A stretch of 64,000 nt of DNA from IMG/VR virus record IMGVR_UViG_3300050343_000163; one strand, written 5' to 3'. Numbering within the stretch: position 1 is the first letter of the stretch; the number at the start of each line of letters is the position of its first letter. Origin of the DNA: a virus. Below the pieces are notes generated by a model, which saw nothing but the letters and a program-made list of their open reading frames with translations, ran no database searches and was not told the DNA's origin. Positions 1 to 64,000 of the stretch are shown piece by piece. Both the position numbers and the translations under genes were made by a program.

Positions 1-164
1 AAAGCACGCTCCATACCGTTGTAACAGTTCTCTTGAAAAAACTGAACGGTATCATCAATTACATTATTTACCTGTTCGTCATCAACATTAACCTGCAATA
101 CAGGTTCACCCAATTGCCTCTTGCAATATGTGATGAGATCAGCTCTTGAGTTTGGAGATGCCAT
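1..164 (-). CDS. gp13: Neck protein gp13, N-terminus (runs off the window)
   Basis: Own translation from ATG at 164: MASPNSRADLITYCKRQLGEPVLQVNVDDEQVNNVIDDTVQFFQENCYNGMERA, the typical T4-like gp13 start. A late promoter lies at 190-196. Confidence 0.9.
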   Translation of the reverse strand, partial: MASPNSRADLITYCKRQLGEPVLQVNVDDEQVNNVIDDTVQFFQENCYNGMERA

Positions 165-189
165 TACACACAAAAAATCCCTTCGTTCC

Positions 190-196
190 TATTTAG
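190..196 (-). promoter_or_regulatory. T4-type late promoter variant CTAAATA upstream of gp13
   Basis: Plus strand reads tatttag, 26 nt upstream of the gp13 ATG. Confidence 0.6.
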
Positions 197-423
197 GAAG
201 GTTCGATGCTTGCAGGTGATGCTTCAGTAGGAGGTTCTGTAGGTTCTTCCTGTCCCTCTCCAGAAAGTAATCCAATAGTCTCTAGACCACCTTCTAGTTT
301 AATTTTATATTCTTTTGCTTTCGCTAAGTTTGTTTCCAGTTCGCCAATTTGCTTTACAGTAGTAGCAATTTGTTCTTCAAAATTCTTTTTGAGTTGTTCG
401 GGATCCATGGTCATTATTATCAA
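193..423 (-). CDS. Small coiled-coil hypothetical protein
   Basis: 76-aa ORF with heptad pattern (QIATTVKQIGELETNLAKAKEYKIKLEGGLE). ATAAATA late motif at 442-448. Confidence 0.75.
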   Translation of the reverse strand: MIIMTMDPEQLKKNFEEQIATTVKQIGELETNLAKAKEYKIKLEGGLETIGLLSGEGQEEPTEPPTEASPASIEPS

Positions 424-447
424 ATATGATATTGTATACTGTATTTA

Positions 448-1089
448 TCATGTTGGAGAAACCCTATATGAATACTTATCATCAACAATTAATGAAGGCA
501 TGAAATTCATAGAGATAGAAACTCTACCATCTTTTCTGTTATCAGAATAACCATGGGTAAGATTAGATTGCCATAGCATCACCTCTCCTTCAGAAGGGTG
601 CATGATAACATCACAGTTATATTTCCCTAGCTTATTCATGTCTGGTAGCAATGAAATTGATGGTGCTTGTGAATGAGTAGAACCATCTGGATGTCTGAAA
701 AATAATGGTGCATGTCCTTCTTCATGACAAACATAATATGTTCCAGATATAAATGCATTAGTATGAAAATGTGGATACTGACTTCCACCAGTATCACATA
801 AATTTAACCAGCTATCAGTAATAATCATTCTCTCAGGAAGATCATATCCCAAATCATCAGCAACAAAAGAAGTACATTGATCTTCTAACCACTGTTTAAA
901 TTCTGACATTTCTTTTCTGTGTAGAAATGATCTACCAGATGTATTGTCGTAATGATGTAGGTTGTTATCCATTGCATTAGTGATCATATTTTCACCTGTC
1001 ATCATGTCGATAATTTCTTTCTTTACAACATCACTATTTGGGTAAAGTTCTCTACCAATAACTTTAGGAAAAATATCAATTAAATTCAT
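448..1089 (-). CDS. 2OG-Fe(II) oxygenase (TIGR02466-like)
   Basis: DSWLN...YPHFH...ISGTYY...WQSNLTHG...RVSISMN motifs. Start placed at ATG 1089, which overlaps the upstream stop (TAATG). Confidence 0.85.
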   Translation of the reverse strand: MNLIDIFPKVIGRELYPNSDVVKKEIIDMMTGENMITNAMDNNLHHYDNTSGRSFLHRKEMSEFKQWLEDQCTSFVADDLGYDLPERMIITDSWLNLCDTGGSQYPHFHTNAFISGTYYVCHEEGHAPLFFRHPDGSTHSQAPSISLLPDMNKLGKYNCDVIMHPSEGEVMLWQSNLTHGYSDNRKDGRVSISMNFMPSLIVDDKYSYRVSPT

Positions 1090-2795
1090 TATTTTTTTAA
1101 TACAAAAATGTTTATTCCATTCCACCAAGAATTTGTATCTTCAATTTCACCAGTAAGAATACTTCTTTCATACAAAACTGTAATCTTATTCTCTTCAATA
1201 AAATCTTTTGTCGATGTCAATACACCATCAAGGTTTGCATCATCAACCACTAATATAAATTCATTCTCTGTATATTGAAGAATGTGATTTAAACAACTTC
1301 TCTGTACATTCAATTCATGATCTGCGTCATAAAAAATAGTATTTACTTTTTTATCTAAATTTTCTTCTGTAGCTTCACGGATATCACCATTTAAAATTGC
1401 AATGTTGCTGTTGTCTGTCCATACAGATTTTACATTCTCAATGAAAGTTTCAATAGATCCTTCTTCATCATCCCATGGAATGTCTTCTCTGATTGGTTTG
1501 ATATCTACATCACGCCAATGATCTGCTGCATAAGCAGTAATATCATTACCTTGAATTGCTGCACAGAATGTGCTGCCATTAAACACACCAATTTCTAGAT
1601 ACTTTGTATCCTCGTAAGAACATAGATTGTTGAGGAAGTGCCTTACCTTATCAGAAGTTAGACCCTGAATGTCGTGATCAAATTTTGACTTCCCTTCAAT
1701 AGCTTTATCAATAGAGTCTAAACATCTGGTTACAAATGGGTGACATACTCTCTCTTGTTTTTTAAGATGTGCTTCAACAACTGTATCGCAATAATTACAT
1801 TCCCAGCAATCAAATTTACAATTTTTAATTTTATCTCTCCATATATCAATGGGACGATCTTTCATATTAAGATCTTCCATGTATACATTCATACGTGGGA
1901 AGAGAATTTCATCACCATCATTCCATTTTTTAATGATGTCCATAGACTCCATTAATCTGATAGCACTTTCTCTACCATGCATTTTAAATACATCAATACC
2001 TAGATCAAGAAACTCTTGCCAGTCTTCTCTCCATGGCGGAATGTTTGCTGCTTTAAGAGATGCTGATGATTCTGTTACATCCCAAGTAGAACAAGATACT
2101 CTACTGATTTCAGAATTAAAATATTGAGGACTATCATCTCTTGTGGCATTGTATTGATAATGCTCTGGCATAATAGGACAACCACCCCAGCAATTTTCAT
2201 TAGCTAGCAATGATAGTTTTACTGGTTTATCAATAGATGCACAATATTCTTTTGCTTCGATAACTCTATTGAGAGCATCTTTATCTCTCATTAAATCTCT
2301 ATCAAGATTTACATAGTGAAATCCTGCTCTAGCACAAGCAACAATTTCATTTGCTTTTGTGACTTCTCTAAGGATTGTGTTTTTGATAAACAGTTCAGGA
2401 AATTCTCTTTGAATTTGTCCTGAAGAAACCCATGATGTATGAGGTAGAGTTACAATACGAACACCCTTATCATACAAAGGTTTAAAATTTTCTATCCACA
2501 GATCTAGATTTTTTTGATCTGGTCTAATCCACATGTTATTAAATGTGGCAGACAAAGGAATACCTGTCTCTTGAGAAATAAACAATGCATTTCTTGTAGT
2601 TCCACTAACAGGATCAACTACAAAAATATCACCCATCGCATCCTGATTAAAAGGAGGAATACGACAGGTAAAATATAGATCGTAAATTAAATGTTTATGC
2701 TCAATGAGGAATGGTATAAAAGTCTCCTCAGCAAATTTTTTATTGATCTTCGGGTTGATCGGCAGACTGAAGACGCTTGTCATTGAGTTGGTCAC
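1089..2795 (-). CDS. Peptidase-U32-like (Fe-S hydroxylase family) domain fused to a class I SAM methyltransferase
   Basis: N-domain has LDRDLMRD, LLANENCWGGCP, SRVSC and GIDVFKMHGRE (U32 GVDSLKIEGR-like). Linker is CKFDCWECNYC. C-domain has YLEIGVFNGST, IFYDADH and ILVVDDAN (Methyltransf_24-like). Start is either GTG 2795 or ATG 2783. Confidence 0.75.
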   Translation of the reverse strand: MTNSMTSVFSLPINPKINKKFAEETFIPFLIEHKHLIYDLYFTCRIPPFNQDAMGDIFVVDPVSGTTRNALFISQETGIPLSATFNNMWIRPDQKNLDLWIENFKPLYDKGVRIVTLPHTSWVSSGQIQREFPELFIKNTILREVTKANEIVACARAGFHYVNLDRDLMRDKDALNRVIEAKEYCASIDKPVKLSLLANENCWGGCPIMPEHYQYNATRDDSPQYFNSEISRVSCSTWDVTESSASLKAANIPPWREDWQEFLDLGIDVFKMHGRESAIRLMESMDIIKKWNDGDEILFPRMNVYMEDLNMKDRPIDIWRDKIKNCKFDCWECNYCDTVVEAHLKKQERVCHPFVTRCLDSIDKAIEGKSKFDHDIQGLTSDKVRHFLNNLCSYEDTKYLEIGVFNGSTFCAAIQGNDITAYAADHWRDVDIKPIREDIPWDDEEGSIETFIENVKSVWTDNSNIAILNGDIREATEENLDKKVNTIFYDADHELNVQRSCLNHILQYTENEFILVVDDANLDGVLTSTKDFIEENKITVLYERSILTGEIEDTNSWWNGINIFVLKK

Positions 2796-3516
2796 GGATT
2801 TGATCTAGGAGAGGGATGTTAAGGTTGTGTTCTACACCATGGAATGTAGGAACTTGAACGTCAGGAGATTCTGCATATGCTTGAAAATACTTCTCTGTTC
2901 TTCCTTGAATCTTATCCATAGAGATCTTCATCAAACAAGCATACTGAGATGCAACATCAAGAATACCAACTTGATCTTCTTCTTTCATCATAGCAATAGA
3001 ATCCATGTTGCCAATACCGACTCTACCATTTGCCATAATATCTAAAGCAGCTTGTTTACCAAGTCTTGCAATCCAATACTTTCTTTCATCTTCTTCATCC
3101 CATTCAACTGAATCCAATAGATCTTGTTTTGTTAGACCTTTGTCTTTAATATAATCTATGAAAACTTGAAGTTCATATTCTGCTTGACCCTTTCTTCTAT
3201 TCCACATTTCTTTATCGAGTTCAGCAAACTCAACTTCAGCTGCAGCAAATTCAATATCAAACTCATCTCCATCTTCTGCTTGGAGTTTCTCTAGTAAAGC
3301 TTTATCACGACGCAAACGAATATCTCCCTTCTTTTCATCGAGGAGCATTTTTTCATATTGATGTGATCGATTCTCGATCTCTAACAAAACTTGTTTTAGT
3401 TGTCGATCTTCTGTGACATGTGATTTGATCACATAGTCTAAAATTTGATTCTTCGACATACCAAGAGATACTCTTACAGCAATATCTCTAATTTCTTTAT
3501 CTGTAATTACACCCAT
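2740..3516 (-). CDS. Coiled-coil hypothetical protein of the tail-fibre-associated cluster
   Basis: 258-aa ORF, long helical/heptad N-half, phage-like codon usage, colinear with neighbours. Confidence 0.75.
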   Translation of the reverse strand: MGVITDKEIRDIAVRVSLGMSKNQILDYVIKSHVTEDRQLKQVLLEIENRSHQYEKMLLDEKKGDIRLRRDKALLEKLQAEDGDEFDIEFAAAEVEFAELDKEMWNRRKGQAEYELQVFIDYIKDKGLTKQDLLDSVEWDEEDERKYWIARLGKQAALDIMANGRVGIGNMDSIAMMKEEDQVGILDVASQYACLMKISMDKIQGRTEKYFQAYAESPDVQVPTFHGVEHNLNIPLLDQIRDQLNDKRLQSADQPEDQ

Positions 3517-3536
3517 AATAAATCAAAAAATAATGA

Positions 3537-4301
3537 TTAGAACTTGATACCAGGAATTACCTCATCTCTAATTAAAACACCCTGTTCGTTTTGGGTGTAT
3601 TTATTTTCTTCTTTTGCCTGTTGTTCTGGCATTGGAAGACCAAGGTAGTTCTCATATAACCTATTTATCTTCCTAATTGTATCGCAATCTGAGAACTCTT
3701 TTTTAATTTCTGAAGACTTAATGTAGAGTGCTTTTACATTTCTGTTGTAAGCATTTCTTTTTTCTTGAATTTTTGTTTTTAAATCAACTGGAGCTACACC
3801 CTTTGCTACTGACAATTCTCTGATGATGTAATCATTATTATTATCTACATCGTCATTTTGATATTCCCATGTCTTTTTCTCTAGTGCAGAAACACCTTCG
3901 TCTAAAGCTAAGAACCTTTGTTCAAAAGTTTGTTCTACAATTAACTTTGCTAGGAACTTCATAGTTCTTAGAATAGTATCATATCTCTTTTGTGTGACAG
4001 GAACTGCTACTTTAGGTCCTTCAGGTGCCATATCAGCATAAGATAGATTATCAAAATCTGCCTCATTTTTTAAATCATCAGCAGGAACTTTAATGGTAGA
4101 ACGAATATCACCAAGACTTCTCATACCAAATACTGCCATCTCTTTATCCATCTCGACAAATCTGTCTGATAAAGAATTTATACCATTTACGTCTTCAGAA
4201 TCCAACGAGAAAACATACCAATCAAGAACAGAGTTGATTGGTTGGTATGTAAGTAATTTTGTTAGATCGGGGAGTTTACCAACGAAATATCTTTTTGTCA
4301 T
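3537..4301 (-). CDS. Hypothetical protein, possible tail-fibre assembly chaperone
   Basis: 254 aa. The C-half (EKKTWEYQ...IIRELSVAKG...DLKTKIQEK) resembles fibre-assembly-type helical domains. Directly downstream of fibre genes. Confidence 0.55.
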   Translation of the reverse strand: MTKRYFVGKLPDLTKLLTYQPINSVLDWYVFSLDSEDVNGINSLSDRFVEMDKEMAVFGMRSLGDIRSTIKVPADDLKNEADFDNLSYADMAPEGPKVAVPVTQKRYDTILRTMKFLAKLIVEQTFEQRFLALDEGVSALEKKTWEYQNDDVDNNNDYIIRELSVAKGVAPVDLKTKIQEKRNAYNRNVKALYIKSSEIKKEFSDCDTIRKINRLYENYLGLPMPEQQAKEENKYTQNEQGVLIRDEVIPGIKF

Positions 4302-4303
4302 GC

Positions 4304-5449
4304 TTATACTCCTGTGTAACCGCTAGCTAGTGTACCATATTCAATAGCAGCACCCGATGCTCTACCAGGTGTTCCCTGAGAGTTGAGACTGCCATTTAAT
4401 CCAAATGAGTGTGTGGAGAAACTTACTTGACCACCAGTATTGTTCTGACCACCATCATACATACCGTTCATAAATCCATGTGTCATTCCCGTATGGAATG
4501 TTTCTTCACCAGTAGTTGCTGGTTTACTAACAGATCCTAGGTTAGAACCAGTAGTGTCATCTCTTCTTGAAAGTGCAGCGTTGGTTTGGTAACCACCTGC
4601 AGTGTTCCAATAAGAGAAATTAAGACGTGAGTTCCAAGTCTTGTTAGTTCCATCAGTGCCAGGAGCAGAACTCCAACCAGACCACGATTGAGTTGACCAG
4701 TCAAAGCTGTATCCATTACCACCTTGCTTATACCAACCTTTAGTTTCGCCATAACCACATGCAGGGTTATCACCACCAGTAGATCCGCCGCCACTAACAG
4801 TTGATACACTGTCATTAGTTAAGTCGTATCTGTCTGGGTTGTTGTTATTGTTTCCACAAACATATGCATACTTAAAGTCTCTCTTCATAACAGAAGTTCT
4901 GTTTCTTGAAGTCTGCATCGATGTTGCAGCACCAGCATTGGACTCAGTGACCATGCTGAAACTAGAAACATAGTTACCAGTATTGTTCCAACCGTTTGCT
5001 GTGCAGAAAACATATGCTCTCATAGCAGAGTTTTGAGCACCTGCTGTGTATGCGTCAGACTGATCAATTCTGTCGCCAATGTTAGCGTTACTAAACGTAG
5101 CATGTGTACAACGGTTGATGTTTCTCCATGCAGCACCACCTCGGTAACCTGCTGCTGGATATCCTCTAGTAATATTAAAACCTTCGGCAAACTCAACAAT
5201 GTTTTCCCAATAAGCGTTAGTACCATCTGATTTCAGTGTGGCTCCAACGGTGCTTGAATCACCAGCACTTGCAGGAAATTGCTCTGGTAAAGTTGAAAAT
5301 GGCGCACCATTTACAAGCAAACTATTACTGCCAATATCAATATTACCACCGAAGGTACATGAACCATCCGTATTCAACGAAATGTTGGGATTGGTTGAAC
5401 TACCTGCGGCGGTATATTTAAGTTGATCTACTCTTAATTCTGATGCCAT
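4304..5449 (-). CDS. Virion protein with fibre-type N-terminus and a kelch-like beta-propeller
   Basis: MASELRVDQLK start typical of cyanophage fibre proteins. About six G/N/S-rich blade-like repeats (RAYVF, YAYVCG, KGWYKQG, FSYWNTAG, HGFMNG). AGGAG SD and CTAAATA at 5475-5481. Confidence 0.65.
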   Translation of the reverse strand: MASELRVDQLKYTAAGSSTNPNISLNTDGSCTFGGNIDIGSNSLLVNGAPFSTLPEQFPASAGDSSTVGATLKSDGTNAYWENIVEFAEGFNITRGYPAAGYRGGAAWRNINRCTHATFSNANIGDRIDQSDAYTAGAQNSAMRAYVFCTANGWNNTGNYVSSFSMVTESNAGAATSMQTSRNRTSVMKRDFKYAYVCGNNNNNPDRYDLTNDSVSTVSGGGSTGGDNPACGYGETKGWYKQGGNGYSFDWSTQSWSGWSSAPGTDGTNKTWNSRLNFSYWNTAGGYQTNAALSRRDDTTGSNLGSVSKPATTGEETFHTGMTHGFMNGMYDGGQNNTGGQVSFSTHSFGLNGSLNSQGTPGRASGAAIEYGTLASGYTGV

Positions 5450-5474
5450 GGATAATAGGATCTCCTACCTTTAC

Positions 5475-5481
5475 TATTTAG
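5475..5481 (-). promoter_or_regulatory. Late promoter variant CTAAATA
   Basis: Plus strand tatttag at the end of the giant fibre gene, followed by AGGAG and ATG 5449. Confidence 0.6.
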
Positions 5482-8400
5482 ACGATGTTCCAGCTACCGC
5501 CATCAGCAACTGTGATCACAATATTGTTATTTATAGTGATAGGACCAAAACTACCACAGTTTGTTCCATTAGGAACAGTAATGTTCTCAGCAACAACTTG
5601 ACTGTTTGCTTTGAAGATACCGTAGGAGTCGATCCATTGCCTTACGCCGTTAGCGTAAAGAACGCTGGTGTTTGCTTGGTTAACGAAAGTTTGACCTTCG
5701 ATGTTTGTAGATCCAAGGACATGTAAGTCGTATGTAGGATCTTGTTTCTTAACACCAACTTTGGACAATCTATAGATGTCATTGCCGTTAGAAGCTTCTG
5801 TCCATCTAGATGTTACAAACTCTTGGTTGTTCTGGAAGAACTGACCATTCAAGTTAATATCACCTTGAACATTTAATTGATAGTTTCTACTCTGGTTATT
5901 AGTTGGGTCGGTTCCAGAAGTTGCATTAGTGTTAATTGCAATTCTATTGTCACCCTTAACCAAGAATGCAGGAGTTCCATTCCAAGATTGTCCACCACCA
6001 GCAGTTGATGCAGTAATTTCAAATGCATCACTATGTCCAATCTGGTTACCAATTCTGAAGTTTTTCTGACTGGAGGAACCTAAGAAGTACATACCAGCAC
6101 CAGAGTTATCATTAGCGGAATCTAACGTAACATAATTTCTAAATCTGGATGTACCATTAACATCTAACTTAAAGCTAGAACTTGGAGTTGAAGTTGAAAT
6201 ACCAACTGATCCATTATAATCAATGGTCATTGCCTCAGTTCCAACAGTTAGTGGAACCTCGTTACCACTTCTGCCAGGATCAACCATGAACGCAATGCGT
6301 CCATAAGAAGACCAAAGTGCCATTCTCTCACTGCCTCTATGGTCATAAAGTAGACCACCTCTTACAGTATCGTTATAAGTGAGTGCAAGACCAAACTGAG
6401 AATCAGCACCACTAGAACCATCTACCCAGTTACCATTAAACTGAGCAATGTCCATTCCATGAACAGTACCATAACTGTTAAAGTTAGAAGGTCTAATTCT
6501 CAACTTAACGTATGACTCACCAGCACGGTTAGTAAATACAGTCTCGCCAATACCGATCTTATTCTCAGAAGAGTCAACGAATAATGTATAGTTATCAACG
6601 TTAAGATCAGCAGTTAATGTTGTTGTATTGTTAACAGTTGCTGTTCCACTAACAGTGAGGTTAGAACCTGCACCAGTTAGGACAAGCGAACCAGTCATGG
6701 TATCACCAGTCTTCAGAACGTTGAGTGATGCAGCACCAGTTAGAGATGCGGTAATTGTTCCAGCGGAGAAGTTACCAGCAGAATCACGTTGTACTGCATA
6801 ACTACCAAGGTTAGCACTACTAAATTGAATGTTACCTTCGTTCCATGCTTTCTGACCATTGATAGTAAATGCATCAGCATTTAGAACTGTCAATGCTAAA
6901 GTACCAGATCCTAAACTAGCATTACCACCAGCTGCTTCAAATTTAGCAGTATAGTGATCATCTGGAGTTGCCGATACTAACTGAGAAGATCTAAAGTAAA
7001 TTGCAGGACTAGATGATTGACCATCAGTTCTTCCAAGTCTTAGTTCACCAGATCCAGAGTTATTAACAATCTTACCAACGTCTACTGTATTACCATCTTC
7101 TAGAGTAAAGTCATCAAATGGTTGTCTGTTAGATGCACTACCAGCAGTAAGAGCACCAACAAAGTTACCAGAGTTGAGTCTACCAATTAGAATCGTAAAG
7201 TCGTTAAAGTTATCTGCTGTATCATCGTTAGTTACAACACTATCAATAACAAAACTACCAACAGCTTGTGCGTTGGCGTTATACAAGTTGATTGGATTAC
7301 CTGCAGCAAATACTCCCGTTGCAGATGTGTCGAGGATAACTCCAGAGAAGTAAATTCTGAACTTAGGATCACCAAGGAATCCTTTAACACTTACGTTATC
7401 TCTAAAGTTAGTTGCACTAATGAATCTAGGAAGTCTATTATCAGATAAAGTTCCTTCATTAATGTTTAGAGCATTTTGATACCAAGTGCCCTGTCTATTG
7501 TCAAGTCTGTCAGCGTCAAGACCAGAGTCAAGACCATCATTCAATGATGTCCATACCTTCGCCCATGTACCGAAAGATCCAACACCAGTTCCAGATCCAC
7601 GGAGATACATGTTATCATTATCCGTGAATGCAAGTTGTCTTACACCACCAAATCCAGCATCGAAACCAGAACCACCATTTCTGAAGGTTACAGTCATGTT
7701 TCTGGTGCCACCATCAGTTAGTCCATTAGCACTATTGAAGATTGTGTTAGCAACAATACCAGAACTGAAGTTGTTAGGAGCAGGAGAAGAGGACGGGTTG
7801 TTAGTACCTGTAAGAACACGAATCGTGTTACCTGCTGTACCAGAAATTGCGATGTTGTAAGTTCCAGCTAATCTATCAGAAGATAGAGTACCAGCACTCA
7901 TGTTACTAGCATTTAGATAGAATGTACCTTGTACACCGTCTAGTAAGTCAGCATCAAGTCCACTATCTGCACCAGTCTTAAGTTCAACAGATCCATTTCC
8001 TGCCTGACCAAGATTGAATTGTGATTTCTTATATCTAGAAACACCAATTGTACCGTAAAGGTCAGCAGAAATTGTAAGATCAGTAACTCTCTGAACGTCA
8101 ATAGATACGTTTGCATACTGTCTGTTGACCGTAGAAACTTTTGATTCTAGTACAAGAGAGGATCCAGCACCAATGACACCAGGAGCAGAGGTTACAGTAA
8201 AGTCTGAACTATATCCAGTACCACCATCAGTAACAGTAATTTCTGTTACAACGTTACCAGCAACAACAATATTAACCTTGAGTCCAGTTCCTGTTCCACC
8301 TGTTAGCGAAACATCAAAGTATTGACCGTTGGTGTAACCAGAACCAGCGTTAGAAATAATAACATCATCAACAAATCCACCTTGAGTGAATGTTGATTCA

Positions 8401-11400
8401 AATGATAGAGGAGATGCACCACGCTCAAACTCAATAATTGTTCCGAGAGGAATTGTTGCATTGACTGGGTTGTTTAGAGAGATCGTAGTTAGACCTGCTG
8501 CGGTAATAACACCAGTAATGTTTGTATTAGTCTGAATACCACTTACAGTATTCTTAACTTCATGACCAATAAGAACATCAGAGTTTGTAGTAAAGATCAT
8601 CTGAGATGATCCTGTAGTACACTGAGATGCCAATCTTGCAAAGTACCTGCTTTCTGCACCTTTGAGTGACTGCATTGCTAGTGCAAAGCTAGAATCACCT
8701 CTTAAGAATGTGAAGGAGTTTGCAGATCCACCAACAGCAAGTCTGTCTGTTTCAATAACACCAGATGTAATATCGGAAGCAGCAATCTGATTGGAAGATA
8801 GTGATACCCAGTTGTTAGCATCGAAGGAAGATGTATTTACAACTCTAGTAATGTTAACTGTATTAGCAGTAGGTGATGTACTATCATCAACAGTATCAGT
8901 ATCTTCTATCTTAATGTTGTTGACGATATCACCATATATTCTGCTCTCAATTAGAGCATTACCTTGTGCTTGTGTACCAGCTCCAGTAGGAGCAGCAAAT
9001 GTAATATTAGGAGCAGTAGTATATCCTTTACCACCTCGGAATCCACCAAAGTCATTAATAGTAACAGTAACAACTTGACCATTAGCAATAGTACAAGTAG
9101 CAGCTGCAGAAACTGCACCAGCTTCTGGGTTACCACCAGCAAATGTAACTACAGGAGCAACAGTATATCCAGAACCACCGTTACTAATATTAATTTGGAA
9201 TACAACACCTTTTCTATATTCAGTTGATTGAATGCGTCCAGTAGTTAAACTACCAGTAAGGATGTCACCGATGGTGAATGTTAAAGCAGGATCTGGGTTA
9301 AATCCAAGGAACAGACTATCATTATCATTGTTTAGAATGAATGATGTTGATGTATCCTGTTGAATTGCAATGTCACCAGCAAGTGCTCCTTCTAGTGCAG
9401 TTCTTTCTGTTTGGTTTGCAACAGTGAAGACACTGAATGGTCTGAGTGCTGGAATCTGATCAATAGAGATCTTACCAGAATCAGTAAGTTCAACCAATGC
9501 TCTAGGAACAGCGTTCGTAGAATATGGTTTGTTGATGTAAGGTCCTAAAGCATTAGTGATATAATCTTTAACTGCCTTTTGTGTAGGTAGTTTAGAATCA
9601 CTAGAGTTAGCACCACCAAGTGTGTTGGATGCGTCAAAACCAGTAACAACAACGTCACCACCTTTCAGTTTCAAGAATTCAACTTCAGAGATCGTAACCG
9701 TACCAGTGAAGGTAATGTTACCAGTTCTGTTTTCGATTCTAGCGAAAGTACCAACCTTAAAGTCACCAAGTTCATCAGTACCAGAAACATATACACGACC
9801 GTAGTTTTCAGATACCTGTTCGTATGCTTCGACTTTAGTACCACCGTTCTCAGGAAGAGCTAGGTAGTTAGTTCCTGAACCCGCAAATTCCCACGTATGA
9901 GAAGAAGAGTTAACAATCGATGGTCTGTGTAAGTTAATTGTTTTACCAGACAGAATACTGGTAGATACTGCCTGACCAGTTGCTATATCTGTAAGATCCA
10001 TGGCACCACCTGTGCCATCATCAATAGTTAATTGTGCAGAGAAAGGAGGACCAACTGTAACTCCAGCTACAACATCAACAAAGTATTCAATATCTACATT
10101 AGTGTTTCTATATCCATCAATCTTAACAACATAATGCTCTAATGGTTCTCTACCAAGTCCACTAAGTGTTAGGATAGTTCTACCAGTAGGAGTAGAAGAA
10201 ACATTTGAAATCGTTGCAATATCAAATGCATATGGGTCCTTACGGAAACCTATACCTCTTAATGCAAATGTACCAAAGTTGGTAGCAGAGTTAGTGATTG
10301 AGCAGTAACCACCAGATTCAGCAAGAACACCATCAGCACAGAAGATAACGAAGACAGAAACTAACTGAGTATAACCATCGTTGATAACCTTATATCCTGT
10401 ACCACCAAAAGATACAATCGTGAATGCAGATGCAACCATCGACTTACCCTGATTGGGGAAGGATGCTGTTCCGTCTAACTCAAGACCAGGGAATGGGCAG
10501 TTGGGTTGTTTAACCTTGGCACCATCAACCTCAGCACCGCCACCACCTAGGAAGGAGATAACAGATGCGTTCTGGGTGTATGGAGATGCCTCGATAATTG
10601 GATAGTCATCGTAATCACCACGAATTGCTAGTCTGTTGTTATTAGCATCAGAAACAAAGTTATCTGGATACGAAATAATTTGTGAAGTATCATATAGAGA
10701 ATTGCTAGTTCTAGATGTAGCACCAGAAAGAACTGTTCCATCTAAGATATCTTCAAAAAGATCCATAGATGTATTGATGGAAGAAGCAACGTTAGAACAT
10801 TGTGAAGTTTGTCCCGTGCTGTATACAAGTACAGAGTTGTTAGTTGTTCTAACAAATGTATGTGCAGATTGTGGTAAATGCTTGAGGCAATTAGTTGCAG
10901 CAGTTACGAATGTATGTGCAGATTGTGAAATCTGAGTAATTGATCCTGCAGCACCACTTACAAAAGTATGTGCTTCACCAGAAGCAGCACCACCAGCTCC
11001 TACGTTAACTGTAACAGTTCCAGTTTGTCTCTCGATACCATTAGCTAATGCACTTACAAAAGCATGTGTGCCTGTGTAAGAGGAAAGACCAGTATTAATT
11101 TCAAAAGTATCGGTAGTTACATTACTAATTTGTACCCATTTGTTACTCAACTTATCATAGTTGGCACGAGGATATGTTTTGTTTACTGAATTTCCATCCA
11201 GATCACAAGTAAAAGTTAGACTATCGTTAGCAATTTTTACATAATCTCCATTTGCAAAATTATGTCCAGCACTTGTTATAACTAACTTTCCACTAGATGC
11301 TGTGTAGACAGCATTGGTAGCTGTATGTTGACTAGAAGAAACTGCTGTGATATTTAAAGATGCACCTGAAGCGGGGTCAGATGGTCTTGGATATGTTTCT

Positions 11401-14400
11401 ACAGTTGTATTACCATCACCATTATAGTCACATGTAAATGCTAGAGAATTATCTAGAATTACAATTCCTTTATTAACATCAAGACCATGCTGAGTTCCAA
11501 GTTCTAGAACTAATTCACCAGTAGATGCATTGTAGGTAGTTCCTGTTTGTGCAGTAAGTAATTTATTTGCAGGAGATACACCTACGTTTAATGTAATAGT
11601 TGTATCACTTACACTATCGATAGGTATAGATCTCAATGCGTATGGGTCATGACCTGCTCTTGGATATGTTTTAGTAGCAGTATTTCCATCCATCGTACAT
11701 GTGAACGATAGACTATCAGTATCAAGTACAACACCTTCACCAATACTAAGTCCATGACCAGTACCAATAGTTAGAACCAGAGCACCTGTAGCAGGATCAT
11801 AAGTTGCATCACTTGGAGTCCACTGTTGATCAGGACCAGATACGCCAACATTAATTGTAAATGTATCTGCAGATGTTGATGTTACTGCCAGAGCATTGCC
11901 ATATGCAGTTTGACCAGATTGAGGTAAACTATGCTCAGTGGCATTACCGTCCATTGCACATGTAAATGTGAATGATTCTGGAGAAAGACTAATACTATTA
12001 CTTGTAGTAACACTATGACCTGTCACAGTCATTGTGAAATCACCATTAGCAGGATTATAGGTAGCTGTTGATGGTGTATGCTGTGCTATTGGAGCGCCTG
12101 CATTTGGATCTGGAAGAATATTCCAATCTTCAAATCTTGGAATAGGTGAAGTTAGTACAGTAGGATTGTAAACAATAATAGTTCCATCTGTTACTGCACT
12201 TACAAATGAATGTGATGAACCAGAAGCAGCTCCTGCATTACCAACGTTACAAGTAACTGTGGTGACACCACCAGAAGATTGAACATTAGTGATGGCATGA
12301 CTCTTGCCATAATTATCATCAGTTTTTAATGGACTTGAGTGTGTTCCAGTAACACTGTTATATGTACATTGGAAGGCAATTGCTTCTTCTTTAAATGCAA
12401 TTCTATCTCCTACATTAGGAGCAATGAGAGGATCAGGGAAGATTACCTCTAATGCACCAGTAGAAGCATTGTATGTTGCGTTAGTTGGAGTGAGATCAAC
12501 ATATGATCCATCAGTCCAGTTACGCATTGCTGCGATAGCATATGTTTTAGCTCTTTGATATGCAAAGATAGTTTCTGCTCTTTGTGCTTCTGGAATACCA
12601 GTTAAAGCAGTTTGTGTAAAGTAAGATTCGGCAGCTATAACAATATTCTCATTACCACCAAATGTTAAATCTTTTGCTAGATTACTTAGCGTAATACCAA
12701 GATCTCTTTTACATTTTCTTTCGTTTGTGTTATCAAGTGAGAATAATGGGAACTGACCTAATGTATCACGTAATGCTTGATCAGCAATTAGATACTTATT
12801 CCTTTCAATTAAGTATGCAGCATCCAGATAAGTTCCATTTTGATTCTTGGTAATAAGATCAACCCAAAGGAATGATAAAGTATCAATTGCAGATTTAACA
12901 TCAGCACAAGCTGGAGTACCCGCAGTTGCTGTGATGACTGTATCATCAAAGTATCTTGTTACAGAAGAATATACAGGAGAATAAATTGGATCTGATGGAG
13001 TACCGTCACCAGTTCTCCAGTTTCTCATTGCAAGGATACAAAGTTCTCGTGCATATTCAATCGCACGGAAGTTTTGAACAATTTCATCCTTGATGTATGC
13101 AATATCACCACCAAGAATATACTTCTTAGCTGCTTCAATAATGTTGAAGTTTGAACCAAATTCTAAATCTCTTACTAGAGCATTAACAAAGTGAATAACG
13201 TCTTGGCGGCATTGCTCATCACCGTCACTTCCTGTGTTATCTCCACTAGTTGGGGAACTATAAGAAGGGTAAGTTTTTTGACCAGCATCACAGGATAGTA
13301 GAATGTCTGCTAACTTAATGGTATCATCTTCTACTAAAGTTGATAAAGCAGAATCTACTGTGATAGTTGCATAACCTGTTATGATATTATCGTAACTAAA
13401 GTTAGTAATATTTACAGTTGTATTTTCAAATTTAACTGTACCACCAGAAACATAAGTATGAGTTACTGGAGTCTGACCTAAGAATACTTTAAATGTATCT
13501 CCACCACCAGTGATTTCAGATACCTGATAATAGTCTTTAGCAAATTGTCTATTGATTCTTCCTACAACTTCATCTGCAATAAACTCTCTGTTATTACGTA
13601 GGAATACACAAGCATCTTGGAATCTTCTTTCTACAGGAGTAGATAGAGGGAATGTGTTTGGTGAGTTTAGTAGTGATAGAGTAATTACTTTTGAAAAACT
13701 CTTAACAGTTGCAAATTGACCAGGATCTAAGTTAGCATCTGTGATAGATGGAACTTTTTTAGGAATTACAAATCTTCTGCAGCGACCATCTGCATCTTCT
13801 AAGACTTTATAAATTCTTTGCTTACCATTTAGAAGTGATAAGTCAGGGTTTGAAGTAGGAAGATTTTCAATTAAAATTTCCTGACCTTCTTTAAACTCGT
13901 GAGTATTTGTTCTACCAACTAGTGCGTTAGTATAGAAGACAACACCACCAAGATCTTCTGCATTACCAAACTGAGCATTTTGGAAACCACCTGTTGTAAT
14001 ACTTGGATCTCCTTGTAAAGAGAAATCAAGTCTAGAAATAGGTAGAGTTGTGGTGTAATCTTCATCTACTGCTACAACCTCACCTTCTGCTCGAATTGAT
14101 TTAATAGCAGTAGTGTCAATATTTTCAGTTTGTGCAGTAGCTTGATTGATTGCATATGTACCACCAACACCAGTTGCATCCCATGTGGGAGCATTTAGAA
14201 TTGGGAAGAATGTTACATCCCAAATATTACTTGCAGATTGCGTAGAATCAATCGCAGAAACTTCATAGAATCCTGTAAAAGCATTACCTGTGGATGGTGT
14301 TCCTACTAATTGTACTACTGTACCACCAGGAATAGTTCCAGTTGGATCTTGTGTAAATCGTAAAGTGTTTGGTCCCTGTTGACCAGTAATAGCAAGGTTG

Positions 14401-15956
14401 ATAGCACTACCTGCACCAGCAGATGTGATATATGAGAATTGCTCACCTTCAACAAAGGAACCAGATTGTAATTGGACATCAATTGTACCATTTACATATG
14501 CACTAGCACCTATTGTAGTTGCAAATTTAACGTCAAATATTTTTGCTCTAGAACCAGTGTTAACACCTTTTACAATTAAACCAGATACTAATGTAGCAAG
14601 ACCTGTATTGTTTTGGAAAGAAACACGGAACTGCTGTGGTCCAAAAATTTGATGACCAACTGGGAATGATGTACCAAAATCACCATTAGCTTCTCTGTCA
14701 ACGATAACTCTTTGCTTATCGTCAAAGACCATAGCAAAATCCCAAGTAGCAACTGCATCGCCATTGGAATCAATTTGGTCACGATAAGTAACACCAATTA
14801 CATAGTTCTTATCACCAAACTTAACAATGTGTTTGCCAGGATTAGCAGGACGAATGATGACCAAACGTAGGTTATCACCAACGATGGAAGAATCGGGTGG
14901 TAGTGAAATTGGGTTATCTTCTACATAATCACCACCAGATACAATAATAGTTTCTTTAACACCAGGCGTTTTCCATGCCTCTTGTGCTGCTTTTTTAATT
15001 GTTCTAACAGGGTTTACAGCAGATCGACCATCATTAAGGTCAGAACCAATCTGTTGTGAAACGTAAATACGACCACCAACGTCATTCGTTGCTAGGTTGA
15101 GGACGTATTCTGTAGTAGCAATCTTGTCTGATCTATCACCCAATAGAGGTGTAATAGATCTTGGGAATACACCAGAGTCTCCAGTATCATTATATCTAAA
15201 CTCATTTGGATCGTTGACGCGGAAACCAATGTGTTTGAAGTCAACATCACCGTTTTTGATGATACCATCAACGTGTTCTGGAGCTTCAGAACCAGTTTGA
15301 CCAGTGTTTAATGCTTGATAAACATTAGCTCCAAAATATCTGTAAGAATCTTTTTGTAGAATAACATTAGCAGACCATAAAATGCCTGTGTTATTCATGT
15401 AATTCTTCAGGTTTGGACCCCTGAAGTTAGCATCTGGAGTAATAAAGTTGTCAATATCTAGGTTTAGAATTCTTGCCGTATCAGAAATGATAGACGTAGA
15501 TGTTCTAATAGCACCATTAATATCAAGTTCATAATCAACAGTATCAAGGAAAGCAGTAGCAGTAGCACCAGAACCACCACCTTCAGAAATAGTAACAATT
15601 GGAGCAATGGTATATCCGCTGCCAGGATTATTAACAGCAATTGTAGTTACTTTGCCATTAAAAGTAAATGCGGAAGCAAGAGCTTGTATACCACCAGCAG
15701 CATTAGGAGGTCCGATAGTTACTGTTGGGTTTACAGTAAATCCACTACCTGCAGTGTCGAGAACGATATTATTAACTCTTTGCCCAGTTCGGTTAATACC
15801 GACACGGGGTAATTGCGTAGTAGAGTCTAACTCAGTTCGCAAGACTTCTTTTTCGTCTGCTCCTGTGCCAACTCTAATCGTGGCTTCATTATCACCGATA
15901 AGTTTAGGATTTACGCCCCTAATCTTTTCTTTATCGGAATTAATATGAAAACTCAT
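5478..15956 (-). CDS. Giant tail fibre/spike protein (3492 aa): beta-helix, phycobiliprotein-like helical domains, nested beta modules, fibre C-terminus
   Basis: RIYVSQQIGSDLNDGRS...VRTIKKA and SPYTQNAS...DGYTQLVSVF are pectate-lyase-like beta-helix motifs. Also GSGYT repeats, ADLLDG repeats, GIGTTTP-like fibre repeats and a C-terminal GPITINNNIVITVADGGSWNIV. Lies between gp8 and gp13. Confidence 0.85.
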   Translation of the reverse strand: MSFHINSDKEKIRGVNPKLIGDNEATIRVGTGADEKEVLRTELDSTTQLPRVGINRTGQRVNNIVLDTAGSGFTVNPTVTIGPPNAAGGIQALASAFTFNGKVTTIAVNNPGSGYTIAPIVTISEGGGSGATATAFLDTVDYELDINGAIRTSTSIISDTARILNLDIDNFITPDANFRGPNLKNYMNNTGILWSANVILQKDSYRYFGANVYQALNTGQTGSEAPEHVDGIIKNGDVDFKHIGFRVNDPNEFRYNDTGDSGVFPRSITPLLGDRSDKIATTEYVLNLATNDVGGRIYVSQQIGSDLNDGRSAVNPVRTIKKAAQEAWKTPGVKETIIVSGGDYVEDNPISLPPDSSIVGDNLRLVIIRPANPGKHIVKFGDKNYVIGVTYRDQIDSNGDAVATWDFAMVFDDKQRVIVDREANGDFGTSFPVGHQIFGPQQFRVSFQNNTGLATLVSGLIVKGVNTGSRAKIFDVKFATTIGASAYVNGTIDVQLQSGSFVEGEQFSYITSAGAGSAINLAITGQQGPNTLRFTQDPTGTIPGGTVVQLVGTPSTGNAFTGFYEVSAIDSTQSASNIWDVTFFPILNAPTWDATGVGGTYAINQATAQTENIDTTAIKSIRAEGEVVAVDEDYTTTLPISRLDFSLQGDPSITTGGFQNAQFGNAEDLGGVVFYTNALVGRTNTHEFKEGQEILIENLPTSNPDLSLLNGKQRIYKVLEDADGRCRRFVIPKKVPSITDANLDPGQFATVKSFSKVITLSLLNSPNTFPLSTPVERRFQDACVFLRNNREFIADEVVGRINRQFAKDYYQVSEITGGGDTFKVFLGQTPVTHTYVSGGTVKFENTTVNITNFSYDNIITGYATITVDSALSTLVEDDTIKLADILLSCDAGQKTYPSYSSPTSGDNTGSDGDEQCRQDVIHFVNALVRDLEFGSNFNIIEAAKKYILGGDIAYIKDEIVQNFRAIEYARELCILAMRNWRTGDGTPSDPIYSPVYSSVTRYFDDTVITATAGTPACADVKSAIDTLSFLWVDLITKNQNGTYLDAAYLIERNKYLIADQALRDTLGQFPLFSLDNTNERKCKRDLGITLSNLAKDLTFGGNENIVIAAESYFTQTALTGIPEAQRAETIFAYQRAKTYAIAAMRNWTDGSYVDLTPTNATYNASTGALEVIFPDPLIAPNVGDRIAFKEEAIAFQCTYNSVTGTHSSPLKTDDNYGKSHAITNVQSSGGVTTVTCNVGNAGAASGSSHSFVSAVTDGTIIVYNPTVLTSPIPRFEDWNILPDPNAGAPIAQHTPSTATYNPANGDFTMTVTGHSVTTSNSISLSPESFTFTCAMDGNATEHSLPQSGQTAYGNALAVTSTSADTFTINVGVSGPDQQWTPSDATYDPATGALVLTIGTGHGLSIGEGVVLDTDSLSFTCTMDGNTATKTYPRAGHDPYALRSIPIDSVSDTTITLNVGVSPANKLLTAQTGTTYNASTGELVLELGTQHGLDVNKGIVILDNSLAFTCDYNGDGNTTVETYPRPSDPASGASLNITAVSSSQHTATNAVYTASSGKLVITSAGHNFANGDYVKIANDSLTFTCDLDGNSVNKTYPRANYDKLSNKWVQISNVTTDTFEINTGLSSYTGTHAFVSALANGIERQTGTVTVNVGAGGAASGEAHTFVSGAAGSITQISQSAHTFVTAATNCLKHLPQSAHTFVRTTNNSVLVYSTGQTSQCSNVASSINTSMDLFEDILDGTVLSGATSRTSNSLYDTSQIISYPDNFVSDANNNRLAIRGDYDDYPIIEASPYTQNASVISFLGGGGAEVDGAKVKQPNCPFPGLELDGTASFPNQGKSMVASAFTIVSFGGTGYKVINDGYTQLVSVFVIFCADGVLAESGGYCSITNSATNFGTFALRGIGFRKDPYAFDIATISNVSSTPTGRTILTLSGLGREPLEHYVVKIDGYRNTNVDIEYFVDVVAGVTVGPPFSAQLTIDDGTGGAMDLTDIATGQAVSTSILSGKTINLHRPSIVNSSSHTWEFAGSGTNYLALPENGGTKVEAYEQVSENYGRVYVSGTDELGDFKVGTFARIENRTGNITFTGTVTISEVEFLKLKGGDVVVTGFDASNTLGGANSSDSKLPTQKAVKDYITNALGPYINKPYSTNAVPRALVELTDSGKISIDQIPALRPFSVFTVANQTERTALEGALAGDIAIQQDTSTSFILNNDNDSLFLGFNPDPALTFTIGDILTGSLTTGRIQSTEYRKGVVFQINISNGGSGYTVAPVVTFAGGNPEAGAVSAAATCTIANGQVVTVTINDFGGFRGGKGYTTAPNITFAAPTGAGTQAQGNALIESRIYGDIVNNIKIEDTDTVDDSTSPTANTVNITRVVNTSSFDANNWVSLSSNQIAASDITSGVIETDRLAVGGSANSFTFLRGDSSFALAMQSLKGAESRYFARLASQCTTGSSQMIFTTNSDVLIGHEVKNTVSGIQTNTNITGVITAAGLTTISLNNPVNATIPLGTIIEFERGASPLSFESTFTQGGFVDDVIISNAGSGYTNGQYFDVSLTGGTGTGLKVNIVVAGNVVTEITVTDGGTGYSSDFTVTSAPGVIGAGSSLVLESKVSTVNRQYANVSIDVQRVTDLTISADLYGTIGVSRYKKSQFNLGQAGNGSVELKTGADSGLDADLLDGVQGTFYLNASNMSAGTLSSDRLAGTYNIAISGTAGNTIRVLTGTNNPSSSPAPNNFSSGIVANTIFNSANGLTDGGTRNMTVTFRNGGSGFDAGFGGVRQLAFTDNDNMYLRGSGTGVGSFGTWAKVWTSLNDGLDSGLDADRLDNRQGTWYQNALNINEGTLSDNRLPRFISATNFRDNVSVKGFLGDPKFRIYFSGVILDTSATGVFAAGNPINLYNANAQAVGSFVIDSVVTNDDTADNFNDFTILIGRLNSGNFVGALTAGSASNRQPFDDFTLEDGNTVDVGKIVNNSGSGELRLGRTDGQSSSPAIYFRSSQLVSATPDDHYTAKFEAAGGNASLGSGTLALTVLNADAFTINGQKAWNEGNIQFSSANLGSYAVQRDSAGNFSAGTITASLTGAASLNVLKTGDTMTGSLVLTGAGSNLTVSGTATVNNTTTLTADLNVDNYTLFVDSSENKIGIGETVFTNRAGESYVKLRIRPSNFNSYGTVHGMDIAQFNGNWVDGSSGADSQFGLALTYNDTVRGGLLYDHRGSERMALWSSYGRIAFMVDPGRSGNEVPLTVGTEAMTIDYNGSVGISTSTPSSSFKLDVNGTSRFRNYVTLDSANDNSGAGMYFLGSSSQKNFRIGNQIGHSDAFEITASTAGGGQSWNGTPAFLVKGDNRIAINTNATSGTDPTNNQSRNYQLNVQGDINLNGQFFQNNQEFVTSRWTEASNGNDIYRLSKVGVKKQDPTYDLHVLGSTNIEGQTFVNQANTSVLYANGVRQWIDSYGIFKANSQVVAENITVPNGTNCGSFGPITINNNIVITVADGGSWNIV

Positions 15957-15991
15957 GGTGTTCCCGTGCTTTTGACTTTTTTCCTATTCTA

Positions 15992-15998
15992 TATTTAG
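15992..15998 (-). promoter_or_regulatory. Late promoter variant CTAAATA
   Basis: Plus strand tatttag in the 45-nt gap upstream of the 3492-aa gene. Confidence 0.65.
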
Positions 15999-16000
15999 CA

Positions 16001-16501
16001 TCAAGCCCATGCAATACTGATAACTTCTGTGGATGAAACCCACTTAATAGTTGCAGTTGTACCAGCTCTTACTGTGTTATAGCTAAAAACGTTTGTTCCA
16101 CCAGTAGGTTCAATCCCCCAAGTTTCACCTGTAGGAATATCATCTTTAATTACTGTTTGGAAACTAGACATAATATTTACATTTCCTGATCCATCACATG
16201 AGACCGCAGTCTCAAATTTGACAGCATATACAGTTCCTGAATCATTAACTGCAATGATGTTTCCTGTGACAAAATTTAAAGTAGAATTTGCAATAGGAAT
16301 TTTTGTTCCTAATCCATCCAAGTCAAGAGTAGAGGTGTTAAGACCTCGTAAAATATAACGAGTTTGTGAACTATCTGTGAAATGCCTGTTCTTTACTTCT
16401 AGAGTATTAAAATCTTTTGCATTTCTTTCTTCATCAACAATAACAGTTTTGCCGATAGCAAATCCACCTTTAGAATCAAATTTTTCGGTTGTAGTTGCCA
16501 T
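16001..16501 (-). CDS. Small virion structural protein
   Basis: 166-aa beta-rich ORF coupled to the 1795-aa gene. Confidence 0.75.
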   Translation of the reverse strand: MATTTEKFDSKGGFAIGKTVIVDEERNAKDFNTLEVKNRHFTDSSQTRYILRGLNTSTLDLDGLGTKIPIANSTLNFVTGNIIAVNDSGTVYAVKFETAVSCDGSGNVNIMSSFQTVIKDDIPTGETWGIEPTGGTNVFSYNTVRAGTTATIKWVSSTEVISIAWA

Positions 16502-16503
16502 TT

Positions 16504-19500
16504 TTATTTCTTAGTAATAGTAGATACGATAGTGATCTCGATTTGATGACCAGTGGTGAGGTCTGATCCAACTGTAAAATTGATTCTAGCAAAGTTGCCA
16601 GATGTTCTTTCAAAAGTAGGGACAATTAGTTGTTGTCCTGTTCTGACATTACCATACTCTGTATGGAAGATGTCTGTTCCATTATCTATAATACCAAACT
16701 CAAAGAATTCTCTATCATTATTATTTAAGTTCTCAGCAACTACAACTGTCTTAGCTCCTACCGCTGCTTGAGCATCGTAGATATCAGATCCACTGGAGTT
16801 TGCAGAACCTTTTGTTAGAGTTACTTTTTCTGTCAAGATCTTAGTGTCTGCAAGTTCAAACTCTTTGAGATCTCCATCAAAAACTTTTACTCCAGTAAAG
16901 TTACCTGTACCAAATGAGGTATTGAAATAAACATCACCTTGATTGTCAAGTCTAAGAACTGGGTCAACTGATAAACCACCTGAAAGACCTAAGTCAAAAT
17001 ATTGCTTACTGGTATGTAAGAATGTTCTATCTGTTTGAGTATTATCAAGAGTTGTTTCAGCATTATCAAATGTCATCAAGCTTGCTGTAATTTCAAACTC
17101 GCTAGATGTGCTTGAGATAATAGTATCTACGCTGTAGAATTCAAGTGCGGATGCGGTAAGACGCATCGTATTTGTTCCATCATTGTAGAAGTATAATATG
17201 TTTTCGTTTGCACCAGGTGCAGTTTCGGGAATAATATAAGTGTTTTGATCAACGTCTTTTACTCCACCAAGAGAACCCCAGTTGGTTCCGTCATATCCTT
17301 CAAACTGACCAGCAGTTGTATTGAATCTAACACCACCCTGTATTACTGAACCTCTGTCTGCATCAGAACCAGATGGAAGTGCTAAACTGGTATTTGTATT
17401 ACATACAATTTTCTTACCAGAGTTTGGTTGTAAAGTAATATCATTAAGATCTGTAGAGATAATGTTATCTCTAAGTCTTAAATCTCCATTGATTACTAAA
17501 GGAGAAGAACCTAATGGATCTAATCTAATTTCTTCAACGTCAACAAATGTTAGAGGACCAACTGCAAGACCCCAGAAAGTTAATGTGCAGCTACCATTAG
17601 TTACAGCACCACTTGTATGTGTAGGTTCATTACCACTTGTAGCAGTGTTACCTGCTACTGTAACTTCGTATAAATTATTTTTGTGCTTTAGATATGCACC
17701 AACTAGTACAGGTGCATTAGCAATCCAATCTGTAAATGCTGGAGCAGATGTATTTGCAGACTTGATAGTCTTATTAGTTCTAAACTCTAATTCATTTGGT
17801 GTAAATTTAACAGTATTAGATCCATCATTGTAGAACCAAAGTGTGTTATCATTAGAACCAATTGAAAGTTCTGCAGTAATGTAAGTATTACCATCTAGAT
17901 CTCTAATACCACCAAGTGAAGACCAAGAAGAGGAAGAAGCACTATAACCTTCATATTGATTACTATCTGTGTTATATCTGATCGATCCATTTTCTGCGGC
18001 ACTAGCACCAGGACGTTGTGCAGATGTACCAGCAGGAATGTTGATAGAACCAAAACCAGTAACTTTGGTGACCTTACCAGTAGGTGCAGTTAGAACTAGG
18101 TCACTACCAGCATCGGTAGAAATAACATTATTCTCAATAGTTATTTTGTCATTGATATTTAATTTATCTGTAGTCTTAAGTTCACCCGAAGTAAGAACGT
18201 TACCGTCTGCCTGAGTAACAGTCAATCCACCAACTGTAAAGTCTGCAGTAGACTCTACAGAAGTTCCTGTTAAAGTAAGAGCAGCATCTGAAGTAATTAA
18301 TGGAGTTGTAACGCTAGTGGTTGCTGCAACAGTTGTAGAAGAAACATCAGGAGCACTGAGAGTATCAATAGTACCTTCAGTAGCTTTAATATCAGCAACA
18401 GTTACCTCACCAGTAAGAACTTCCATTGTGACGATATTCACAGATGAAATATCCGTAGCTCTTAGAATTAATCCACTACCAAATACTTTAGGATTATTTG
18501 GATCAATGGTGATTAATGCTTCTTGATTATCTTCACCACCTTCATTTTCATGACCAATACCAGAATTACAGAAATAGTAAAGGTTTGGAGTTACAGAAGT
18601 AACAGTTAGATCGAGATAGTCATTACCTTTCTCTACACCATCAGTATATTCAACACCAGAGAAATTAACAACCACAGCACCTGCTGTAGTTGGAAGAAGA
18701 GAAACAGTTACTTGAGTAGCACTATCAATAGAAACAACTCTTGTATCAGATGCTAATACACCAGCACCGCTAACAGTTGAAACAAGCATTCCTTCTACAA
18801 TTCCTGTAGTGGATGCCACGGTTAGAGTATAACTAGCTACATCTAATGTTGTGCTAACATTCTCTACTAAACTTGGAGCATATGGTCCGTCTCTAAATTC
18901 ACTAAGAGCAAATTGGTGACCAGATACACTGTTATCACTCAAATCAAATCTATAAGTGTTACCAACATAAATTGTCCACGATGGAGTAATTTGTGGTCCA
19001 GATCCAACGTCAATTAAGAATCTAAATTCAAGAACAGATGCTGTATCAACTGTATATTGTGTTCCAGCAGCACCAGTCTTAACAAATGTATTTCCAGAAG
19101 TAAATAAAGTTGCTTGATCTACTTCAATTAAGATAGTAGAAATATTACCACTGCCATCTAAAGCAATATCTACAATTGTAACTGGGGTGGCAACATTTAC
19201 GGTGTCTGCTGTAATTGTAATATCATCTGCAGGCGTAGCTCCACCAATTAAGTTACCAGCAATAGTTAAAGTATCACTATTAGAGTATCCTAGACCAGCA
19301 GCATTGAGAGTTACGCCAATAATTAAACCATTGGTGCTTCTCTCTACATCAAATGTTGCACCACTACCACCACCAGCAGATGTTGATGCAACACCAGTAA
19401 ATGATCCCTGCTCATCTGATGTGAATGTTAGGTTGATACTAGCAGTTTGAAGGAATGCAGCAGATAGTGTTACTTGAGTTGCACTATCAACAGATGCAAC

Positions 19501-21891
19501 AGTGACATTAACTCCAATGTTACCACTTGCGTCTTCTGTTACTTGGTCTCCAATATTAATACCAGTCGTGTCTGCAAGAGTTGCAGTAAACTGTCCTTGG
19601 ACACAACTACAAGCAAGAGGACCAGTTGTAGCTGGTGTAATATCACCACCAGTAAATGAAATATTTGTAATATCTCCAGCTAACTCTTCTAGTGTATCGC
19701 TACTAGTAATTGTTGTACCAGCAATAGTTTGAATTGCAGTAATCTTTTGAACGTCTTTAACCGTTACTGGATAACTGATAGGTTGAGTTAGGTCACCAGC
19801 ATTTGCTGTAAACTCATCATCTGCAGAGTAACCGTTACCTACGTTAACTAAAGTGAAACTTCCTACTTCGCCAAGAGTGTCAATTGTGTAACTAAAATCG
19901 TCCGCTGGGTCGCCAAATGCAGGAACAAAATTAACAACAGTCGGTCCAAGTGCAGTTGGAGCATCTGATAATGTAACAGTGGTAGCACTATCAACGTTAG
20001 CAATAGTTGTGTCTGCTGTTAATACACCTGTACCACTTACTTTTTCTACTTTATATCCAATAGAAAGTCCTGTTGTATCTGCAAGAGTAAGTTCGTTTGG
20101 ATTTGAAGTAGAGAACGTTACATTTGCTGCACCAGCTACAATTGGATTTGAAGACAGTGTTAATTGTGTTCCACTATCAATAGATACGATTGTGGTTGCC
20201 TGATCAAGTTGTCCAACGTCTCCAGCAGCTCCATTTGCGTTTAGTCCTGCTTGTAAACTAGATGTATCTGAAATAGTAATCTGAGCACTGCCTGTGCTTA
20301 GAGTTGCAGAGAATGCTGCAGATTCGCCAGGTAAGTATACAGATTGATTTGCAATTTGTGCAGGTAGTCTTAGTACATCACCAACTTGATATCCAGATCC
20401 TCTGTCATTTAGAATAAAATTAGTAAGATCACCAGGAACATTGGTAACTGTAAATTGGAACCCAGATCCACCACCATTTCCTACAGTAGAATCAGCTACG
20501 CTAAGTACATCTGTATTTTGGTAACCAGCACCACTATCAGTAATTGTTACACTAGTAACTGTACCTGTATTAACAACGTTGTTAACTGTGTAAAGGAATC
20601 CAGATCCTGTTCCGCCAATATTTACAAATGCTAATTGTAGTCTATCTCCATTTTTATATGTGATACCTGGATTAGTCCAAGTAACATCACTCACTATGCC
20701 TCCTGAAACAGTGACATCAGCAAAACCTTGCCATCCATAGTAAGTATAAGTTGATGTGTCTTGTAGGGTAATATTACCGCCTGCAGGACCCATTCCAGGA
20801 TGGTTTGCACAATCATAACGAACAATTTGAGTACCTGTATTACAATCAGGTTTCATTACAACATCAGTAAAGCATCCTGCCTGACCATGAACACCAGCAG
20901 TAAACCATTCAAACTTATCTCGGAAGTCAATACCGTTGCCATTAGCAAGTTGGAAAGTTAATCTATGATCACTTCCTGCTTGTCCTGGATTAGCTCCTGC
21001 TATTGATGCGTCAGAAAGATCAAACCTATACGTGTTACCAACATCTAATGTCAGTTGAGGTTTATCTGCTCCATCAATGTTGTAGATAAAGTTTGGTTCA
21101 CCTGCTTGTCCCGCATTGGGGTTAGCTACAGAAGTAACAACAAATGTTTGAACTGGTTCGTTGAAGAAAGATGATTGAGAATACACTGCGTCAGTGTATC
21201 CAGAACCAGCATTGGTAATAGTACCAGATGGTGTTGATGATCCATCAATTTCAATGGTAGCTTCTGCTCCAGATCCATTCCCTCCTGTAAGAGGTACTGC
21301 AGTATAAGTTCCTGGAAAATAAGCAGAACCAGCAGTTGTAAGAGTACCTTCAAGAGCAGTAATCGTGAAACTAGCAGTTGCTCCAGTTCCATTGCCTCCA
21401 CCAAGAGGAATTGTTAAATAATCGCCAGGTGTATAACCAGTTCCAGCATTTGTAATAGAACCATCAAATGATAGAACTTCAATGTCTGCAGTAGCGTTTT
21501 GTCCAGTACCACCAATTAAAGGAACTTCTGTATATGTACCAGTATCATATCCACTACCACCACTAACTAAAGTAACTAGCGATTGTGCTAGTTTTCTTTG
21601 CTGAATATTAAAATCTTGATATGCTGTAAGTTCTGATAACTTATAGTCAATAATTTTCTTACCACTATTGACAAACCCTAGAGTTTTTATACCAGCTTTG
21701 TAGATACCTAATTGTGTATCTGTACTAAACTTAAGTGAAGGATCGCCAACTAGACCGTCTCCTAGTTGTAAGTTACCTGTTGATAGATCACTACCACCAG
21801 ATGTGACGTTGAAAAGAGCTGTGCTAAGTTGATTGATCTTTTGCCTTTGAGACTCAAAGGTATCAGTCTTAGCTACGTTAATTGCTGGCAT
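16504..21891 (-). CDS. Large baseplate/tail-fibre connector-like structural protein (1795 aa)
   Basis: MPAINVAKTDTFESQRQKIN start, many xGSGYT repeats, two GSIRYNT...FEGY...W.SLGG.RD.D.NTYI fibre motifs, two cupredoxin-like segments. Confidence 0.8.
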   Translation of the reverse strand: MPAINVAKTDTFESQRQKINQLSTALFNVTSGGSDLSTGNLQLGDGLVGDPSLKFSTDTQLGIYKAGIKTLGFVNSGKKIIDYKLSELTAYQDFNIQQRKLAQSLVTLVSGGSGYDTGTYTEVPLIGGTGQNATADIEVLSFDGSITNAGTGYTPGDYLTIPLGGGNGTGATASFTITALEGTLTTAGSAYFPGTYTAVPLTGGNGSGAEATIEIDGSSTPSGTITNAGSGYTDAVYSQSSFFNEPVQTFVVTSVANPNAGQAGEPNFIYNIDGADKPQLTLDVGNTYRFDLSDASIAGANPGQAGSDHRLTFQLANGNGIDFRDKFEWFTAGVHGQAGCFTDVVMKPDCNTGTQIVRYDCANHPGMGPAGGNITLQDTSTYTYYGWQGFADVTVSGGIVSDVTWTNPGITYKNGDRLQLAFVNIGGTGSGFLYTVNNVVNTGTVTSVTITDSGAGYQNTDVLSVADSTVGNGGGSGFQFTVTNVPGDLTNFILNDRGSGYQVGDVLRLPAQIANQSVYLPGESAAFSATLSTGSAQITISDTSSLQAGLNANGAAGDVGQLDQATTIVSIDSGTQLTLSSNPIVAGAANVTFSTSNPNELTLADTTGLSIGYKVEKVSGTGVLTADTTIANVDSATTVTLSDAPTALGPTVVNFVPAFGDPADDFSYTIDTLGEVGSFTLVNVGNGYSADDEFTANAGDLTQPISYPVTVKDVQKITAIQTIAGTTITSSDTLEELAGDITNISFTGGDITPATTGPLACSCVQGQFTATLADTTGINIGDQVTEDASGNIGVNVTVASVDSATQVTLSAAFLQTASINLTFTSDEQGSFTGVASTSAGGGSGATFDVERSTNGLIIGVTLNAAGLGYSNSDTLTIAGNLIGGATPADDITITADTVNVATPVTIVDIALDGSGNISTILIEVDQATLFTSGNTFVKTGAAGTQYTVDTASVLEFRFLIDVGSGPQITPSWTIYVGNTYRFDLSDNSVSGHQFALSEFRDGPYAPSLVENVSTTLDVASYTLTVASTTGIVEGMLVSTVSGAGVLASDTRVVSIDSATQVTVSLLPTTAGAVVVNFSGVEYTDGVEKGNDYLDLTVTSVTPNLYYFCNSGIGHENEGGEDNQEALITIDPNNPKVFGSGLILRATDISSVNIVTMEVLTGEVTVADIKATEGTIDTLSAPDVSSTTVAATTSVTTPLITSDAALTLTGTSVESTADFTVGGLTVTQADGNVLTSGELKTTDKLNINDKITIENNVISTDAGSDLVLTAPTGKVTKVTGFGSINIPAGTSAQRPGASAAENGSIRYNTDSNQYEGYSASSSSWSSLGGIRDLDGNTYITAELSIGSNDNTLWFYNDGSNTVKFTPNELEFRTNKTIKSANTSAPAFTDWIANAPVLVGAYLKHKNNLYEVTVAGNTATSGNEPTHTSGAVTNGSCTLTFWGLAVGPLTFVDVEEIRLDPLGSSPLVINGDLRLRDNIISTDLNDITLQPNSGKKIVCNTNTSLALPSGSDADRGSVIQGGVRFNTTAGQFEGYDGTNWGSLGGVKDVDQNTYIIPETAPGANENILYFYNDGTNTMRLTASALEFYSVDTIISSTSSEFEITASLMTFDNAETTLDNTQTDRTFLHTSKQYFDLGLSGGLSVDPVLRLDNQGDVYFNTSFGTGNFTGVKVFDGDLKEFELADTKILTEKVTLTKGSANSSGSDIYDAQAAVGAKTVVVAENLNNNDREFFEFGIIDNGTDIFHTEYGNVRTGQQLIVPTFERTSGNFARINFTVGSDLTTGHQIEITIVSTITKK

Positions 21892-22084
21892 TTTTTATTA
21901 ATCCGTGCAGTAGTGATTTGAGTTCAGAGACTTCATTCTTCAATGTATTTATGTCGTCCAATGCGGAACTTAACTGCATAGATTTCCTTCTTGCAGCTAT
22001 AGCAGAATCGTCCAAATTCAAGATGGCACCAGTGTTTTGGTCTCTTACGAGACCATCATGTCCATCAACTTTTACAAAGTCCAT
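21878..22084 (-). CDS. Small conserved cyanomyovirus protein
   Basis: MDFVKVDGHDGLVRDQNTGAILN plus a C-terminal coiled coil. A similar gene is recalled after vrlC-like genes in these phages. Confidence 0.8.
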   Translation of the reverse strand: MDFVKVDGHDGLVRDQNTGAILNLDDSAIAARRKSMQLSSALDDINTLKNEVSELKSLLHGLIKNASN

Positions 22085-22093
22085 ATGCGGAAA

Positions 22094-25000
22094 TTAGAAT
22101 GCAGCAACTGCACGGATGTCTTGGATCTTAGGTACATATGCTGGATCCACACCTTTCATTACAATTTTGATTGCAAACGATGAATATTCTGGTAAATTTG
22201 ATGCAGTATATTTAAGATCTTGATATGCAGATTGCTTCTCTACAATTCCAGAAATTGTGTTTTCACTAGTTGCAATTTCGTATGTGTCTGGTTCTCCTTT
22301 TTTATTAAAGTAGATCCAATCAATATCGTCAAAGTTTTCTTGACTTGATGCTTTCTTAAACTTATAGAATACTTCTAAGTTTGAAATATCTTTGACGTTT
22401 GCAAGTAGATGTACATCAATTGCAGTAGCTGGACTTGTAATGGAAACTTCTTTGGTTATATACTTAGCAACAGCAGATCCATTCTTAGATGTATCTTCAC
22501 CAACAAAGTCTAAACCATTTGTATACATTACTTTACCAACCTCAAGATATGACTTCTCTTCATCTGGTTGATTAGGATACTTAACAAAGTCTCCTACACG
22601 GAAGATATCAGCAATTTGATCTGCAACAACAGCATTTCTATTATATAAAGCACTATCAATAATTCTATCTGTGAAGTTATTATTGATAGGATTCGCATCA
22701 ACTCTTAAAGTTAACTTTTGTGTTTGACTATTCCAGATAGTAGCTTTACCAGTGATAATATTATCATATGTCTCTAACATAACAGATGGATTGCGTGCTA
22801 CGATAGTTGCAGCATCTGCAATAGTTGTTAGAACTTGAGTTGGATTTGAATCTACTGTAACTGCACTAAGACCTAATTGATTTCCTAGAGTTACAGTTTC
22901 TCCTTTCTGGAAGAATTGACTTGTCTTAACTCTTACGTATACAACTTGACCGACAACTCTAGCAATAGTTCCTACTGCTTTGGTAGTAGATCCTTTGATT
23001 GTCTGGTTATCTTGTAGATCAGTACCACCATTACCCGCAAGATTAAATTGATAAACTGGATAGAATTCAATAACTTGATCTCTTCTTCCAAATCTATCTT
23101 CTTGTCCAGTAGCATTTTCAATTCTATTTGATACTGTTTTAACAGTAGCACTAGAGAGATCAATAATTGGACTCAAATGAGACACAGTAGACGATAGAGT
23201 CATCTTATATGTAAGTGACCGAGATAGATTGTTTAAAGTTTCATTAATATTAGATGCAATAAACTTCTGATTAGTGAAGTAATGTGGTTCATTCAAGAAA
23301 GTCTTTTCATAATCAGGTTGTGAATATGAAGTATAGTTAGTTGTAGTAGAGTCTACTGGAACAACATCAGTTGTTTTAACTTCTGTTGATAAAGTAGTTC
23401 CAGTAAATGATAGATAAGAAACTTGTGGATATAGAGTTTCATACTTTCTGTTTGTAGATGCATATACTGCAGATCCACCACCAATAGAATTACCAGCAGC
23501 TTGAGAACTAGAAATAATATTATATGAATCAATACCAGAATTACTTACTTGGAATAATGTGCTATTTAAAACTGATGATGTAATACCACCTGTTTCTAAT
23601 GCAGTCCTATAGAAAACATAAGAACCACCAGTATCTTCAAAACTGTGATCTCTATGATTTACTTTAACAATAGAATTATTATTCTTGAATAACTTAGAAC
23701 TGGAGTTGGTATTAGCACTTGCGTTTGTCTCGAATGGATTTTGATCTAGAAGTTCATAACCAAGACCTTTATTCTTAACTAGAAGTTCTGCTGGTCTAGT
23801 TGTATCAAACTGAGCACGATACATAGTGAACTTAAGATCCTCGAAGATATCTTCAGTCCAACTTTCGGTATTCTGGGAACGGTATACCGAACCTAGAGAT
23901 GGTTGAGTTGTAATAACCGTACTTGTAGCAATATCAGTATCACCAAGTTTAGAAGACCATAGTTCATAATCAATCGAATCTGTTTCAACAATAAGAGCAT
24001 ACTCTGTATTATTTTGTAGATATACAGGATAATCAAATGCAAAGTGTGTAGGTGTGGTAGATTGAGTTACTCCTGTTTGATCAGTAGCTACACCCATTCT
24101 AACTGCAGGTGTGTCAATCTCGATGAATGTCTGAATTTCACATCCTCCAGCACCATTACCAACACCTTTAATAACAACAGAAGGTGCTTCTGTATATCCA
24201 AAACCAGATAGCGAAATCTCAGTATTGTAAATCTTACCACCTGATACTTCGATTCTTGCAGTAGCAGTAGAACCACCAGGTAATTGTGGACTCTCAATAG
24301 TTAGAATTGCACTGTCATAGTTAAGACCAGTATTTGTAACTCTAATATCAGATAACTTACCACTATCTTTTGCAATAGCAAGAACAAAGTCTGTTGCATT
24401 TGTTGCATTTGCAAGAGTTACAGACGGAATAGTTAGGTCTTCATTAGGACGGAAAGATTTTCCATTGTGGTTGCTTAGAACTACAGTATAAACTTGCTCA
24501 TTGGTGAGACTATATTTACCAGATGCAGTAGCTACTAGTTCTACATTATTCTTATCAAAGATCTTGAGGATAGGACCAGAAGCAGCAGAAGATGCACCAG
24601 TTACATTTTCTCCTTGGGTAACTGACATATTTCCACTAGCAAAACACTTGATAAAAGTATTTGGAGATAAGGTTTTTTCAGAACCAGGAATAATATTCTT
24701 GGCAGGTTTCTCTGCATCTACATTGGTGATGTAAGTCTTAACAGGAATATTTGTACTCTTCTTACTGAAATATAAATCTAGACCAGTTACGAAACATCCA
24801 CCATCTAAATTTTCAATTTTAAATGTTTGAGCTAGTGGATTTGGTCTAATAGGATTGTCAGTGTTACTTTCAATAAACTGAACACCCTCATTAGATTTAA
24901 AGATTGATGGTTTTGTAGATACAATACTAGAGGGATTTTCTGGTAAAATACCAGTAGCATAATACTTAATTTCTGTATAAGAATCTACACCAAGTTTTGA

Positions 25001-28000
25001 TTCATTAGTTGCACTAGAAGTAAATCTAAATGTTAGTTCACCAGTAGTGAAGTTTAATTCTTCTGCATCTTCATCATAAGATACAGTATCAACATCTCCA
25101 GACCATGTAGCATTTTGTGTTGGAGGATTGCCAGCAGGAATAATAATCAAACCAGATGCATTACCATATTCATCTGTAGTAATTGTTCCATTAAATGCAG
25201 ATAGTGAGTTACCAGCAATGCCAGTATATCTCAAATCAGGATTGACCCAACGACTAATATCTCTTCCTTCTAAGAACACATAGATTTTAGTGTTGGGTTT
25301 CATTCTACCAATTTTAAATTTAACAGGAAGACTTCTAGTATAGAAAGCTAAAGATGTAGAAACAATGTTATCACCAACAATTTTAGTCTGTACACCTTTT
25401 CCTACCTCATTATTTTGAGGACTAATATTAGAAGAACTACCAACCGATGCTGATGTTACAGAAGTAGATGCAATTTGAGAATTAACACCACCTAAAGAAT
25501 TAATTGATGTAAATGTCGAAGATGCTCCAACCCAATTGACTACAAAAGAATTAAAGAGACTGGAGAAACTCTCTTTTACATTTTCTTTAGCTAGGAAAAT
25601 ATTAAAGAGATCTGTGTTTGTATCAACAACTACAGGTTCTTCTGTTTGATCATACCATTGATCAATAGCAGGAGAAAGATCACTATCACCAACATATTGA
25701 AGAACAACAAATGGATTTGGATTTAATTTTCCAGAAGCAAAACTATTTCCTAATAGAGATAGTGGAGAGTATGGTAGAGTTACCATATTACCAATTTTCT
25801 TATAACCAGAAACAGTTCTTTGATCTTCTCTAGTATTAACTTCTACGAGATTAATAGAATCTTCTTTTGCTTGTGGACGTAAGACACTTTGCTGACTGTC
25901 TACTGCACATCTGTAATCAAGAGAAGATAGATTGCCAACTCTATGTGCTTCAAAATTATCGACAAAGAATCCAGACTTAAATCTATCAAGTCCAATCTCA
26001 TCCTTAACTTGCATGTTAAGAGCTTGCTGTTCTAAGATGCTGAGTGTAGTATAATACTCAAGACGCTCAATACGCTTCTCCAATTTACCAATGTCACGCA
26101 TTGTGTAACGACGGTTATCAACTGGAGTAATCCTTACATCCTTACTGGTCTTTGTGAATGCAGGAATATGTGCATAGAAAAGAGGCACAGCATCTTCAAT
26201 AGGATCTGGTTTGGATGGGTTGAGTGAAGAGTTACCTTCTTTGATGATAAAGTTTCCATTCTGATCTAAGAAGATACCATCAATACGATCCAAGTATTGT
26301 TTCTGACTGAAAGAGAATGTAAACTCTAGATTTATATCAGGAGCAGGACTACTTGCAATAATAGCACCAGAACCAGCAAAGGATCCTTGAGTTCGTTCTA
26401 ATATTGCAGTATCAAGGAAACCAGGAATAATAGCAGTGGTATCTACTTTTGGTCTAAAATCAATAACATTTTTGAGTTCTGTAATACCAAGAACTGAAGA
26501 ATTGAAGGAAGGAACTTCATCTTCAGCAACACCTGCATCATGCAGATAGCTATCGATTGTACAGAAATCACCTTGTGAATGCTCAAAGTAATCAAAAGCA
26601 ATTACAAGTTGACCAGTTGTTTCTTCAAAACCAGGTTTTAGAACAATACGAGAAACATCATAGATTGTATCTCTCTGACCATCATCAAATGTATATCTTG
26701 ATGTAACATCAGTACCAGAAATTAGATTACCAGCAGTATCAATCTGCGGTGGTTGAGAAGAAGTTCCCTCATAAACATATCTAAGTTTAAATGCATCAGA
26801 GTATGATAGAATTTCTACAACTTCTGTATCATAGTCTGTTCCTCTTAGAGGTACAACACGGTCACCAGCAGATGTAACTGTAATTCTCTTATTTCTAACT
26901 ACAGTCTTAAGTCTTGGTTTTGCGTTAGATACTTCTAAAGTTGCAGTCAACTTAAGTTTAGGGAATGTTCCATTAGCAGGAATAGTACCAAAGTATGTTG
27001 TTGGTAACTGTAAACTAATACTACCAGAAGTAAGACCACTGGATGTATCAGTAGAAGAAGTAATCTCTACATCATCTTCTTCTAAAAAGATAATATCACC
27101 CTTAACAATATCAGGTGCATCACCAGGATCAATAACAGTAATAATTAAATTTTCTTCACTGAATGCAGCAAACCTTTGTGTTCCAAATGGTAATTGTGCA
27201 GCAAAAGTAATAACACCACCACCAGAAGATGCAGTAGTTACAAAATCTCTACGGAAGAAATATTTGATCTTGGTGTCATCGCCACCAGCAGAAACTTGAG
27301 AAATTTGCTTGCTTCCAGTAGAAAACAGAAGTGTGCCACTTGTAGAATTGTCTACCTTTGGACGTAACCTTACAATACTTGCATTAGTAACAGAACCTGG
27401 TAAAGCTGTGTCTAGATAAATTCTAGATTTATATGCTCCCTCTTGTTGTGTAGCAAATTGTACAATTGCACGAACTAAGTTGTTGTCATCGTCAGAGAAT
27501 TGAATTAGATCTCCTTGTTGTACATCAGTAGATGCATCAGCACTAAAACTAGTAGACTCAACAAAAGTAGAACCCTGAGTACCAAAGAATGTATAATTTG
27601 TTACAGTTTTAATTTGTGAATACTTTTGACTGTTAATTACAACATCTGCAGAGAAACTATTTGCATTTCCTGAACCATAGGAACAACCAAGAGACTTGAC
27701 ATTCTGTGGAGTGTAAGTAGTTACTGTATCTCTATAAAGAACTGGAACAATAGCAGCAGCTGAATTTGGAGCTCCAGAAGCATCTGGATTCTTAGCTGTT
27801 ACAGCTGGTGGTTGTGCATACTCTACACCAACAGCAGATCTATTGCTAATCGCTGCTTTATAAATTTTTCCATCAACACTCTTTAATAATTCAATTTTAG
27901 AATTATCATATTCTAATCCATTAATTAAAAGTGTTACACCATCTGCATATCCTAAACCTCTATTCTGCACAACAAAATGTGAGATAGTATTTTCTTTAGC

Positions 28001-30181
28001 AATTCTTACAGTATTACCATCTTCATCTCTAATTGTTTCACCAGGTAAAAATCTACCAGATAATGTTGTTACAAACAGAATAGTTCCTGTAGTGTATACA
28101 CCTGAAGGTGTTCCTTCTACAACACCATAAGCTCCACTGTCTACACCAAAAACATACTTACCTTCATCATATCCAGCTGGAGTTGTCTCAATAATAATCT
28201 TGGTGAAGAATTGTGGGTCGAAATATGAAATTCCAAACGTTGTATTGTATGCATTAGTTCCAGCAGCTAAACGACCTTTGGAAAGAACAATATCAGAATC
28301 TGAATTAAAACCTGAACCTCTTTCTTTCAAGAAGAAATTATTGGGTTTTACTTTACCAATAATAGGAGTAATAGTGTTGCTGTAATCTACAATAAAACCA
28401 AATTCAGCACCTCCCGATGCAGCATCCCCTTCAGTTAAATAAATGTTTCTCTTCTGCTCGGTATCAGATAGATCATATTCTAATAGCAGTTGTTCTAATT
28501 CGTTTTTAGGACCAAATACAGTTAGTTCTAAGAACTGAACTGATTCGGATGCATTAATAAGTGGTTTGTTTGTAGTAGCAAATGAAAGAGTTTTAAATGA
28601 TCCAATAGCAGTTGGTGTACCTACATCACTTCTAGTTTTGATATAGAATAATTCACCAAACTGAGTTTGAAAAGTTGAATCAGTTACAGATCCAATAAGA
28701 GTAGTTGGACTTGTAATCTGTAAGGTGATAGTTTTAATACCATCATTTGCAGAGAAGAATTTTCCTCTCCTATCAATTGTTTGTCTATGATCTGTTGTAA
28801 GTTCTGTGTTATTAAGACCAATAGAACCGTCATTAAACGATGAATATAAAAATACATCAGGATATGCAGTAAGTTCAGATCCTTCTTTGTTTAAAGGAAC
28901 ACTACCATATACGTTTGTAATACAATAAGAAGGTAAACCTCTAGATTTTAGAGTTACATTATCAGAAGAAAGACTTTCTCTAGCTTTATTGATTTCTAGA
29001 TACTTAGTTTCTTTATTGACAATCTCATAACCTTTAATGTATGCTTTACCAGGACCTACACTAGCAATCATCTTTCTAGCAGATGTTCCAGCATCATATC
29101 CGTTGTATAGACCAAATTCGTCTACAGCATAGAAACCTTTGTTCTTATCCTTTTGTGCCCACTCTCTAATATCAACAGAGAAGTTGTCAACAACATAATT
29201 ACCAGATTCATCAAATGTTCTACGTGCTAGAGTTTGCTCTAGAACACTAAAGTCTGTAGATGAAACTTTGCTTTGTACTTGTCCTCTAGAAACAGTGAGG
29301 AGTTGAATGAAATTTTTATCAGTAATTGCATTTAGCGCAAACTCTTTTAACTGTAAAGAGATTTTTAATCTATGTGCGCCTGGTGCAGTATAGTTAGAAG
29401 AACCAATTGCATTATCATATAGAGATGCATCTTCCTCAGGAGTTACAATCTCTTCTTTAATTGTAAAACCAATTTTTGCAGATGGTTTATTATAATATTC
29501 ATCAATAACTAATAGTTCTTGATTACAACGAACAAAGTAACCATTAACAAAGTAAATACCTTCTTCTACTTTAACAGCAGAACCGTAACCCATTGCAGGA
29601 CTTTCTAAAGAAGTAGTCTCTTCTGTGTCTGGATTTGTTACTTGAATACTAGTTGGTAGAACACTACCATCTGTACCAACAACTAGAAGCGGTGTGTTAA
29701 CACCATCAACAACTTCTAGAGTTTCACCTTGGCGGAAGGTTGGCTCTGTGTTGGAACTACCACTATTAATGTAATTTACATATAATGTATCAGCGGAAGA
29801 TTCTGTTGCTAAAGTTGTTGCGAGAATAGTAGCTTTAACACCAGAAGTTAAACCAATTAGTTGTTGACCAATTAGTTGTGAAATATCATATTTCTTATAA
29901 ACAATATCGTCTCCTTCCGAGACCGCAACCTCAGAAACAGACGATAATTTTACGTAATCTAATTTTGTATTAAGACCTACTTCGCCAGGTATGACAAGTT
30001 CACCTTGTTTAAAGGCATACTTGCCAAAGCTTTCAACCTGATTCTGTAGAATAGATTGAACCTGCGTTAATTCTCTGCCTTGAATCGAATAACCTGGACG
30101 GAAAAGAATCTTATAGAAATTCTTGTTCGCATCAAAGTCTTCGTAGTAAGGACTTACATTAAGGTTCGTCTTTTGAGGCAT
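22094..30181 (-). CDS. vrlC: VrlC-like (DUF4815) large virion structural protein (2695 aa)
   Basis: MPQKTNLNVSPYYEDFD...FRPGYSIQGRELTQVQSILQNQ, DEIGLDRFKSGFFVDNF and PLAQTF motifs, ending P.IQDIRAVA. Confidence 0.85.
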   Translation of the reverse strand: MPQKTNLNVSPYYEDFDANKNFYKILFRPGYSIQGRELTQVQSILQNQVESFGKYAFKQGELVIPGEVGLNTKLDYVKLSSVSEVAVSEGDDIVYKKYDISQLIGQQLIGLTSGVKATILATTLATESSADTLYVNYINSGSSNTEPTFRQGETLEVVDGVNTPLLVVGTDGSVLPTSIQVTNPDTEETTSLESPAMGYGSAVKVEEGIYFVNGYFVRCNQELLVIDEYYNKPSAKIGFTIKEEIVTPEEDASLYDNAIGSSNYTAPGAHRLKISLQLKEFALNAITDKNFIQLLTVSRGQVQSKVSSTDFSVLEQTLARRTFDESGNYVVDNFSVDIREWAQKDKNKGFYAVDEFGLYNGYDAGTSARKMIASVGPGKAYIKGYEIVNKETKYLEINKARESLSSDNVTLKSRGLPSYCITNVYGSVPLNKEGSELTAYPDVFLYSSFNDGSIGLNNTELTTDHRQTIDRRGKFFSANDGIKTITLQITSPTTLIGSVTDSTFQTQFGELFYIKTRSDVGTPTAIGSFKTLSFATTNKPLINASESVQFLELTVFGPKNELEQLLLEYDLSDTEQKRNIYLTEGDAASGGAEFGFIVDYSNTITPIIGKVKPNNFFLKERGSGFNSDSDIVLSKGRLAAGTNAYNTTFGISYFDPQFFTKIIIETTPAGYDEGKYVFGVDSGAYGVVEGTPSGVYTTGTILFVTTLSGRFLPGETIRDEDGNTVRIAKENTISHFVVQNRGLGYADGVTLLINGLEYDNSKIELLKSVDGKIYKAAISNRSAVGVEYAQPPAVTAKNPDASGAPNSAAAIVPVLYRDTVTTYTPQNVKSLGCSYGSGNANSFSADVVINSQKYSQIKTVTNYTFFGTQGSTFVESTSFSADASTDVQQGDLIQFSDDDNNLVRAIVQFATQQEGAYKSRIYLDTALPGSVTNASIVRLRPKVDNSTSGTLLFSTGSKQISQVSAGGDDTKIKYFFRRDFVTTASSGGGVITFAAQLPFGTQRFAAFSEENLIITVIDPGDAPDIVKGDIIFLEEDDVEITSSTDTSSGLTSGSISLQLPTTYFGTIPANGTFPKLKLTATLEVSNAKPRLKTVVRNKRITVTSAGDRVVPLRGTDYDTEVVEILSYSDAFKLRYVYEGTSSQPPQIDTAGNLISGTDVTSRYTFDDGQRDTIYDVSRIVLKPGFEETTGQLVIAFDYFEHSQGDFCTIDSYLHDAGVAEDEVPSFNSSVLGITELKNVIDFRPKVDTTAIIPGFLDTAILERTQGSFAGSGAIIASSPAPDINLEFTFSFSQKQYLDRIDGIFLDQNGNFIIKEGNSSLNPSKPDPIEDAVPLFYAHIPAFTKTSKDVRITPVDNRRYTMRDIGKLEKRIERLEYYTTLSILEQQALNMQVKDEIGLDRFKSGFFVDNFEAHRVGNLSSLDYRCAVDSQQSVLRPQAKEDSINLVEVNTREDQRTVSGYKKIGNMVTLPYSPLSLLGNSFASGKLNPNPFVVLQYVGDSDLSPAIDQWYDQTEEPVVVDTNTDLFNIFLAKENVKESFSSLFNSFVVNWVGASSTFTSINSLGGVNSQIASTSVTSASVGSSSNISPQNNEVGKGVQTKIVGDNIVSTSLAFYTRSLPVKFKIGRMKPNTKIYVFLEGRDISRWVNPDLRYTGIAGNSLSAFNGTITTDEYGNASGLIIIPAGNPPTQNATWSGDVDTVSYDEDAEELNFTTGELTFRFTSSATNESKLGVDSYTEIKYYATGILPENPSSIVSTKPSIFKSNEGVQFIESNTDNPIRPNPLAQTFKIENLDGGCFVTGLDLYFSKKSTNIPVKTYITNVDAEKPAKNIIPGSEKTLSPNTFIKCFASGNMSVTQGENVTGASSAASGPILKIFDKNNVELVATASGKYSLTNEQVYTVVLSNHNGKSFRPNEDLTIPSVTLANATNATDFVLAIAKDSGKLSDIRVTNTGLNYDSAILTIESPQLPGGSTATARIEVSGGKIYNTEISLSGFGYTEAPSVVIKGVGNGAGGCEIQTFIEIDTPAVRMGVATDQTGVTQSTTPTHFAFDYPVYLQNNTEYALIVETDSIDYELWSSKLGDTDIATSTVITTQPSLGSVYRSQNTESWTEDIFEDLKFTMYRAQFDTTRPAELLVKNKGLGYELLDQNPFETNASANTNSSSKLFKNNNSIVKVNHRDHSFEDTGGSYVFYRTALETGGITSSVLNSTLFQVSNSGIDSYNIISSSQAAGNSIGGGSAVYASTNRKYETLYPQVSYLSFTGTTLSTEVKTTDVVPVDSTTTNYTSYSQPDYEKTFLNEPHYFTNQKFIASNINETLNNLSRSLTYKMTLSSTVSHLSPIIDLSSATVKTVSNRIENATGQEDRFGRRDQVIEFYPVYQFNLAGNGGTDLQDNQTIKGSTTKAVGTIARVVGQVVYVRVKTSQFFQKGETVTLGNQLGLSAVTVDSNPTQVLTTIADAATIVARNPSVMLETYDNIITGKATIWNSQTQKLTLRVDANPINNNFTDRIIDSALYNRNAVVADQIADIFRVGDFVKYPNQPDEEKSYLEVGKVMYTNGLDFVGEDTSKNGSAVAKYITKEVSITSPATAIDVHLLANVKDISNLEVFYKFKKASSQENFDDIDWIYFNKKGEPDTYEIATSENTISGIVEKQSAYQDLKYTASNLPEYSSFAIKIVMKGVDPAYVPKIQDIRAVAAF

Positions 30182-30216
30182 CGTACTCCGCCAATAATAC
30201 TAGTATTCTCGTTGAA

Positions 30217-30223
30217 GTATTTA
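30217..30223 (-). promoter_or_regulatory. Late promoter variant CTAAATA
   Basis: Plus strand tatttag in the gp8-vrlC intergenic gap (approximate coordinates). Confidence 0.55.
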
Positions 30224-30242
30224 GCGAAGTAACCAAAGAGTA

Positions 30243-32057
30243 TCAGAACTCAATTACTAACTTGATGTCTTCAATCTGGTCAGGAGCACGAGTGATTAGT
30301 CTTCTGTTCTCAACATAAATCACGTTACCAGAGTTATTTTCAATCTCTGGGTTAGCTAGACCACTTGCAAAAGTGACACCTAGTAGTGTAGAACCATAAG
30401 AAGTATCTACATTACCAGAAGCAGTAGAACTCTCTCCAGTAACAGCATTAGAACCATTAGATTCAAATGCTTGTACAATACCTTGATCGGTATGTGCATC
30501 AGAAGTTTGGATGTACTTCAGAACACCAGCAGTTGTAGAACCACTATCAAGTGTCCATGATACAACTGTACCATATGCTGTACCACCAGTTACAGTCTGA
30601 GTAATTTTTTCGTCAACGGCATAGTCTGCAGAAGCACCAGTAATCTTAATAGATTTTAGACCAGAAAGAGTATCAGCGGTTGCAAAAGTTGTAGTGCCAT
30701 AGTTATATGGATCAGCAACAATACCAATACGACGGAAGTCGTTATCTACAGGGAAGTCACCTTGACCTTCAGAGTAAGTAAGGCGGATGTTTGTCATAAC
30801 ACGCTTACCATTGAGTTCTGTCTCATGATCAGAACCATGTCCACCTGCGGGAGCAAGAACAACTTCAATAGCACCAACAGCAGAAGCACCAGTTGCTACA
30901 GCAGATGATAAACCAGCATTAGAGAAGAGGTTGCCGTTAGTGAATAGAACGTTAGCATAAGTGTAACCTGATCCACGAGCTTCAATCTCAGCGGATGTGA
31001 TTGCACCTGCACCATTTGTTACAAACTTAACTTTACCACCAGATCCATCACCCTTAATAGAGGTGTAGAGAGTCTGGGAAGCAGGAAGACCAGAACCAGC
31101 GTTTTCAACTAAAGCAACATCAATAGCACCAGCAGTAGCAAGAGCTGCAACTGCTTGTCTAGAAACATTGTTAGAAAGAACGATTGGCATGAAGTCAGAA
31201 GAAAGGAACTTCAGAACATCATCGGTAGGAATGGTGTACATATACTTCCAAATGTAACCAGCACCAGTTGTCTCAGTATAGAGACCAGTAGCAGAAGCAT
31301 AGTTGCCACCTGCAGTAGATGGTTCTTCAGTTGCGTTTTGTCCAGTTGTGTTAGAAGGATCTTCACCATTGTAAAGACACTTAAATACTTCGTAAGTTGA
31401 GTTCATTACATAGAACTTAGCATCTGCGATGCTTGCAGCACCTGTTGCAGCTTGCTTACCGATTTGACCACCGCCACCAGGTGTAGCAGAGTAATCGGGT
31501 TTAAACATGTCGAACTTGGGGTTAGCTACCAAGTCCCAGTTGTAACGACGAATAACAGTTCTAGCAAATGAATCTGTGATACGCTTTGCAGCGATCATTT
31601 CATCGTACAATGAATACTTTTCTGTTTGGTTGTCTAGAGGAAGGGGTGGAACATCTTCAGTAGCGTAGCGATATACACCAGAAACTGCAGTGGCACCTGT
31701 GTCGGATCCGCCAGAACCACCACTTCTACCTTTTAAAGCAGAACCAAGAGGGGGAGCAGAGTTAACGCCAGCACTTCCAAAAACGTCGGTAAGAAGTAGG
31801 GCACTATCATAAACTGCAGCAACTGTGGCGCGGAAAGCGGTGGAACCATACGTTCCAACATACACTTCGTTACCAACTACAAACGCGGTTGAATTTTGTG
31901 TGTGAACCTCTACGTATGCTTTCCATGGTTGTGGGCGTCCCACAAAGAAGTACATTCTAGAGCGTTCCGCACTGGTATCGTTAGGACCTTCGGTTAACGA
32001 TTCTAAAAATTGTTTAGCATTGAAAATCCTAAACTTATCAGAGATAATAGCAGCCAT
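30243..32057 (-). CDS. gp8: Baseplate wedge subunit gp8
   Basis: MAAIISDKFRIFNA, MYFFVGRPQPW, MIAAKRI, YIWKYMYTIP, DFRRIGIV, YVENRRLITRAPDQIEDIKLVIEF. Confidence 0.92.
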   Translation of the reverse strand: MAAIISDKFRIFNAKQFLESLTEGPNDTSAERSRMYFFVGRPQPWKAYVEVHTQNSTAFVVGNEVYVGTYGSTAFRATVAAVYDSALLLTDVFGSAGVNSAPPLGSALKGRSGGSGGSDTGATAVSGVYRYATEDVPPLPLDNQTEKYSLYDEMIAAKRITDSFARTVIRRYNWDLVANPKFDMFKPDYSATPGGGGQIGKQAATGAASIADAKFYVMNSTYEVFKCLYNGEDPSNTTGQNATEEPSTAGGNYASATGLYTETTGAGYIWKYMYTIPTDDVLKFLSSDFMPIVLSNNVSRQAVAALATAGAIDVALVENAGSGLPASQTLYTSIKGDGSGGKVKFVTNGAGAITSAEIEARGSGYTYANVLFTNGNLFSNAGLSSAVATGASAVGAIEVVLAPAGGHGSDHETELNGKRVMTNIRLTYSEGQGDFPVDNDFRRIGIVADPYNYGTTTFATADTLSGLKSIKITGASADYAVDEKITQTVTGGTAYGTVVSWTLDSGSTTAGVLKYIQTSDAHTDQGIVQAFESNGSNAVTGESSTASGNVDTSYGSTLLGVTFASGLANPEIENNSGNVIYVENRRLITRAPDQIEDIKLVIEF

Positions 32058-32093
32058 TGTTTTTCTGTTCCGACGTAGTGTTTGTGCCTGAGT

Positions 32094-32107
32094 TATTTAT
32101 ATTTATA
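32094..32107 (-). promoter_or_regulatory. Two overlapping canonical T4 late promoters TATAAATA
   Basis: Plus strand tatttata at 32094-32101 and 32100-32107, and a third ATAAATA at 32112-32118, upstream of gp8. Confidence 0.8.
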
Positions 32108-32114
32108 GCAATAT

Positions 32115-35100
32115 TTATGTAATTGCGAACGGAATCAACTCATCCCCGTTTGATATTGAGTTACTACCTCTTATTAGAGTGCATCCATCAAAGGTATTAG
32201 CAGTCTTAGATGCATATTGAATTACTGATCCACTCGAAGTGAATAGGTAACCAGCATTATCAAAGTATGCAGTATTTAGCGCAGCAATGCTGGTAGGTAT
32301 CGTACCAACAGTGGTAGTTGTTGTAACTGGTTGTTGGATTGAAGGAGGTGCAAGATTAAATTTATCACCAGCAGATGTATATTGAGATTTTCTTCTCTTA
32401 GTAAAATCATCAAGAGTTAAACCACCAAAGAACCTTGATACTTCTTCAATAGTCATACCAGATACTCCCATGCCATCATCAAAAATGCCATCAAAGTGAC
32501 CGATAGTATATCCAACGTTAGTGATAGCATAGTTTCCAATATACCCACTATCAGTAGTAAAGAGTGTGTTTCTAACTAGTTGCTCATTTCCATTTCTTTG
32601 AGTGACATAATATTTGTCTGCTGCGGAAACAAGGAATACACCAGAACCAACTCTTTGTGCAATTGGATTAGTCAAGAATGCAGTTTCTTGATATTTGTCA
32701 ACTACACCACCTGGTGGAGGAGTAATAACAACCTCAGTAGCTTCTCTTGTTACTGACATTACAGAGGCAGGAGAAATCTGTCTCTGTACTCTCCTTTCAA
32801 ATCCACCTGCAGTAGATGATGCACTCACCATACTAACATCAGATTCAGATTGGATAGAAGCAACAGCAGCAGATACAACTGCTATATCTTCAATCTGTCT
32901 TAGATATGCACCAGCAGCCCAGAATTGTTCTGTGGTGTTATCATAACCTCTAATGACTTGTAAGAATCTATCATTGATTTTTCTATTATAGAATACAAGT
33001 TCATTACCAATCATTAGTTTGCCATTAGGAGCAAACTTAGTTGTATCAGGAATGTATACAATACTGTCACCAATTTCCAGATCAACATTCAAGTATGCAG
33101 CATTCTCAAAGTAATTGGTATTACTGATTGCATTATTAGGAATTTCTACTTGAACTGTAGTAGTAATTGCTTTAGAAACAGTTGAAATAGAATTTGTAGT
33201 TATAATATCCTGCAATTCTGCAGATACTACTGTTCCACCAGCATATACATCTATGACTTTAACATCATCAGCTGATGTTTCTTCTGTTGAGAAGAATTCA
33301 ATATAATCTCGTTTTGGATCTAAAGCACCACCAATAGAGAATACCTCAACTTCCTTGAGATCAAATTCTCTTTCAATAACAATCTCGGCATCACCTGCAA
33401 CTTCTACTTGTACAGAACTAATACCAGTAATAGCAGAAAGACCAGACTCATCAATTTCACTGATAACAGATGTAGATGTCAATCCACCACTTTCAACATA
33501 TGGGTTAATACCAATGTTGATTAGTGAAACACCAATGTCTCTTTCTTTGAGAATATCAAATCTTCTGGTTGTAATAACCTTAGGTGTGGTAGTATAACCA
33601 GAACCACCATCGATTAGATCGACACTGATTACCTGACCTTTACTTACAAGAACGTTAGCTCTTGCACCACCACCATTACCATCCAGTGACTCAAACTTAA
33701 GAACTGGTGGTGTATAATATTGATATGCAGTTGGTTGTGTGAGTGGATCATAACTGCGTTGATTCCATGTTAAAGATATTACAGATCCATTTTCAATAGT
33801 TGCTACTACAGATAAACCTTCACCTCTCGTAATTCCAGTATAAGTCTCAATTGAGACTGTACCAAAAATATCATCAGTAGTTGCTTCTCCACTTCTACCA
33901 TCTTTACTGGTAGCTTCTGTAGGAAGTCTCTTAATATTTCTAAATCCCTCTTCACCTTCTACTCTGATCTTATCATTGTTAGCAAGATATACAAATGGTG
34001 CTTTATATGTTTTGCCATAGAATGTTCCAGACCACTGTCCGTTATCATCTTTGAGTAGTTTTCTATTTGCTTCGTCTTTCTTGAAGGTTAGTGTTTGATT
34101 ACTAATGTCTCCATCAGCAATGACATATGTTCGATCATAATATCCCTTAACAGTAAAGGTAAAGTCTAAACCGCTTTCTATGACAGGGTTTTGACACTTA
34201 AGTTCAAATGTAACATTGTTGCCTGTTTTGATTGGATTCTTAAGTTCACCAATAACATTATATGTTCCATTAGCTCTTTGTTGCCAACAATGAATAGGTG
34301 TTCCAATTGCATCACCCATCCAACCATATGCTAGTAAGTTATCTAGAATAGGTGTGGAAGTTGTGAAAGATAATGTTCCTTGTGCAAAATATGTATCAGG
34401 AGCAAAATCATATATGTTAAGAACCTGTCCAACATCTCTACCATAAAGATATCTGATATCAACGTTATGTTCTTTCTTAATAGGACTAGCAAATGTAATA
34501 TTAGGACCAGATACAGTATATGCTTTTCCTTTTACTTGTAGAATACCATCTAAGAAAACATACATGCTGTCTTCAGATTCAATACTCTGTACGGTGTAAT
34601 CTTCTACATCTAAAATTAAGAAGGGACCATTTCTAATACCGTCTACCAAATTAAAGTCGATAGTGAGTCTCTTATAATTACCAACTCCAATACCAACTAC
34701 TTTTTCAACAGCAGTTGGTTCACCAATAGATTTTGCACCTAGATCTTGGTCCCAAATAGGAGCTACGTCAAATTTAACTTTGTTAGGAATTACAGTTCTA
34801 TCAATCCAATAAGCATCCTGCAATGGATAGTTATCAGTAAACTTAGGTCTTTGTAATATAGCATTAATAGTAACAAATAGATCTTCATCTTCTTCTGTGT
34901 TTACAGGAGTATTATCATCCCAATACAATTCAAATTCTTTGTTTTCACCATCAATATAATCTGGAAGTGATCTTGTTACAGATTCTTCTTTAATAACATC
35001 ATCTAAGTTATCAAATAATGAATCCATTGCAGAAATTACAATTGTGCATTCTTCTACAGGAAGTAAAGGATCACCAAGGATATTATAGTTAGAGTAACTT

Positions 35101-38100
35101 AAATCTTTTGTCCAGTTACCAGCCTTATTAGAATTTTGCTTTGTTTTCTCTACAAGTCCTCTACCTTCTGTTAGGATAGTATTAACAATATCATGATAGG
35201 TGTTTAATGTGCTTTCTACTTCTGCACATACAGGAGAGATTGAGTCGATCAATACATTGGGATCTGTACCAGGCAATTGATTTCTCATTGCTTGAATTGC
35301 TAGATCTCTAGTATATTCAAATGTCGATATAGTTTCAGTTAATTGACCAGAGATGTAATATAACTCTTCACCATATGGATAATCCTTTTGCTGATAGTAA
35401 AGCTGTGCTGCCTCAACAATTTTTTCATTTCCACCAAATTTAAGATGGTAGACATATGCGTCTAGAATAAGACCGATGTCTCTACCACACTTAGTAGCAA
35501 TAGATCCCCAGTTCAATGCAGGATATTGTGCTTGTGCCCAAGTTAGTGATTCTGATATGATATATGATCTGTTGAGTGCAATGAGTTGTCCTGCTTTATA
35601 GAACATACCAATGCTTTGACCACTCCAAGAGAATGCTGCTTGTGTAGTGCCAGAGAAAGATACAGGTGTTGTGACAGTTACGCCAGGTGGTACAGTAAAA
35701 GTATTGCCAGGAGCAACTGCACCAGTATTTGTGGCAATAGATCCAGTGGTTGCTGTGCCACTTAGTAAAGTGGTTCCACTAGGAGCACCACCACCTCCAC
35801 CAGAGTTAGCTAGTGCTGCATTGTTTAATGTAATCTGAGTATCACTGTCAATAGATAGAATTTTTGTTCCTACAGGGAATGCTCTACCAGAACTTACAAA
35901 TAAACCAATAGCAAGATTTTTAGTGCTACTAACTGTCATTGTAGTAGACCCTTGGACATAACTGATGTTTACATCAATCCAATCCCAGTTTCTGATAGCA
36001 AGTTTTGCCAATCTAGTTGCATATTCAAAAATAGCAATAGATTTTGTTTTATTGTTTTGAATATAAAGGTATTCATCATCAGAATTAAAGATAGCAGAAT
36101 AATCAATTGTTTTTACATTTCCACCAAATCTTAAATCATGCTGATATGCATCTAAGATAGCTCGTATGTTTCTTTCATAGTCATCTTGCTTAGTCGCCCA
36201 ATCTAAAGATCCATAAGTTGATTTACCATATCCAATAGTTTCATTAATAATGAAGTCAACATTTCTCTCAATTTGATTTGCAGCATCAATCCATGTGCCA
36301 CCACGTTGGAAAATGTTTCTTAACTTTTTGAGATAACGAGTATTGTATTGTGCATCCTTGAATTGGAATACTTTACCATAGAAAGTAACACCTTTATAAT
36401 CAGAACCAAATTTAACTCCATCTCCTAAAGGTGGAGTAGAGAATGTAATCTGATCACCAGAGATTGTATATGCAACACCTGGTTCTTGAATCACACCGTC
36501 TAAAGTGATAATAGTACCATATGTTGATGATAGAGTAAATGGATTGCCACCAACTAATACTTGGAACTGTGTAGTTCCTTGTAATCTACCATCTGTATCA
36601 AAGTATCCATCAAATGCTGATGCAAGAGATAGTTCAAATGTACGAACTTCGTTGAATAGAAATTCACTTGGAGCAGCAGTACCAACCGCTTTACGAATTC
36701 TTTGATTCTCAACTGTTTGTACAGTTTGAGTAACAATTCTACTTGTGTTCTCAACAGTAATTTTATTCTTTGCTGGATCCCATAATTGAATAACACTAAA
36801 GTGTGATGCCTTTGGCATCTCAACTGGCATCTCAGAACTTGCAGTAGCTTCTACATCTACTTGTCCAAATAACTTAAATCCTGCAGGGTGTGTAGTGGAT
36901 TTAATAAGGTCACGCCATTCTTCAATAGATGTCTTAGATTTAACAACATAAGAATAATCTTGATAGAAAGAACTATCATGAATCTTCTGATTAGATACAC
37001 CTAACTTACCTTTGTCTGATGTGTAGTATCCTAAGTTGTCATAGAAACTAGAAATATTTTCTTGGAAGGTAGAAACAAATACTTTACTAACAATTGCATC
37101 TATTGGGAATCTTAAAGACTCAATAGAAATATTCTCACGAATAATACCTTGTACATTTGCAAGTTTAAGTAAGTTAGAACTAAATCTCCATTCTGTAACA
37201 GTTGCTCTGAATACTTCTACATTATTAATTTTTTGAATTACAGTTTCACCAATACTAAAGTTACCATTGATGTTTCTAACAGCAACAATGTAGTTTGAAC
37301 TGAAAGTAGAAGATACAGTTTTGTCTAGATGGAATGCTCCACCGTTTCTGGTAATATTAACACTCTTAGGAACACCAATAGATGTGCTCTCTGCATATGC
37401 TTCTACATCACCCTCAATAATAATGATTTCAGGTGCAAATGTATATCCTTTACCAATTTTGTCTACTGTAATAGAGGCAATTTCACCATTTCTAGAAATA
37501 ACATTAAACTTAGCATCAGAACCATCACCATTAGTAATAAAGACTTTTGGGTTTACATAATTAGAACCTTTCTCGGTAATCTCTACACCAGTGATAGTTT
37601 TTGTTGCAACATCAAATTTAACTGTAGCTTCTGCTCTATAACTTGCAGTTGGGTCTACACCAATAATAACAGGTACTTTCTTATAGTTAAGTCCTAGGTT
37701 TATAATCTGTGCGGTATTAATTTTACCGATAGCGAACTGACCAGTAGTGGTATAAGAAATAGATCCAGAACCATCCCAAAGAGGAATGCTGTTAATATCA
37801 TAAACAAAACGATTTGGTGTAACATAATTAAGAATTTTAGTTCCCTGTAAAGGATCTGTGATAATCTTGAAAAATGCGTTTTCTGAATCAACTACATTCT
37901 TTTTGTCAAAGTAATAGAAGTTAGTAAAATCAGTTCCTCTCTTTGTCTGATAGTTATTATCAGTTAGTCTAGAACCAAATCCAAATTTAACATCAGTAAA
38001 TGCACCAGCATTACCAGGAAGAATAGTAGATTCTATTTTTTCCTCAGTAATCAAATTGTAGTTATTACTTGGACTGATATCAAAGTAAGTCCCAATAAGA

Positions 38101-41100
38101 CTAGAATGAGACGTGTCAAACTTATACTTGTAGAATTCTTGTAAATCAATATTTGGATTAGGTACAAATGTACTATTGTCTTCTGAGAACTCAAAATTAT
38201 AAACAATATTTTCTACAGACTTAAGTGATACCAGTCTTTGTGGATTGCTACTATCAAAGAAACTGGAACTTAATACTACTTCATTAGCTGTAGACTTTAA
38301 AGTTCCATAATCATATACAATATTAATTTTATGAGTTACAGGATCATAAGATTGAATATATCCAGAATTATTACCAGTAAAGATCTGATAGTTATCAGCA
38401 AAATTATATTGTGCTTTATATAATTCTACTTCCTGTCCATCAAAGTGATCAACATCATCAGTTCCTTCTTGTCCTCTAGTTACATTTAGATTATTTCCAC
38501 TAATACCTTCAATCTTTAAAATTTCCTCGCCAACTTTAACCAGATCATTAACAGAGAACCCAAATGAACTTTTAACTGTAACTTTTGTACCACCAGCAGG
38601 AATACCAATGTGTCCAACATAGATTGTAAATCTTGCAGTAGATTGTGATGCGCCAGATCTTACCAGATCTTCATCTGCAACACTAAGATAATCTCCTTGT
38701 GCATATCCACTACCAGCATCTTGAATTTGAATGCCAGAAACTATGCCAGCGTCAGATACAGTGAATGTAGCAGTGGCACCAGTGCCAGATCCGCTAGTAA
38801 GAGCAACACTAGTGTAAGTGCCAGCAGTATAATCTGCTCCACCATTAAGAATTTCATAACGACCAATACCTGTAAAGTCAATTGTAGACTTATTACTAGG
38901 TGGTACAAGAATAGCTTCTTGATACAACCTCTTCCTTATATAATAGGTCTTAGTTTTGGTTACGTCATTAGGATTGATGTCAATTGTTACTTTATCTCCA
39001 ATTCCTAACCCATGAGGTTGTGCTGTTTCAATTAGAGCAACACTTTGATTAACTTCAAATGGTTCTAACCCATCACTGAGAGATGTTAGTCTTACAACTT
39101 TTGTACCAGAAGTATTGAATAGGTCATCTGATTGTAAGAAGTAATCGTCATTAACAATCCAAGTTCCCTCAGTAACTTTAATCTCAACTACGTTTTGACT
39201 GTTAGTTCCTTCTAACACTTCACCTTTAGCTACAGGTGCATTAACACCGTCAGTCAAACTTAGAGTAGCGCCTTTGGTATATGAACTTCTTTGATCTAAA
39301 AGAATAGTAAACGTTTTGATAGTTGCAGAGAATGTTCCCGTTTCATCAAAAGTACCATTGACATTTCTTAGTACAATAATGTTATCGTTCTTAACTGTAC
39401 CTACAATAGAACCAGATGCTCCTGAGGAGGGTTGGTTTAATGTATCATCAGCAAATAGATATGCACTTTGGATTGTCGTTAGTTTTACGACTCTATCTTC
39501 TTTACATTCTAAGTAGGAAACGTTCTTACCTTTCACGGAGTTTACGATAGATTCTACTTCAGAACCTTCTGTTCCTTTATTATCAAAATAAATTTGTGAG
39601 TTAATACTGAAGTTGGTAGATGAATCTACTACGCTGACTTCTTCTACATTTCCTTGCTTTACTTCTGCAATTTGAGCAATGACACCTTCGCCATTTCTCT
39701 GCATACCTGCTTGATAGAATCTTCTAGAATTCTTAGGAATATCATCTTGATTGATATTAGAATTGTAATTACTATCAACTGGTAGAGAATAGAAGTTCTC
39801 TCCTAAAATGTATGGATATTGCGGTACTTGATTGCTATCAATAGTAATGAAATAAGCATAAGTTCCTTTCGGAAAGTCGGGGGTAACTGTAAATCTTCCA
39901 TTGTTTTGATCTAGTGTTCCACTCTTGTGAGTGTATGTGTAATCATTAACAAACGTTCCCAGAGGATAATTTGTTAATGATGGACCATTAGAACGATTTC
40001 CATTAATACTGTAACCAGAAGTCATTCTCACAATTGATGATGTAGCATCTAGGGGATCCTGATGACCAAATGGACCGTATATTGGATTACCGTCGTAAGC
40101 GAATCCAATAATAGGAGAGTGAGTTTTTGTAGCGGGTTCAGTTCCTGCACTATTGATGTTGTCGCTGAGAGAAACACGTAAAGCTTTAGGATTGGCATTA
40201 TATCCATAACCGTATTCTAATACATTATTATAGTTTGCAAAGATATAACCGTATTCAGTATCTAATTCATTTTCTAATTTTTTAAATCTATTAAAGTTCC
40301 ATTCTTTAAGAAGAGGAATACCAGATGCACCATTACCAACTGGAATGACATCAACAATAACAGTAGCTTGATTATAGAAGTTACCTTCTGCAATTTTATC
40401 AAATCCTGTAATTATACCATCTGTATTAACAATAGAAATATATTCTGCAAATCTACCACGACCTGCTGCATCTCTAATTCTAATTAAAGGAGCAGATGAA
40501 TAGAATTCTCCAGCATTATTGATAACAAGACTAGTAACCTTGCCACCTGTTACAACAGCACTTACATCTGCATTACGACCAGAAGTGATAGTGATATCAG
40601 GAGTTCTTGGAAAAATGTCATCAGTATCAACAATGATACTTTCTACAACCTGACCAGCAAGAACTGCCCTAGCTTTGCTTGGAACTTGATCAATAAGAAC
40701 AAATGGAGGTGTTGAGTATCCAGTGCCTCTAGTATCAATCTTAATTTCTTCTAGTTTACCAAACCTAATACTTTCTGGATCTTTATGTCCATAGAAAGGT
40801 ACGCCATTTAAAGCAATACCAATATCTCTTTTGGGTGTTTTGTATGTTTCTGTAGTTCTAGTTGCTTGCTTTCTAATGATACGAAGCAGTTTCTGATCTA
40901 GTGTAGTTTCATTAACAGTAGACCCATCTAAGATCTTATGTGAAGGATAGCTAGAACTTGTGATATAATAATACTGTTCGTCTTCAAAGATCGCTGATAC
41001 ATTAGTAGAAACTTGATCTAAGGAAGATGCAACTGATGGAAGCGTAGGCACATCGACTGCAGTACCTGAACTTAACACCCATCTAGTTTGATTAGTACCA

Positions 41101-42389
41101 GTCTGAACAATCTTAGAGTCGGAAGTTTCAAATCCTGGATTTGAGATTTGAATCTTGTCCCCAATAGCAGAATATGGTTGTGCATCAGATGGTTGTAAGT
41201 TGTATACAACACCTAAGGTCAGTAAAACAACGCCAGAACCACTAATGGTTACTGGTTTGTACACTGAAGATCCTACTGCATGTTGAACAGCAGTCTGTGC
41301 CGTCCTTTCGTCAATTGTAAACTGTGTTACGTTCTTATTATCGAAAGTAATCGTCTCTTCACCAATTAATACTGATCCTGTCTTACCCCAACCGATAGTA
41401 GAGAATACATCAATTCTATCCCCCGAACTCGCAGTCCCTGACAGGGTTTTTTCAAGCTTAGTTTTAGTAGATACTTCAAATGCACCATTGACTGTCTCAG
41501 GTGCTAATACAATATTATAAATTACTTCATCATCTGATGTACCATCAGCATACACATTATCTACTGTTGAATCAGCATAACCATATTCTTCAGTAGAAGT
41601 CTGTACAATCTTTTTACCGATCAGATTCTTTACGTCTCCAGATACAACCTTACACTTAAGTGCATAAACGTTGATCCAATCTGCTTCGGACGATTTGTAT
41701 GTAAAATCTCTTGGTTTATATACTTCTGGTTTGTTATCTGCTGTTTTAGCAATAACAGTATTGAAAATAAACTTGATGGAACTTGTAGTTCCTTTAGCTT
41801 TGTAAAACTTCTGAATGTTTTTAATCAGAGTTCTCTTATCTACTTCACCCCTAAGATACTTTTGGGGGAAAGAACCTAGATACTGACTCTCGAAGTTTTT
41901 GACTAATGCATATAAGAAAAGGTTACTAATGTTATGAACCTTTTGTCCAGCATTATGAGATGCAGCAACCGTAGTGGTGAACGTGCTAGACTCATATAAG
42001 TCACCAAGCGATGTATTGCCACTTACGCCTCTAGAACACTCTCTTAACTCAGTGTCTGTTCTAGAACCATAGAAGATGATCTCGTCATCAATTTTTACAA
42101 ATCCGTTTCTTTTTGGAAAACTCGTTGCATTTTCCAATACAATTGTATCAGCACTACTAGAAATAGTAGTGTCCAAGATATTAAACTGTCTAAGAATATT
42201 TTGTTCATAATAATCAATGTCTGCATATTTTTGGATATTATTAATTATATCCAGTGTGCCACCTTGCACCTCCTGTTCTTCATAATACTTCTGAACGAAC
42301 TTACTAAAAAGTTCATATTCATCTGTAATAAAAGAAGGAAGCTGCGTCTCAATGAGAGTAGAAATTCTCTTAGTCTTTACAGCAGGCAT
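32115..42389 (-). CDS. gp7: Baseplate wedge initiator gp7, greatly enlarged (3424 aa)
   Basis: RISTLIETQLPSFI...FVQKYY, LIKNIQKFYKAKGT..SIKFIF and DSSFYQDYSYVVKS...HPAGFKLFG motifs. Lies between gp6 and gp8. Confidence 0.9.
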   Translation of the reverse strand: MPAVKTKRISTLIETQLPSFITDEYELFSKFVQKYYEEQEVQGGTLDIINNIQKYADIDYYEQNILRQFNILDTTISSSADTIVLENATSFPKRNGFVKIDDEIIFYGSRTDTELRECSRGVSGNTSLGDLYESSTFTTTVAASHNAGQKVHNISNLFLYALVKNFESQYLGSFPQKYLRGEVDKRTLIKNIQKFYKAKGTTSSIKFIFNTVIAKTADNKPEVYKPRDFTYKSSEADWINVYALKCKVVSGDVKNLIGKKIVQTSTEEYGYADSTVDNVYADGTSDDEVIYNIVLAPETVNGAFEVSTKTKLEKTLSGTASSGDRIDVFSTIGWGKTGSVLIGEETITFDNKNVTQFTIDERTAQTAVQHAVGSSVYKPVTISGSGVVLLTLGVVYNLQPSDAQPYSAIGDKIQISNPGFETSDSKIVQTGTNQTRWVLSSGTAVDVPTLPSVASSLDQVSTNVSAIFEDEQYYYITSSSYPSHKILDGSTVNETTLDQKLLRIIRKQATRTTETYKTPKRDIGIALNGVPFYGHKDPESIRFGKLEEIKIDTRGTGYSTPPFVLIDQVPSKARAVLAGQVVESIIVDTDDIFPRTPDITITSGRNADVSAVVTGGKVTSLVINNAGEFYSSAPLIRIRDAAGRGRFAEYISIVNTDGIITGFDKIAEGNFYNQATVIVDVIPVGNGASGIPLLKEWNFNRFKKLENELDTEYGYIFANYNNVLEYGYGYNANPKALRVSLSDNINSAGTEPATKTHSPIIGFAYDGNPIYGPFGHQDPLDATSSIVRMTSGYSINGNRSNGPSLTNYPLGTFVNDYTYTHKSGTLDQNNGRFTVTPDFPKGTYAYFITIDSNQVPQYPYILGENFYSLPVDSNYNSNINQDDIPKNSRRFYQAGMQRNGEGVIAQIAEVKQGNVEEVSVVDSSTNFSINSQIYFDNKGTEGSEVESIVNSVKGKNVSYLECKEDRVVKLTTIQSAYLFADDTLNQPSSGASGSIVGTVKNDNIIVLRNVNGTFDETGTFSATIKTFTILLDQRSSYTKGATLSLTDGVNAPVAKGEVLEGTNSQNVVEIKVTEGTWIVNDDYFLQSDDLFNTSGTKVVRLTSLSDGLEPFEVNQSVALIETAQPHGLGIGDKVTIDINPNDVTKTKTYYIRKRLYQEAILVPPSNKSTIDFTGIGRYEILNGGADYTAGTYTSVALTSGSGTGATATFTVSDAGIVSGIQIQDAGSGYAQGDYLSVADEDLVRSGASQSTARFTIYVGHIGIPAGGTKVTVKSSFGFSVNDLVKVGEEILKIEGISGNNLNVTRGQEGTDDVDHFDGQEVELYKAQYNFADNYQIFTGNNSGYIQSYDPVTHKINIVYDYGTLKSTANEVVLSSSFFDSSNPQRLVSLKSVENIVYNFEFSEDNSTFVPNPNIDLQEFYKYKFDTSHSSLIGTYFDISPSNNYNLITEEKIESTILPGNAGAFTDVKFGFGSRLTDNNYQTKRGTDFTNFYYFDKKNVVDSENAFFKIITDPLQGTKILNYVTPNRFVYDINSIPLWDGSGSISYTTTGQFAIGKINTAQIINLGLNYKKVPVIIGVDPTASYRAEATVKFDVATKTITGVEITEKGSNYVNPKVFITNGDGSDAKFNVISRNGEIASITVDKIGKGYTFAPEIIIIEGDVEAYAESTSIGVPKSVNITRNGGAFHLDKTVSSTFSSNYIVAVRNINGNFSIGETVIQKINNVEVFRATVTEWRFSSNLLKLANVQGIIRENISIESLRFPIDAIVSKVFVSTFQENISSFYDNLGYYTSDKGKLGVSNQKIHDSSFYQDYSYVVKSKTSIEEWRDLIKSTTHPAGFKLFGQVDVEATASSEMPVEMPKASHFSVIQLWDPAKNKITVENTSRIVTQTVQTVENQRIRKAVGTAAPSEFLFNEVRTFELSLASAFDGYFDTDGRLQGTTQFQVLVGGNPFTLSSTYGTIITLDGVIQEPGVAYTISGDQITFSTPPLGDGVKFGSDYKGVTFYGKVFQFKDAQYNTRYLKKLRNIFQRGGTWIDAANQIERNVDFIINETIGYGKSTYGSLDWATKQDDYERNIRAILDAYQHDLRFGGNVKTIDYSAIFNSDDEYLYIQNNKTKSIAIFEYATRLAKLAIRNWDWIDVNISYVQGSTTMTVSSTKNLAIGLFVSSGRAFPVGTKILSIDSDTQITLNNAALANSGGGGGAPSGTTLLSGTATTGSIATNTGAVAPGNTFTVPPGVTVTTPVSFSGTTQAAFSWSGQSIGMFYKAGQLIALNRSYIISESLTWAQAQYPALNWGSIATKCGRDIGLILDAYVYHLKFGGNEKIVEAAQLYYQQKDYPYGEELYYISGQLTETISTFEYTRDLAIQAMRNQLPGTDPNVLIDSISPVCAEVESTLNTYHDIVNTILTEGRGLVEKTKQNSNKAGNWTKDLSYSNYNILGDPLLPVEECTIVISAMDSLFDNLDDVIKEESVTRSLPDYIDGENKEFELYWDDNTPVNTEEDEDLFVTINAILQRPKFTDNYPLQDAYWIDRTVIPNKVKFDVAPIWDQDLGAKSIGEPTAVEKVVGIGVGNYKRLTIDFNLVDGIRNGPFLILDVEDYTVQSIESEDSMYVFLDGILQVKGKAYTVSGPNITFASPIKKEHNVDIRYLYGRDVGQVLNIYDFAPDTYFAQGTLSFTTSTPILDNLLAYGWMGDAIGTPIHCWQQRANGTYNVIGELKNPIKTGNNVTFELKCQNPVIESGLDFTFTVKGYYDRTYVIADGDISNQTLTFKKDEANRKLLKDDNGQWSGTFYGKTYKAPFVYLANNDKIRVEGEEGFRNIKRLPTEATSKDGRSGEATTDDIFGTVSIETYTGITRGEGLSVVATIENGSVISLTWNQRSYDPLTQPTAYQYYTPPVLKFESLDGNGGGARANVLVSKGQVISVDLIDGGSGYTTTPKVITTRRFDILKERDIGVSLINIGINPYVESGGLTSTSVISEIDESGLSAITGISSVQVEVAGDAEIVIEREFDLKEVEVFSIGGALDPKRDYIEFFSTEETSADDVKVIDVYAGGTVVSAELQDIITTNSISTVSKAITTTVQVEIPNNAISNTNYFENAAYLNVDLEIGDSIVYIPDTTKFAPNGKLMIGNELVFYNRKINDRFLQVIRGYDNTTEQFWAAGAYLRQIEDIAVVSAAVASIQSESDVSMVSASSTAGGFERRVQRQISPASVMSVTREATEVVITPPPGGVVDKYQETAFLTNPIAQRVGSGVFLVSAADKYYVTQRNGNEQLVRNTLFTTDSGYIGNYAITNVGYTIGHFDGIFDDGMGVSGMTIEEVSRFFGGLTLDDFTKRRKSQYTSAGDKFNLAPPSIQQPVTTTTTVGTIPTSIAALNTAYFDNAGYLFTSSGSVIQYASKTANTFDGCTLIRGSNSISNGDELIPFAIT

Positions 42390-42394
42390 TTACT

Positions 42395-44191
42395 TTACTC
42401 TTTGTATGCAGTGAACGAGGAATTTGCAACGTCAACGTCAAGATAAACCTCACGGAGTGCCTTGATATCATTAGAAAGGGGTTTGACTCTAACGGAAATA
42501 CGATTATCAAAGAAACTACCTTTAATGATAGTTAAGTTGTACATTTTAAGTTCACCTTCTACATAATCAATATCGCCAACTTCCTTGTCGAGGACAACCT
42601 TTTCACCAGTTACGCTATCTAGAGTATATAGGATGATTTTGCTATCCCTATCCTCTACATATACATCCATAGTAGGATACTCAGTAACCCTAAACCCAGT
42701 GGATGACAGGACTGGTTCATCACAGTCCTTATCAAAAGAATTTTGAAAACACACTTCGTAATAGAAGGTGGAATTGAGAGAAGGATAAAAATCCTTTCTC
42801 ATTGTAATATCTGTTAAATTGGAATTGATAGTATTATCAGAATCATCAATAACACCTACCATCTTACTGTATCTAAACTTACCATTGAACTTTTCAGTAT
42901 CACTAGTATCAAGATAAGACTGTACATTACCAATCACTTTGTCTCTAATCTGTGATGTTGTTTGATCAGTAGCAGATCCATTATAATAGATCTTACTATT
43001 CATCTCAACATATAGAATAGAAGGATCAATTATTCTAGGTTCAACAGAAGCTACAACATACTGCTTTAGATCTGCAATAATTTTCTGTTTTGTTAATGAA
43101 GTAAGATAACTTTGATCAGTTGGTTTCAATGCAATGAAAACTTTACCGTACTCAGGTGGAACTTGGTCTTCTCCACCAAAAATAATGATATCACTCGTAG
43201 CAGGATACACTTTACGTACAATTGCCTCATAGTCCTGAGAGGTCACTGCACGGTCTTGTGTGCCGTATGACTTAGGAGCGGTATATTTGATCTTCTGGGT
43301 GCTTTCAATCTCTTCACCGCCTGCAGAGGCAATGCTAGAAGTAATGTTAGTAGTAAACGAGTTGGGAGACACACCGTTAGGGTTCTCTAGTACACCATTG
43401 AAGACAAATGTACTTACGCCATTACTTTCAGAAGCAGATGTGGTGATGTAAGATACTTCAATTCTAGATTGATCTTCTGGTTTCCTACCCAGTACACCAT
43501 CACCCATTAAAAGCTCATATCTTCCATCTTCGATCTCATCAAGGAAGAATACTTTTGAAGTACCATCAACACCTAGAATATTATCTGCTACAAGGTATGG
43601 TTCGTTAAAACTTCCTCCACTCGGGAATACCCTTACTCTAATTGTGTTGGTATCAATGTTTTTATTGTCAAGAACAAATCTTTGAGAATTTGCTGCCGTG
43701 TTAAAAGTAAAATTATCAACTACTTGTGATCCTTCTACGATCTCAATATTAGTAAACGTAGCTACATTGTTAGCAACTTGTGCTTTTACATCGTCAAGTG
43801 TAACATACTGATAGATGTTGTTGTCATAGGTTGAAATAAATCCTGTTCCTTTCTTAAGAATCAGTTCAGTGTCAGTTGTTGATGTTCCATAATTTACATT
43901 AAAAGAGACATATGCAGTAGGAGAGGTAGCACTCTTGGGTCTGTACCCTAGTTGCTTCGCAATCGCTACTACATTGTCCCTCAAGGTGGCAGAATCAATG
44001 AATAGTTCATTGACTACCATATTAGTGTTAAACGCCGTATAGTAGGTGTTATAAGCTAAGACATCAATCAGGTTTGCTAATGCACTACCTTCAAAATCAT
44101 AATCAGTAAATTCTGTCTGACCCTGCAAATATTCTTTCAGGGTTACTTTGATTTCCTCAAAGTCTAAGTTAGCAACCTGTGTATAAGGCAT
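42395..44191 (-). CDS. gp6: Baseplate wedge subunit gp6
   Basis: ANLDFEEIK..LKEYL, FTDYDFEGS, LAYNTYY, KYTAPKSYGTQDRAVTSQDY, PPEYGKVFI. Confidence 0.95.
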   Translation of the reverse strand: MPYTQVANLDFEEIKVTLKEYLQGQTEFTDYDFEGSALANLIDVLAYNTYYTAFNTNMVVNELFIDSATLRDNVVAIAKQLGYRPKSATSPTAYVSFNVNYGTSTTDTELILKKGTGFISTYDNNIYQYVTLDDVKAQVANNVATFTNIEIVEGSQVVDNFTFNTAANSQRFVLDNKNIDTNTIRVRVFPSGGSFNEPYLVADNILGVDGTSKVFFLDEIEDGRYELLMGDGVLGRKPEDQSRIEVSYITTSASESNGVSTFVFNGVLENPNGVSPNSFTTNITSSIASAGGEEIESTQKIKYTAPKSYGTQDRAVTSQDYEAIVRKVYPATSDIIIFGGEDQVPPEYGKVFIALKPTDQSYLTSLTKQKIIADLKQYVVASVEPRIIDPSILYVEMNSKIYYNGSATDQTTSQIRDKVIGNVQSYLDTSDTEKFNGKFRYSKMVGVIDDSDNTINSNLTDITMRKDFYPSLNSTFYYEVCFQNSFDKDCDEPVLSSTGFRVTEYPTMDVYVEDRDSKIILYTLDSVTGEKVVLDKEVGDIDYVEGELKMYNLTIIKGSFFDNRISVRVKPLSNDIKALREVYLDVDVANSSFTAYKE

Positions 44192-44580
44192 TATCGTGTA
44201 CGTGCTAAGAAGAATGTTGCCGCTACTGGTCTGTCATTTCCTATAATAGTGTAATATAATTCAACACTATAACCATCGCTATCCAAATCTGGATAACAAA
44301 TAATGTCTTTGATAGTCACTCTAGGTTCATAACGATCAATACAGTCATTAATCTTAGATTTAATAAGTGCAGCTGTACCAAAATCTAATGGTTCAAACAG
44401 CATCTCTCTTAAATCTGAACCCAATTCAGGTTGAAATAGTCTCTCACCCTTACTTGTTTGAAGCAATACAGCTATCGACTGTGCAATAGCTGCATTATCT
44501 TTCACTGTTACCAAGTCATTGGACACAGGATGCTTCTTAAAAGTAATACTCAGATCTTTAAATGTCTGAAAGGTGGGCAT
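44191..44580 (-). CDS. gp25: Baseplate wedge subunit gp25
   Basis: FKDLSITFKKHP, GERLFQPELGSDL..LFEP, IDRYEPRV. Confidence 0.95.
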   Translation of the reverse strand: MPTFQTFKDLSITFKKHPVSNDLVTVKDNAAIAQSIAVLLQTSKGERLFQPELGSDLREMLFEPLDFGTAALIKSKINDCIDRYEPRVTIKDIICYPDLDSDGYSVELYYTIIGNDRPVAATFFLARTR

Positions 44581-44602
44581 TTAGACACAGCAAGGCTGTT
44601 TC

Positions 44603-44609
44603 TATTTAT
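44603..44609 (-). promoter_or_regulatory. Late promoter ATAAATA upstream of gp25
   Basis: Plus strand tatttat, 23 nt before the ATG. Confidence 0.65.
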
Positions 44610-44782
44610 CACTTACCGACAAATCCATCCGCCCATTCAAGATCATTGTCAAAAATTTCACCCTCTTGGACTTCTTTCCTCTTTCCTGATTTACGCATAT
44701 AGCGATCACTTTCAACTTCAGTAATAAGTGTCATACCAGACTTCGTGAAGTCTTCTGATTTGTCAACTCTACTGTTGCCCAT
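44609..44782 (-). CDS. Small hypothetical protein (57 aa)
   Basis: Start re-placed at ATG 44782 (MGNSRVDKSEDF) because AGGAGG precedes it. Confidence 0.7.
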   Translation of the reverse strand: MGNSRVDKSEDFTKSGMTLITEVESDRYMRKSGKRKEVQEGEIFDNDLEWADGFVGK

Positions 44783-45449
44783 TTTCTGTGGCCTCCTTAC
44801 GTTGTTTTCGTTCATTATTTGTTTCCCAAAAATATTCGTCAGTGTCACCTAAGCGTCCCCAGTCTGTTCCTGACTCAACTTGATATTCTATAGTAGAAAC
44901 CTTAAAGTCAGGGAATGTCGGGTGCTCAGGCGTGATAGAGAGGTCATAGAATCGTGTCCTGTTATTAGGATACAATGCATACTGACCATTCTCTAATGCA
45001 ATACAATTATGCGACTTATGTTCTTGAGGAACTTCACTCACATTATTATCTATCACATCTGGATTCGCATGGTAGTTGTCTAATGTAAACAAATACTGAC
45101 CATTCATCAAACCATGGTCACGAGTGTAGATCTCTGTATCCATAGAGCTAACAAAACCCTTGTTAATACACATGACCCCATAGTCCATACAATTCCAGAA
45201 TTGTAGGTTCTCTAGAGACATATCGGGCGTCGGTGTTTTCGGCGCTCGGAGAAATGCACTTATAGGAAGTTTATCATACATTGCACCATACGCAGGTAGA
45301 TACGTCTCAAAATAAAATGCGCGTCCTGGTATGCTTTTCGCAGATACCCAGACACCTTCTACAAATTCTCCGTGACCATCCTGATGATCGCGTAGATATT
45401 CCTTACGTACCCATACCTTTTCCGCAGGTAAATTACAAATTAAATTCAT
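44769..45449 (-). CDS. Conserved cyanomyovirus hypothetical protein
   Basis: NLPAEKVWVRKEYL...SIPGRAFYFETYLP.YGAMYDKLPISAF. Start ATG 45449 overlaps the upstream stop (ATGA). Confidence 0.8.
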   Translation of the reverse strand: MNLICNLPAEKVWVRKEYLRDHQDGHGEFVEGVWVSAKSIPGRAFYFETYLPAYGAMYDKLPISAFLRAPKTPTPDMSLENLQFWNCMDYGVMCINKGFVSSMDTEIYTRDHGLMNGQYLFTLDNYHANPDVIDNNVSEVPQEHKSHNCIALENGQYALYPNNRTRFYDLSITPEHPTFPDFKVSTIEYQVESGTDWGRLGDTDEYFWETNNERKQRKEATENGQQ

Positions 45450-45970
45450 TTCATATTCCAAGAAAGTACCAGACGTTCTTTGTCACTCTTACAAGGTAAT
45501 GTGTAGTGATGTACAAAGGATGGGAAGAATATTACCGAACCACTTTGTATATCTCTGGGTGAGTATATATCTACCCACCCTATCACATTATTGAAAGGAC
45601 ACACAAACTGAGTCGGTGTATGCTCCTCTGGATCGTATTCGATATACATTACCGCACTAAATCCCGTAGCTCCGTGATTATGCAATAAATGCTGATCACC
45701 TTTACCACCTTTCTCAAACCAATATGCATCAACCTGCAAATCAATCTTGACTTGATCTTTGAACTTCTGTAATTCATCTCTGATTAAAGGTTCAATGACT
45801 TCCCATTTTACCTTAGGTGTTCTGAAGTCACTTGGAACATACTCACCTACATCTTTCTTGAATTCCTGTGCTCTCGATAAATCAAGCAAAGCTTCTTTCT
45901 TACTATCCCAATCCTCCGTATAAAGATGAAAGATTGGGACTGCAAACATTGGTTCGATGTACTCAGACAT
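45446..45970 (-). CDS. 2OG-Fe(II) oxygenase (TIGR02466-like)
   Basis: AYWF...HLLHNHG...FSAVMY...IFFPSFVHHY...RLVLSWN. Confidence 0.85.
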   Translation of the reverse strand: MSEYIEPMFAVPIFHLYTEDWDSKKEALLDLSRAQEFKKDVGEYVPSDFRTPKVKWEVIEPLIRDELQKFKDQVKIDLQVDAYWFEKGGKGDQHLLHNHGATGFSAVMYIEYDPEEHTPTQFVCPFNNVIGWVDIYSPRDIQSGSVIFFPSFVHHYTLPCKSDKERLVLSWNMK

Positions 45971-46116
45971 TACTTGCCTTGACCGCGATACCTCTTCTTT
46001 GCTTTGTTCCTAGATGTTGCTGAATACTTCGTGTGCTTTCCAGTGCCTTGACGACTCCTCTTCGGAATCGCTTCGACAAATGATTGCCCACTTAATGATG
46101 CTTTGATCTTCGCCAT
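45970..46116 (-). CDS. Small basic protein (48 aa), not in the ORF track
   Basis: Own translation: MAKIKASLSGQSFVEAIPKRSRQGTGKHTKYSATSRNKAKKRYRGQGK. It fills the gap exactly and its stop overlaps the next ATG. Confidence 0.75.
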   Translation of the reverse strand: MAKIKASLSGQSFVEAIPKRSRQGTGKHTKYSATSRNKAKKRYRGQGK

Positions 46117-46118
46117 AC

Positions 46119-46493
46119 TTACGTTATAAGATTTGAACCAATTACTATTGTAGGATGTTGGAACGGTCCTGTCAAGGGCCTAGGTGATCCTCCTATCACT
46201 AACTGAGCTTCATCCCCAGTCACCGCAGGTAACCTGCCATTAATAAACACAGTCGTGTTTACAGTTGGTCGTATAACCCTCTGTCCTGGTTGGCATGGTG
46301 CTGGAATTAATGGGTTGATCTTTACACCTGCCACAGGAGCAGGTATAGAGAGGTTATCATAGATTACTAAGGGAACGCCCTTCGCAACAACTTTCGTTGG
46401 GTATGGAGTCCCTCCTAGGGGCGCTGCAGGATATGTACAGTTTCCATCTGTACTCGGTGTGTCAACCGTCTCTGGTCCTGCTATAAATGGCAT
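46119..46493 (-). CDS. PAAR-like spike tip protein (gp5.4-like)
   Basis: Pro/Gly-rich 124 aa with TVFINGRLPAVTGD and PTIVIGS motifs. Confidence 0.7.
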   Translation of the reverse strand: MPFIAGPETVDTPSTDGNCTYPAAPLGGTPYPTKVVAKGVPLVIYDNLSIPAPVAGVKINPLIPAPCQPGQRVIRPTVNTTVFINGRLPAVTGDEAQLVIGGSPRPLTGPFQHPTIVIGSNLIT

Positions 46494-46732
46494 TATACTG
46501 CTCTCGCAACGTTTAGTAAATCTTGCTTGATACCTTCGACATTATTGTGAAGATAATCGAGGGTCTGTCCCACAGTCTCGTAATCCTCACCCGTTGGTCG
46601 CTTGTACATCAACGACGGACTCTCGAGCTGAGATATCCTCTGCTCCAAGCTGTTTAACCTCTCGGACTGCCACAGGCACGTCCTCTCCAATTCGTTCAAC
46701 CTCTCCATTAACTCGTCCTTCATTGTTATCAC
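46493..46732 (-). CDS. Small conserved hypothetical protein
   Basis: Coiled coil plus LMYKRP...YETVGQTLDYLHNNVEGIK. Confidence 0.7.
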   Translation of the reverse strand: MITMKDELMERLNELERTCLWQSERLNSLEQRISQLESPSLMYKRPTGEDYETVGQTLDYLHNNVEGIKQDLLNVARAV

Positions 46733-46835
46733 CTCTCATGAATGAATTGGATGCTCTCGATTCAAACTCGTCGCAGAACTTGTCAAAGTTCTCTAGAATT
46801 TTATCGTAATCACTATAATCGACTTTTTGGGGCAT
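46587..46835 (-). CDS. Small hypothetical protein
   Basis: YDKILENFDKFCDEFESRA. First gene after the ATAAATA at 46877-46883. Overlaps the next gene by 146 nt. Confidence 0.6.
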   Translation of the reverse strand: MPQKVDYSDYDKILENFDKFCDEFESRASNSFMRGDNNEGRVNGEVERIGEDVPVAVREVKQLGAEDISARESVVDVQATNG

Positions 46836-46876
46836 TTTTTTCTGGGGGAAATTTTTATATGCGACCTTTACGAATA

Positions 46877-46883
46877 TATTTAT
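46877..46883 (-). promoter_or_regulatory. Late promoter ATAAATA opening the structural block
   Basis: Plus strand tatttat, downstream of the terminator at 46958-46983. Confidence 0.6.
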
Positions 46884-46957
46884 CGCTCGTCTGGATACTT
46901 TTGTAGGTTAGGAGGGACCCATGGATTTTGGAAACCGCTTGGCGCATATAAGGGCAT

Positions 46958-46983
46958 AAAAAAGGGGGCGCATCACTGCCCCC
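46958..46983 (-). terminator. Rho-independent terminator closing the early region
   Basis: Minus strand GGGGGC-AGTGATGC-GCCCCC-TTTTTT. Confidence 0.8.
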
Positions 46984-47073
46984 CTGTCTGTTATCACACA
47001 TGCCCTAGGTCTTACGGAGGTTCGACTTAAATGCGATTGAACGCAACCCGTGCCCTGCCTAGGGGCATGTGCC

Positions 47074-47319
47074 CTAGAGCTCTGCCAGCATCTCGTCCAT
47101 CTCGTCTGTGTCGATGTCGTCGTGCAACCATGCCACGCCGTCGCCTGTGATGTACTCACCGAACTCATCGATGAATCGCTTCGCCCATGCTCTGTATCCT
47201 AGGTTGCGGTTGATGCGAGCGTGACGGTAGATCGTCTCGTCGTTGCCTATCCATAGGGCGACGTTCCATGTCTCGTATGTCGCCCATCCGTTGTACGTGG
47301 TGTCGGTTGCTGTGGTCAT
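47074..47319 (-). CDS. Early hypothetical protein (YNGW..YETWNVALW family)
   Basis: Widespread phage motif. Has its own TATAAT at 47344-47349. Confidence 0.8.
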   Translation of the reverse strand: MTTATDTTYNGWATYETWNVALWIGNDETIYRHARINRNLGYRAWAKRFIDEFGEYITGDGVAWLHDDIDTDEMDEMLAEL

Positions 47320-47362
47320 GTGTGATGTGTGATTGATGTCTTAATTATAGAGGGTGATGAGG

Positions 47363-47560
47363 TCAGTGTCTGTCGCTGATGTTCCAGTACGTGATCTGTC
47401 CACCGTTGGCAGGTTCTAGTCCTGCTCTTACCCTTTCACGGTGTGTCTGCTCTGCTGCCATCTGTTGGCGGATGTTGTCCATGACCTTCTGCATGAGAGG
47501 GGAGGGGTTCTCATTGTGTAAGAACATGCCGTCTGAAGATTTGGTGAGTTTGTTTGTCAT
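47363..47560 (-). CDS. Early hypothetical protein
   Basis: 65 aa. ATG lies 6 nt after TATAAT (47567-47572). Confidence 0.7.
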   Translation of the reverse strand: MTNKLTKSSDGMFLHNENPSPLMQKVMDNIRQQMAAEQTHRERVRAGLEPANGGQITYWNISDRH

Positions 47561-47591
47561 GTCCTTATTATAGGGGATGATGAGGCGAAGT

Positions 47592-47813
47592 CTATACGAG
47601 GTGGGACAGTTCCTGAGCTGTCACAGCTGCTTCTCCTGCATATACCCTGACCCATTTGATGGGGGTCGTGTTGTTGTTGATGCGGTAGATCATTTGATCG
47701 CCGTCCTGCTGAGCTGCGATTCTGTACGCTGTGTCGATGGTGGCGCAATAGATGCAGCCGTGCTCATCAAAGTTTGCGAATGCTGCTGGCTGAACTGCCC
47801 AAGTTGTTTGCAT
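47592..47813 (-). CDS. Early hypothetical protein
   Basis: 73 aa behind TATAAT at 47837-47842 and a CA-rich leader. Confidence 0.7.
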   Translation of the reverse strand: MQTTWAVQPAAFANFDEHGCIYCATIDTAYRIAAQQDGDQMIYRINNNTTPIKWVRVYAGEAAVTAQELSHLV

Positions 47814-48105
47814 GTGTGTTTCTCTGTGTTGTTCTAATTATAGCGGCTAGACCACGAGCTGCGGTCATAGCAAGTGACAGTTCACGAGCTGGCGCAATCG
47901 ACCCAATAGAGGGAAGATATGGCATAGAATAGTGGCTCATGTCTTTAGAGAGTTGTTTTGCGATGTTGTGCCCAACGAACCCACGGGCTGCATATGGGAC
48001 AGTCACACGGTCAGAACCGCGACGGTAAACAAAGTGATTGCCGCCATGACGTTCTAAGGTCCAACCGTGGACCTTAGCTAGCTTCTTCAGCTGCCTGGTT
48101 GTCAT
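47767..48105 (-). CDS. hicA: HicA-like (dsRBD-fold) mRNA interferase
   Basis: MTTRQLKKLAKVHGWTLERHGGNHFVYRRGSDRVTVP matches the HicA pattern (L...GW...R..GSH..Y......VTVP). The core is about 55 aa and the C-terminal tail runs through the next promoter. Confidence 0.7.
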   Translation of the reverse strand: MTTRQLKKLAKVHGWTLERHGGNHFVYRRGSDRVTVPYAARGFVGHNIAKQLSKDMSHYSMPYLPSIGSIAPARELSLAMTAARGLAAIIRTTQRNTHANNLGSSASSIRKL

Positions 48106-48407
48106 CTGAAGGCATACTCTGTTTGAACTTGTGAGATCAGGACTGCATCCTGCCTGAATGCTTTTTTGTATGCTGCGGCGATCTGCTCAAACTTTGGCAT
48201 CATTGCCTGGACCTCTCTGTCCTCCAGTTCGATATAAAAGATTTTGGTCTTTTCAAATTCACCTTTCCAGAACCCTTCAGCGTCGATGAATGTGCCATAG
48301 TCAAACAAAGGCATGATATCGGACTTGATGAATTCATTCATCATTGCGTCGGATACGGTGCCGCTGTCTGGAATGTTGCGACCCATTGTGATTTCAATTC
48401 TTTTCAT
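48102..48407 (-). CDS. DUF3574-like protein (101 aa)
   Basis: ITMGRNIPDSGTVSD...EFI...IMPLF...FIDAEGFWKG..EKTKI...IAAAYKKAFRQDAVL. Start re-placed at ATG 48407 after promoter 48436-48441. Confidence 0.7.
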   Translation of the reverse strand: MKRIEITMGRNIPDSGTVSDAMMNEFIKSDIMPLFDYGTFIDAEGFWKGEFEKTKIFYIELEDREVQAMMPKFEQIAAAYKKAFRQDAVLISQVQTEYAFR

Positions 48408-48481
48408 GATGTGATGCTGTGTGATGTATGTTCTTATTATAGAGGATGGCGGGTGCTTGTCAGCACCCTCTGTGCCACTAC

Positions 48482-48793
48482 TCAGACCGTCACCCCATTG
48501 TTGAAGTCGATTGTACCTGAGCGAGTCGAGACGAACCATTCCCAATTCTTTTGGAATACGCCGCAACCTCTGGCGAATTCGTCACAAAGGGCGTTGAGTC
48601 TGCTCTTTGTGGTGTTAGACTGCCAACCGCCATCAAATAGAGTCAAAGCGCCATCATCGGCAATCGTTGCGATGTGGTTCCCGTGTAGGTAGACAAAGGC
48701 ATAACCGTCCTCGATCCTTACCATGGTGTTTGCTTTGCAGAAATCAGACTTTGTTCTGATTGCGTTGTTCATTTGAGATTCGATTAGGCGCAT
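48482..48793 (-). CDS. Early hypothetical protein (LHGNHIA...DGGWQSNTTKSRLNA family)
   Basis: Recurrent phage motif. Has its own promoter at 48823-48828. Confidence 0.8.
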   Translation of the reverse strand: MRLIESQMNNAIRTKSDFCKANTMVRIEDGYAFVYLHGNHIATIADDGALTLFDGGWQSNTTKSRLNALCDEFARGCGVFQKNWEWFVSTRSGTIDFNNGVTV

Positions 48794-48870
48794 GTGTGAT
48801 GTGTGTTGTTTGGTATGTTCTTATTATAGGGCATCGGATGGACCTTGCAACCCACCCAGTGCCACTTTGA

Positions 48871-49050
48871 TTATTGGCACAAGCTATCGAAGAGTCGTTG
48901 CGCCTGTCTCTCTATTGCGTCTATCGTTCCTCTGGTGTTGTTGGTTAACCAATTTAATTCGTCAGCGGTTAACTCATTATGGACCCTGAAATTCTCCCAT
49001 GCCTCGTCAAAGCATGTTTCAAATAAATTCTCGTGATGTAAAGTTGACAT
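48871..49050 (-). CDS. Early hypothetical protein (59 aa, MSTLHHE family), not in the ORF track
   Basis: Own translation: MSTLHHENLFETCFDEAWENFRVHNELTADELNWLTNNTRGTIDAIERQAQRLFDSLCQ. Promoter -10 at 49075-49080. Confidence 0.75.
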   Translation of the reverse strand: MSTLHHENLFETCFDEAWENFRVHNELTADELNWLTNNTRGTIDAIERQAQRLFDSLCQ

Positions 49051-49130
49051 GTGATGTTTGTGATGTATGTAATAATAATAGGTCAGCCGCCCACCCTTTG
49101 CAATAGGATGGGTGACAGTTTGTCAACTGG

Positions 49131-49328
49131 TCAGATGATCCCTTGCTCAACTGCTTCCATGATGTCACCATACTCACCGACGATCTCGCCTATTGAGTCA
49201 CGGATGTATGCATAAGAATTGGATTCATCATGCATGGAATAGCAAAGGTCCATTGCTCGGTCTAGATCGGTCGTGGTCTCGGACTCACCTAAAGCAGGGC
49301 AAGCGACGTAGTAAGTTGTTTTGTTCAT
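49131..49328 (-). CDS. Early hypothetical protein
   Basis: 65 aa. ATG lies 6 nt after TATAAT (49335-49340). Confidence 0.75.
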   Translation of the reverse strand: MNKTTYYVACPALGESETTTDLDRAMDLCYSMHDESNSYAYIRDSIGEIVGEYGDIMEAVEQGII

Positions 49329-49394
49329 GTCTTAATTATAGGGCATGGGGTGACCATTGCGACCCCATGTGTGCCACTAGTCAAACTGGTTGAC

Positions 49395-49655
49395 TCAGCT
49401 AAGGATTTTCACGCCATCTGTGAAATGATGGGGATGAGCGATCACAGGCACTGGACCATAAATGTCGTTCATGTAATCCCTGACCCTCTCACGGTCTAGA
49501 CTGTCACCGTCACCCCATGACATAGTGTCGTTACACTCGTCAAGATAAGTAACAAGGGCAAAGGCAATTTGCTCCTTTGTACGCTTTTGATCGTAGAGAC
49601 CGTCATCTCCATAAAATGAGAAAACATAGTCGATAAAGTCTGTGAAGTTGTTCAT
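49395..49655 (-). CDS. Early hypothetical protein (GDSLDRERVRD family, 86 aa)
   Basis: Start re-placed at ATG 49655, 6 nt after TATAAT (49662-49667). Confidence 0.75.
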   Translation of the reverse strand: MNNFTDFIDYVFSFYGDDGLYDQKRTKEQIAFALVTYLDECNDTMSWGDGDSLDRERVRDYMNDIYGPVPVIAHPHHFTDGVKILS

Positions 49656-49726
49656 GTCTTTATTATAAGGGATGATGGGGACAGTGGGTGGAATGGTGGA
49701 CACTTAGTCAATTGGTCGGCAGCTGA

Positions 49727-49891
49727 CTAGTTGTTGATACTTAGTTCCCACATTTGATTAAACGATGTTAACCACTGCACATGTTTCTGATCCATGTCCT
49801 CTGTGTCCTGCTCATCTGCACTGACGTAAGGTAAACTATGCTTGGTGCAATAGTCCTCGTAAACAACAGTGAGAAAATCAATTGAATCCAT
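49727..49891 (-). CDS. Early hypothetical protein (54 aa)
   Basis: MDSIDFLTVVYEDYCTKHSLPYVSADE. Start re-placed at ATG 49891. Confidence 0.65.
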   Translation of the reverse strand: MDSIDFLTVVYEDYCTKHSLPYVSADEQDTEDMDQKHVQWLTSFNQMWELSINN

Positions 49892-49931
49892 AAAAAAACC
49901 CGAACATGTATACATCCTACACGATCGGGTT
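49892..49931 (-). terminator. Terminator-like hairpin overlapping a promoter -10
   Basis: Minus strand AACCCGA-(21 nt)-TCGGGTT-TTTTT, directly followed by ATG 49891. Confidence 0.45.
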
Positions 49932-49956
49932 AGAAATGGGAGCAATAGTAGACAGT

Positions 49957-50112
49957 TTAGAAACTGTCATCATACTCATTGACTTCTCGTTTAAATTTTG
50001 CTACCTTTTTCTTATGTGATCTCCTAATATTCTTTACATCATATCCAAAGTCTTCAAAATCATCATTTATTAAATTGTACTTAGTCTTGTCGCCTTGATG
50101 ACGCTTGCCCAT
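49957..50112 (-). CDS. Small charged protein (51 aa), not in the ORF track
   Basis: Own translation: MGKRHQGDKTKYNLINDDFEDFGYDVKNIRRSHKKKVAKFKREVNEYDDSF. CTAAATA at 50150-50156 lies upstream. Confidence 0.65.
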   Translation of the reverse strand: MGKRHQGDKTKYNLINDDFEDFGYDVKNIRRSHKKKVAKFKREVNEYDDSF

Positions 50113-50148
50113 TGATTAGAATTGGTTGTTATACCGCAAATACGTGAT

Positions 50149-50385
50149 TTATTTAGTGATATCAACTAGTTTACCTTCTTTAATACTACTATTAACTAGT
50201 TTACCAATAGATTCTTTATTATTGAGAGTATTTGACACTAATTCATTGAAATCTACTGTATTATCACAGCTAAATTCATAAGTCTTGTCAATATTACTCT
50301 GATATGTAACATATACTACACTTTCATCTACTTTCAGTGTATTAATAGCTGAACTATCAAGGTTTTCGTAAGTTTTCACAAACAT
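50149..50385 (-). CDS. KTSC-like small protein
   Basis: SSAINTLKV...VYVTYQSN...YEF pattern resembles KTSC domains. Confidence 0.55.
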   Translation of the reverse strand: MFVKTYENLDSSAINTLKVDESVVYVTYQSNIDKTYEFSCDNTVDFNELVSNTLNNKESIGKLVNSSIKEGKLVDITK

Positions 50386-50414
50386 ATTAAAGTTTAATTT
50401 TATAAAAATCTTAA

Positions 50415-50485
50415 AAACTCAGTTTTTTGACTTTTTAAGAAAAATGAGATTCCCAAAAAACTCAAAAAGTCAAAAAACTGAGTTT
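50415..50485. repeat. Perfect 22-bp inverted repeat
   Basis: AAACTCAGTTTTTTGACTTTTT (50415-50436) and AAAAAGTCAAAAAACTGAGTTT (50464-50485), with a 27-nt loop. Confidence 0.9.
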
Positions 50486-50512
50486 CCGAGTCTTTTGGAG
50501 AACCATACTGTT

Positions 50513-50541
50513 ATTATAACAGACCGCTGAGGGATTTGCAA
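50513..50541 (-). promoter_or_regulatory. sigma70-like promoter TTGCAA-17-TATAAT
   Basis: -35 at 50536-50541, -10 at 50513-50518. Confidence 0.75.
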
Positions 50542-50589
50542 GTGTTTCTGAGGGTTATTGTGCCACTAAAAGAACTGGCACACTTCTCC

Positions 50590-50618
50590 TTGACTTTCGG
50601 TAGGTAGCAGGCTAAGGT
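50590..50618 (+). promoter_or_regulatory. Divergent sigma70-like promoter TTGACT-17-TAAGGT
   Basis: -35 at 50590-50595, -10 at 50613-50618, on the far side of the box at 50560-50581. Confidence 0.45.
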
Positions 50619-50629
50619 AGCGTCTCCAG

Positions 50630-50775
50630 AGTATCTTCACAGTATCTTCACAGTACCTACACCCCATTTAATTAACCTTTTATTACTTATTGATTATCAA
50701 TAAGAACTCTTATTGAGAACCATTGGTATGACTGACGCGCAAGCACCTCTGAAAACCTTGTTGAGAATCAATAGC
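50630..50775. repeat. Direct repeats and iteron-like palindromes in non-coding DNA
   Basis: AGTATCTTCAC twice (50630-50651) plus a partial third. CTTATTGATTATCAATAAG perfect palindrome (50686-50704) with related copies at 50709-50727 and 50757-50775. Confidence 0.75.
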
Positions 50776-50783
50776 AATGGGTG

Positions 50784-51001
50784 TTAACCAAAACCCTTTG
50801 TTGTACTATGTTGTTGCATATCCATGACACTTACGGTAGCATTATGTGTGTCTGCTTGTTGAAACCAATGTGCTCTGAGATGTTCGTAGTCTTCAAATGC
50901 ATAGGACCTATCATCAGGATAGTTAGCAATGTAGAAGTGTCTATCGTATGGTTCGTTTGATGTACAGTGAACCAATCTGATTCTTTAATTGTAGGAGTCA
51001 T
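50784..51001 (-). pseudogene. Hypothetical gene with an apparent 1-nt frameshift near 50966
   Basis: ATG 51001 overlaps the upstream stop (ATGA) and reads MTPTIKESDWFT, but the protein-like TSNEPYDRHFY...KGFG is in another frame. The span of 218 nt equals 3n-1. Confidence 0.45.
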
Positions 51002-51097
51002 CCGAATGAATCAACGTTGTAATGAGTACGTACTGGACGTGGTTGTTTGTTGTTAGCAGCTATAGTTTTAGCATTCATGTATATGCGTAGCAATAGT

Positions 51098-51325
51098 TCA
51101 CTTGACATTCTTTTTTGCTTTGAAGTACAGTTTGTAGTAACGTTGTTTGATTTCATTGAGTGTGTCCATGTCATCTTTAAATCCCATGTATTTGAGATTT
51201 TGGTATGATCCTTCGAGATCACTTATGAGTAGTAGGAAGTTAGTTGGTGTGTGTGGTCTACTATTAAACTCATAGTAGTCAATTAATGCGATTTGCGTTC
51301 CTCCCATAGGTATACAACATAACAT
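51098..51325 (-). CDS. Early hypothetical protein (LISDLEGSYQNLKYMGF family)
   Basis: The C-terminal part of about 50 aa is protein-like. The start is uncertain. Confidence 0.6.
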   Translation of the reverse strand: MLCCIPMGGTQIALIDYYEFNSRPHTPTNFLLLISDLEGSYQNLKYMGFKDDMDTLNEIKQRYYKLYFKAKKNVK

Positions 51326-51628
51326 CCGAGTATGACCCAGAATAGTATTTCAAGTGCATAATTGTTCATGATTTCAGTTTGTATAAGAAGTCCTTAAGTT
51401 TCCTATCAACTTCATTATGAGTATTACGATGAGTAGCTTTAGTGAATTCAGTTGTCCTATGGAGGCATAGGATTAAGTATTCACATTCTTCTGGTGTAAG
51501 TCTCATGATTGTGTTGTGTAATCAATTTCTACTGAATATGCATCATCGTATTCATCGATGATACCAAAATGCTCTCTTTCAAATTGTTCTTGTACTTCCA
51601 TTTCTTGCATTAACTCTTCGTTATCCAT
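51283..51628 (-). CDS. Three coupled micro-ORFs: 51503-51628 (41 aa, acidic), 51366-51506 (46 aa), 51283-51369 (28 aa, one TM helix)
   Basis: Own translation. Consecutive ATGA overlaps behind TATAAT at 51657-51662. Confidence 0.55.
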
Positions 51629-51669
51629 GGTCGTAATGTAGTTGAGTTCACATCTAATTATACCACAAA

Positions 51670-51831
51670 TCAATCCTTGTTTGCAAGTGGTACAGTAAAC
51701 TGATATCGAACTGTTTCAATACCCTGAGAATTCAGGATGTATACAGTCTGACACTTAACATTCAGGACATGTTCTAATGCTTCAATGAGTTGTTCTTTTG
51801 TATCTTGTTGCACAATAACTTTAGGTAACAT
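51670..51831 (-). CDS. Small hypothetical protein (53 aa), not in the ORF track
   Basis: MLPKVIVQQDTKEQLIEALEHVLNVKCQTVYILNSQGIETVRYQFTVPLANKD. Confidence 0.55.
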   Translation of the reverse strand: MLPKVIVQQDTKEQLIEALEHVLNVKCQTVYILNSQGIETVRYQFTVPLANKD

Positions 51832-52057
51832 AGCGTTGAGTTCGGACTGAACCAGTTAATGGATCAGTGATAGGGACGGACGTATAACATTGTAGTTTGT
51901 AATCCTTTGGTTGTAAGTGTTGACGTTCAATCTGATCTACGGCATGATCAAAACACATATACCAACTCAGGTTAAATTTACCTGTACGTGGCTCCATACG
52001 CCATGGCATAGAATAATGTGGGAACAAACTCTTATCCTTACAACGTGTGTGTTTCAC
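51821..52057 (-). CDS. Hypothetical protein (78 aa)
   Basis: Real part of the 179-aa track ORF, from GTG 52057: LFPHYSMPWRMEP...WYMCFDHAVDQIERQHL. Confidence 0.55.
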   Translation of the reverse strand: MKHTRCKDKSLFPHYSMPWRMEPRTGKFNLSWYMCFDHAVDQIERQHLQPKDYKLQCYTSVPITDPLTGSVRTQRYVT

Positions 52058-52070
52058 ACCACGATCTTTC

Positions 52071-52346
52071 TTACGACTCGAAGCAGCTTTGGTAGATCCA
52101 GTCGTAGTACGAGTCGAAGTCTTGGTCTTCGATGTGTTCCCTGATTGCTTGCTCTTTGTATTCAGAGACGCTAAGTTCTTTTCTAATGACGATACTGTTG
52201 TCGCCTTTGATTTCCCAGATGAGCGTGTCACCTTCTTTCCAGTCGAGTTCTTCGCGGATGGTTTGCGGGATTTCAACGTAGAGGTCGTTTTCTGAACCAT
52301 ATTTGTGAGTAAGTACAATGAGTTTTTGCTTATTTGATATATCCAT
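52071..52346 (-). CDS. AbrB/MazE/SpoVT-type DNA-binding protein
   Basis: LYVEIPQTIREELDWKEGDTLIWEIKGDNSIVIRK is the swapped-hairpin signature. Confidence 0.8.
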   Translation of the reverse strand: MDISNKQKLIVLTHKYGSENDLYVEIPQTIREELDWKEGDTLIWEIKGDNSIVIRKELSVSEYKEQAIREHIEDQDFDSYYDWIYQSCFES

Positions 52347-52998
52347 TGATCTCCAACCATTCACGAGTCATAGGTGTCGGTTCATAAACTGTCCACATTT
52401 CACCCTTTGCACAAGCTTGAAGTGCTTTCATAGTCATATGTTCAGTTCTACCCGCCCATTGTGCTTCTGCTTCCCATGGTACTGCATTCTCAGGATATGT
52501 ACGCTCTGCCATGACACGCCATAGCATAGGAACTTCATCCTCTGGCATAATAATAGCAATCATACTATTATCAATTGTGCCCGCCATACAATCCTGTGCA
52601 GCGTGCCATCCTTCGTGTCTCATTAACATCATCAGTGTACCAGGATCACCCATCCAATCACGATTCAAGTAGAAGTTGTTACTGACTGTGTGATAGACAC
52701 CACGATGTGTACGAGGGAAATACTTTGAATCAGCAAGGAATACCTTGACACCGATTTGATTCAGTGTCATCAACATCGTGTTGAATTCTTCTGAGTGTTG
52801 TGTGTATGCTTCTGTATTCGGATACTCATTTGAGATATCTAATAGAGTGAAGACTTCATCAACATCCTCTTTACACTCACGCAATAACATACAACCCATG
52901 GCGTCGTATGATTTAAAACCTTGCGTGATCTTGTCTTCATTAGCTAGTGCTACACCTGACAATCCTAAACATAATCCTGCAGCAATCATTTGCCGCAT
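52330..52998 (-). CDS. HExxH zincin-like protein with a signal-peptide-like N-terminus
   Basis: MRQMIAAGLCLGLSGVALA, LMRHEGWHAAQDCM and PWEAEA. Start at ATG 52998 (TAATG overlap). Confidence 0.7.
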   Translation of the reverse strand: MRQMIAAGLCLGLSGVALANEDKITQGFKSYDAMGCMLLRECKEDVDEVFTLLDISNEYPNTEAYTQHSEEFNTMLMTLNQIGVKVFLADSKYFPRTHRGVYHTVSNNFYLNRDWMGDPGTLMMLMRHEGWHAAQDCMAGTIDNSMIAIIMPEDEVPMLWRVMAERTYPENAVPWEAEAQWAGRTEHMTMKALQACAKGEMWTVYEPTPMTREWLEINGYIK

Positions 52999-53576
52999 TA
53001 ATTGACGTGCATGTTCCATGAAATACTAATCCTGTCTTCTTGAGTGTTGTTCTTTGATACACGATGTACTAGATTAGATGGGAAGATGAGACCAGTTCCT
53101 TCTATAGGATTAAACCACATAGAAGTGAACGCGATCATACTCTCCTTGATGTCTGGTTTCATCGCATCTAGTAGTTTAACTTGATTGAAGTAGTTTGGAT
53201 TCTCAATCTCAAGCCTACCACAATCACCTTCAGGAACTTTCACATAGAATACAGCAGCAAGATCACATCCTGGATGAGTATGCTTATGATTGAATGAACC
53301 TTCAGTATTCACATTATACCACACATTACCAATACTGTACTGTAGTTCTTCATTAAGAAATTGTGTCATAATATCATTGACACTCTCAAACAGCACCTTT
53401 GGTTGTGGTTCTTGAGTTGGAGACTGCCATCCACCTTCGTTTGATAGACTGACAGACTCAGTTGTTTCCATCACAGAGTAAATGTTATCCACCATCTGCT
53501 GACGTTGATCAGCAAAGTCGGACACACCAAATTGTAGAATGGGAGAGGGGAACGCTGAAATACAATTAACTGTCAT
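52998..53576 (-). CDS. 2OG-Fe(II) oxygenase (TIGR02466-like)
   Basis: SNEGGWQS, WYNVN...NHKHTHP...LAAVFY...IFPSNLVHRV...RISISWN. Confidence 0.9.
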   Translation of the reverse strand: MTVNCISAFPSPILQFGVSDFADQRQQMVDNIYSVMETTESVSLSNEGGWQSPTQEPQPKVLFESVNDIMTQFLNEELQYSIGNVWYNVNTEGSFNHKHTHPGCDLAAVFYVKVPEGDCGRLEIENPNYFNQVKLLDAMKPDIKESMIAFTSMWFNPIEGTGLIFPSNLVHRVSKNNTQEDRISISWNMHVN

Positions 53577-53679
53577 CAGTTAGCTTCCTCATCATATTAA
53601 TTTTGTGTAGGATGACTTCTGCTTGAGCATGGTTACCATTGTTACTCTGATTGATATAATCAAGTATCAATGTCTTCAT
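53566..53679 (-). CDS. Micro-ORF (37 aa)
   Basis: MKTLILDYINQSNNGNHAQAEVILHKINMMRKLTDDS fills the gap. Confidence 0.45.
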   Translation of the reverse strand: MKTLILDYINQSNNGNHAQAEVILHKINMMRKLTDDS

Positions 53680-53686
53680 GGTGTCA

Positions 53687-53914
53687 TCAACCTTCTGTGA
53701 TTTCAAGGAATCGTTCTTTGAGTTCATCCTCGTTAGTGAATAATGTCTGCTCGTTATCTAGTTGATCAGGGTCCATCCATTCAAAGAACTCATCAGCAAG
53801 GCATAGCGCATTGTCAATTTCATCGTTCTCCATGAAATACCTGAAACGTTCTACTACCCAATCATAAATGTCATCACGTTGCTGGGAAATGCGGAGTACG
53901 TCTTCGTTGTTCAT
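53687..53914 (-). CDS. Hypothetical protein
   Basis: 75 aa, acidic, ATGA-coupled. Confidence 0.7.
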   Translation of the reverse strand: MNNEDVLRISQQRDDIYDWVVERFRYFMENDEIDNALCLADEFFEWMDPDQLDNEQTLFTNEDELKERFLEITEG

Positions 53915-54168
53915 TTTTTGATGAGAGTAAGTGTGTTGGACAGGTGATCGTACTGGATGAATTCTACATCCTTAGGCAGCATACGGTTGAGTGCTGAGGC
54001 AAAATCGTTAGGAAACTTAGAGAATGCTCGCCAATACCGTTCGACACCTTCATCATCCAGATCAGCACGAGGAGCAACTGAAATAGTATACTCACCTCGT
54101 GTGTGACGATTCGAGAATGGTTCAACTAGCGTGGTGATATACTCAGCTAGTGGGTTTGGTTTACTCAT
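53911..54168 (-). CDS. Hypothetical protein
   Basis: 85 aa, ATGA-coupled. Confidence 0.7.
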   Translation of the reverse strand: MSKPNPLAEYITTLVEPFSNRHTRGEYTISVAPRADLDDEGVERYWRAFSKFPNDFASALNRMLPKDVEFIQYDHLSNTLTLIKK

Positions 54169-54395
54169 TTAACAAAGACCTCGTTGTTGTGTTCAATAGT
54201 TAATCCTTGTGCTTGTACAAGGAGTTGGCACATGTGTGCAACATACTCAATATCATCCTCATCTGGTTCTAGATCGAAGGAGTTGTCCCAATCGACAGAA
54301 CCATCTTGGAATACAGCAGCACCATATGGAGTGCCGTCATCATCTAATGCATAAGCGTTACCTTCGGCAACGAGATAGAAATTAGGAGAAGACAT
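54165..54395 (-). CDS. Hypothetical protein
   Basis: 76 aa, directly behind a consensus promoter. Confidence 0.7.
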   Translation of the reverse strand: MSSPNFYLVAEGNAYALDDDGTPYGAAVFQDGSVDWDNSFDLEPDEDDIEYVAHMCQLLVQAQGLTIEHNNEVFVK

Positions 54396-54421
54396 GAGAT
54401 TAAAAGCAGGGTGACCTATGT

Positions 54422-54450
54422 AGTATAATGTATAATGGGTTGGGTGTCAA
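54422..54450 (-). promoter_or_regulatory. sigma70 promoter TTGACA-17-TATACT
   Basis: -35 at 54445-54450, -10 at 54422-54427. Confidence 0.85.
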
Positions 54451-54899
54451 CGCAAGTAGAGATACCCACCCGCCCAGTCGCAGCGACTCAAAACATCTTC
54501 CCTACTAGCGGAATCTAGCAGATTACCACGGACATGCTTTGCAGGAGCACGCCATCCTGCTGGTTTGTAGAGTTCACCAGTCTTTTTGTCAACAAATGCA
54601 TGGACACTACTGCTACCAGTACAATCATTCATGATGACCTTGAGATACTTACGTCCAGTTTCAATGGTGAAGCTGTAGTCAGGTTTCTCAGCAATCTCCT
54701 TAGCGCGATTAGTGTAGTATTCTGCTTCTGATTTTGTTTCTGCAGTGAGGGCGCTGCGCTTCATAGAGTGTGTATTGTACTCAATGAAGTTTTGAACGAG
54801 TGCTTCACAGAGAATCTCAGTGTAATGATATACATTTGCCGCGTCGTCTGCTCTATCTTGAGCAGTGGCAGCGAAGTCAGCGAAGGAAGATGTGGTCAT
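54447..54899 (-). CDS. Early hypothetical protein (GRKYLKV...VHAFVDKKTG..YKPAGWRAPAK family)
   Basis: Widespread phage motif. Promoter -10 at 54923-54928. Confidence 0.8.
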   Translation of the reverse strand: MTTSSFADFAATAQDRADDAANVYHYTEILCEALVQNFIEYNTHSMKRSALTAETKSEAEYYTNRAKEIAEKPDYSFTIETGRKYLKVIMNDCTGSSSVHAFVDKKTGELYKPAGWRAPAKHVRGNLLDSASREDVLSRCDWAGGYLYLR

Positions 54900-54944
54900 G
54901 TGTCTTTTGTGTTGATGTACTTAGTATAGCAAGGTAGGAAGCGA

Positions 54945-55160
54945 TTACACGCTACCTTGTGCAACTTCTGCAAGTGGCACACGCTTAACAGTGAGACGAC
55001 GCCATCCACGCACTTCACGAATAGAATTAACCACATCATTCACCACATTGTTGTGCTGACGGTTGAGACCGCGCAGTGACTTGGTAGGACGGCGAGTGAT
55101 ATAGAAAATGCTAGTGGTCAGATCTTCGTTGCAGATGCTGATCTCGTAAGCGTTAGGCAT
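54945..55160 (-). CDS. Early hypothetical protein
   Basis: 71 aa, basic. TATAAT at 55185-55190. Confidence 0.7.
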   Translation of the reverse strand: MPNAYEISICNEDLTTSIFYITRRPTKSLRGLNRQHNNVVNDVVNSIREVRGWRRLTVKRVPLAEVAQGSV

Positions 55161-55197
55161 GGGTGGTGTCCTCTTGATGTCCTTATTATAGGGTCAA

Positions 55198-55392
55198 TCA
55201 GTGACCGTGCATCCTCTGGTGTGGCAGTTTGCCATTTGTCACACGACTGTTCAACTGAGACAGGAGTTCGTCTACAGTGATTTCTAATTCTGCTGCTGCT
55301 GCTTCCTCCCATTCTCGGTTGCTCTTAGCAACAGCGGCGATAACATCAGGTTGTGATGCCATTTTTTCAATAAAGGTGTCGAAGCTAGTCAT
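55198..55392 (-). CDS. Hypothetical protein (about 64 aa)
   Basis: MTSFDTFIEKMASQPDVIAAVAKSNREWEE. Start re-placed at 55392. Confidence 0.5.
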   Translation of the reverse strand: MTSFDTFIEKMASQPDVIAAVAKSNREWEEAAAAELEITVDELLSQLNSRVTNGKLPHQRMHGH

Positions 55393-55546
55393 TTGTTCTA
55401 GGATTGTTGTGAAGTTGGTGTTGAAGTTGATCGTGTAATTGAATATCATCTACATGATTCTGCCTCGCAAGTTTCTCGCTAACTTTGGGATCTGTATCCC
55501 ACATCATATCAATAATGAAATTGACCTGATTAACGGTCAGTTCCAT
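55385..55546 (-). CDS. Small hypothetical protein (53 aa), not in the ORF track
   Basis: MELTVNQVNFIIDMMWDTDPKVSEKLARQNHVDDIQLHDQLQHQLHNNPRTND. Confidence 0.5.
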   Translation of the reverse strand: MELTVNQVNFIIDMMWDTDPKVSEKLARQNHVDDIQLHDQLQHQLHNNPRTND

Positions 55547-55607
55547 AGAACGGGTATTCATAGCAATAATAGGTTAAAGGGGCGTTGCAGTCGCTCCTAG
55601 ATGCCTC

Positions 55608-55886
55608 TCAGCAGACACAGGAGAAACCAGAGTAACGGTCAGGACACTTATCAGTGTGAAATGCAGTAACATCTGCACCACCAGCGATACGTGAGTTGAC
55701 CTCATGAGAGAAAGTCAGTGCTGTAATAGTTGACCATGATACCATGTCCTTACCATAATCGGAAGGGAAGGTCACACGCTTGACAAAACGCTTAACACAT
55801 GTTTTAATACCATGAACATCACATGCTTCAGCAATGAATGCTTCAGGGAAGAAGTCAACGATACAGACAGAGTTAGTGAGTTGCAT
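55608..55886 (-). CDS. Early hypothetical protein (VDFFPEAFIAE family, 92 aa)
   Basis: Start re-placed at ATG 55886 behind TATAAT at 55912-55917. Confidence 0.75.
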   Translation of the reverse strand: MQLTNSVCIVDFFPEAFIAEACDVHGIKTCVKRFVKRVTFPSDYGKDMVSWSTITALTFSHEVNSRIAGGADVTAFHTDKCPDRYSGFSCVC

Positions 55887-55965
55887 TGGGTGCTCCCTTG
55901 ATGACCTCTTTATTATAAGGGGTGCGGGGGTCATGCGGAGGGTCGAGTGGACACTAGCTCAACTG

Positions 55966-56181
55966 TCACCCATGGTTGTCCATAAACTCATCGAGTGTGT
56001 AACCTTCACCAGTTGATGTTTCTTCAATCAGTTCTTCAATATTGAGAAACTCCATCTTCAAACGATACTCCTCTGGTGTATCATCTTCTGGATCATAATC
56101 ATCATGGCAGAGATACTCCCATTCATGAACGAGTGCATCAATCAATTGTTCTTTGGTGTAAGTCATTAGCTCAATTGTCAT
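55966..56181 (-). CDS. Hypothetical protein (KEQLIDALVHEWEYLCHDD family)
   Basis: 71 aa, acidic. Confidence 0.75.
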   Translation of the reverse strand: MTIELMTYTKEQLIDALVHEWEYLCHDDYDPEDDTPEEYRLKMEFLNIEELIEETSTGEGYTLDEFMDNHG

Positions 56182-56198
56182 TGAAAATAGGAATGATG

Positions 56199-56510
56199 TC
56201 AGTTTTTGCGTGTACCGTTCTGTTTATGTGCTGTTCCCACGCTGCGGCATCGTCCAAATTGTAAAAGATCGCTTGCTGGCGGGACGTGCCCTTCTTTTTT
56301 GTTCTCATCCATACAACAGCGTATTTCATGCCAATAAGGAGGGTATACTAAAATGTTAACATAATGACGACCCCACCGCGAGTTTGCTGACTCAGGCAGT
56401 GGGATGTCTCTGAAGCAAATCGTTAGATAAGCATCATCGATGAAAGAAATGTAACCTGTAATGTCACGCCATTGTACAGGTTGAAGTAATGCAAAGTCAC
56501 TCTTTTTCAT
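56199..56510 (-). CDS. Hypothetical protein
   Basis: VQWRDITGYISFIDDAYLTIC...VNILVYP. Start re-placed at ATG 56510. Confidence 0.65.
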   Translation of the reverse strand: MKKSDFALLQPVQWRDITGYISFIDDAYLTICFRDIPLPESANSRWGRHYVNILVYPPYWHEIRCCMDENKKEGHVPPASDLLQFGRCRSVGTAHKQNGTRKN

Positions 56511-56706
56511 CAAACAACTTACGATCTTTGTTCTGTGGTTTTGGTAATCTGAACATCTCTTTGAGATCATTCAGTTCATTCAGTTGTGTCTGCAGTCTAT
56601 CGATTTGTGCCTGCAGAATCTGAAAATTCTGATCGTTGTTGTTCTGTACTGAATTTTGCATCTGCAGCATATTCTGAAGTGCTGCTTTGAATTCCTCTTC
56701 GTTCAT
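56497..56706 (-). CDS. Coiled-coil hypothetical protein
   Basis: 69 aa, Q/N-rich. Confidence 0.65.
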   Translation of the reverse strand: MNEEEFKAALQNMLQMQNSVQNNNDQNFQILQAQIDRLQTQLNELNDLKEMFRLPKPQNKDRKLFDEKE

Positions 56707-56857
56707 TGTGAATCAAATTAGTAAGTTGCCGTTCTAGTTCGACCTCAACCATGATAAGTTTATTAATCATGTAACCGTGATAGTCAATGCCATCAATCAG
56801 TTTGGTCACAGTATGTATATCCTGTAATGCAAGCAGGATTCTCTCTTTTTTGTCCAT
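56597..56857 (-). CDS. Hypothetical protein
   Basis: MDKKERILLALQDI...VELERQLTN. TGATG overlap with the upstream stop. Confidence 0.6.
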   Translation of the reverse strand: MDKKERILLALQDIHTVTKLIDGIDYHGYMINKLIMVEVELERQLTNLIHNERRGIQSSTSEYAADAKFSTEQQRSEFSDSAGTNR

Positions 56858-57099
56858 CAAAATCTATCAGGAAGAGGACTATAACCAAGCATGTAACTTT
56901 TTAGTTCTATGTAACGTGCTCGATGTTTTTCATGATAGTCTGCTAGCTGTTGAATAACTACCAGCATTTCTTCGTATACGTATCGTGGATCAGTATTGTC
57001 TCCAAAACCATCTTGAAGATAGTCTTCGATACATTCTTGTAATCGATCCCTACGATGTTCTTCATAGGTGGTATCAGCACCAACAATAGGTGTGCTCAT
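56857..57099 (-). CDS. Hypothetical protein
   Basis: RRDRLQECIEDYL motif, ATGA-coupled. Confidence 0.7.
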   Translation of the reverse strand: MSTPIVGADTTYEEHRRDRLQECIEDYLQDGFGDNTDPRYVYEEMLVVIQQLADYHEKHRARYIELKSYMLGYSPLPDRF

Positions 57100-57284
57100 A
57101 AAAGTTCCTCATTACGACGACGGTCTAAGTATTCAATGATCTCTCCACGCCATTCTAGCAGTTCATGATAGCATTGCTGATCATGTGCAGCTTCACGTAG
57201 CTTATGATCTGGTTTTAGAACACTCTCATAAAAAATAAAGAATGAATCTTTGCGTTTTTCTTCCTTAGTAGTGTCCCAGTCCAT
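57096..57284 (-). CDS. Hypothetical protein (FYESVLKPDH family, 62 aa)
   Basis: Start re-placed at ATG 57284 (MDWDTTKEEKRKD). Confidence 0.7.
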   Translation of the reverse strand: MDWDTTKEEKRKDSFFIFYESVLKPDHKLREAAHDQQCYHELLEWRGEIIEYLDRRRNEELL

Positions 57285-57337
57285 ATTATACTCGGTTTCT
57301 AGTGGTTTACAGTGTTTTAAGGGGAAATCGAAACAAA

Positions 57338-57622
57338 TTAATTTACAGTTGGAGGACCAGCAGGACCCCAACCATCATCTTCAGGCACACAATCGTCTTC
57401 GTCTACCTGATCAATTGATCCAATGTCACAAACTGGCACCTCATGCTCACCACCAATCAAATACCATGGCATAATATCTCCATGGTATTCAGGATGAGCA
57501 GCATAATGTGTTGTGTATTCTTTATCACCAATATATTTGATCTGATCCTCAGGGATTGAATTTTCCCTCAGAATAGCTTGGATCTGCATATGTGTGAGTT
57601 CTGGTTTGTTAGGAACCTTCAT
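57338..57622 (-). CDS. Hypothetical protein, first gene of the early region
   Basis: 94 aa behind a consensus sigma70 promoter. Confidence 0.75.
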   Translation of the reverse strand: MKVPNKPELTHMQIQAILRENSIPEDQIKYIGDKEYTTHYAAHPEYHGDIMPWYLIGGEHEVPVCDIGSIDQVDEDDCVPEDDGWGPAGPPTVN

Positions 57623-57643
57623 AGTTTAATGCTGGATGAAGAC

Positions 57644-57672
57644 ATACTACCACACCATCAATGGCGTGTCAA
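57644..57672 (-). promoter_or_regulatory. sigma70 promoter TTGACA-17-TAGTAT
   Basis: -35 at 57667-57672, -10 at 57644-57649. Confidence 0.8.
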
Positions 57673-58031
57673 CCTGCAGGTGGTGTTGGATCTGCGTTAA
57701 CGTATGGGATGCCACCATTAGGTTTGATCACATATGCTGGAATGTGATGGTCAGCATCAGGGCAATTCTGTGGTTGTGGGAACCAGTCGTAACAACTGTC
57801 CACTGCAGTCTGCTCATTGGGGAAATAATAGTATACTGTCTTTAGTTCAAAGATCCTATCGATCTCTGCTTCTGGCATGATATCCTCATACCACGTAAAG
57901 ACTTCTGCTTTCTTTGTAGTAGACAGTGTGTGATACTTACTATTATCAACAACAATAACACACTTATTAGCTACAGCAGCATAGTCTGCTACTAGCATTG
58001 CTTCTGTTTTGGGATTAAATGAAATTAACAT
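57669..58031 (-). CDS. Hypothetical protein of the tail-collar module
   Basis: 120 aa. Its start overlaps the chaperone gene stop. Confidence 0.75.
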   Translation of the reverse strand: MLISFNPKTEAMLVADYAAVANKCVIVVDNSKYHTLSTTKKAEVFTWYEDIMPEAEIDRIFELKTVYYYFPNEQTAVDSCYDWFPQPQNCPDADHHIPAYVIKPNGGIPYVNADPTPPAG

Positions 58032-58852
58032 TACCCGATCTCTCCGTCTTCAATCATTTCTAGAACAGTATCAAGGGAAGCATCACCTGTTGCTGGTTTG
58101 TATACCTTGGTAACAGGCATGTCATCGATTGCTGCTGTAGAGATTGCAATTGCAAGATAATTAGTAATTCTATCCGCAAACTTACTGTATACTACCTGAT
58201 TCATTCTATAAAAATGATCATTTTGATCAGATAGATACTCCTTGCCATCTGCCATTGCTTCATGCTTAGATGGTGTTACTGGGAACACAACCATGTTAGC
58301 AGCAATCTCTTTTTGTTCGTCTGGCATATCTCTTAGCTTCGCACGATATGCTCTCCAATTTGTTTTTTGATCATCAGTGAGTGGTGCATCACCTAGTTGT
58401 GTCCAATCACTGTCACTAAGTAAGAAGTTTCTAATTAGTGATACCTTATTCCAGTTAAGAATAGCAGACTTAGCAAACTGACCTGCTAGTGATCTCTCTA
58501 GATCATTCTCTTGTCCTACTCTATACTCTGTATACTTCTCCATGAGACGAGTACATAGAGTATCTACTTCACTGGGGAAAGGTGATAAGTCAAACTGATA
58601 AGAGACCCACTTGTATACACCAGTCTTTTGCTGACGTTGATACTTGGTCTTGTTCATTTTTGTAGTACCATCCTTGTACTTAACAAAGACTTCTAACTTA
58701 TCTTTATCAGAATCCCATAGAGGATACAGGATAGGAACAATGTTTGCTACCCAATATTCATCGTCAAATGTTTTGATAACACCGTCTACTTGAATGTTCT
58801 TATCAAATGCATTCAAGTATAATGCTGTTTTTGCTGGTGATGCGATTTCCAT
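58031..58852 (-). CDS. Tail-fibre assembly chaperone (Phage_tail_APC-like domain)
   Basis: RNFLLSDSDWTQLGDAPL...WRAYRAKLRDMP. Confidence 0.8.
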   Translation of the reverse strand: MEIASPAKTALYLNAFDKNIQVDGVIKTFDDEYWVANIVPILYPLWDSDKDKLEVFVKYKDGTTKMNKTKYQRQQKTGVYKWVSYQFDLSPFPSEVDTLCTRLMEKYTEYRVGQENDLERSLAGQFAKSAILNWNKVSLIRNFLLSDSDWTQLGDAPLTDDQKTNWRAYRAKLRDMPDEQKEIAANMVVFPVTPSKHEAMADGKEYLSDQNDHFYRMNQVVYSKFADRITNYLAIAISTAAIDDMPVTKVYKPATGDASLDTVLEMIEDGEIG

Positions 58853-58854
58853 GT

Positions 58855-59466
58855 CTATACTGTTTTATGAATCCATCCTGTCAAGATGTATTTATCTTGT
58901 GAGAACACAGTATTTCCTCTGTGTGTATGAGTAAATCCTGCTGGCCAGATTACAATCCTACCTTTCTTCGGTTGAATCCTACGTTTTTGATAGATAAACT
59001 CTGTTTCTGCTTCACCATCAGGCATATCATTAAGATAGATTGTCCATACTAACTCACGACTAGCAGCAAAATAAGATGATGTTTCGTAATGCCATTCATG
59101 ATAACCACCACGAGGAGGTGTTAGTTGAAACTTAATAATATTTGTAAGCATCTTTGTTGGTTTCAATGCAGCATACTCAATGACATAGCTTGAGACACAA
59201 CATTTTAGATATTCTCTTACTTGATTAGATAAATGACTCTCGTGCTCATTAAACAAGTATTGAAAGTCACTACGACCTAACTTAGCACTTGGAAACTGTG
59301 TAGAACCATTGTCTACATTCATCCAACCATTATTGTGTCTTGCCTCTAGACATTTACGAATGATATCATCACACATTTCTTTTGGCATGAAACCATCCCA
59401 TACACCGATAAAGTCACGAAAATCACCAACCAGTTTCTCTGGAGGAAATATAAATTGTTCTGCCAT
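58855..59466 (-). CDS. 2OG-Fe(II) oxygenase (prolyl-4-hydroxylase-like)
   Basis: GGYHEWHYE...LVWTIYLND...ETEF...IWPAGFTHTHRG...KYILTGW. Confidence 0.9.
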   Translation of the reverse strand: MAEQFIFPPEKLVGDFRDFIGVWDGFMPKEMCDDIIRKCLEARHNNGWMNVDNGSTQFPSAKLGRSDFQYLFNEHESHLSNQVREYLKCCVSSYVIEYAALKPTKMLTNIIKFQLTPPRGGYHEWHYETSSYFAASRELVWTIYLNDMPDGEAETEFIYQKRRIQPKKGRIVIWPAGFTHTHRGNTVFSQDKYILTGWIHKTV

Positions 59467-59470
59467 TATT

Positions 59471-62400
59471 TTAGATTGCCTTGATCAAATATTTTACTCT
59501 ATGATACTTAGTAATTAGCGGAATATCACTTTCTGATACAACCGTTGCTGTAGTAACAATAGGTGTAGATGATGACATTGTAAACGTTCCATCCGTAACT
59601 GTCAAGGCTGCATCTCTTGCAGTAACCTCACGTCTTACTTGACTGATACCTACATCCGAGTTAATTGGAGCTCCAGCATCATCTAAGTTACCTTGTAGAG
59701 ATGCGCCGCCAGTAGATATAAAAGTATTTTGTGTTGTTGGAGCATAGAATAATGTAATAGCAGCAAGACCATAGTTATCAGCACCAGCTGTAGCATTGTC
59801 ATTTGCACCATTTGGTCTATCTTGTGATAATATAAGTGTCATGCCATCGTCTCTGATGGGAGAACCTTCTGCTAATGGTATATCAATTGCTTGCCATCCA
59901 GATTCACTACTAGAAGCAAGTAAGATTTCTTGGAACAGTGTAGTGTTTGTTGATCCTTGTTTTTGATAGTATAAATTTATCGCTTCATCTGGTGTTTCAC
60001 CACCATTAACTGAATTACCCCTAATAATAGTAAACCTTATTGCATTTACAGTTGATAATGCAAGTGTTCCTACTACTAATTGTCTATCACCACTTGCTGC
60101 AGTTGCAGCACCAGTAAATTTAATATACTGTGTGATTTTATTTTGTCCTGCAAAAGGAATATTTGCGGATGAGAATCCAGCACTGTTACCAGTACCAATA
60201 CCAAAACCAATTTGTTTTAGATTATCATCAGTAGAAGATTGCCAAATATTTCCATCTTTAGGAGCACCACTTGGTGTACCATTTGCAGATCCATCATAAT
60301 ACTTACCAGTTGGAATTGTAGTTTCACCTGGTAGTGTAGTACCTGCTTCTTGACCAGCATATCTCACATAAACTTGACCATTACCACCATCTTGTGCTAG
60401 TCCACCACCATTACCAGCAGCTTGTAATGTTGCAACAACAGGAGCAACAATGTCATTAATTTCAATAGAAATTGTTGCACCTTGACCACCAGCACCACCA
60501 ACAGGATCATATTGTAGTGTTGTTCTACTGAATTGAATTTTAACAAAACCATTTGATGATGGGAGAGCACCTACAGAATCCAAACTTACAGCACCAGACC
60601 AGAAATCAGTTCTATATGCTGAAGCACCACGACGACCACCTGTACCGCCACCATTACCATTGTGACCGACACCTGCCTGACCACCTACACCACCCGATGC
60701 TTGTCCAGTGACACCACAACCACAACCACCACCTGCACCAGATCCTGCGGTACAACTACCAGAAGATCCGTTAGCACCATCAGTAAAGTCAAGAGCACTA
60801 CTAGATGCGATTAGACCTTGAGAAGAAGCTTGATTGTCTCCACCAGGATAGCAACCATCAGTAGTACCACCACCGTTGAAACCACCACCTGATCCACCGC
60901 CGCCGCCTCCACCGCCAGCTCCAGCAATAGCAACACCATCATAAAATAAACCTGTAACACCACCGCCACCGCCACCAGTTGCGCCGTTACCCCATGCACC
61001 AACACCAGAAGATCCACCTTGGGTTCCACCAGCACCATTTCCTCCACCAGCAGAACCTGCTTCAGAACCAGTTCCATTGTTACCATCTACATTGTTAAAT
61101 CCAGCTCCACCACCTTGACCAATTTCCCAATTTAGTGTTCCTCCTTGCTGTTGTAATGATCCTATTAATCTTGCACCTCTACCACCATAACCACCACTAG
61201 CACCAGTCTTGCCACCAGTTGATGTTGGCCAACCTGGCCATGATGCACTACATCCAGAGTTAGCATTTGGGTTGCCAGAACCACCACCACCGCCACCTAC
61301 TTGAATGCTAATACTTCTACTTTGCTCTCCTGCAGCTGCAACAGGGACACTCCAAGAACCATTGCTAGTAAATGTTTGTTCTGGTTCATTAATTGTAGCT
61401 TGGAATCCAGTTGCTTGACCATTGCCACCTTTGTTGAAAGCTTGTGGACTTTGACCTCCACCACCACCAAGAGTGAAAGACGTGGAAGATCCACCACCAC
61501 CGCCTTGTTCACCATCAATACCTTCTGTAATTGTAATATTAAATCTACTATCTGTTGCTAATGAAGCAGGGATTGATAATGTTCCACCATCTCCAGCTGC
61601 ACCACCACTATTTCCAGCTTGTCCACCTTTACCACCAAATGCAGTGATAGTATACAATTGACCATCAACGTCAAGAGTAAGTGAAGCGGATCCACCATCT
61701 GAACCATCGTTATCACTATCAGCACCGCCACCACCAGGTGCGGTCATTACTGCTTCAATTCCAATAACATCACCTAATGATGGTGAAGGAACACTAATAG
61801 TTCTACTTTCTGGTGATGTGATAATATCTTCCTTTAGAGTAGTAGCATTTCCTGGAATTTCAAACTCTGCTTGCTTACCACCAACTAATGTGTTACCATC
61901 AACAACATATACTCTTGGTGCTTGAGTAGTTTCAGTCTCTACAAAATATCCATTTGCTAATTTTACATTTGCACCTGCTCCAAGTGTAGCTGGACTAATA
62001 CCAGGAATTTCTCCTGTTCTAGGTAATACATTAAAATTCGCTCCACCTAATCCAGGAGCAATAACAGTAAAGGTGCCACTATATGTAAGTGGAGTTGCTC
62101 CACTAACAGAAATGTTATCACCTACACCAAATCCATGATTTCCATCAGTATTGATAGTAATATAACCAGTACCAGAATCATATGTCATTGTCAATAGATT
62201 CAAAGCTGCAGATTCTGATACAGAATAGTTGTAAGATGCATCTCTATCACCAATTCCAGGAACGTTTCCATATGTTGCCATGGCAGCACTTGGTAGTGCT
62301 GTTCCAATAATACCATGAGAGTGTCCTAATGCAGATCCAGAAGCACCTTCTGGTTCAAACAGACTGATGTTTGCTCTACCATTAATATAGTTAACAGCAA

Positions 62401-63409
62401 ATTTATCTACTTCAGATGGTCCTAGCTCTGCTTGTTTGGTTTCATCAACCTCTACCGATAGGATTCTATGGTTATGCTCAGGTGGGAATGGGAATGTATA
62501 GTCGTCCATTGGACCCACTCTATACTTAACACTACCAACAGTGTATGCAGTAATGTCAGCAACAATATCACTGTATCCTGTTGTTTTTACGTCACCAACG
62601 TTAAAAAATTCTCCACTATCAATCAGTGTGTTCTTAGCAATGTACCACTGTCCACCAGTTTGTCCTACAAAGTTATTAATAGCATTTTGTGGTGTTGCTG
62701 TACCAGCACCATTAACATTACCAAATCCTAAAATCTTCCTATTTCTATAATCTGGTAACTTGAAAGTACCAATATTATAAGGATAATCTCTAATAGAAAA
62801 TGATTTTTGAATTACAATTTGTGGATGTAATGCAGAAGATGGAGTAACAAATGACCATGTATATTGTGATGTTGGGAATGTAGATACATCAACAGTATCA
62901 GGAACTACTACTTCATATGCAAACTCATCTGTTTGTGCCTGACCACTTACATCTTCAGTTGGTTCTTTTAATGAATAAAAAGTAGTTGTATTAAAAATGC
63001 CATTAGCTGTGGGAAACTGTCCCAATAACTCAAATCTCATTGCAGAGTTATAAGGATAAGGCATCTGTACGTTTACCTTATCATTAGTAGCATCCTTATA
63101 AAACTGAAAGAATACTTTATTGTTAATAATATATGATCTTCTTAATCCACCAGGATTTGCAGATTGAGTAATAGTTACCGCAGCTGCGCCACCATATCTA
63201 TTTCTGATGATAGAATATAATTCTGGATAGTCTCTGATATTTACTTCACTGCCATCACAATATAGATGACTTTGATAACTATATTCTGGATTCTCACCAT
63301 CAGTCTGTTGATCAGTACCAACAAACACAGGAAGAATCGTACCAACAGGGGTGTGTTTTCCACCCTTATCAGACAAGTAATTAGCGTATGAATCCCTATA
63401 TGATGCCAT
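59471..63409 (-). CDS. Tail-collar-domain fibre protein, glycine-rich (1312 aa)
   Basis: PVGTILP...YLYCDGS...YPELYSIIRNRYGG and FKLPDYRNRKILG collar motifs, HNH/HSH knots, long GGGG tracts, C-terminal YHRVKYLIKA. Confidence 0.85.
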   Translation of the reverse strand: MASYRDSYANYLSDKGGKHTPVGTILPVFVGTDQQTDGENPEYSYQSHLYCDGSEVNIRDYPELYSIIRNRYGGAAAVTITQSANPGGLRRSYIINNKVFFQFYKDATNDKVNVQMPYPYNSAMRFELLGQFPTANGIFNTTTFYSLKEPTEDVSGQAQTDEFAYEVVVPDTVDVSTFPTSQYTWSFVTPSSALHPQIVIQKSFSIRDYPYNIGTFKLPDYRNRKILGFGNVNGAGTATPQNAINNFVGQTGGQWYIAKNTLIDSGEFFNVGDVKTTGYSDIVADITAYTVGSVKYRVGPMDDYTFPFPPEHNHRILSVEVDETKQAELGPSEVDKFAVNYINGRANISLFEPEGASGSALGHSHGIIGTALPSAAMATYGNVPGIGDRDASYNYSVSESAALNLLTMTYDSGTGYITINTDGNHGFGVGDNISVSGATPLTYSGTFTVIAPGLGGANFNVLPRTGEIPGISPATLGAGANVKLANGYFVETETTQAPRVYVVDGNTLVGGKQAEFEIPGNATTLKEDIITSPESRTISVPSPSLGDVIGIEAVMTAPGGGGADSDNDGSDGGSASLTLDVDGQLYTITAFGGKGGQAGNSGGAAGDGGTLSIPASLATDSRFNITITEGIDGEQGGGGGSSTSFTLGGGGGQSPQAFNKGGNGQATGFQATINEPEQTFTSNGSWSVPVAAAGEQSRSISIQVGGGGGGSGNPNANSGCSASWPGWPTSTGGKTGASGGYGGRGARLIGSLQQQGGTLNWEIGQGGGAGFNNVDGNNGTGSEAGSAGGGNGAGGTQGGSSGVGAWGNGATGGGGGGVTGLFYDGVAIAGAGGGGGGGGSGGGFNGGGTTDGCYPGGDNQASSQGLIASSSALDFTDGANGSSGSCTAGSGAGGGCGCGVTGQASGGVGGQAGVGHNGNGGGTGGRRGASAYRTDFWSGAVSLDSVGALPSSNGFVKIQFSRTTLQYDPVGGAGGQGATISIEINDIVAPVVATLQAAGNGGGLAQDGGNGQVYVRYAGQEAGTTLPGETTIPTGKYYDGSANGTPSGAPKDGNIWQSSTDDNLKQIGFGIGTGNSAGFSSANIPFAGQNKITQYIKFTGAATAASGDRQLVVGTLALSTVNAIRFTIIRGNSVNGGETPDEAINLYYQKQGSTNTTLFQEILLASSSESGWQAIDIPLAEGSPIRDDGMTLILSQDRPNGANDNATAGADNYGLAAITLFYAPTTQNTFISTGGASLQGNLDDAGAPINSDVGISQVRREVTARDAALTVTDGTFTMSSSTPIVTTATVVSESDIPLITKYHRVKYLIKAI

Positions 63410-63413
63410 CTGT

Positions 63414-64000
63414 TTAATACTTAATCAAAAACTCTTGAACTAAAAATGGTTGAATATAACCATCTGCTTTATTTTCTTCATTGATATCTATCTGAATAAT
63501 AGATACAATGTCTGTAGCAGGAACGTTTACCGCATTTGTTTTTACCTCATAGGTATGATCATCTTGTTCAAAAGGAACAAAGTGTCTGTGATTACATTCA
63601 TTACCAAATGATTCTACATCATTAACTACATTATTAACTGCACCAAAAGTTGCTACGTTTGGTTGAGAATCAAAAGGAAGTTGAGTTGCTTGACTGACAG
63701 TTGATGGTGTATAGTTAGCATCTACTTGCACTAAACCATCTTTATCATTACAGTAAATAGGACCAATAATACATGGGTCTTCAACAGTACATCCCATAAG
63801 ACCACTGTAATTGATATTACCACATTGTCCGCTGTCTTCATTCCAAACAGCAAATCCACCTTGGGATCCACCAGTAGCACAACCAAATGTACCTTGATCA
63901 GGAATATTTCCAGGAATCAAACACTTACTTTGTTGATCAAAAGTACAACCAGACCAACATGCACCATAATAAATTCTTTTGTTACCACCGAAAATACATC
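63414..64000 (-). CDS. C-terminal part of another tail-collar/fibre protein (starts beyond the window)
   Basis: The frame stays open to 64000. Cys-rich segment, NHRH knot, ending QPFLVQEFLIKY. Confidence 0.75.
   Translation of the reverse strand, partial: CIFGGNKRIYYGACWSGCTFDQQSKCLIPGNIPDQGTFGCATGGSQGGFAVWNEDSGQCGNINYSGLMGCTVEDPCIIGPIYCNDKDGLVQVDANYTPSTVSQATQLPFDSQPNVATFGAVNNVVNDVESFGNECNHRHFVPFEQDDHTYEVKTNAVNVPATDIVSIIQIDINEENKADGYIQPFLVQEFLIKY

What the first reader, a model, noticed from the sequence alone, without database searches (positions are those of the whole stretch)
10737..13622. Two phycobiliprotein-like domains with chromophore-site cysteines inside the giant tail fibre
Seen: copy A is FQDACVFLRNNREFIADEVV...EQCRQDVIHFVNALVRDLEFGS...RAIEYARELCILAMRN...TPACADVKSAIDTLSFLWVDLI (Cys codons 13209-13211 and 12906-12908). 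Copy B is YLDAAYLIERNKYLIADQALRDTLGQFP...RKCKRDLGITLSNLAKDLTFGG...IFAYQRAKTYAIAAMRN...SQCSNVASSINTSMDLFEDIL (Cys 12711-12713 and 10797-10799). Established, from recalled consensus: phycocyanin beta has [39 protein letters not shown] and GDCSALASEIA.YFD, and alpha has [21 protein letters not shown]. These carry the Cys84-x-Arg-Asp bilin site and the beta-155 Cys on helix H. The phage copies match four separate helices in the correct order. Inference: these are globin-fold biliprotein domains displayed on the virion, possibly covalently chromophorylated. They could serve photoprotection, light sensing, or mimicry of a host ligand. I know of no description of this.
Basis: partly seen in the sequence, partly recalled or inferred. 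Interest (0 to 1): 0.93.

Follow-up and report, generated by a model that had tools for sequence, protein, structure and literature searches.

The report
Phycobiliprotein-fold modules in cyanophage tail fibre
A giant tail-fibre protein of a marine cyanobacterial virus contains two helical modules that are distant relatives of its host's light-harvesting pigment proteins. They keep the pigment-attachment residues, so it can now be tested whether the virus particle carries pigment; pigment binding has not been shown.

Summary
All eight quoted motifs and all four Cys codons lie where stated, in a 3492-aa tail-fibre-like ORF (5478-15956, minus strand) of a T4-like cyanophage. Copies A and B are homologous (BLASTP E 1e-12).

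They belong to a large, un-annotated repeat family: 1428 modules in 149 representative proteins, up to about 30 per protein. Cys, Arg and Asp of a C-x-R-D motif are 97, 94 and 99% conserved.

Three independent tests link the module to phycobiliproteins:
- Pfam PF00502 passes its own threshold on a family member (30.4 bits, threshold 22.2).
- A module profile searched against PDB sequences returns almost only phycobiliproteins and aligns the Cys, Arg and Asp with Cys84, Arg86 and Asp87.
- A confident AlphaFold model (pLDDT 88) has phycobiliproteins as its top eight structural matches (Z up to 14.7, rmsd 2.2 Å).

The second Cys sits in the register of beta-Cys155. Among 50,697 phage records the module occurs only in cyanophages. 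All 19 isolate species with this fibre also encode the lyase CpeT.

Bilin binding itself is untested, and a purely structural co-option remains a serious rival. This scan found the same kind of module earlier on other genomes. I found no published description.

The parts
5478..15956 (-). Giant tail-fibre-like ORF, 3492 aa (P0001), host of modules A and B
   Evidence: ORF list and translation. It matches phrog_5342 'tail fiber protein'. Orthologues are annotated as tail fiber protein in S-CAM4, ACG-2014j and S-RSM4.
13545..13628 (-). Module A, helix h1 (residues 777-804), equivalent to phycobiliprotein helix B
   Evidence: AF2 helix 3-30 of the model. HMM positions 5-38. hhalign places h1 on helix B.
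13224..13544 (-). Beta-domain inserted in the B-E loop of module A (residues 805-911). It is one copy of the 'xxC-DG-YP' beta repeat.
   Evidence: AF2 strands 35-122. Structural matches to phage tail-tip and baseplate domains, Z 6.2-6.8. Motif SCDAGQKTYPS.
13026..13223 (-). Module A helices h2a-h2b-h3 (residues 912-977), equivalent to helices E, F and G. Cys916-Arg-Gln-Asp919 is at codons 13200-13211.
   Evidence: HMM positions 38-111, E 1.9e-16. AF2 helices 138-203. Cys916 is present in all 30 non-redundant orthologues, and distant ones read canonical CRRD or CTRD.
12849..12917 (-). Module A helix h4 (residues 1014-1036), equivalent to helix H, with Cys1017 (12906-12908) in the beta-155 register
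   Evidence: AF2 helix 246-261. hhalign places h4 on helix H. Cys1017 lies 10 residues before the position aligned with the Tyr of YFDR, as in CpcB and CpeB. It is conserved in 30/30 orthologues.
12525..12836 (-). Module B helices h1-h3 (residues 1041-1144) with canonical Cys1082-Lys-Arg1084-Asp1085 (Cys codon 12711-12713)
   Evidence: HMM positions 2-110, E 3e-29. AF2 helices 267-370. Nine of 24 residues around the Cys are identical to a real CpcA.
10812..12518 (-). 569-aa insert in the G-H loop of module B (residues 1147-1715): five ~88-aa beta repeats of the form 'TYxxxTGxL ... FTCxxDG ... YPR'
   Evidence: Motif positions 1195, 1331, 1418, 1507 and 1582. Matches to phrog_701 and phrog_18802 virion structural protein repeats.
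10737..10811 (-). Module B helix h4 (residues 1716-1740) with Cys1720 (10797-10799)
   Evidence: Same register as h4 of module A. The Cys is conserved in 124 of 124 homologues with a match.
35982..36296 (-). Module C in the second giant ORF (32118-42389, 3424 aa). The site is degenerate: Y-E-R-N in place of C-x-R-D.
   Evidence: HMM E 2.7e-19; sequence.
35172..35603 (-). Module D in the second giant ORF: canonical Cys-Gly-Arg-Asp (Cys codon 35487-35489) and an h4 helix with Cys (35172-35237)
   Evidence: HMM E 1.1e-25; sequence and coordinates.

Best explanation
The two copies are members of a repeat module of about 110-140 aa that marine T4-like cyanophages use in their giant baseplate (gp7-type) and tail-fibre proteins.

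The module is a diverged phycobiliprotein globin domain comprising helices B, E, F, G and H. It lacks the N-terminal X/Y/A helices that real phycobiliproteins use to pair. It was most likely captured from a cyanobacterial host (shown to about 0.9 confidence, except for the direction of capture, which is inferred).

The module tolerates large insertions in its B-E and G-H loops. It therefore also serves as a hub that displays beta-domains along the fibre (shown).

The inferred step, at about 0.5, is that the module still binds a host-made bilin. One site would be the Cys84-like Cys, held by the Arg and Asp as in phycobiliproteins. The other would be the beta-155-like Cys on helix H, which is the site class served by T-type lyases such as the phage's own CpeT.

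If so, the virion's fibres and baseplate carry pigment. The pigment would either stabilise the fold or make fibre conformation respond to light.
For: Homology:
- Pfam PF00502 hits 27 of 117 two-module segments at E<=10, best 1e-7, and is by far the most frequent family.
- The whole protein P0136 scores 30.4 bits against the 22.2-bit threshold, matching profile positions 33-138 of 155.
- Faint PF00502 hits are precomputed on P0136 and P0137.
- A module profile against 177,635 PDB sequences returns 69 hits, of which the top 38 and most of the rest are phycobiliproteins. The best is E 1.4e-4. The alignment places C on Cys84, R on Arg86, D on Asp87 and GG on the E-F turn.
- hhalign against 24 real phycobiliproteins gives 91-93% probability, E 5e-8 to 1e-6, over 116-123 columns. 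Reversed or shuffled decoys give 0.1-0.2%.
- The AF2 model has pLDDT 88 and pTM 0.86. A structural search that does not use Foldseek puts phycobiliproteins in its top eight of 48,161 chains: PE-beta Z 14.7, rmsd 2.2 Å, 142 residues; ApcE bilin domain Z 14.3.

Site retention:
- Cys 97%, Arg 94% and Asp 99% across 1428 modules that are otherwise about 20-25% identical.
- Cys1017 is conserved in 30/30 and Cys1720 in 124/124 homologues.
- The second Cys is in the beta-155 register.

Link to host and lyase:
- The module occurs in 312 of 50,697 phage records, all cyanophages.
- All 19 isolate species with this fibre encode CpeT.
- In ACG-2014j, cpeT lies 290 bp upstream of a 4057-aa module-bearing fibre gene.
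- P-SSM2 has neither a detectable module nor CpeT.
- T-type lyases serve the beta-153/155 site (PMC10452541).
Against: - No chromophore evidence of any kind exists here.
- The window's own protein gets no PF00502 hit even at E<=10.
- With the C-x-R-D columns masked, hhalign keeps the same register but falls to score 22.3, E 0.009, probability 4%. The sequence signal therefore rests largely on one helix.
- Foldseek E-values for phycobiliproteins are only 0.06-0.1.
- Other globins reach Z 10-11.
- Copy A has its Arg shifted (C-R-Q-D).
- Module C in the window and both P-SSM4 gp7 modules have lost the Cys but keep the fold. Syn9 modules lack the Arg.
- ACG-2014d has canonical modules but no detectable CpeT.
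- Relatives of this phage carry no heme oxygenase or bilin reductase.
- P-SSM2 carries a bilin reductase without modules, so phage bilin synthesis genes are not tied to the module.
- The CpeT association is confounded by shared ancestry among the roughly 190-kb phage group.
- The module has invariant residues of its own (Asp54, Tyr70, Thr87, Gln/Glu83) that phycobiliproteins lack. These could fill the pocket.
Confidence: 0.5

Rival explanations
1. Structural co-option only. The module descends from a phycobiliprotein but no longer binds bilin. It is a rigid helical hub that spaces and displays inserted beta-domains along fibres and baseplate arms. The conserved Cys, Arg and Asp, together with the module-specific Asp54, Tyr70, Thr87 and Gln/Glu83, form a buried polar network that holds the helices together.
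For: - Up to about 30 tandem modules occur per protein, and the loop insertions are large.
- Modules that have lost the Cys persist in P-SSM4 gp7 and in window module C.
- Syn9 modules lack the Arg.
- The module has invariant residues of its own that real phycobiliproteins lack.
- ACG-2014d has modules but no detectable CpeT.
- Close relatives carry no bilin synthesis genes.
- The X/Y pairing helices are absent.
Against: - A lone Cys conserved at 97% across 1428 modules that are only about 20-25% identical is hard to explain by packing alone. A structural Cys would usually exchange with Ala, Ser or Val.
- The three best-conserved residues are exactly the chromophore triad of phycobiliproteins.
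- A second Cys is conserved at the T-type lyase site.
- CpeT co-occurs with the fibre in 19/19 species and lies next to a module-bearing gene.
Confidence: 0.35
2. The conserved cysteines serve other chemistry. They could form disulfide or other cross-links between modules or chains that harden an extracellular fibre, or they could bind a metal or another ligand.
For: - Both Cys positions are lost together in the two P-SSM4 gp7 modules.
- The inserted beta repeats also carry one conserved Cys each.
- Virion proteins are extracellular and often cross-linked (general knowledge).
Against: - The multi-repeat giant proteins keep the first Cys but have no Cys on h4, so the two are not an obligate pair.
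- In the phycobiliprotein fold, the start of helix E and the start of helix H lie at opposite ends of helix B. An intramodule disulfide is therefore unlikely. This is inferred from globin topology and the 2.2 Å fit; I could not measure it because no model coordinates are available.
- Cross-linking would not explain why the Arg and Asp are conserved with the Cys.
Confidence: 0.1
3. There is no common descent. A generic helical bundle converged on a C-x-R-D helix, and the phycobiliprotein resemblance is fold-level and motif-level coincidence.
For: - Masking the motif drops hhalign probability from 91% to 4%.
- Helical folds give middling Z-scores easily, according to the tool's own note.
- Foldseek E-values are weak.
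Against: - With the motif masked, the same 116-column register is still found, at score 22.3 against 12.7 or less for decoys.
- The top eight structural matches are all phycobiliproteins, at rmsd 2.2-3.0 Å over most of the domain.
- The motif sits on the same helix at the same position.
- The module is confined to viruses of the only bacteria that make phycobiliproteins.
Confidence: 0.05

Closest known systems
Phycobiliprotein alpha and beta subunits (Pfam PF00502: CpcA/B, CpeA/B, ApcA/B). The best sequence match is phycocyanin alpha (1f99_A); the best structural match is phycoerythrin beta (5aqd_M).
   Same: - Globin-type arrangement of helices B, E, F, G and H.
- C-x-R-D at the start of helix E, followed by the Gly-Gly turn.
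- A conserved Asn and Ile in helix B.
- A second Cys ten residues before the helix-H aromatic position, as in beta subunits.
   Different: - No X/Y/A helices, so no alpha-beta pairing surface.
- The module is embedded as a repeat inside 3000-7000-aa virion proteins.
- It carries inserts of 100 to about 570 aa in the B-E and G-H loops.
- It has invariant residues of its own (Asp54, Asn60, Tyr70, Gln/Glu83, Thr87).
- The window's copies do not reach the Pfam threshold by themselves.
- No chromophore has been shown.
Bilin-binding domain of the phycobilisome core-membrane linker ApcE (4xxi_A; ApcE in 7eyd, 7sc7, 9wg7)
   Same: ApcE carries a phycobiliprotein-like domain embedded in a large multidomain protein and interrupted by a loop insertion. 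It is the second-best structural match (Z 14.3, rmsd 2.2 Å). From my own knowledge, ApcE attaches its bilin without a separate lyase, which shows that an embedded domain can be chromophorylated.
   Different: ApcE is a cellular phycobilisome component with a single such domain. It pairs with ApcB-type partners, and its binding Cys is on a different helix (my own knowledge, not tested here).
Non-photosynthetic bilin-binding or sensor globins: photocobilin bilin domains (8j2y, 8j2w), RsbR N-terminal domain (3zta, 2bnl) and globin-coupled sensors (4zva, 4uiq)
   Same: The same globin-like fold, used as a module in larger sensory proteins (Z 10-11.7).
   Different: They score lower and fit worse (rmsd 2.7-6.9 Å). 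No Pfam or profile sequence signal to these families recurred.
Cyanophage CpeT, a T-type phycobiliprotein lyase (PF06206)
   Same: This is not a relative of the module but its likely partner. It is encoded by all 19 isolate species that carry this fibre. In ACG-2014j it lies directly upstream of a module-bearing fibre gene. T-type lyases serve the beta-153/155 Cys (PMC10452541).
   Different: It is a different fold and family. Whether it acts on the fibre has not been tested.

Membership tests
Phycobiliprotein (Pfam PF00502 Phycobilisome protein) | Sequence match to the family profile above the curated threshold (22.2 bits) | tested here: inconclusive
   The window's own protein and its excised copies give no PF00502 hit at E<=10. 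Family member P0136 scores 30.4 bits, and 27 of 117 module segments hit at E<=10. Profile-to-profile comparison gives 91-93% probability.
Phycobiliprotein (Pfam PF00502 Phycobilisome protein) | Globin-type helical core (helices B, E, F, G, H) superposable on solved phycobiliproteins | tested here: met
   AF2 model with pLDDT 88. The top eight of 48,161 chains are phycobiliproteins, Z 11.7-14.7, rmsd 2.2-3.1 Å, 115-142 residues aligned. This rests on a predicted structure, not a solved one.
Phycobiliprotein (Pfam PF00502 Phycobilisome protein) | N-terminal X-Y helix hairpin that forms the alpha-beta monomer | tested here: not met
   Structural and profile alignments start at about phycobiliprotein residue 31-37. 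In tandem arrays, h4 of one module runs directly into h1 of the next.
Phycobiliprotein (Pfam PF00502 Phycobilisome protein) | Cys84-x-Arg86-Asp87 chromophore triad at the start of helix E | tested here: met
   Copy B reads C1082-K-R-D and aligns with Cys84, Arg86 and Asp87. Copy A reads C916-R-Q-D, keeping Cys and Asp with the Arg one position early. Family-wide conservation is Cys 97%, Arg 94% and Asp 99%. All 24 real phycobiliproteins examined have one C-x-R-D, at residues 78-116 of the extracted ORFs and 78-85 where the start codon was correctly picked.
Phycobiliprotein beta subunits | Second attachment Cys (beta-153/155) in the G-H loop, ten residues before the Tyr of YFDR | tested here: met
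   Cys1017 and Cys1720 are in that register. They are conserved in 30/30 and 124/124 fibre homologues. This Cys is absent from h4 of the multi-repeat giant proteins.
Phycobiliprotein (Pfam PF00502 Phycobilisome protein) | Covalently bound linear tetrapyrrole | not testable with these tools
   Needs spectroscopy, a Zn-blot or mass spectrometry of virions or of a recombinant module.
Phycobiliprotein (Pfam PF00502 Phycobilisome protein) | Assembly into (alpha-beta)3 discs and phycobilisome rods | not testable with these tools
   Unlikely, given the missing X/Y helices and the embedding in a fibre protein, but this is an inference.
Cyanomyovirus tail-fibre-like protein (phrog_5342) | Full-length match to the family profile, and orthologues annotated as tail fibre in isolates | tested here: met
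   phrog_5342 E 0, 5000 bits. Orthologues occur in 47 records of 19 isolate species, syntenic in ACG-2014j.

The most novel reading that the evidence does not exclude
Cyanomyovirus particles carry covalently bound host bilins on their baseplate and tail fibres. The bilins are attached at the Cys84-like and beta-155-like cysteines of these modules, the latter by the phage's own CpeT lyase. The pigmented modules act as a virion photoreceptor that gates fibre deployment. This would explain the light-dependent adsorption of phages such as S-PM2 and P-HM1/P-HM2, and why cyanophages carry cpeT at all.
Probability: 0.2. Interest if true: 0.95.

Novelty: new variant of a known kind. Interest (0 to 1): 0.85.

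Why it matters
Phycobiliproteins are regarded as light-harvesting antenna subunits of cyanobacteria, red algae and cryptophytes. A diverged copy of that fold, with the chromophore residues intact, used as the main building block of virus baseplate and fibre proteins would be an unexpected host-to-virus co-option.

It also makes two open questions testable:
- Why many cyanomyoviruses carry a T-type bilin lyase gene (cpeT).
- How some cyanophages (S-PM2, P-HM1, P-HM2) adsorb only in the light, independently of host photosynthesis. Light-sensitive tail fibres have been suggested for this but never identified (PMC6628666).

If only the structural reading holds, the module is still an undescribed, abundant and very insertion-tolerant domain family. 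It accounts for much of the uncharacterised mass of 3000-7000-aa cyanophage virion proteins, which are currently annotated only as structural protein or hypothetical protein.

Tried and rejected
- A PDB sequence search with the single sequence found nothing at E<=10. Only the family profile reached phycobiliproteins.
- Pfam on the window's protein and excised pieces gave only noise: SpoVG, Med2, BORCS6.
- Foldseek against the PDB was dominated by spurious long ATP-synthase alignments at rmsd about 26 Å. Phycoerythrin appeared only at E 0.06-0.1.
- The ESM Atlas gave no usable neighbour (best score 0.76).
- No whole genome is held for the window. cpeT could therefore not be sought in this phage's own genome. 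The 64-kb window has none.
The paper on phage CpeT (PMC5336146) is not held.
- I first took tblastn (73 records) as the full cpeT distribution. The HMM then found divergent CpeT-like genes in Syn9 and P-SSM4, so that count is an undercount. The claim that most module-bearing phages lack cpeT is withdrawn.
- I considered that the phage bilin synthesis genes (ho1, pebS, pcyA) exist to feed these modules. This is rejected as a general rule: P-SSM2 has a reductase but no detectable module, and relatives of this phage have modules but no reductase or heme oxygenase.
- I considered an intramodule disulfide between the two Cys.

Full report
**What is in the window.** The finding lies in one ORF, window 5478-15956 on the minus strand, of 3492 aa. 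It matches the PHROG tail-fibre family phrog_5342 over its whole length. It has orthologues annotated as tail fibre or tail-fibre-like protein in Synechococcus phages S-CAM4, ACG-2014j and S-RSM4, with the same neighbouring structural genes. The window therefore comes from a T4-like marine cyanophage (Kyanoviridae-type).

The four named codons are Cys916, Cys1017, Cys1082 and Cys1720. The two copies align at 30% identity, E 1e-12.

**The copies belong to a large repeat family.** An exhaustive search of 1.84 billion representative proteins with residues 770-1160 found 533 proteins. Many contain the unit many times, up to 32 matched stretches in one 6382-aa protein.

An HMM iterated on these representatives collects 1428 modules in 149 proteins. 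The core is about 106-112 aa:
- Helix h1 has the pattern A..L..N(K/R).FI..E.
- Helix h2a is K-C-x-R-D-V-G-Y-I-x-D-A-x-x-x-D-L-x-Y-G-G-N.
- A short helix h2b follows, then helix h3.
- In many proteins a further helix h4 follows.

The conserved positions are Cys 97%, Arg 94%, Asp 99%, a second Asp 98%, Tyr 99%, Gln/Glu 95%, Thr 84% and Asn 82%. No Pfam family covers the module at default thresholds.

The window has four modules. A and B are in the fibre. C and D are in a second giant ORF, 32118-42389. C is degenerate (Y-E-R-N) and D is canonical, with a Cys on h4.

Module A is interrupted between h1 and h2 by a ~100-aa beta domain. Module B is interrupted between h3 and h4 by 569 aa, made of five ~88-aa beta repeats of the same kind.

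**Is it a phycobiliprotein fold? Sequence evidence.** The window's own copies give no PF00502 hit even at E<=10. When 117 module segments are scanned one by one, PF00502 is the most frequent family by a wide margin: 27 members, best E 1e-7, with the next family at 8 members. The 3689-aa family member P0136 scores 30.4 bits against a curated threshold of 22.2, over profile positions 33-138 of 155. Faint PF00502 hits were already on record for P0136 and P0137.

In the reverse direction, a profile of the modules searched against all PDB sequences returns 69 hits at E<=10. The top 38 are all phycobiliproteins, as are most of the rest. The best is R-phycocyanin alpha at E 1.4e-4. The printed alignments put the module's Cys, Arg and Asp on Cys84, Arg86 and Asp87, its GG on the turn after helix E, and h1 on helix B.

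I took 24 real phycobiliproteins from two cyanobacterial genomes. Every one has a single C-x-R-D. The motif is at residues 78-85 in most, and later in a few whose extracted ORF carries an N-terminal extension. I compared them with 79 modules by hhalign. Probability was 91-93%, E 5e-8 to 1e-6, over 116-123 columns, mapping h1 to B, h2a to E, h2b to F, h3 to G and h4 to H. Reversed and column-shuffled decoys give 0.1-0.2% and scores of 12.7 or less.

One caution applies. With the C-x-R-D columns masked, the same register is recovered, but the score falls from 45.3 to 22.3 (E 0.009, probability 4%). Much of the sequence signal therefore sits in that one helix.

**Is it a phycobiliprotein fold? 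Structural evidence.** A first fold without an alignment failed (pLDDT 34). I then built an alignment of 117 rows: 30 non-redundant orthologous segments from viral contigs, plus 86 two-module windows from five giant proteins. It contained no phycobiliproteins. With it, AlphaFold2 gave pLDDT 88 and pTM 0.86 for residues 775-1152.

A structural search that aligns the model to 48,161 PDB representatives without Foldseek ranks phycobiliproteins first to eighth:
- Phycoerythrin beta 5aqd_M: Z 14.7, rmsd 2.2 Å, 142 residues aligned, model 1-262 on chain residues 31-184.
- ApcE bilin-binding domain: Z 14.3.
- Far-red allophycocyanin: Z 13.9.
- ApcE in three phycobilisome structures: Z 12.6-13.0.
- ApcB: Z 12.6.
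- A phycourobilin-containing phycoerythrin: Z 11.7.

Other globin-like proteins (photocobilins, RsbR, globin-coupled sensors) follow at Z 10-11.7 with worse rmsd. Foldseek alone was weak: phycoerythrin beta had probability 1.00 and TM 0.53, but E 0.06-0.1. The match begins at about residue 31 of the phycobiliproteins, so the X/Y hairpin that makes the alpha-beta monomer is absent.

**The second cysteine.** In the real beta subunits (CpcB, CpeB) the second attachment Cys lies ten residues before the Tyr of the YFDR motif of helix H. hhalign puts Leu1027 of copy A on that Tyr, and Cys1017 is ten residues before it. Copy B's Cys1720 is in the same register.

Cys1017 is kept in 30/30 non-redundant orthologues, and Cys1720 in 124/124 homologues. 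The multi-repeat giant proteins have the h4 helix but no Cys on it. This second site is therefore a feature of the fibre and gp7-type modules, not of the whole family.

**Distribution and genomic company.** tblastn of copy B against 50,697 phage records finds 312 records. Every one is a Synechococcus, Prochlorococcus or 'Cyanophage' record, apart from one marine single-cell virus. A canonical unit from a metagenomic giant protein gives the same taxa.

The hits include the giant gp7 'baseplate wedge initiator' of P-HM2, P-SSM4 and MED4-213, and the 6076-aa putative fibre of Syn9. In predicted viral structures, the nearest neighbours are cyanophage proteins named only structural, tail or uncharacterised protein.

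The fibre orthologue itself is in 47 records of 19 isolate species. All 19 encode CpeT. In ACG-2014j, cpeT ends 290 bp upstream, on the same strand, of a 4057-aa 'short tail fiber' gene that holds at least six modules.

A small panel gives the following:

| Phage | Modules | CpeT | Bilin reductase |
|---|---|---|---|
| P-SSM2 | none detected | none | present |
| P-HM2 | three, one canonical | present | present |
| Syn9 | Cys and Asp kept, Arg lost | divergent | none |
| P-SSM4 | both Cys lost | divergent | present |
| ACG-2014d | canonical | none detected | none |
| ACG-2014j and three relatives | many | present | none (no heme oxygenase either) |

CpeT therefore tracks the modules fairly well but not perfectly. 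The bilin synthesis genes do not track them. The association is also confounded by shared ancestry.

The 64-kb window has no cpeT, and no whole genome is held for it.

The 20-30-module proteins come from uncultured T4-like phages. Their neck protein gp13 is closest to that of Microcystis phage Mel-JY01 (50%) and Flavobacterium phages (40%). Their hosts are unknown.

**How it most likely works.**

*Shown:* the module is a phycobiliprotein-type globin domain without the pairing helices. It is used as a repeat in virion proteins and accepts large insertions in the B-E and G-H loops. The G-H loop is also where beta subunits carry their own insertion.

*Inferred:* it was captured from a cyanobacterial host.

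*Inferred, at about even odds:* it still binds bilin. The argument runs as follows:
- The three best-conserved residues of a family that is otherwise only about 20-25% identical are exactly the chromophore triad.
- A lone Cys at 97% is hard to explain by packing.
- The second Cys sits at the site class served by T-type lyases (PMC10452541).
- A T-type lyase gene travels with, and in places next to, the module-bearing genes.

Bilin would have to come from the host in this phage's group. A few dozen bilins per virion would be invisible in ordinary phage preparations (my own estimate).

Points against bilin binding:
- Some modules have lost the Cys or the Arg and still persist.
- The module has invariant polar residues of its own that could fill the pocket.
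- No direct evidence of pigment exists.

A purely structural role is therefore the main rival (about 0.35). Cross-linking or another ligand (about 0.1) and convergence (about 0.05) follow.

**Comparison with what is known, and novelty.** The module is a diverged member of the phycobiliprotein superfamily. It fails one defining feature of canonical subunits (the X/Y hairpin), and the window's copies fail the Pfam threshold on their own. I therefore file it as a new variant of a known kind rather than a new member.

The nearest architectural precedent is ApcE, a phycobiliprotein-like domain embedded in a large protein.

Full-text searches found no paper that combines PF00502 with phage, or phycobiliprotein, virion, bilin, phage and globin. 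Nothing among the cyanophage tail-fibre papers describes it. That library is incomplete, so earlier publication cannot be excluded.

Light-dependent adsorption of S-PM2 and P-HM1/P-HM2 is unexplained. It has been tentatively attributed to light-sensitive receptors or tail fibres (PMC6628666). P-HM2 and S-PM2 carry canonical modules and cpeT. P-SSM2, which adsorbs in the dark, has neither detectable. This is an anecdote from three phages, not a test.

Earlier notes of this scan report the same kind of module on other genomes. I formed my reading before I saw them, and I tested their CpeT leads here.

Noticed in passing
window 32118-42389 (-): A second giant ORF (3424 aa, probably the gp7-type baseplate protein) carries two more modules. 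One is degenerate (Y-E-R-N, no Cys; 35982-36296). The other is canonical, with C-G-R-D and a Cys on h4 (35172-35603).
   Followed up: partly
window 10812-12518 and 13224-13544 (-): An ~88-aa beta repeat of the form 'TYxxxTGxL ... (F/S)(T/Q)Cxx(D/A)G ... YP(R/S)', with one conserved Cys, occurs five times inside module B and once inside module A. The copy in the model resembles tail-tip and baseplate domains of phages R4C, Chi, lambda and JBD30 (Z 6.2-6.8). It has no Pfam family.
   Followed up: partly
L208 (ACG-2014j 15000-34000): cpeT at 2515-3039, fibre gene at 3329-15502: cpeT lies directly upstream, on the same strand, of a 4057-aa 'short tail fiber' gene with at least six phycobiliprotein-like modules. 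Some of them are split in a way that suggests modules nested inside modules.
   Followed up: partly
L205 (P-SSM4 gp7) versus L206 (P-HM2 gp7): Both P-SSM4 gp7 modules have lost the helix-E Cys and the helix-H Cys together (QKKTD with YFDAV; VQNN with ISNV). P-HM2 keeps canonical AKCARD and GGCQDV. The joint loss hints that the two sites are functionally coupled.
   Followed up: no
L004, L085 (metagenome contigs): Proteins of 4183 and 4384 aa with 22-23 back-to-back modules lie just downstream of T4-like gp13 and gp15 neck genes. The phages carrying them have a gp13 closest to Microcystis phage Mel-JY01 and Flavobacterium phages. Their hosts are unknown, and these modules have no Cys on h4.
   Followed up: partly
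P-SSM2 record NC_006883.2 (handle W05): P-SSM2 has no detectable module and no CpeT, yet it encodes a ferredoxin-dependent bilin reductase. Phage bilin synthesis genes are therefore not tied to the modules.
   Followed up: partly
window 46001-50000 and 54001-56000: G+C rises to 0.45-0.49 against a background of about 0.35-0.39. This could mark host-derived genes. I did not examine it.
   Followed up: no
L084 (P0137, 3905 aa): A module-bearing fibre protein ends in a Peptidase_S74 domain (an intramolecular chaperone). It also has runs of isolated h1-like helices repeated three to four times before a full module.
   Followed up: no

Follow-up and report, generated by a model that had tools for sequence, protein, structure and literature searches.

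The locus described here raises the question of why giant virion proteins of a marine T4-like cyanophage contain helical domains with cysteines in the positions of bilin attachment sites, and whether these domains could carry a pigment. The window, the whole 64,000-nucleotide stretch of viral DNA that was analyzed (IMG/VR record IMGVR_UViG_3300050343_000163), encodes four homologous all-helical domains, termed copies A to D (Table 1). Two are located in a fibre protein, P0001, and two are nested in a gp7-like baseplate protein, P0004, and an HMM built from the four copies, run on the window translated in all six frames, matches the same four and no others. The assignment to virion proteins is supported by the Baseplate_wedge match of P0004 and the gp8 gene directly downstream, and the counterparts of P0004 in isolates are annotated as the gp7 baseplate wedge initiator. 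P0001 has a β-helix-like region broken up by inserted domains and matches no Pfam family at E≤0.1. The domains are thus built into both the baseplate and a giant fibre of this phage.

The copies differ in how they are interrupted. Copy D is a whole domain with no interruption, and the closing helix of copy C comes after it, with a single globin-fold match covering residues 6..448 of the nested model. The β-rich insert that leads from helix G of copy C to copy D resembles β domains of phage tail-tube and tailspike proteins (Z 6-9). In copy A the first helices (P0001 ~775-808) are separated by an insert of ~100 amino acids from the core (905-1043), and in copy B the putative closing segment sits past ~540 amino acids of inserted β modules, where it reads as similar to the other helix-H segments (C-[SA]-x-V-x-S).

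Table 1. Positions in the window of the giant virion proteins, their globin-type domain copies and the cysteine codons; codon coordinates are computed from residue numbers.
Feature	Window coordinates	Strand	Basis and remarks
Giant fibre protein P0001, 3492 aa	5478..15956	-	ORF list, translation; carries copies A and B
Copy A	12828..13634	-	BLASTP to copy D, E 2e-13; HMM match 919-1043
Copy A site-84 Cys, C916 (C-R-Q-D)	13209-13211		
Copy A helix-H Cys, C1017 (PAC)	12906-12908		
Copy B core, P0001 1048-1174, K-C1082-K-R-D	12435..12815	-	BLASTP to copy D, E 5e-16; HMM 168 bits
Copy B site-84 Cys, C1082 (C-K-R-D)	12711-12713		
Putative closing helix-H segment of copy B, Cys1720 (SQC)	10722..10823	-	read from sequence
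Copy B helix-H Cys, C1720 (SQC)	10797-10799		
gp7-like giant baseplate protein P0004, 3424 aa	32115..42389	-	carries copies C and D; Pfam YHYH 3.7e-29, Baseplate_wedge 1.9e-5
Copy C core, P0004 2028-2149	35943..36308	-	BLASTP to copy D, E 3e-19; HMM 179 bits
β-rich insert, copy C helix G to copy D	35628..35984	-	strands in the nested model (residues 112-230)
Copy D, P0004 2258-2410, K-C2301-G-R-D, helix-H Cys2388 (PVC)	35160..35618	-	AF2 model, Foldseek, VIA
Copy D site-84 Cys, C2301 (C-G-R-D)	35487-35489		
Copy D helix-H Cys, C2388 (PVC)	35226-35228		
Copy C closing helix, P0004 ~2445-2467, Cys2448 (EEC)	34989..35057	-	helix 421-443 in the nested model
Copy C helix-H Cys, C2448 (EEC)	35046-35048		

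The first-pass annotation had described the copies as biliprotein domains, and profile and fold comparisons bear this out: the window domains belong to the bilin-binding globins, a family made up of the phycobiliproteins and the paralogous BBAGs, and their residues align at the bilin site. A profile of 147 diverse copies compared with PDB sequences gives 52 matches, 48 of them phycobiliproteins, the best being C-phycocyanin α (CpcA, E 1.8e-4) with K-C-x-R-D..G-G-N of the phage domain aligned with K-C84-A-R86-D87..G102-G103 of CpcA. The phycobiliprotein family PF00502 is matched by 38 of the 147 single copies (best 2.3e-6) and the next family by four. The window's own copies lie below the Pfam threshold, with no match at E≤1, and a single-sequence search of the PDB with a window copy finds nothing. 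The AlphaFold (AF2) model of copy D (pLDDT 90.5, pTM 0.87) has a globin-type all-α fold with helices A, B, E, F, G and H. Among the Foldseek matches listed at ranks 1-50, 36 of the 37 that are named are phycobiliproteins (TM 0.46-0.70), the remaining one being an unnamed bacterial fluorescent protein (8u0f_C). Superposition with VIA gives Z 15.3 for phycoerythrin (rmsd 2.2 over 142 amino acids), 13.9 for far-red APC, 13.7 for the ApcE bilin domain and at most 12.6 for other globins. The N-terminal X-Y helical hairpin that builds the α/β monomer is absent, as the alignments begin at phycobiliprotein residue 27-35 and the copy D model begins with the helix aligned to helix A.

The cysteine equivalent to Cys84 is kept in three of the four copies (A, B and D), as had been noted earlier, with the strict C-x-R-D motif in B and D only; copy C has Tyr2071 (Y-E-R-N) at this position. 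In phycobiliproteins, as in the self-attaching BBAG-1/3, CXRD is where bilin is covalently bound (PMC10151467). In 1524 copies drawn from 150 unrelated giant proteins and diverged to 15-60% identity, the site retains Cys in 96%, Arg in 94% and Asp in 98%, and the near-invariant columns of the family are N19, C47, D50, D61 and Y77. Apart from site 84, Cys reaches no more than 7% in any profile column, and 634 of 870 full copies contain exactly one. Tandem arrays, which reach 35 units, have one Cys per ~140-amino acid unit, leaving no disulfide partner inside a unit. Departures from the motif occur in particular copies and lineages: site 84 of copy C is Tyr in all 78 orthologues, that of copy D shows 67 Cys and 10 Tyr among 77 gp7 orthologues, and the Arg is gone in the Syn9/Syn19/P-SSM7 lineage (C-E-D-D, C-K-T-D). 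In P-SSM4 and P-SSM3 both cysteines are missing from every copy and cpeT and FDBR (PF05996, strong score) are retained. The fold therefore outlasts the site, and cpeT outlasts the acceptor cysteine.

A second cysteine is confirmed in all four helix-H segments of the window, where it lies near the helix start, and in the models C2388 and C2448 occupy the first turn of the last helix. By position and motif it is a candidate counterpart of β-153/155, the second attachment site of phycobiliprotein β subunits, which lies in the G-H loop and is served by a T-type lyase, the segments presumably resembling the β-155 region of β subunits in having Cys directly before helix H and the pattern C-S/A-x-V/L-x-S. 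This residue is a lineage-specific feature and not a family trait (<7% family-wide). Persistence of a helix-H cysteine in the copy that lost Cys84 had been taken to argue against a simple disulfide pair; copy C does keep C2448, but C2388 and C2448 could pair with each other. A purely structural role, in which a Cys2388-Cys2448 disulfide or staple holds the interlocked domains together and CpeT is unrelated, is an appreciable possibility, which we rate somewhat short of even. It would suit the observation that both residues are Cys in 78 of 78 gp7 sequences, always together, while the copy D Cys84 varies, as well as their placement in the nested model, where each sits at the beginning of one of the two successive helices that end the interlocked domains, and the absence of the residue family-wide. 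The match with cpeT is also imperfect, as S-SKS1 and genome G003 have the cysteine without cpeT and several cpeT-bearing phages have it in just one of three copies. Against this role stand the presumed similarity of the segments to the β-155 region, the β subunits as top fold matches, and copies A and B of P0001, which each have such a cysteine yet are not mutually nested.

The first-pass annotation had further suggested that phage bilin enzymes might act on the phage's own baseplate and fibre, and gene co-occurrence supports this link in part. Among 18 cyanomyovirus isolates, 13 have both cpeT and the domain, two the domain alone, none cpeT alone and three neither (Fisher p 0.012, a value that ignores kinship), so that cpeT is found only in domain-bearing isolates. 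The three lacking both, P-SSM2, S-SSM7 and P-TIM68, may form a single clade. FDBR shows no association with the domain among the cyanomyoviruses (p 1.0): P-SSM2 and S-SSM7 have FDBR without the domain, and P-SSM2 has heme oxygenase (HO) too, a gene looked at in 10 of the 18 isolates. The Cys-less copies of the cpeT-bearing P-SSM4 and P-SSM3 likewise run counter to the proposal.

In jumbo phages the association extends to HO and PcyX, and it holds in every near-complete psbA-less genome with the domain that was searched for both. Genomes G001 (364 kb, 100% complete) and G002 (92% complete) each contain the domain together with PcyX and an adjacent overlapping HO gene, and psbA and CpeT are absent from both. 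G011 (96% complete) has the domain and PcyX, the searches for HO, psbA and CpeT having covered G001 and G002 among these three genomes, and a 335-kb MAG contig (G067:C57) has the domain plus HO and PcyX. Overall, all six PcyX contigs with a completeness of 30% or more contain the domain. The FDBR of G001 is identified as PcyX (5OWG, E 5e-68), and in this genome the globin domain lies >200 kb from the HO and FDBR genes. By contrast, the complete, psbA-bearing G003 has the domain but lacks all three bilin gene families. The combination of globin, HO and FDBR in one genome is therefore seen in jumbo phages and is not general in cyanomyoviruses. It had been argued that conservation of the cysteine in phages of non-phototrophic hosts would speak against chromophore attachment. 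Cys-conserved copies do occur in psbA-less phages, but the bilin pathway that these phages themselves encode makes the link to bilins stronger; the role of hemO and pcyX in phages of non-cyanobacterial hosts has been called enigmatic (PMC11480375). The jumbo phage PcyX sequences are 73-100% identical and form one clade, which together with the possible single clade of domain-less isolates means that the co-occurrence reflects few independent events.

On balance it seems somewhat more likely than not that these are bilin-binding globin domains of the cyanophage baseplate and fibre whose Cys84-type copies take a covalent bilin, making the virion pigmented. While the virion assembles inside the infected cell, a bilin, either PEB or PCB, would become linked through a thioether to the Cys84-type cysteine of B and D, and perhaps of A. 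The attachment could need a lyase or proceed autocatalytically, which has been published for both BBAGs and ApcE. Hosts with a bilin pool could provide the pigment, and in hosts that make none it would come from phage heme oxygenase and bilin reductase. In the cyanomyovirus lineage, phage CpeT may serve an additional attachment site, the β-155-like cysteine where helix H starts. On this reading, virions would be released with pigment covalently attached to the proteins by which they recognize the host.

Two other explanations would leave the virion without such a pigment. The globin fold may be an exapted scaffold, a rigid spacer or oligomerisation module with no chromophore, with the bilin genes serving host antennae or iron/heme metabolism and their co-occurrence reflecting shared ancestry; we regard this as rather unlikely. 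The survival of the domain after loss of the site, in copy C of all orthologues and in every copy of P-SSM4 and P-SSM3, is expected of a scaffold, as are long arrays and tolerance of large insertions, which are typical of a structural repeat. The independence of FDBR and the domain in cyanomyoviruses points the same way, as do published views that assign pebS, ho1 and cpeT to host light harvesting. A purely structural module would, however, have no need of a lone cysteine and chromophore-site Arg and Asp conserved at 94-98%, and it leaves the complete heme-to-PEB pathway of psbA-less jumbo phages without a purpose. Occupation of the site by another ligand, with biliverdin or heme bound non-covalently or a metal bound through the cysteine in place of a PEB/PCB thioether, is considered improbable. 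Globin-fold relatives bind heme, BBAG-2 binds biliverdin, and the C-x-Q-D of copy A corresponds to a photoglobin-type motif mentioned in the same study (PMC10151467). Conversely, the residues brought into alignment are those that in phycobiliproteins form the thioether (Cys) and contact the bilin (Arg and Asp), no conserved His is found among the near-invariant columns, and the co-occurring enzyme PcyX is a PEB synthase.

If the virion is pigmented as favored here, the most attractive use of the pigment would be light sensing or response at adsorption. Light is needed for adsorption by P-HM1, P-HM2 and S-PM2 but not by P-SSM2 or the podovirus P-SSP7, which attach in darkness (PMC6628666). C-x-R-D domains are present in the former three and the domain is absent from the latter two, so the few phages with published adsorption data fit a light-gating reading. 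The more specific proposal that the bilin acts as a photoreceptor or light-responsive element in baseplate and fibres, gating adsorption, is speculative and held to be unlikely as it stands. It would explain both the long-known light-dependent adsorption of cyanomyoviruses, for which host photosynthesis is not required, and the heme-to-PEB pathway of psbA-less jumbo phages. The sole explanation given so far for phage bilin genes (ho1, pebS, pcyA, pcyX and cpeT) has been support of host antennae, and a conserved bilin-site globin domain in virion host-recognition proteins offers a concrete candidate acceptor for the phage enzymes. If correct, the virion would be the first phage particle with a pigment, its domains would form a new phycobiliprotein branch outside photosynthesis, and there would be a candidate mechanism for light-dependent adsorption and for the diel infection rhythms of the viruses of the ocean's most abundant phototrophs.

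In comparison with known systems, the phage hemO-pcyX cassette and phage CpeT are enzymes tied to the domain by hypothesis, their role in the literature being host antenna maintenance or iron supply. The literature searched contains no proposal of a virion acceptor for either and no report of a phage virion domain family of this kind. The bilin domain of ApcE (VIA Z 13.7) shares a phycobiliprotein fold set within a large multidomain protein, an inserted loop and autocatalytic attachment; it differs in being a single domain per ApcE and part of the phycobilisome. The ApcE bilin is attached at a different cysteine. BBAGs are phycobiliprotein paralogues with CXRD that are encoded beside heme oxygenase and FDBR in non-photosynthetic lineages, attach bilin without a lyase and are reported to be photoinert (Rockwell, Martin, Lagarias 2023, PMC10151467), the last point weighing against the reading favored here. 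Likened by this description, the HO, PcyX and CXRD globin domains of jumbo phages follow the same logic, but bacterial gene clusters encode BBAGs as small proteins of the cytoplasm, whereas the phage globin is a repeated extracellular virion module encoded far from HO and FDBR. The light-harvesting phycobiliproteins (PF00502; CpcA/B, CpeA/B, ApcA/B) give the best profile and fold matches, sharing the globin-type fold over ~140 residues, the aligned Cys84-Arg86-Asp87 site and G-G turn after helix E and, in the window lineage, a Cys just before helix H that may correspond to β-155. In contrast to these free α and β subunits, the phage domain has no X-Y hairpin, is nested or arrayed (up to 35 units) inside virion proteins of 3400 amino acids, accommodates large insertions in the G-H loop, and has the additional invariant residues N19, D61 and Y77, with single copies falling under the Pfam cut-off.

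One helical domain occurs four times in the window, as copies A and B in the giant fibre protein P0001 and copies C and D in the gp7-like baseplate protein P0004. The copies match one another by BLASTP with E values of 2e-13 to 3e-19, and an HMM built from the four, run over the six-frame translation of the window, matches them and nothing else. The Cys84-like bilin-attachment position (site 84) reads C-R-Q-D in A, C-K-R-D in B, C-G-R-D in D and Y-E-R-N in C, and a later segment has a Cys at its start in every copy (PAC, SQC, PVC and EEC), with PVC and EEC placed within the first turn of the last helix in the structure models. BLASTP, the HMM and the sequence confirm the four copies with Cys at the positions assigned by the first-pass annotation.

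The large genes of the window all lie on the minus strand in a block of T4-like virion type. The window sequence itself was not located by megablast in the phage collection, nor by exact 50-mer among viral or metagenome contigs. Among cultured phages the closest relatives are myoviruses of Synechococcus and Prochlorococcus, in which the homologous stretch is annotated as gp7 baseplate wedge initiator, tail fibre or structural protein. The YHYH domain lies inside the gp7-like protein, one cyanophage homologue of the region neighbouring P0003 is annotated VrlC, and the P0001 β modules repeat ...T-F-T-C...G-N...K-T-Y-P-R... and H-[ST]-F-V-[ST]-A strands.

Virion-type genes and features of the window, with lengths and domain matches
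Feature	Coordinates	Strand	Description
P0001	5478-15956	-	3492 aa, fibre-type
β modules in P0001	10824-12434	-	residues ~1175-1711; ~540 residues
1795-aa protein		-	follows P0001; ORF between P0001 and P0003
P0003	22094-30181	-	2695 aa; DUF4815, 9.4e-49; between fibre genes and gp8
gp8	30243-32057	-	Phage-Gp8, 5.4e-12
P0004	32115-42389	-	3424 aa; YHYH and Baseplate_wedge matches
YHYH domain (PF14240) in P0004	39822-40208	-	residues 728-856; 3.7e-29

The structure model fits an arrangement in which copy D and a β domain would be inserted between helix G and the closing helix (model helix 421-443) of copy C. A single globin-fold match covers residues 6 to 448 of this nested C/D model, which is moderate in quality (pLDDT 74), and is consistent with the nesting of copy D in copy C. 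Judged from its sequence, copy B of P0001 appears to be split by a nested insertion in the manner of gp7, with the β modules of P0001 lying between its helix G and its putative closing helix.

The whole giant proteins of the window have no PF00502 match in the Pfam scan, a single-sequence phmmer search of the PDB with copy D gives no match at E ≤ 10, and the ESM Atlas neighbours are only weak and unnamed. An alignment of 147 diverse copies with 15-61% identity to copy D, drawn from those gathered at 200 IMG/VR loci, gave a profile with 52 matches at E ≤ 10 among all PDB sequences, 48 of them phycobiliproteins, headed by C-phycocyanin alpha (E = 1.8e-4). This top alignment spans helices B and E and places the phage K-C-x-R-D-x-G...G-G-N on K-Cys84-A-Arg86-Asp87-I-G...G-G-T. 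Scanned singly, 38 of the 147 copies match PF00502 and at most four match any other family. The AlphaFold2 model of copy D calculated on the 147-copy alignment has a pLDDT of 90.5 and a pTM of 0.87, and among the Foldseek matches listed (ranks 1-50) named phycobiliproteins account for 36 of 37 (TM 0.46-0.70), the other being an unnamed bacterial fluorescent protein (8u0f_C). An independent all-against-representatives structure alignment places phycoerythrin at the top, with a Z score of 15.3 and an rmsd of 2.2 over 142 residues, ahead of far-red allophycocyanin (13.9), the ApcE bilin domain (13.7) and other globin-fold proteins (no more than 12.6).

Searching 1.84 billion representatives with a profile gives 1158 clusters, among them many giant proteins in which the domain recurs up to 35 times. 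Conservation over 1524 copies is 96% for the Cys of site 84, 94% for the Arg and 98% for the Asp of the motif. The ~140-residue unit of the tandem arrays has one Cys, every other profile column has Cys in at most 7%, and exactly one Cys is present in 634 of 870 full copies; an intradomain disulfide is therefore impossible for this lone, near-invariant Cys. CXRD is the covalent bilin site in phycobiliproteins and in the bilin biosynthesis-associated globins (BBAG) BBAG-1/3, which attach bilin without lyases (Rockwell et al., PMC10151467). The phage domain may bind a pigment.

The helix-H Cys is not a family-wide feature, being frequent in the S-PM2, S-RSM4, S-WAM2 and Syn9 copies and present in none of the jumbo-phage copies examined. 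The argument of the first-pass annotation against a disulfide between Cys84 and the helix-H Cys stands. Across 77 gp7 orthologues C2388 and C2448 are both invariant, with the Cys84 position of copy D being Tyr in ten and site 84 of copy C always Tyr, and the two helix-H Cys of the nested C/D pair may be disulfide-bonded to each other.

The orthologous giant proteins (6000-7300 aa) of Syn19 (L322), Syn9 (L330), P-SSM7 (L331), P-SSM4 (L329) and P-SSM3 (L335) show stepwise decay of the chromophore motif from C-x-R-D through C-E-D-D or C-K-T-D to no Cys, forming a natural series for probing the function of the site. The Arg is gone from the giant protein of the Syn9/Syn19/P-SSM7 lineage, which reads C-E-D-D or C-K-T-D, and the Cys is gone from all three copies of both P-SSM4 and P-SSM3, which retain cpeT and a bilin reductase family gene (FDBR, PF05996, strong score). 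Loss of the site with retention of the fold indicates a structural role of the fold that outlives the site, and because cpeT is kept in these two phages without the domain Cys, it cannot serve the virion domain alone.

In tblastn searches of 50,697 cultured-phage records, every phage that has the domain is a cyanophage (242 and 251 records). When 185,579 prokaryote genomes were scanned for the motif, 12 true loci emerged; all lie on MAG contigs from various taxa, and no cyanobacterial genome has one. Many more domain-bearing contigs are present in IMG/VR, and CheckV completeness suggests that most are phages of 200-400 kb. In Pfam the array proteins P0012, P0063, P0067 and P0130 give a sub-threshold PF00502 match and nothing else. 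The C terminus of the 8-copy array P0067 (residues 876-967) has matches at the ends of proteins from P-SSM2, S-PRM1 and others with tail fibre, endosialidase or major tail protein annotations, suggesting that the arrays are tail fibres with a common C-terminal module.

In 18 complete cyanomyovirus genomes the domain and the T-type lyase CpeT occur together in 13 (S-WAM2, P-HM1, S-PM2, Syn19, S-RIM8, S-CAM7, S-RSM4, P-SSM4, Syn9, P-RSM4, P-RSM1, P-SSM3 and MED4-213), the domain without CpeT in two (P-SSM7 and S-SKS1), CpeT without the domain in none and neither in three (P-SSM2, S-SSM7 and P-TIM68), with a one-sided Fisher p of 0.012 from a statistic that ignores phylogeny. A single clade may account for the three double negatives. 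FDBR and the domain show no association in these isolates (7/8/2/1, p 1.0), and P-SSM2 has PebS and HO1 with no domain.

psbA is present in three of the five long IMG/VR records with the domain that were examined; the other two, G001 (364 kb, 100% complete) and G002 (328 kb, 92%), are without CpeT and each have an overlapping pair of heme oxygenase (HO) and FDBR genes, the FDBR of G001 being PcyX (PDB 5OWG, E 5e-68). This HO-PcyX pair (L215:4280-11264 in G001; L216:6641-10166 in G002) lies amid genes for HSP20, HSP70 (DnaK-like, 3.5e-261), CsgG and CsgF, the last two being curli export parts that are, to our knowledge, unusual for phage genomes. PcyX relatives are encoded on 376 IMG/VR contigs. 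Of the best 80, the 18 longest comprise six with a completeness of at least 30%, each of which has the domain (2-14 copies in ORFs of 376-3385 aa, mostly >2000), and 12 shorter fragments, two of which have it. A 335-kb contig binned as Neomarinimicrobiota also has the domain and PcyX together; two MAG bins with FDBR on contigs other than that of the domain were left out of the co-occurrence count. A comparison confined to the PcyX genes from IMG/VR gives identities of 73-100%, and these records are thus essentially one lineage. The complete, psbA-positive G003 has the domain with the FDBR, HO and CpeT families all absent, and 43 further domain contigs gave no match to FDBR or psbA, an uninformative result for fragments 12-52% complete. 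In G004 the psbA match (G004:C1:171043-171916, behind L164) is in three consecutive pieces with TGA and TAG inside, this psbA being either interrupted (intron-bearing) or broken.

Phages of bilin-making hosts would have no need to encode bilin synthesis, and the few complete genomes available fit a simple rule in which psbA-less phages with the domain always encode it. The first-pass proposal that phage bilin genes (cpeT, pebS, pcyA and ho1) could chromophorylate the virion domains finds co-occurrence with cpeT in the isolates and with HO/PcyX in the psbA-less jumbo phages, and no association with FDBR in cyanomyoviruses; CpeT might act on the domain. Large freshwater methanotroph phages carry ho1 and pcyX-like genes (bioRxiv 10.1101/2020.02.13.942896), and the purpose of hemO with pcyA/X in phages of non-cyanobacterial hosts has been called enigmatic, with BBAGs there speculation only (PMC11480375). 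A link between the jumbo phages and the published methanotroph phages was sought through pmoC; no pmoC was found, and the control genomes also gave no match.

In the dark P-HM1 and P-HM2 fail to adsorb and P-SSM2 and the podovirus P-SSP7 adsorb (Liu et al., PMC6628666), and the light-dependent adsorption of S-PM2 is independent of host photosynthesis, with light-sensitive receptors or tail fibres considered possible (PMC6628666; see also PMC2984593). The domain is present in P-HM1, P-HM2 and S-PM2, with no copy in P-SSM2 or P-SSP7, and the copies read, those of P-HM1 and S-PM2, have C-x-R-D. Domain against light-dependent adsorption gives a p of 0.1 over the five phages, a pattern that proves nothing; the domain could conceivably take part in a light response. 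Full-text literature searches turned up no description of phycobiliprotein-like domains in the structural proteins of phages.

Antenna phycobiliprotein subunits have an N-terminal X-Y hairpin, whereas the phage domain is without it. The profile and predicted-fold matches, taken with this difference, place the phage domain in the bilin-binding globin family and not among the canonical antenna subunits.

What the first reader, a model, noticed from the sequence alone, without database searches (positions are those of the whole stretch)
34990..36293. Two nested phycobiliprotein-like domains in baseplate protein gp7
Seen: copy D has KCGRDIGLILDAYVYHLKFGGNEKIVE (Cys 35487-35489), which by my count shares 12 of 27 positions with the recalled phycocyanin-alpha [27 protein letters not shown]. 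Copy C (35985-36293, WIDAANQIERN...DYERNI...DLRFGGN) has Tyr in place of that Cys. Two helix-H-like segments follow (PVCAEVESTLNTYHDIV, Cys 35226-35228; EECTIVISAMDSLFDNL, Cys 35046-35048). The order C, D, H, H suggests D is inserted in the G-H loop of C. Inference: the same domain family as in the giant fibre has been grafted onto a core baseplate protein.
Basis: partly seen in the sequence, partly recalled or inferred. Interest (0 to 1): 0.85.

Follow-up and report, generated by a model that had tools for sequence, protein, structure and literature searches.

The report
Phycobiliprotein-fold domains in cyanophage baseplate protein
A giant baseplate protein of a T4-like virus of marine cyanobacteria contains two domains, one nested inside the other, that are distant but real relatives of its host's light-harvesting pigment proteins; one keeps the pigment-attachment residues, so the virus particle may carry pigment, which nobody has yet tested.

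Summary
Window 34990-36293 (minus strand) encodes residues 2033-2466 of a 3424-aa protein lying between gp6-like and gp8-like baseplate genes of a T4-like cyanomyovirus.

- **Domain D (residues 2259-2407):** the AlphaFold2 model superposes on phycoerythrin and phycocyanin beta chains (Z 14.5-16.3, rmsd 2.0-2.2 A, 128-141 residues).
- **Domain C (residues 2033-2135):** folded alone, it matches only helices A-G of the same fold.
- **Last helix (2448-2465):**
- **Homology:** profile-profile comparison with real CpcA/CpcB gives P = 5e-8 for the family and 5e-6 for D.
- **Spread:** the family has 1022 representative clusters, up to 33 copies per protein, and in the phage collection occurs only in cyanophages. 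Over 1323 copies the C-x-R-D bilin-site motif is 97/93/99% conserved and is lost as a unit.

In this gene D keeps C-x-R-D (31 of 39 orthologues). C always has Tyr there. Both helix-H cysteines, which align with beta-Cys153, are invariant. Bilin binding is inferred, not shown.

Earlier AI notes of this scan report the same domain family in at least 34 other genomes. I found no paper describing it.

The parts
32115..42389 (-). 3424-aa gp7-position baseplate/virion structural protein that hosts the two domains
   Evidence: Single ORF. PHROG 4406 over its full length, E 0. PHROG 2885 'baseplate wedge subunit', 2e-209. Flanked by gp6-like (phrog_219) and gp8-like (phrog_438) genes.
35985..36293 (-). 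Domain C, helices A-G (residues 2033-2135). A degenerate phycobiliprotein-fold domain whose helix H lies 313 residues downstream.
   Evidence: HMM of D matches at 6.5e-20. hhalign against the family gives P 2.2e-19. Folded alone: pLDDT 78, and all top 50 PDB chains are phycobiliproteins, Z 8.7-9.4, chain residues about 25-147.
36177..36179 (-). Tyr2071 of C, at the position of the Cys82/84-type bilin cysteine. It is invariant Tyr in 35 of 35 orthologues; the Arg position varies and Asp is Asn or Asp.
35628..35984 (-). Beta-rich, Gly/Thr-rich module (residues 2136-2254) inserted after helix G of C, ahead of D
   Evidence: DSSP of the model shows strands at model residues 104-222, pLDDT 57-91.
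35166..35615 (-). Domain D, complete phycobiliprotein-type globin core, helices A-H (residues 2259-2408)
   Evidence: VIA-align: model 227-375 against beta chains 33-172/177, Z 14.5-16.3, rmsd 2.0-2.2 A, 128-141 residues aligned. Foldseek TM 0.54-0.62 by target. hhalign against CpcA gives P 5.4e-6.
35478..35489 (-). C-G-R-D of D (Cys2301, Arg2303, Asp2304), aligned with Cys84-x-Arg86-Asp87 of phycocyanin alpha and Cys82-x-Arg-Asp of beta
   Evidence: HMM and hhalign alignments are in register. Kept in 31 of 39 orthologues. 97/93/99% conserved across 1323 family copies.
35226..35228 (-). Cys2388, N-cap of helix H of D. It aligns with beta-Cys153, the T-type lyase site. Invariant in 40 of 40.
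   Evidence: C356 invariant. hhalign pairs it with the GDC cysteine of CpcB. The VIA end pairing 375 to 172 gives 356 to 153 if helix H is ungapped (inference).
35049..35165 (-). Conserved linker between helix H of D and helix H of C (residues 2409-2447). Nearly invariant N-K-x-G-N-W-T ... Y-S-N-Y-N-I.
   Evidence: conservation. (coil, pLDDT 50-62).
34995..35048 (-). Terminal helix (residues 2448-2465) = helix H of C, beginning with invariant Cys2448 (35046-35048)
   Evidence: Predicted helix 417-433, pLDDT 81-85. Adds 16.6 score units and extends C's alignment into the family's helix H; shuffled and reversed controls add about 1.5. Aligns with the GDC...YFD helix H of CpcB.

Best explanation
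**Shown.** Residues 2033-2466 of the gp7-position baseplate protein are two phycobiliprotein (PBP)-fold globin domains arranged like a Russian doll. Helices A-G of C come first. They are followed by a beta-rich module, then the complete domain D (A-H), then a conserved linker, and last helix H of C. Both domains belong to a large, unnamed, cyanophage-only family of PBP relatives that is repeated up to 33 times in giant tail and baseplate proteins.

**Inferred.** The family keeps the PBP bilin site for its original use.
- In the infected cell, which is full of bilins and lyases, D receives a covalently bound bilin at Cys2301. Arg2303 and Asp2304 would hold the propionate and the pyrrole nitrogens, as in PBPs.
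- The invariant helix-H cysteines (Cys2388 in D, Cys2448 in C) are the equivalents of beta-Cys153. That is the site served by T-type lyases, so they are candidate substrates of the phage's own CpeT-family protein.
- C has lost the Cys82-type site (invariant Tyr). At most it carries a helix-H bilin.

The assembled baseplate would then display a few pigment molecules per wedge.

My odds: true PBP-fold homologue about 0.93; nested topology about 0.8; D chromophorylated in virions about 0.45-0.5. The confidence given for this explanation is for the whole statement, bilin included.
For: **Fold**
- D matches PBP beta chains at Z 14.5-16.3, rmsd 2.0-2.2 A, 128-141 of about 172 residues. All 50 top entries are PBPs or engineered derivatives.
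- Foldseek's top hits are PBPs, TM 0.54-0.62.
- C alone gives Z 8.7-9.4, again all PBPs, covering helices A-G only.

**Sequence**
- Family against CpcA: P 4.8e-8 (probability 95%). D against CpcA: P 5.4e-6.
- 14 of 15 sub-threshold PDB profile hits are PBP alpha chains, aligned on Cys84.
- PF00502 hits 2 of 35 orthologues at E 0.003.

**Nesting:** (tail helix test with controls; range).

**The site behaves as a functional unit**
- Over 1323 copies, Cys is 97%, Arg 93% and Asp 99% conserved.
- In the 42 copies without Cys, Arg falls to 40% and Asp to 64%. The fold-specific D63 and GGN stay at 93% and 83%.
- The gp7 lineages that lost Cys also lost R, D and mostly D58.

**Helix-H cysteines:** invariant in 40 of 40 orthologues and aligned with beta-Cys153.

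**Host link**
- 337 of 50,697 phage records hold the family, and all are cyanophages.
- A CpeT-family gene is present in 5 of 5 cyanomyovirus genomes that carry the domain, including the closest isolate S-WAM2.
- Literature: CpcT-type lyases serve beta-Cys153, and only myocyanophages carry cpeT (PMC10452541).
Against: - No chromophore has been observed. Everything about bilin is inference from conserved residues.
- The window's own sequence does not reach Pfam PF00502, and Foldseek E-values are only 0.03-0.17.
- The X-Y helices that PBPs use to pair alpha with beta are absent.
- The family has its own near-invariant Asp (+14 from Cys; 97%) and GGN, which PBPs lack. These could mean a different ligand. 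D has His at that Asp position.
- Eight of 39 gp7 orthologues lost C-x-R-D in D, and C never has it, so the Cys82-type site is dispensable for baseplate function.
- The helix-H Cys is present in only 43% of family copies.
- cpeT is not in this window, and its presence in this phage could not be checked.
- To my knowledge, purified cyanomyovirus preparations have not been reported as coloured.
Confidence: 0.5

Rival explanations
1. Apo structural module. The domains descend from phycobiliproteins but now serve only as rigid helical spacers or decorations of the baseplate and fibres, with no chromophore. The conserved residues stabilise the fold or domain-domain contacts.
For: - C has lost the Cys site entirely, and 8 of 39 D orthologues lost it without losing the domain.
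- The domains are used as repeated building blocks, up to 33 per protein. That is typical of structural repeats.
- No X-Y helices.
- No published report of pigmented virions in the library searched.
Against: - A purely structural role does not explain 97/93/99% conservation of exactly the three bilin-contacting residues over 1323 highly diverged copies.
- It does not explain their loss as a unit while the rest of helix E is kept.
- It does not explain the restriction to phages of bilin-making hosts.
Confidence: 0.33
2. The conserved cysteines serve another chemistry, such as a disulfide, a metal site, or a non-bilin ligand held by Cys/Arg/Asp together with the family-specific Asp(+14) and GGN.
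For: - The family-specific Asp63 (97%) and Asn69 (84%) are not PBP features.
- The two invariant helix-H cysteines of this gp7 could in principle pair with each other.
Against: - Cys49 has no constant partner. The helix-H Cys is absent from 241 of 426 copies that have Cys49.
- By established PBP structures, the Cys82 and Cys153 sites lie tens of angstroms apart within a domain.
- Phage proteins fold in a reducing cytoplasm.
Confidence: 0.1
3. Chance or convergent resemblance: a generic helical bundle that happens to carry a C-x-R-D string.
For: - Single-sequence searches find nothing.
- Z-scores of helical bundles can be inflated (note).
- The Atlas shape search of C alone returned unrelated folds.
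Against: - Three independent kinds of evidence agree on the same family and the same register: profile-profile P 5e-8, structure Z 16 at rmsd 2 A over the whole core, and motif alignment on both bilin cysteines.
- The top 50 chains are all PBPs, for D and for C.
Confidence: 0.03

Closest known systems
Phycobiliprotein beta subunits (CpcB, CpeB, cryptophyte PE/PC beta; Pfam PF00502)
   Same: Globin-type helices A-H superpose at rmsd about 2 A. There is a Cys-x-Arg-Asp on helix E at the Cys82 position. There is a second Cys at the N-cap of helix H at the Cys153 position.
   Different: - 15-20% identity.
- No X-Y helices, so no alpha-beta pairing surface.
- Embedded in a 3424-aa virion protein, and one copy is split by a 313-residue insertion in the G-H loop.
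- Family-specific Asp(+14) and GGN.
- No chromophore shown.
- Below the Pfam threshold.
C-phycocyanin alpha subunit (CpcA)
   Same: Best sequence match. The K-C-x-R-D-I-G ... G-G stretch shares 12 of 27 residues with D. hhalign P is 5.4e-6 for D and 4.8e-8 for the family.
   Different: Alpha has no helix-H cysteine. Structure searches rank beta chains first.
ApcE (core-membrane linker) phycobiliprotein domain (from my own knowledge, not tested here)
   Same: A PBP domain fused into a large multidomain protein, interrupted by a loop insertion, and able to attach bilin without a lyase.
   Different: It is a cytoplasmic phycobilisome component. Its insertion is in a different loop. It is not a virion protein.
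BBAGs, bilin biosynthesis-associated globins of heterotrophic bacteria (Rockwell et al. 2023, PMC10151467)
   Same: Phycobiliprotein paralogues that bind bilin outside any phycobilisome.
   Different: They are free-standing cellular proteins encoded in bilin-reductase gene clusters. Their relationship to the phage family was not tested, because no BBAG sequence was at hand.
T4 gp7 baseplate wedge initiator
   Same: Same gene position between gp6 and gp8. Relatives are annotated gp7. There is a sub-threshold PF23786 match at residues 1800-1841.
   Different: More than three times longer. No sequence match to any solved baseplate chain. It carries a YHYH domain and PBP-fold domains, neither of which came up in any T4 gp7-related match here (their absence from T4 gp7 is from my own knowledge and was not tested).

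Membership tests
Phycobiliprotein (Pfam PF00502) | Globin-like fold with helices A, B, E, F, G, H | tested here: met
   D: Z 14.5-16.3, rmsd 2.0-2.2 A over chain residues 33-172/177. C: helices A-G, Z about 9, plus a helix H supplied by the terminal helix.
Phycobiliprotein (Pfam PF00502) | Score above the Pfam gathering threshold | tested here: not met
   No PF00502 hit for the window's sequence. Only 2 of 35 orthologues hit, at E 0.003. Remote homology shows only in profile-profile comparison (P 5e-6 to 5e-8).
Phycobiliprotein (Pfam PF00502) | Cys82/84-x-Arg-Asp bilin attachment site on helix E | tested here: met
   Met for D (Cys2301, Arg2303, Asp2304, aligned in register). Not met for C (invariant Tyr2071).
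Phycobiliprotein (Pfam PF00502) | N-terminal X-Y helical hairpin for alpha-beta heterodimer formation | tested here: not met
   Structural alignments start at chain residue 25-33. The 24 residues before C are low-confidence, with no hairpin. D is preceded by a beta module.
Phycobiliprotein (Pfam PF00502) | Covalently bound bilin chromophore | not testable with these tools
   Needs virion or recombinant protein spectroscopy and mass spectrometry.
Cyanophage PBP-fold repeat family (unnamed; 1022 representative clusters) | Helix-E signature K-C-x-R-D-[VIT]-G ... D-A ... D-L-x-x-G-G-N | tested here: met
   D matches except His for the Asp(+14). C matches except Tyr for Cys and Asn for Asp. hhalign against the family gives P 1.3e-32 for D and 2.2e-19 for C.
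T4-type gp7 baseplate wedge initiator | Gene between gp6 and gp8 in the baseplate wedge operon | tested here: met
   phrog_219 (gp6-like, E 1.7e-204) upstream and phrog_438 (gp8-like, E 7.2e-176) downstream. Same order in S-WAM2, with annotated gp25, gp6 and gp8.
T4-type gp7 baseplate wedge initiator | Sequence similarity to gp7 / baseplate wedge domain | tested here: inconclusive
   PF23786 gives 24.7 bits against a cut-off of 27. No PDB chain at E <= 0.01. PHROG 2885 'baseplate wedge subunit' gives 2e-209.

The most novel reading that the evidence does not exclude
The virion itself is a photoreceptor. Bilins attached to the phycobiliprotein-fold domains of gp7 and the giant fibres are loaded in the infected cell, with the phage's own CpeT-type lyase serving the helix-H cysteines. 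They absorb light and gate fibre or baseplate conformation. This would be the long-sought cause of light-dependent adsorption of cyanomyoviruses such as S-PM2 and P-HM1/P-HM2, all of which carry the domain. It would also be the real purpose of the phage cpeT, pebS, pcyA and ho1 genes.
Probability: 0.2. Interest if true: 0.95.

Novelty: new variant of a known kind. Interest (0 to 1): 0.8.

Why it matters
Phycobiliproteins are known as soluble antenna proteins of cyanobacteria and algae. Finding their fold, with the bilin-attachment residues conserved, as a building block of phage baseplates and fibres is unexpected. I found no paper describing it.

It makes two old puzzles directly testable.

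1. **Light-dependent adsorption.** Some cyanomyoviruses adsorb only in the light, independently of host photosynthesis. The authors themselves suggested light-sensitive tail fibres (PMC6628666, citing Jia et al. 2010). P-HM1, P-HM2 and S-PM2 carry these domains.
2. **The phage cpeT gene.** Myocyanophages, and only they, carry a T-type bilin lyase gene (PMC10452541). From my own recollection of Gasper et al. 2017, which I could not read here, its host substrate has been unclear.

This locus adds three things:
- the domain sits in a core baseplate protein;
- a clear case of domain-in-domain nesting in the G-H loop;
- the observation that in gp7 the beta-Cys153-type cysteines are the invariant ones, not the Cys82-type site.

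Tried and rejected
- **Single-sequence searches found nothing useful.** Pfam on the 434-aa region gave only a spurious PNGase_A_C hit. phmmer against the PDB gave CFTR and Fab noise. megablast against phages gave no match.
- **ESM Atlas shape search with C alone** returned unrelated membrane and other folds at TM <= 0.5. The service is approximate, so I do not count this against the fold.
- **Whole-protein phmmer against the PDB** found no hit, so the domains could not be mapped onto the T4 baseplate structure.
- **No whole genome is held for the window**. cpeT is not in the window (tblastn). It is also not on five related IMG/VR contigs, which are only 26-39% complete and so uninformative.
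- **FDBR and heme oxygenase** are present in only 1 of 5 domain-bearing phage genomes. Phage-made bilin is therefore not a general requirement; host bilin would have to serve.
- **Gasper et al. 2017 (PMC5336146)** is not held.
- **Not done:** I did not run complex prediction, because an enzyme-substrate pair is a poor use of it and CpeT is not in the window. I could not inspect model coordinates, so helix-helix contacts and the bilin pocket were not examined.


Full report
**1. The observation**

The region 34990-36293 lies on the minus strand inside one open reading frame, 32115-42389, of 3424 codons. It encodes residues 2033-2466.

It occurs letter for letter in a Thermosynechococcus CpcA that I fetched from a genome collection (L121:4861-5346), and it shares 12 of 27 positions with the helix-E segment of copy D.

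**2. The host gene**

- The upstream 598-aa ORF is a gp6-type baseplate wedge subunit (phrog_219, E 1.7e-204).
- The downstream 604-aa ORF is gp8-type (phrog_438, E 7.2e-176).
- The closest isolate, Synechococcus phage S-WAM2 (58% identity in this region), has the order gp25, gp6, a 3446-aa 'structural protein', gp8.
- P-HM1 and P-HM2 annotate their counterpart as 'gp7: baseplate wedge initiator'.

Direct similarity to T4 gp7 is not demonstrable. PF23786 scores 24.7 bits against a cut-off of 27, and no PDB chain matches. I therefore call it the gp7-position baseplate protein. The window is from a T4-like cyanomyovirus with no close match among isolates.

**3. Fold**

I aligned 39 orthologous segments from IMG/VR contigs (54-96% identity). 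I then folded the 434-residue region with AlphaFold2, without templates (pLDDT 78, pTM 0.71).

- Foldseek against the PDB put phycobiliproteins in nearly every top place: TM by target 0.54-0.62, about 160 columns, E 0.03-0.17.
- VIA-align gave Z 14.5-16.3, rmsd 2.0-2.2 A, with 128-141 residues aligned. Model residues 227-375 matched residues 33-172/177 of phycoerythrin, phycocyanin and cryptophyte beta chains. All 50 listed entries are phycobiliproteins or engineered derivatives.

This is above the tool's own caution level for helical bundles (about 13), and it covers the entire globin core A-H. D is thus a complete phycobiliprotein-type domain lacking only the X-Y hairpin.

**4. Sequence homology**

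- A profile of D orthologues searched against all PDB sequences returned 15 sub-threshold hits (E 0.3-1.8). Fourteen were phycobiliprotein alpha chains, aligned so that the Cys of K-C-x-R-D falls on Cys84.
- Pfam PF00502 matched 2 of 35 orthologues (best E 0.0028).
- For a proper test I collected 71 CpcA-type and 60 CpcB-type proteins from cyanobacterial genomes and ran hhalign:

| Query | Target | P |
|---|---|---|
| D orthologues | CpcA | 5.4e-6 |
| 150 full-length copies of the wider phage family | CpcA | 4.8e-8 (probability 95%) |
| same 150 copies | CpcA + CpcB | 9e-8 over 98 columns |
| same 150 copies | CpcB alone | 5.6e-4 over 121 columns |

- C alone has no significant direct match to phycobiliproteins (P 0.03-0.4). 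It is tied to the family at P 2.2e-19.

**5. Nesting**

C (residues 2033-2135) matches the D profile only over positions 8-119, that is helices A-G.

Folded alone with 24 upstream residues (pLDDT 78), its 50 best PDB chains are again all phycobiliproteins or derivatives. Z is 8.7-9.4, and the match stops at chain residue about 147-149, the end of helix G.

The last helix of the region (model 417-433) was tested as the missing helix H:
- Appending columns 408-434 to C raised the hhalign score against the family from 106.6 to 123.2. The alignment extended from family columns 15-116 to 15-154.
- The same columns shuffled or reversed gave 108.1 and no extension.
- D's own helix H appended to C gave 134.3.

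D has its own helix H directly after its helix G. The terminal helix is therefore best read as helix H of C.

The order is: C(A-G), beta-rich module (2136-2254), D(A-H), a highly conserved 39-residue linker, C(H). I could not read contacts from the model, so this remains a strongly supported inference.

**6. The family**

A profile search of 1.84 billion representative proteins found 1022 clusters at E <= 0.001. These are mostly proteins of 1000-7000 residues, with up to 33 matched stretches each.

In the phage collection a typical copy from this window's giant fibre hits 337 of 50,697 records. All of them are Synechococcus or Prochlorococcus phages, 'Cyanophage' records, or one 'Marine' record (167 records with the gp7 segment). 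BFVD structure hits are named only 'tail protein', 'structural protein' and the like.

Over 1323 copies in the 150 best proteins:

| Position | Residue | Conservation |
|---|---|---|
| Bilin-site Cys | Cys | 97% |
| Cys + 2 | Arg | 93% |
| Cys + 3 | Asp | 99% |
| Cys + 14 (family-specific) | Asp | 97% |
| G-G-N motif | Asn | 84% |
| Helix-H N-cap | Cys | 43% |

In the 42 copies without the Cys, Arg drops to 40% and Asp to 64%. The family-specific Asp and Asn stay at 93% and 83%. The three residues that contact bilin in phycobiliproteins thus behave as one selected unit, separable from the fold.

**7. This gene's two copies are atypical**

- **C:** an invariant Tyr replaces the Cys, the Arg position is variable, and the Asp position is Asn or Asp.
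- **D:** keeps C-G-R-D but has His at the family's Asp(+14).
- **D orthologues:** among 39, 31 keep C-x-R-D. One lineage has Y-Y-P-L-Q-M-R, one has Y-P-R-Q-I-R, one has S-L-T-E-R-L, and one keeps only the Cys.
- **Helix-H cysteines:** Cys2388 and Cys2448 are invariant in 40 of 40 sequences.

hhalign pairs each helix-H cysteine with the Cys of the G-D-C...Y-F-D helix H of CpcB (these individual alignments are weak, P about 0.01-0.02). The structural end pairing 375 to 172 places Cys356 of the model on beta-153 if helix H is ungapped.

**8. Mechanism**

*Shown:* fold, homology, motif conservation and host restriction.

*Inferred:* the domains are chromophorylated in the infected cell. T-type lyases attach bilin at beta-Cys153, and only myocyanophages carry cpeT (PMC10452541). 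A CpeT-family gene is present in all five domain-bearing genomes I checked, including S-WAM2, S-PM2, P-HM1 and Syn9. A bilin reductase and a heme oxygenase are in only one of the five. An unchecked note on another window of this genome reports pebS and pcyA.

*What the pigment would do is open.* The most interesting possibility is light gating of adsorption. P-HM1 and P-HM2 do not adsorb in the dark. For S-PM2 this is independent of host photosynthesis, and light-sensitive tail fibres have been suggested (PMC6628666). All three phages carry the domain. Photoprotection, or a purely structural role, remain possible.

**9. Against**

- No pigment has been seen.
- The Cys82-type site is dispensable in gp7.
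- The X-Y helices are missing.
- The family-specific Asp and GGN could point to another ligand.
- cpeT is not in this window, and no whole genome is held for it.

**10. Novelty and earlier notes**

Full-text searches for cyanophage with 'phycobiliprotein-like', 'globin-like', bilin plus virion, or CpeT plus tail fibre found no description of this domain.

Earlier AI notes of this scan report the same family in at least 34 other genomes, with the same reading. I treated these as leads only. Everything above was tested here.

What is demonstrated is a new, divergent, virion-borne branch of a known fold. A pigmented, light-sensing virion would be categorically new, but it is unproven.

Noticed in passing
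window 12852-13235, 12513-12842 and 10662-10976 (minus strand), inside ORF 5478-15956: The 3492-aa giant tail-fibre ORF (phrog_5342) has three matches to the same phycobiliprotein-fold profile (E 4e-14, 3e-17, 9e-4). The third covers only the G-H part about 500 residues downstream, which suggests another domain split by a large insertion.
   Followed up: partly
window 39822-40208 (minus strand), residues 728-856 of the same protein: A YHYH domain (PF14240, E 3.7e-29) lies inside the gp7-position protein. It is shared with several other cyanophage structural-protein PHROGs.
   Followed up: no
window 35049-35165 (minus strand): The linker between the two H helices is nearly invariant (N-K-x-G-N-W-T ... 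Y-S-N-Y-N-I) yet is modelled as low-confidence coil. It may be a contact surface for another baseplate component or for the beta module.
   Followed up: no
loci L097, L100, L103, L106, L107 (IMG/VR orthologues): The lineage that replaced K-C-x-R-D in D by Y-Y-P-L-Q-M-R also gained a 12-residue insertion and a new cysteine about 24 residues before the helix-H cysteine. This may be a relocated site.
   Followed up: no
proteins P0003-P0005: Metagenomic proteins of 4800-6400 residues carry 31-33 matched stretches of this domain. In them the fold is the main building block of whole fibres.
   Followed up: partly
L243 (S-PM2 record AJ630128.1, 168605-170120): The record's feature table lists 14 tRNA genes lying inside the CDS S-PM2p218 and bearing its locus tag. 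This looks like an annotation or coordinate-table artefact.
   Followed up: no
window 16504-21891 and 22094-30181 (minus strand): Two further giant ORFs (1795 and 2695 aa; phrog_6005 and phrog_358) lie between gp8 and the fibre. Neither matched the phycobiliprotein-fold profile.
   Followed up: partly
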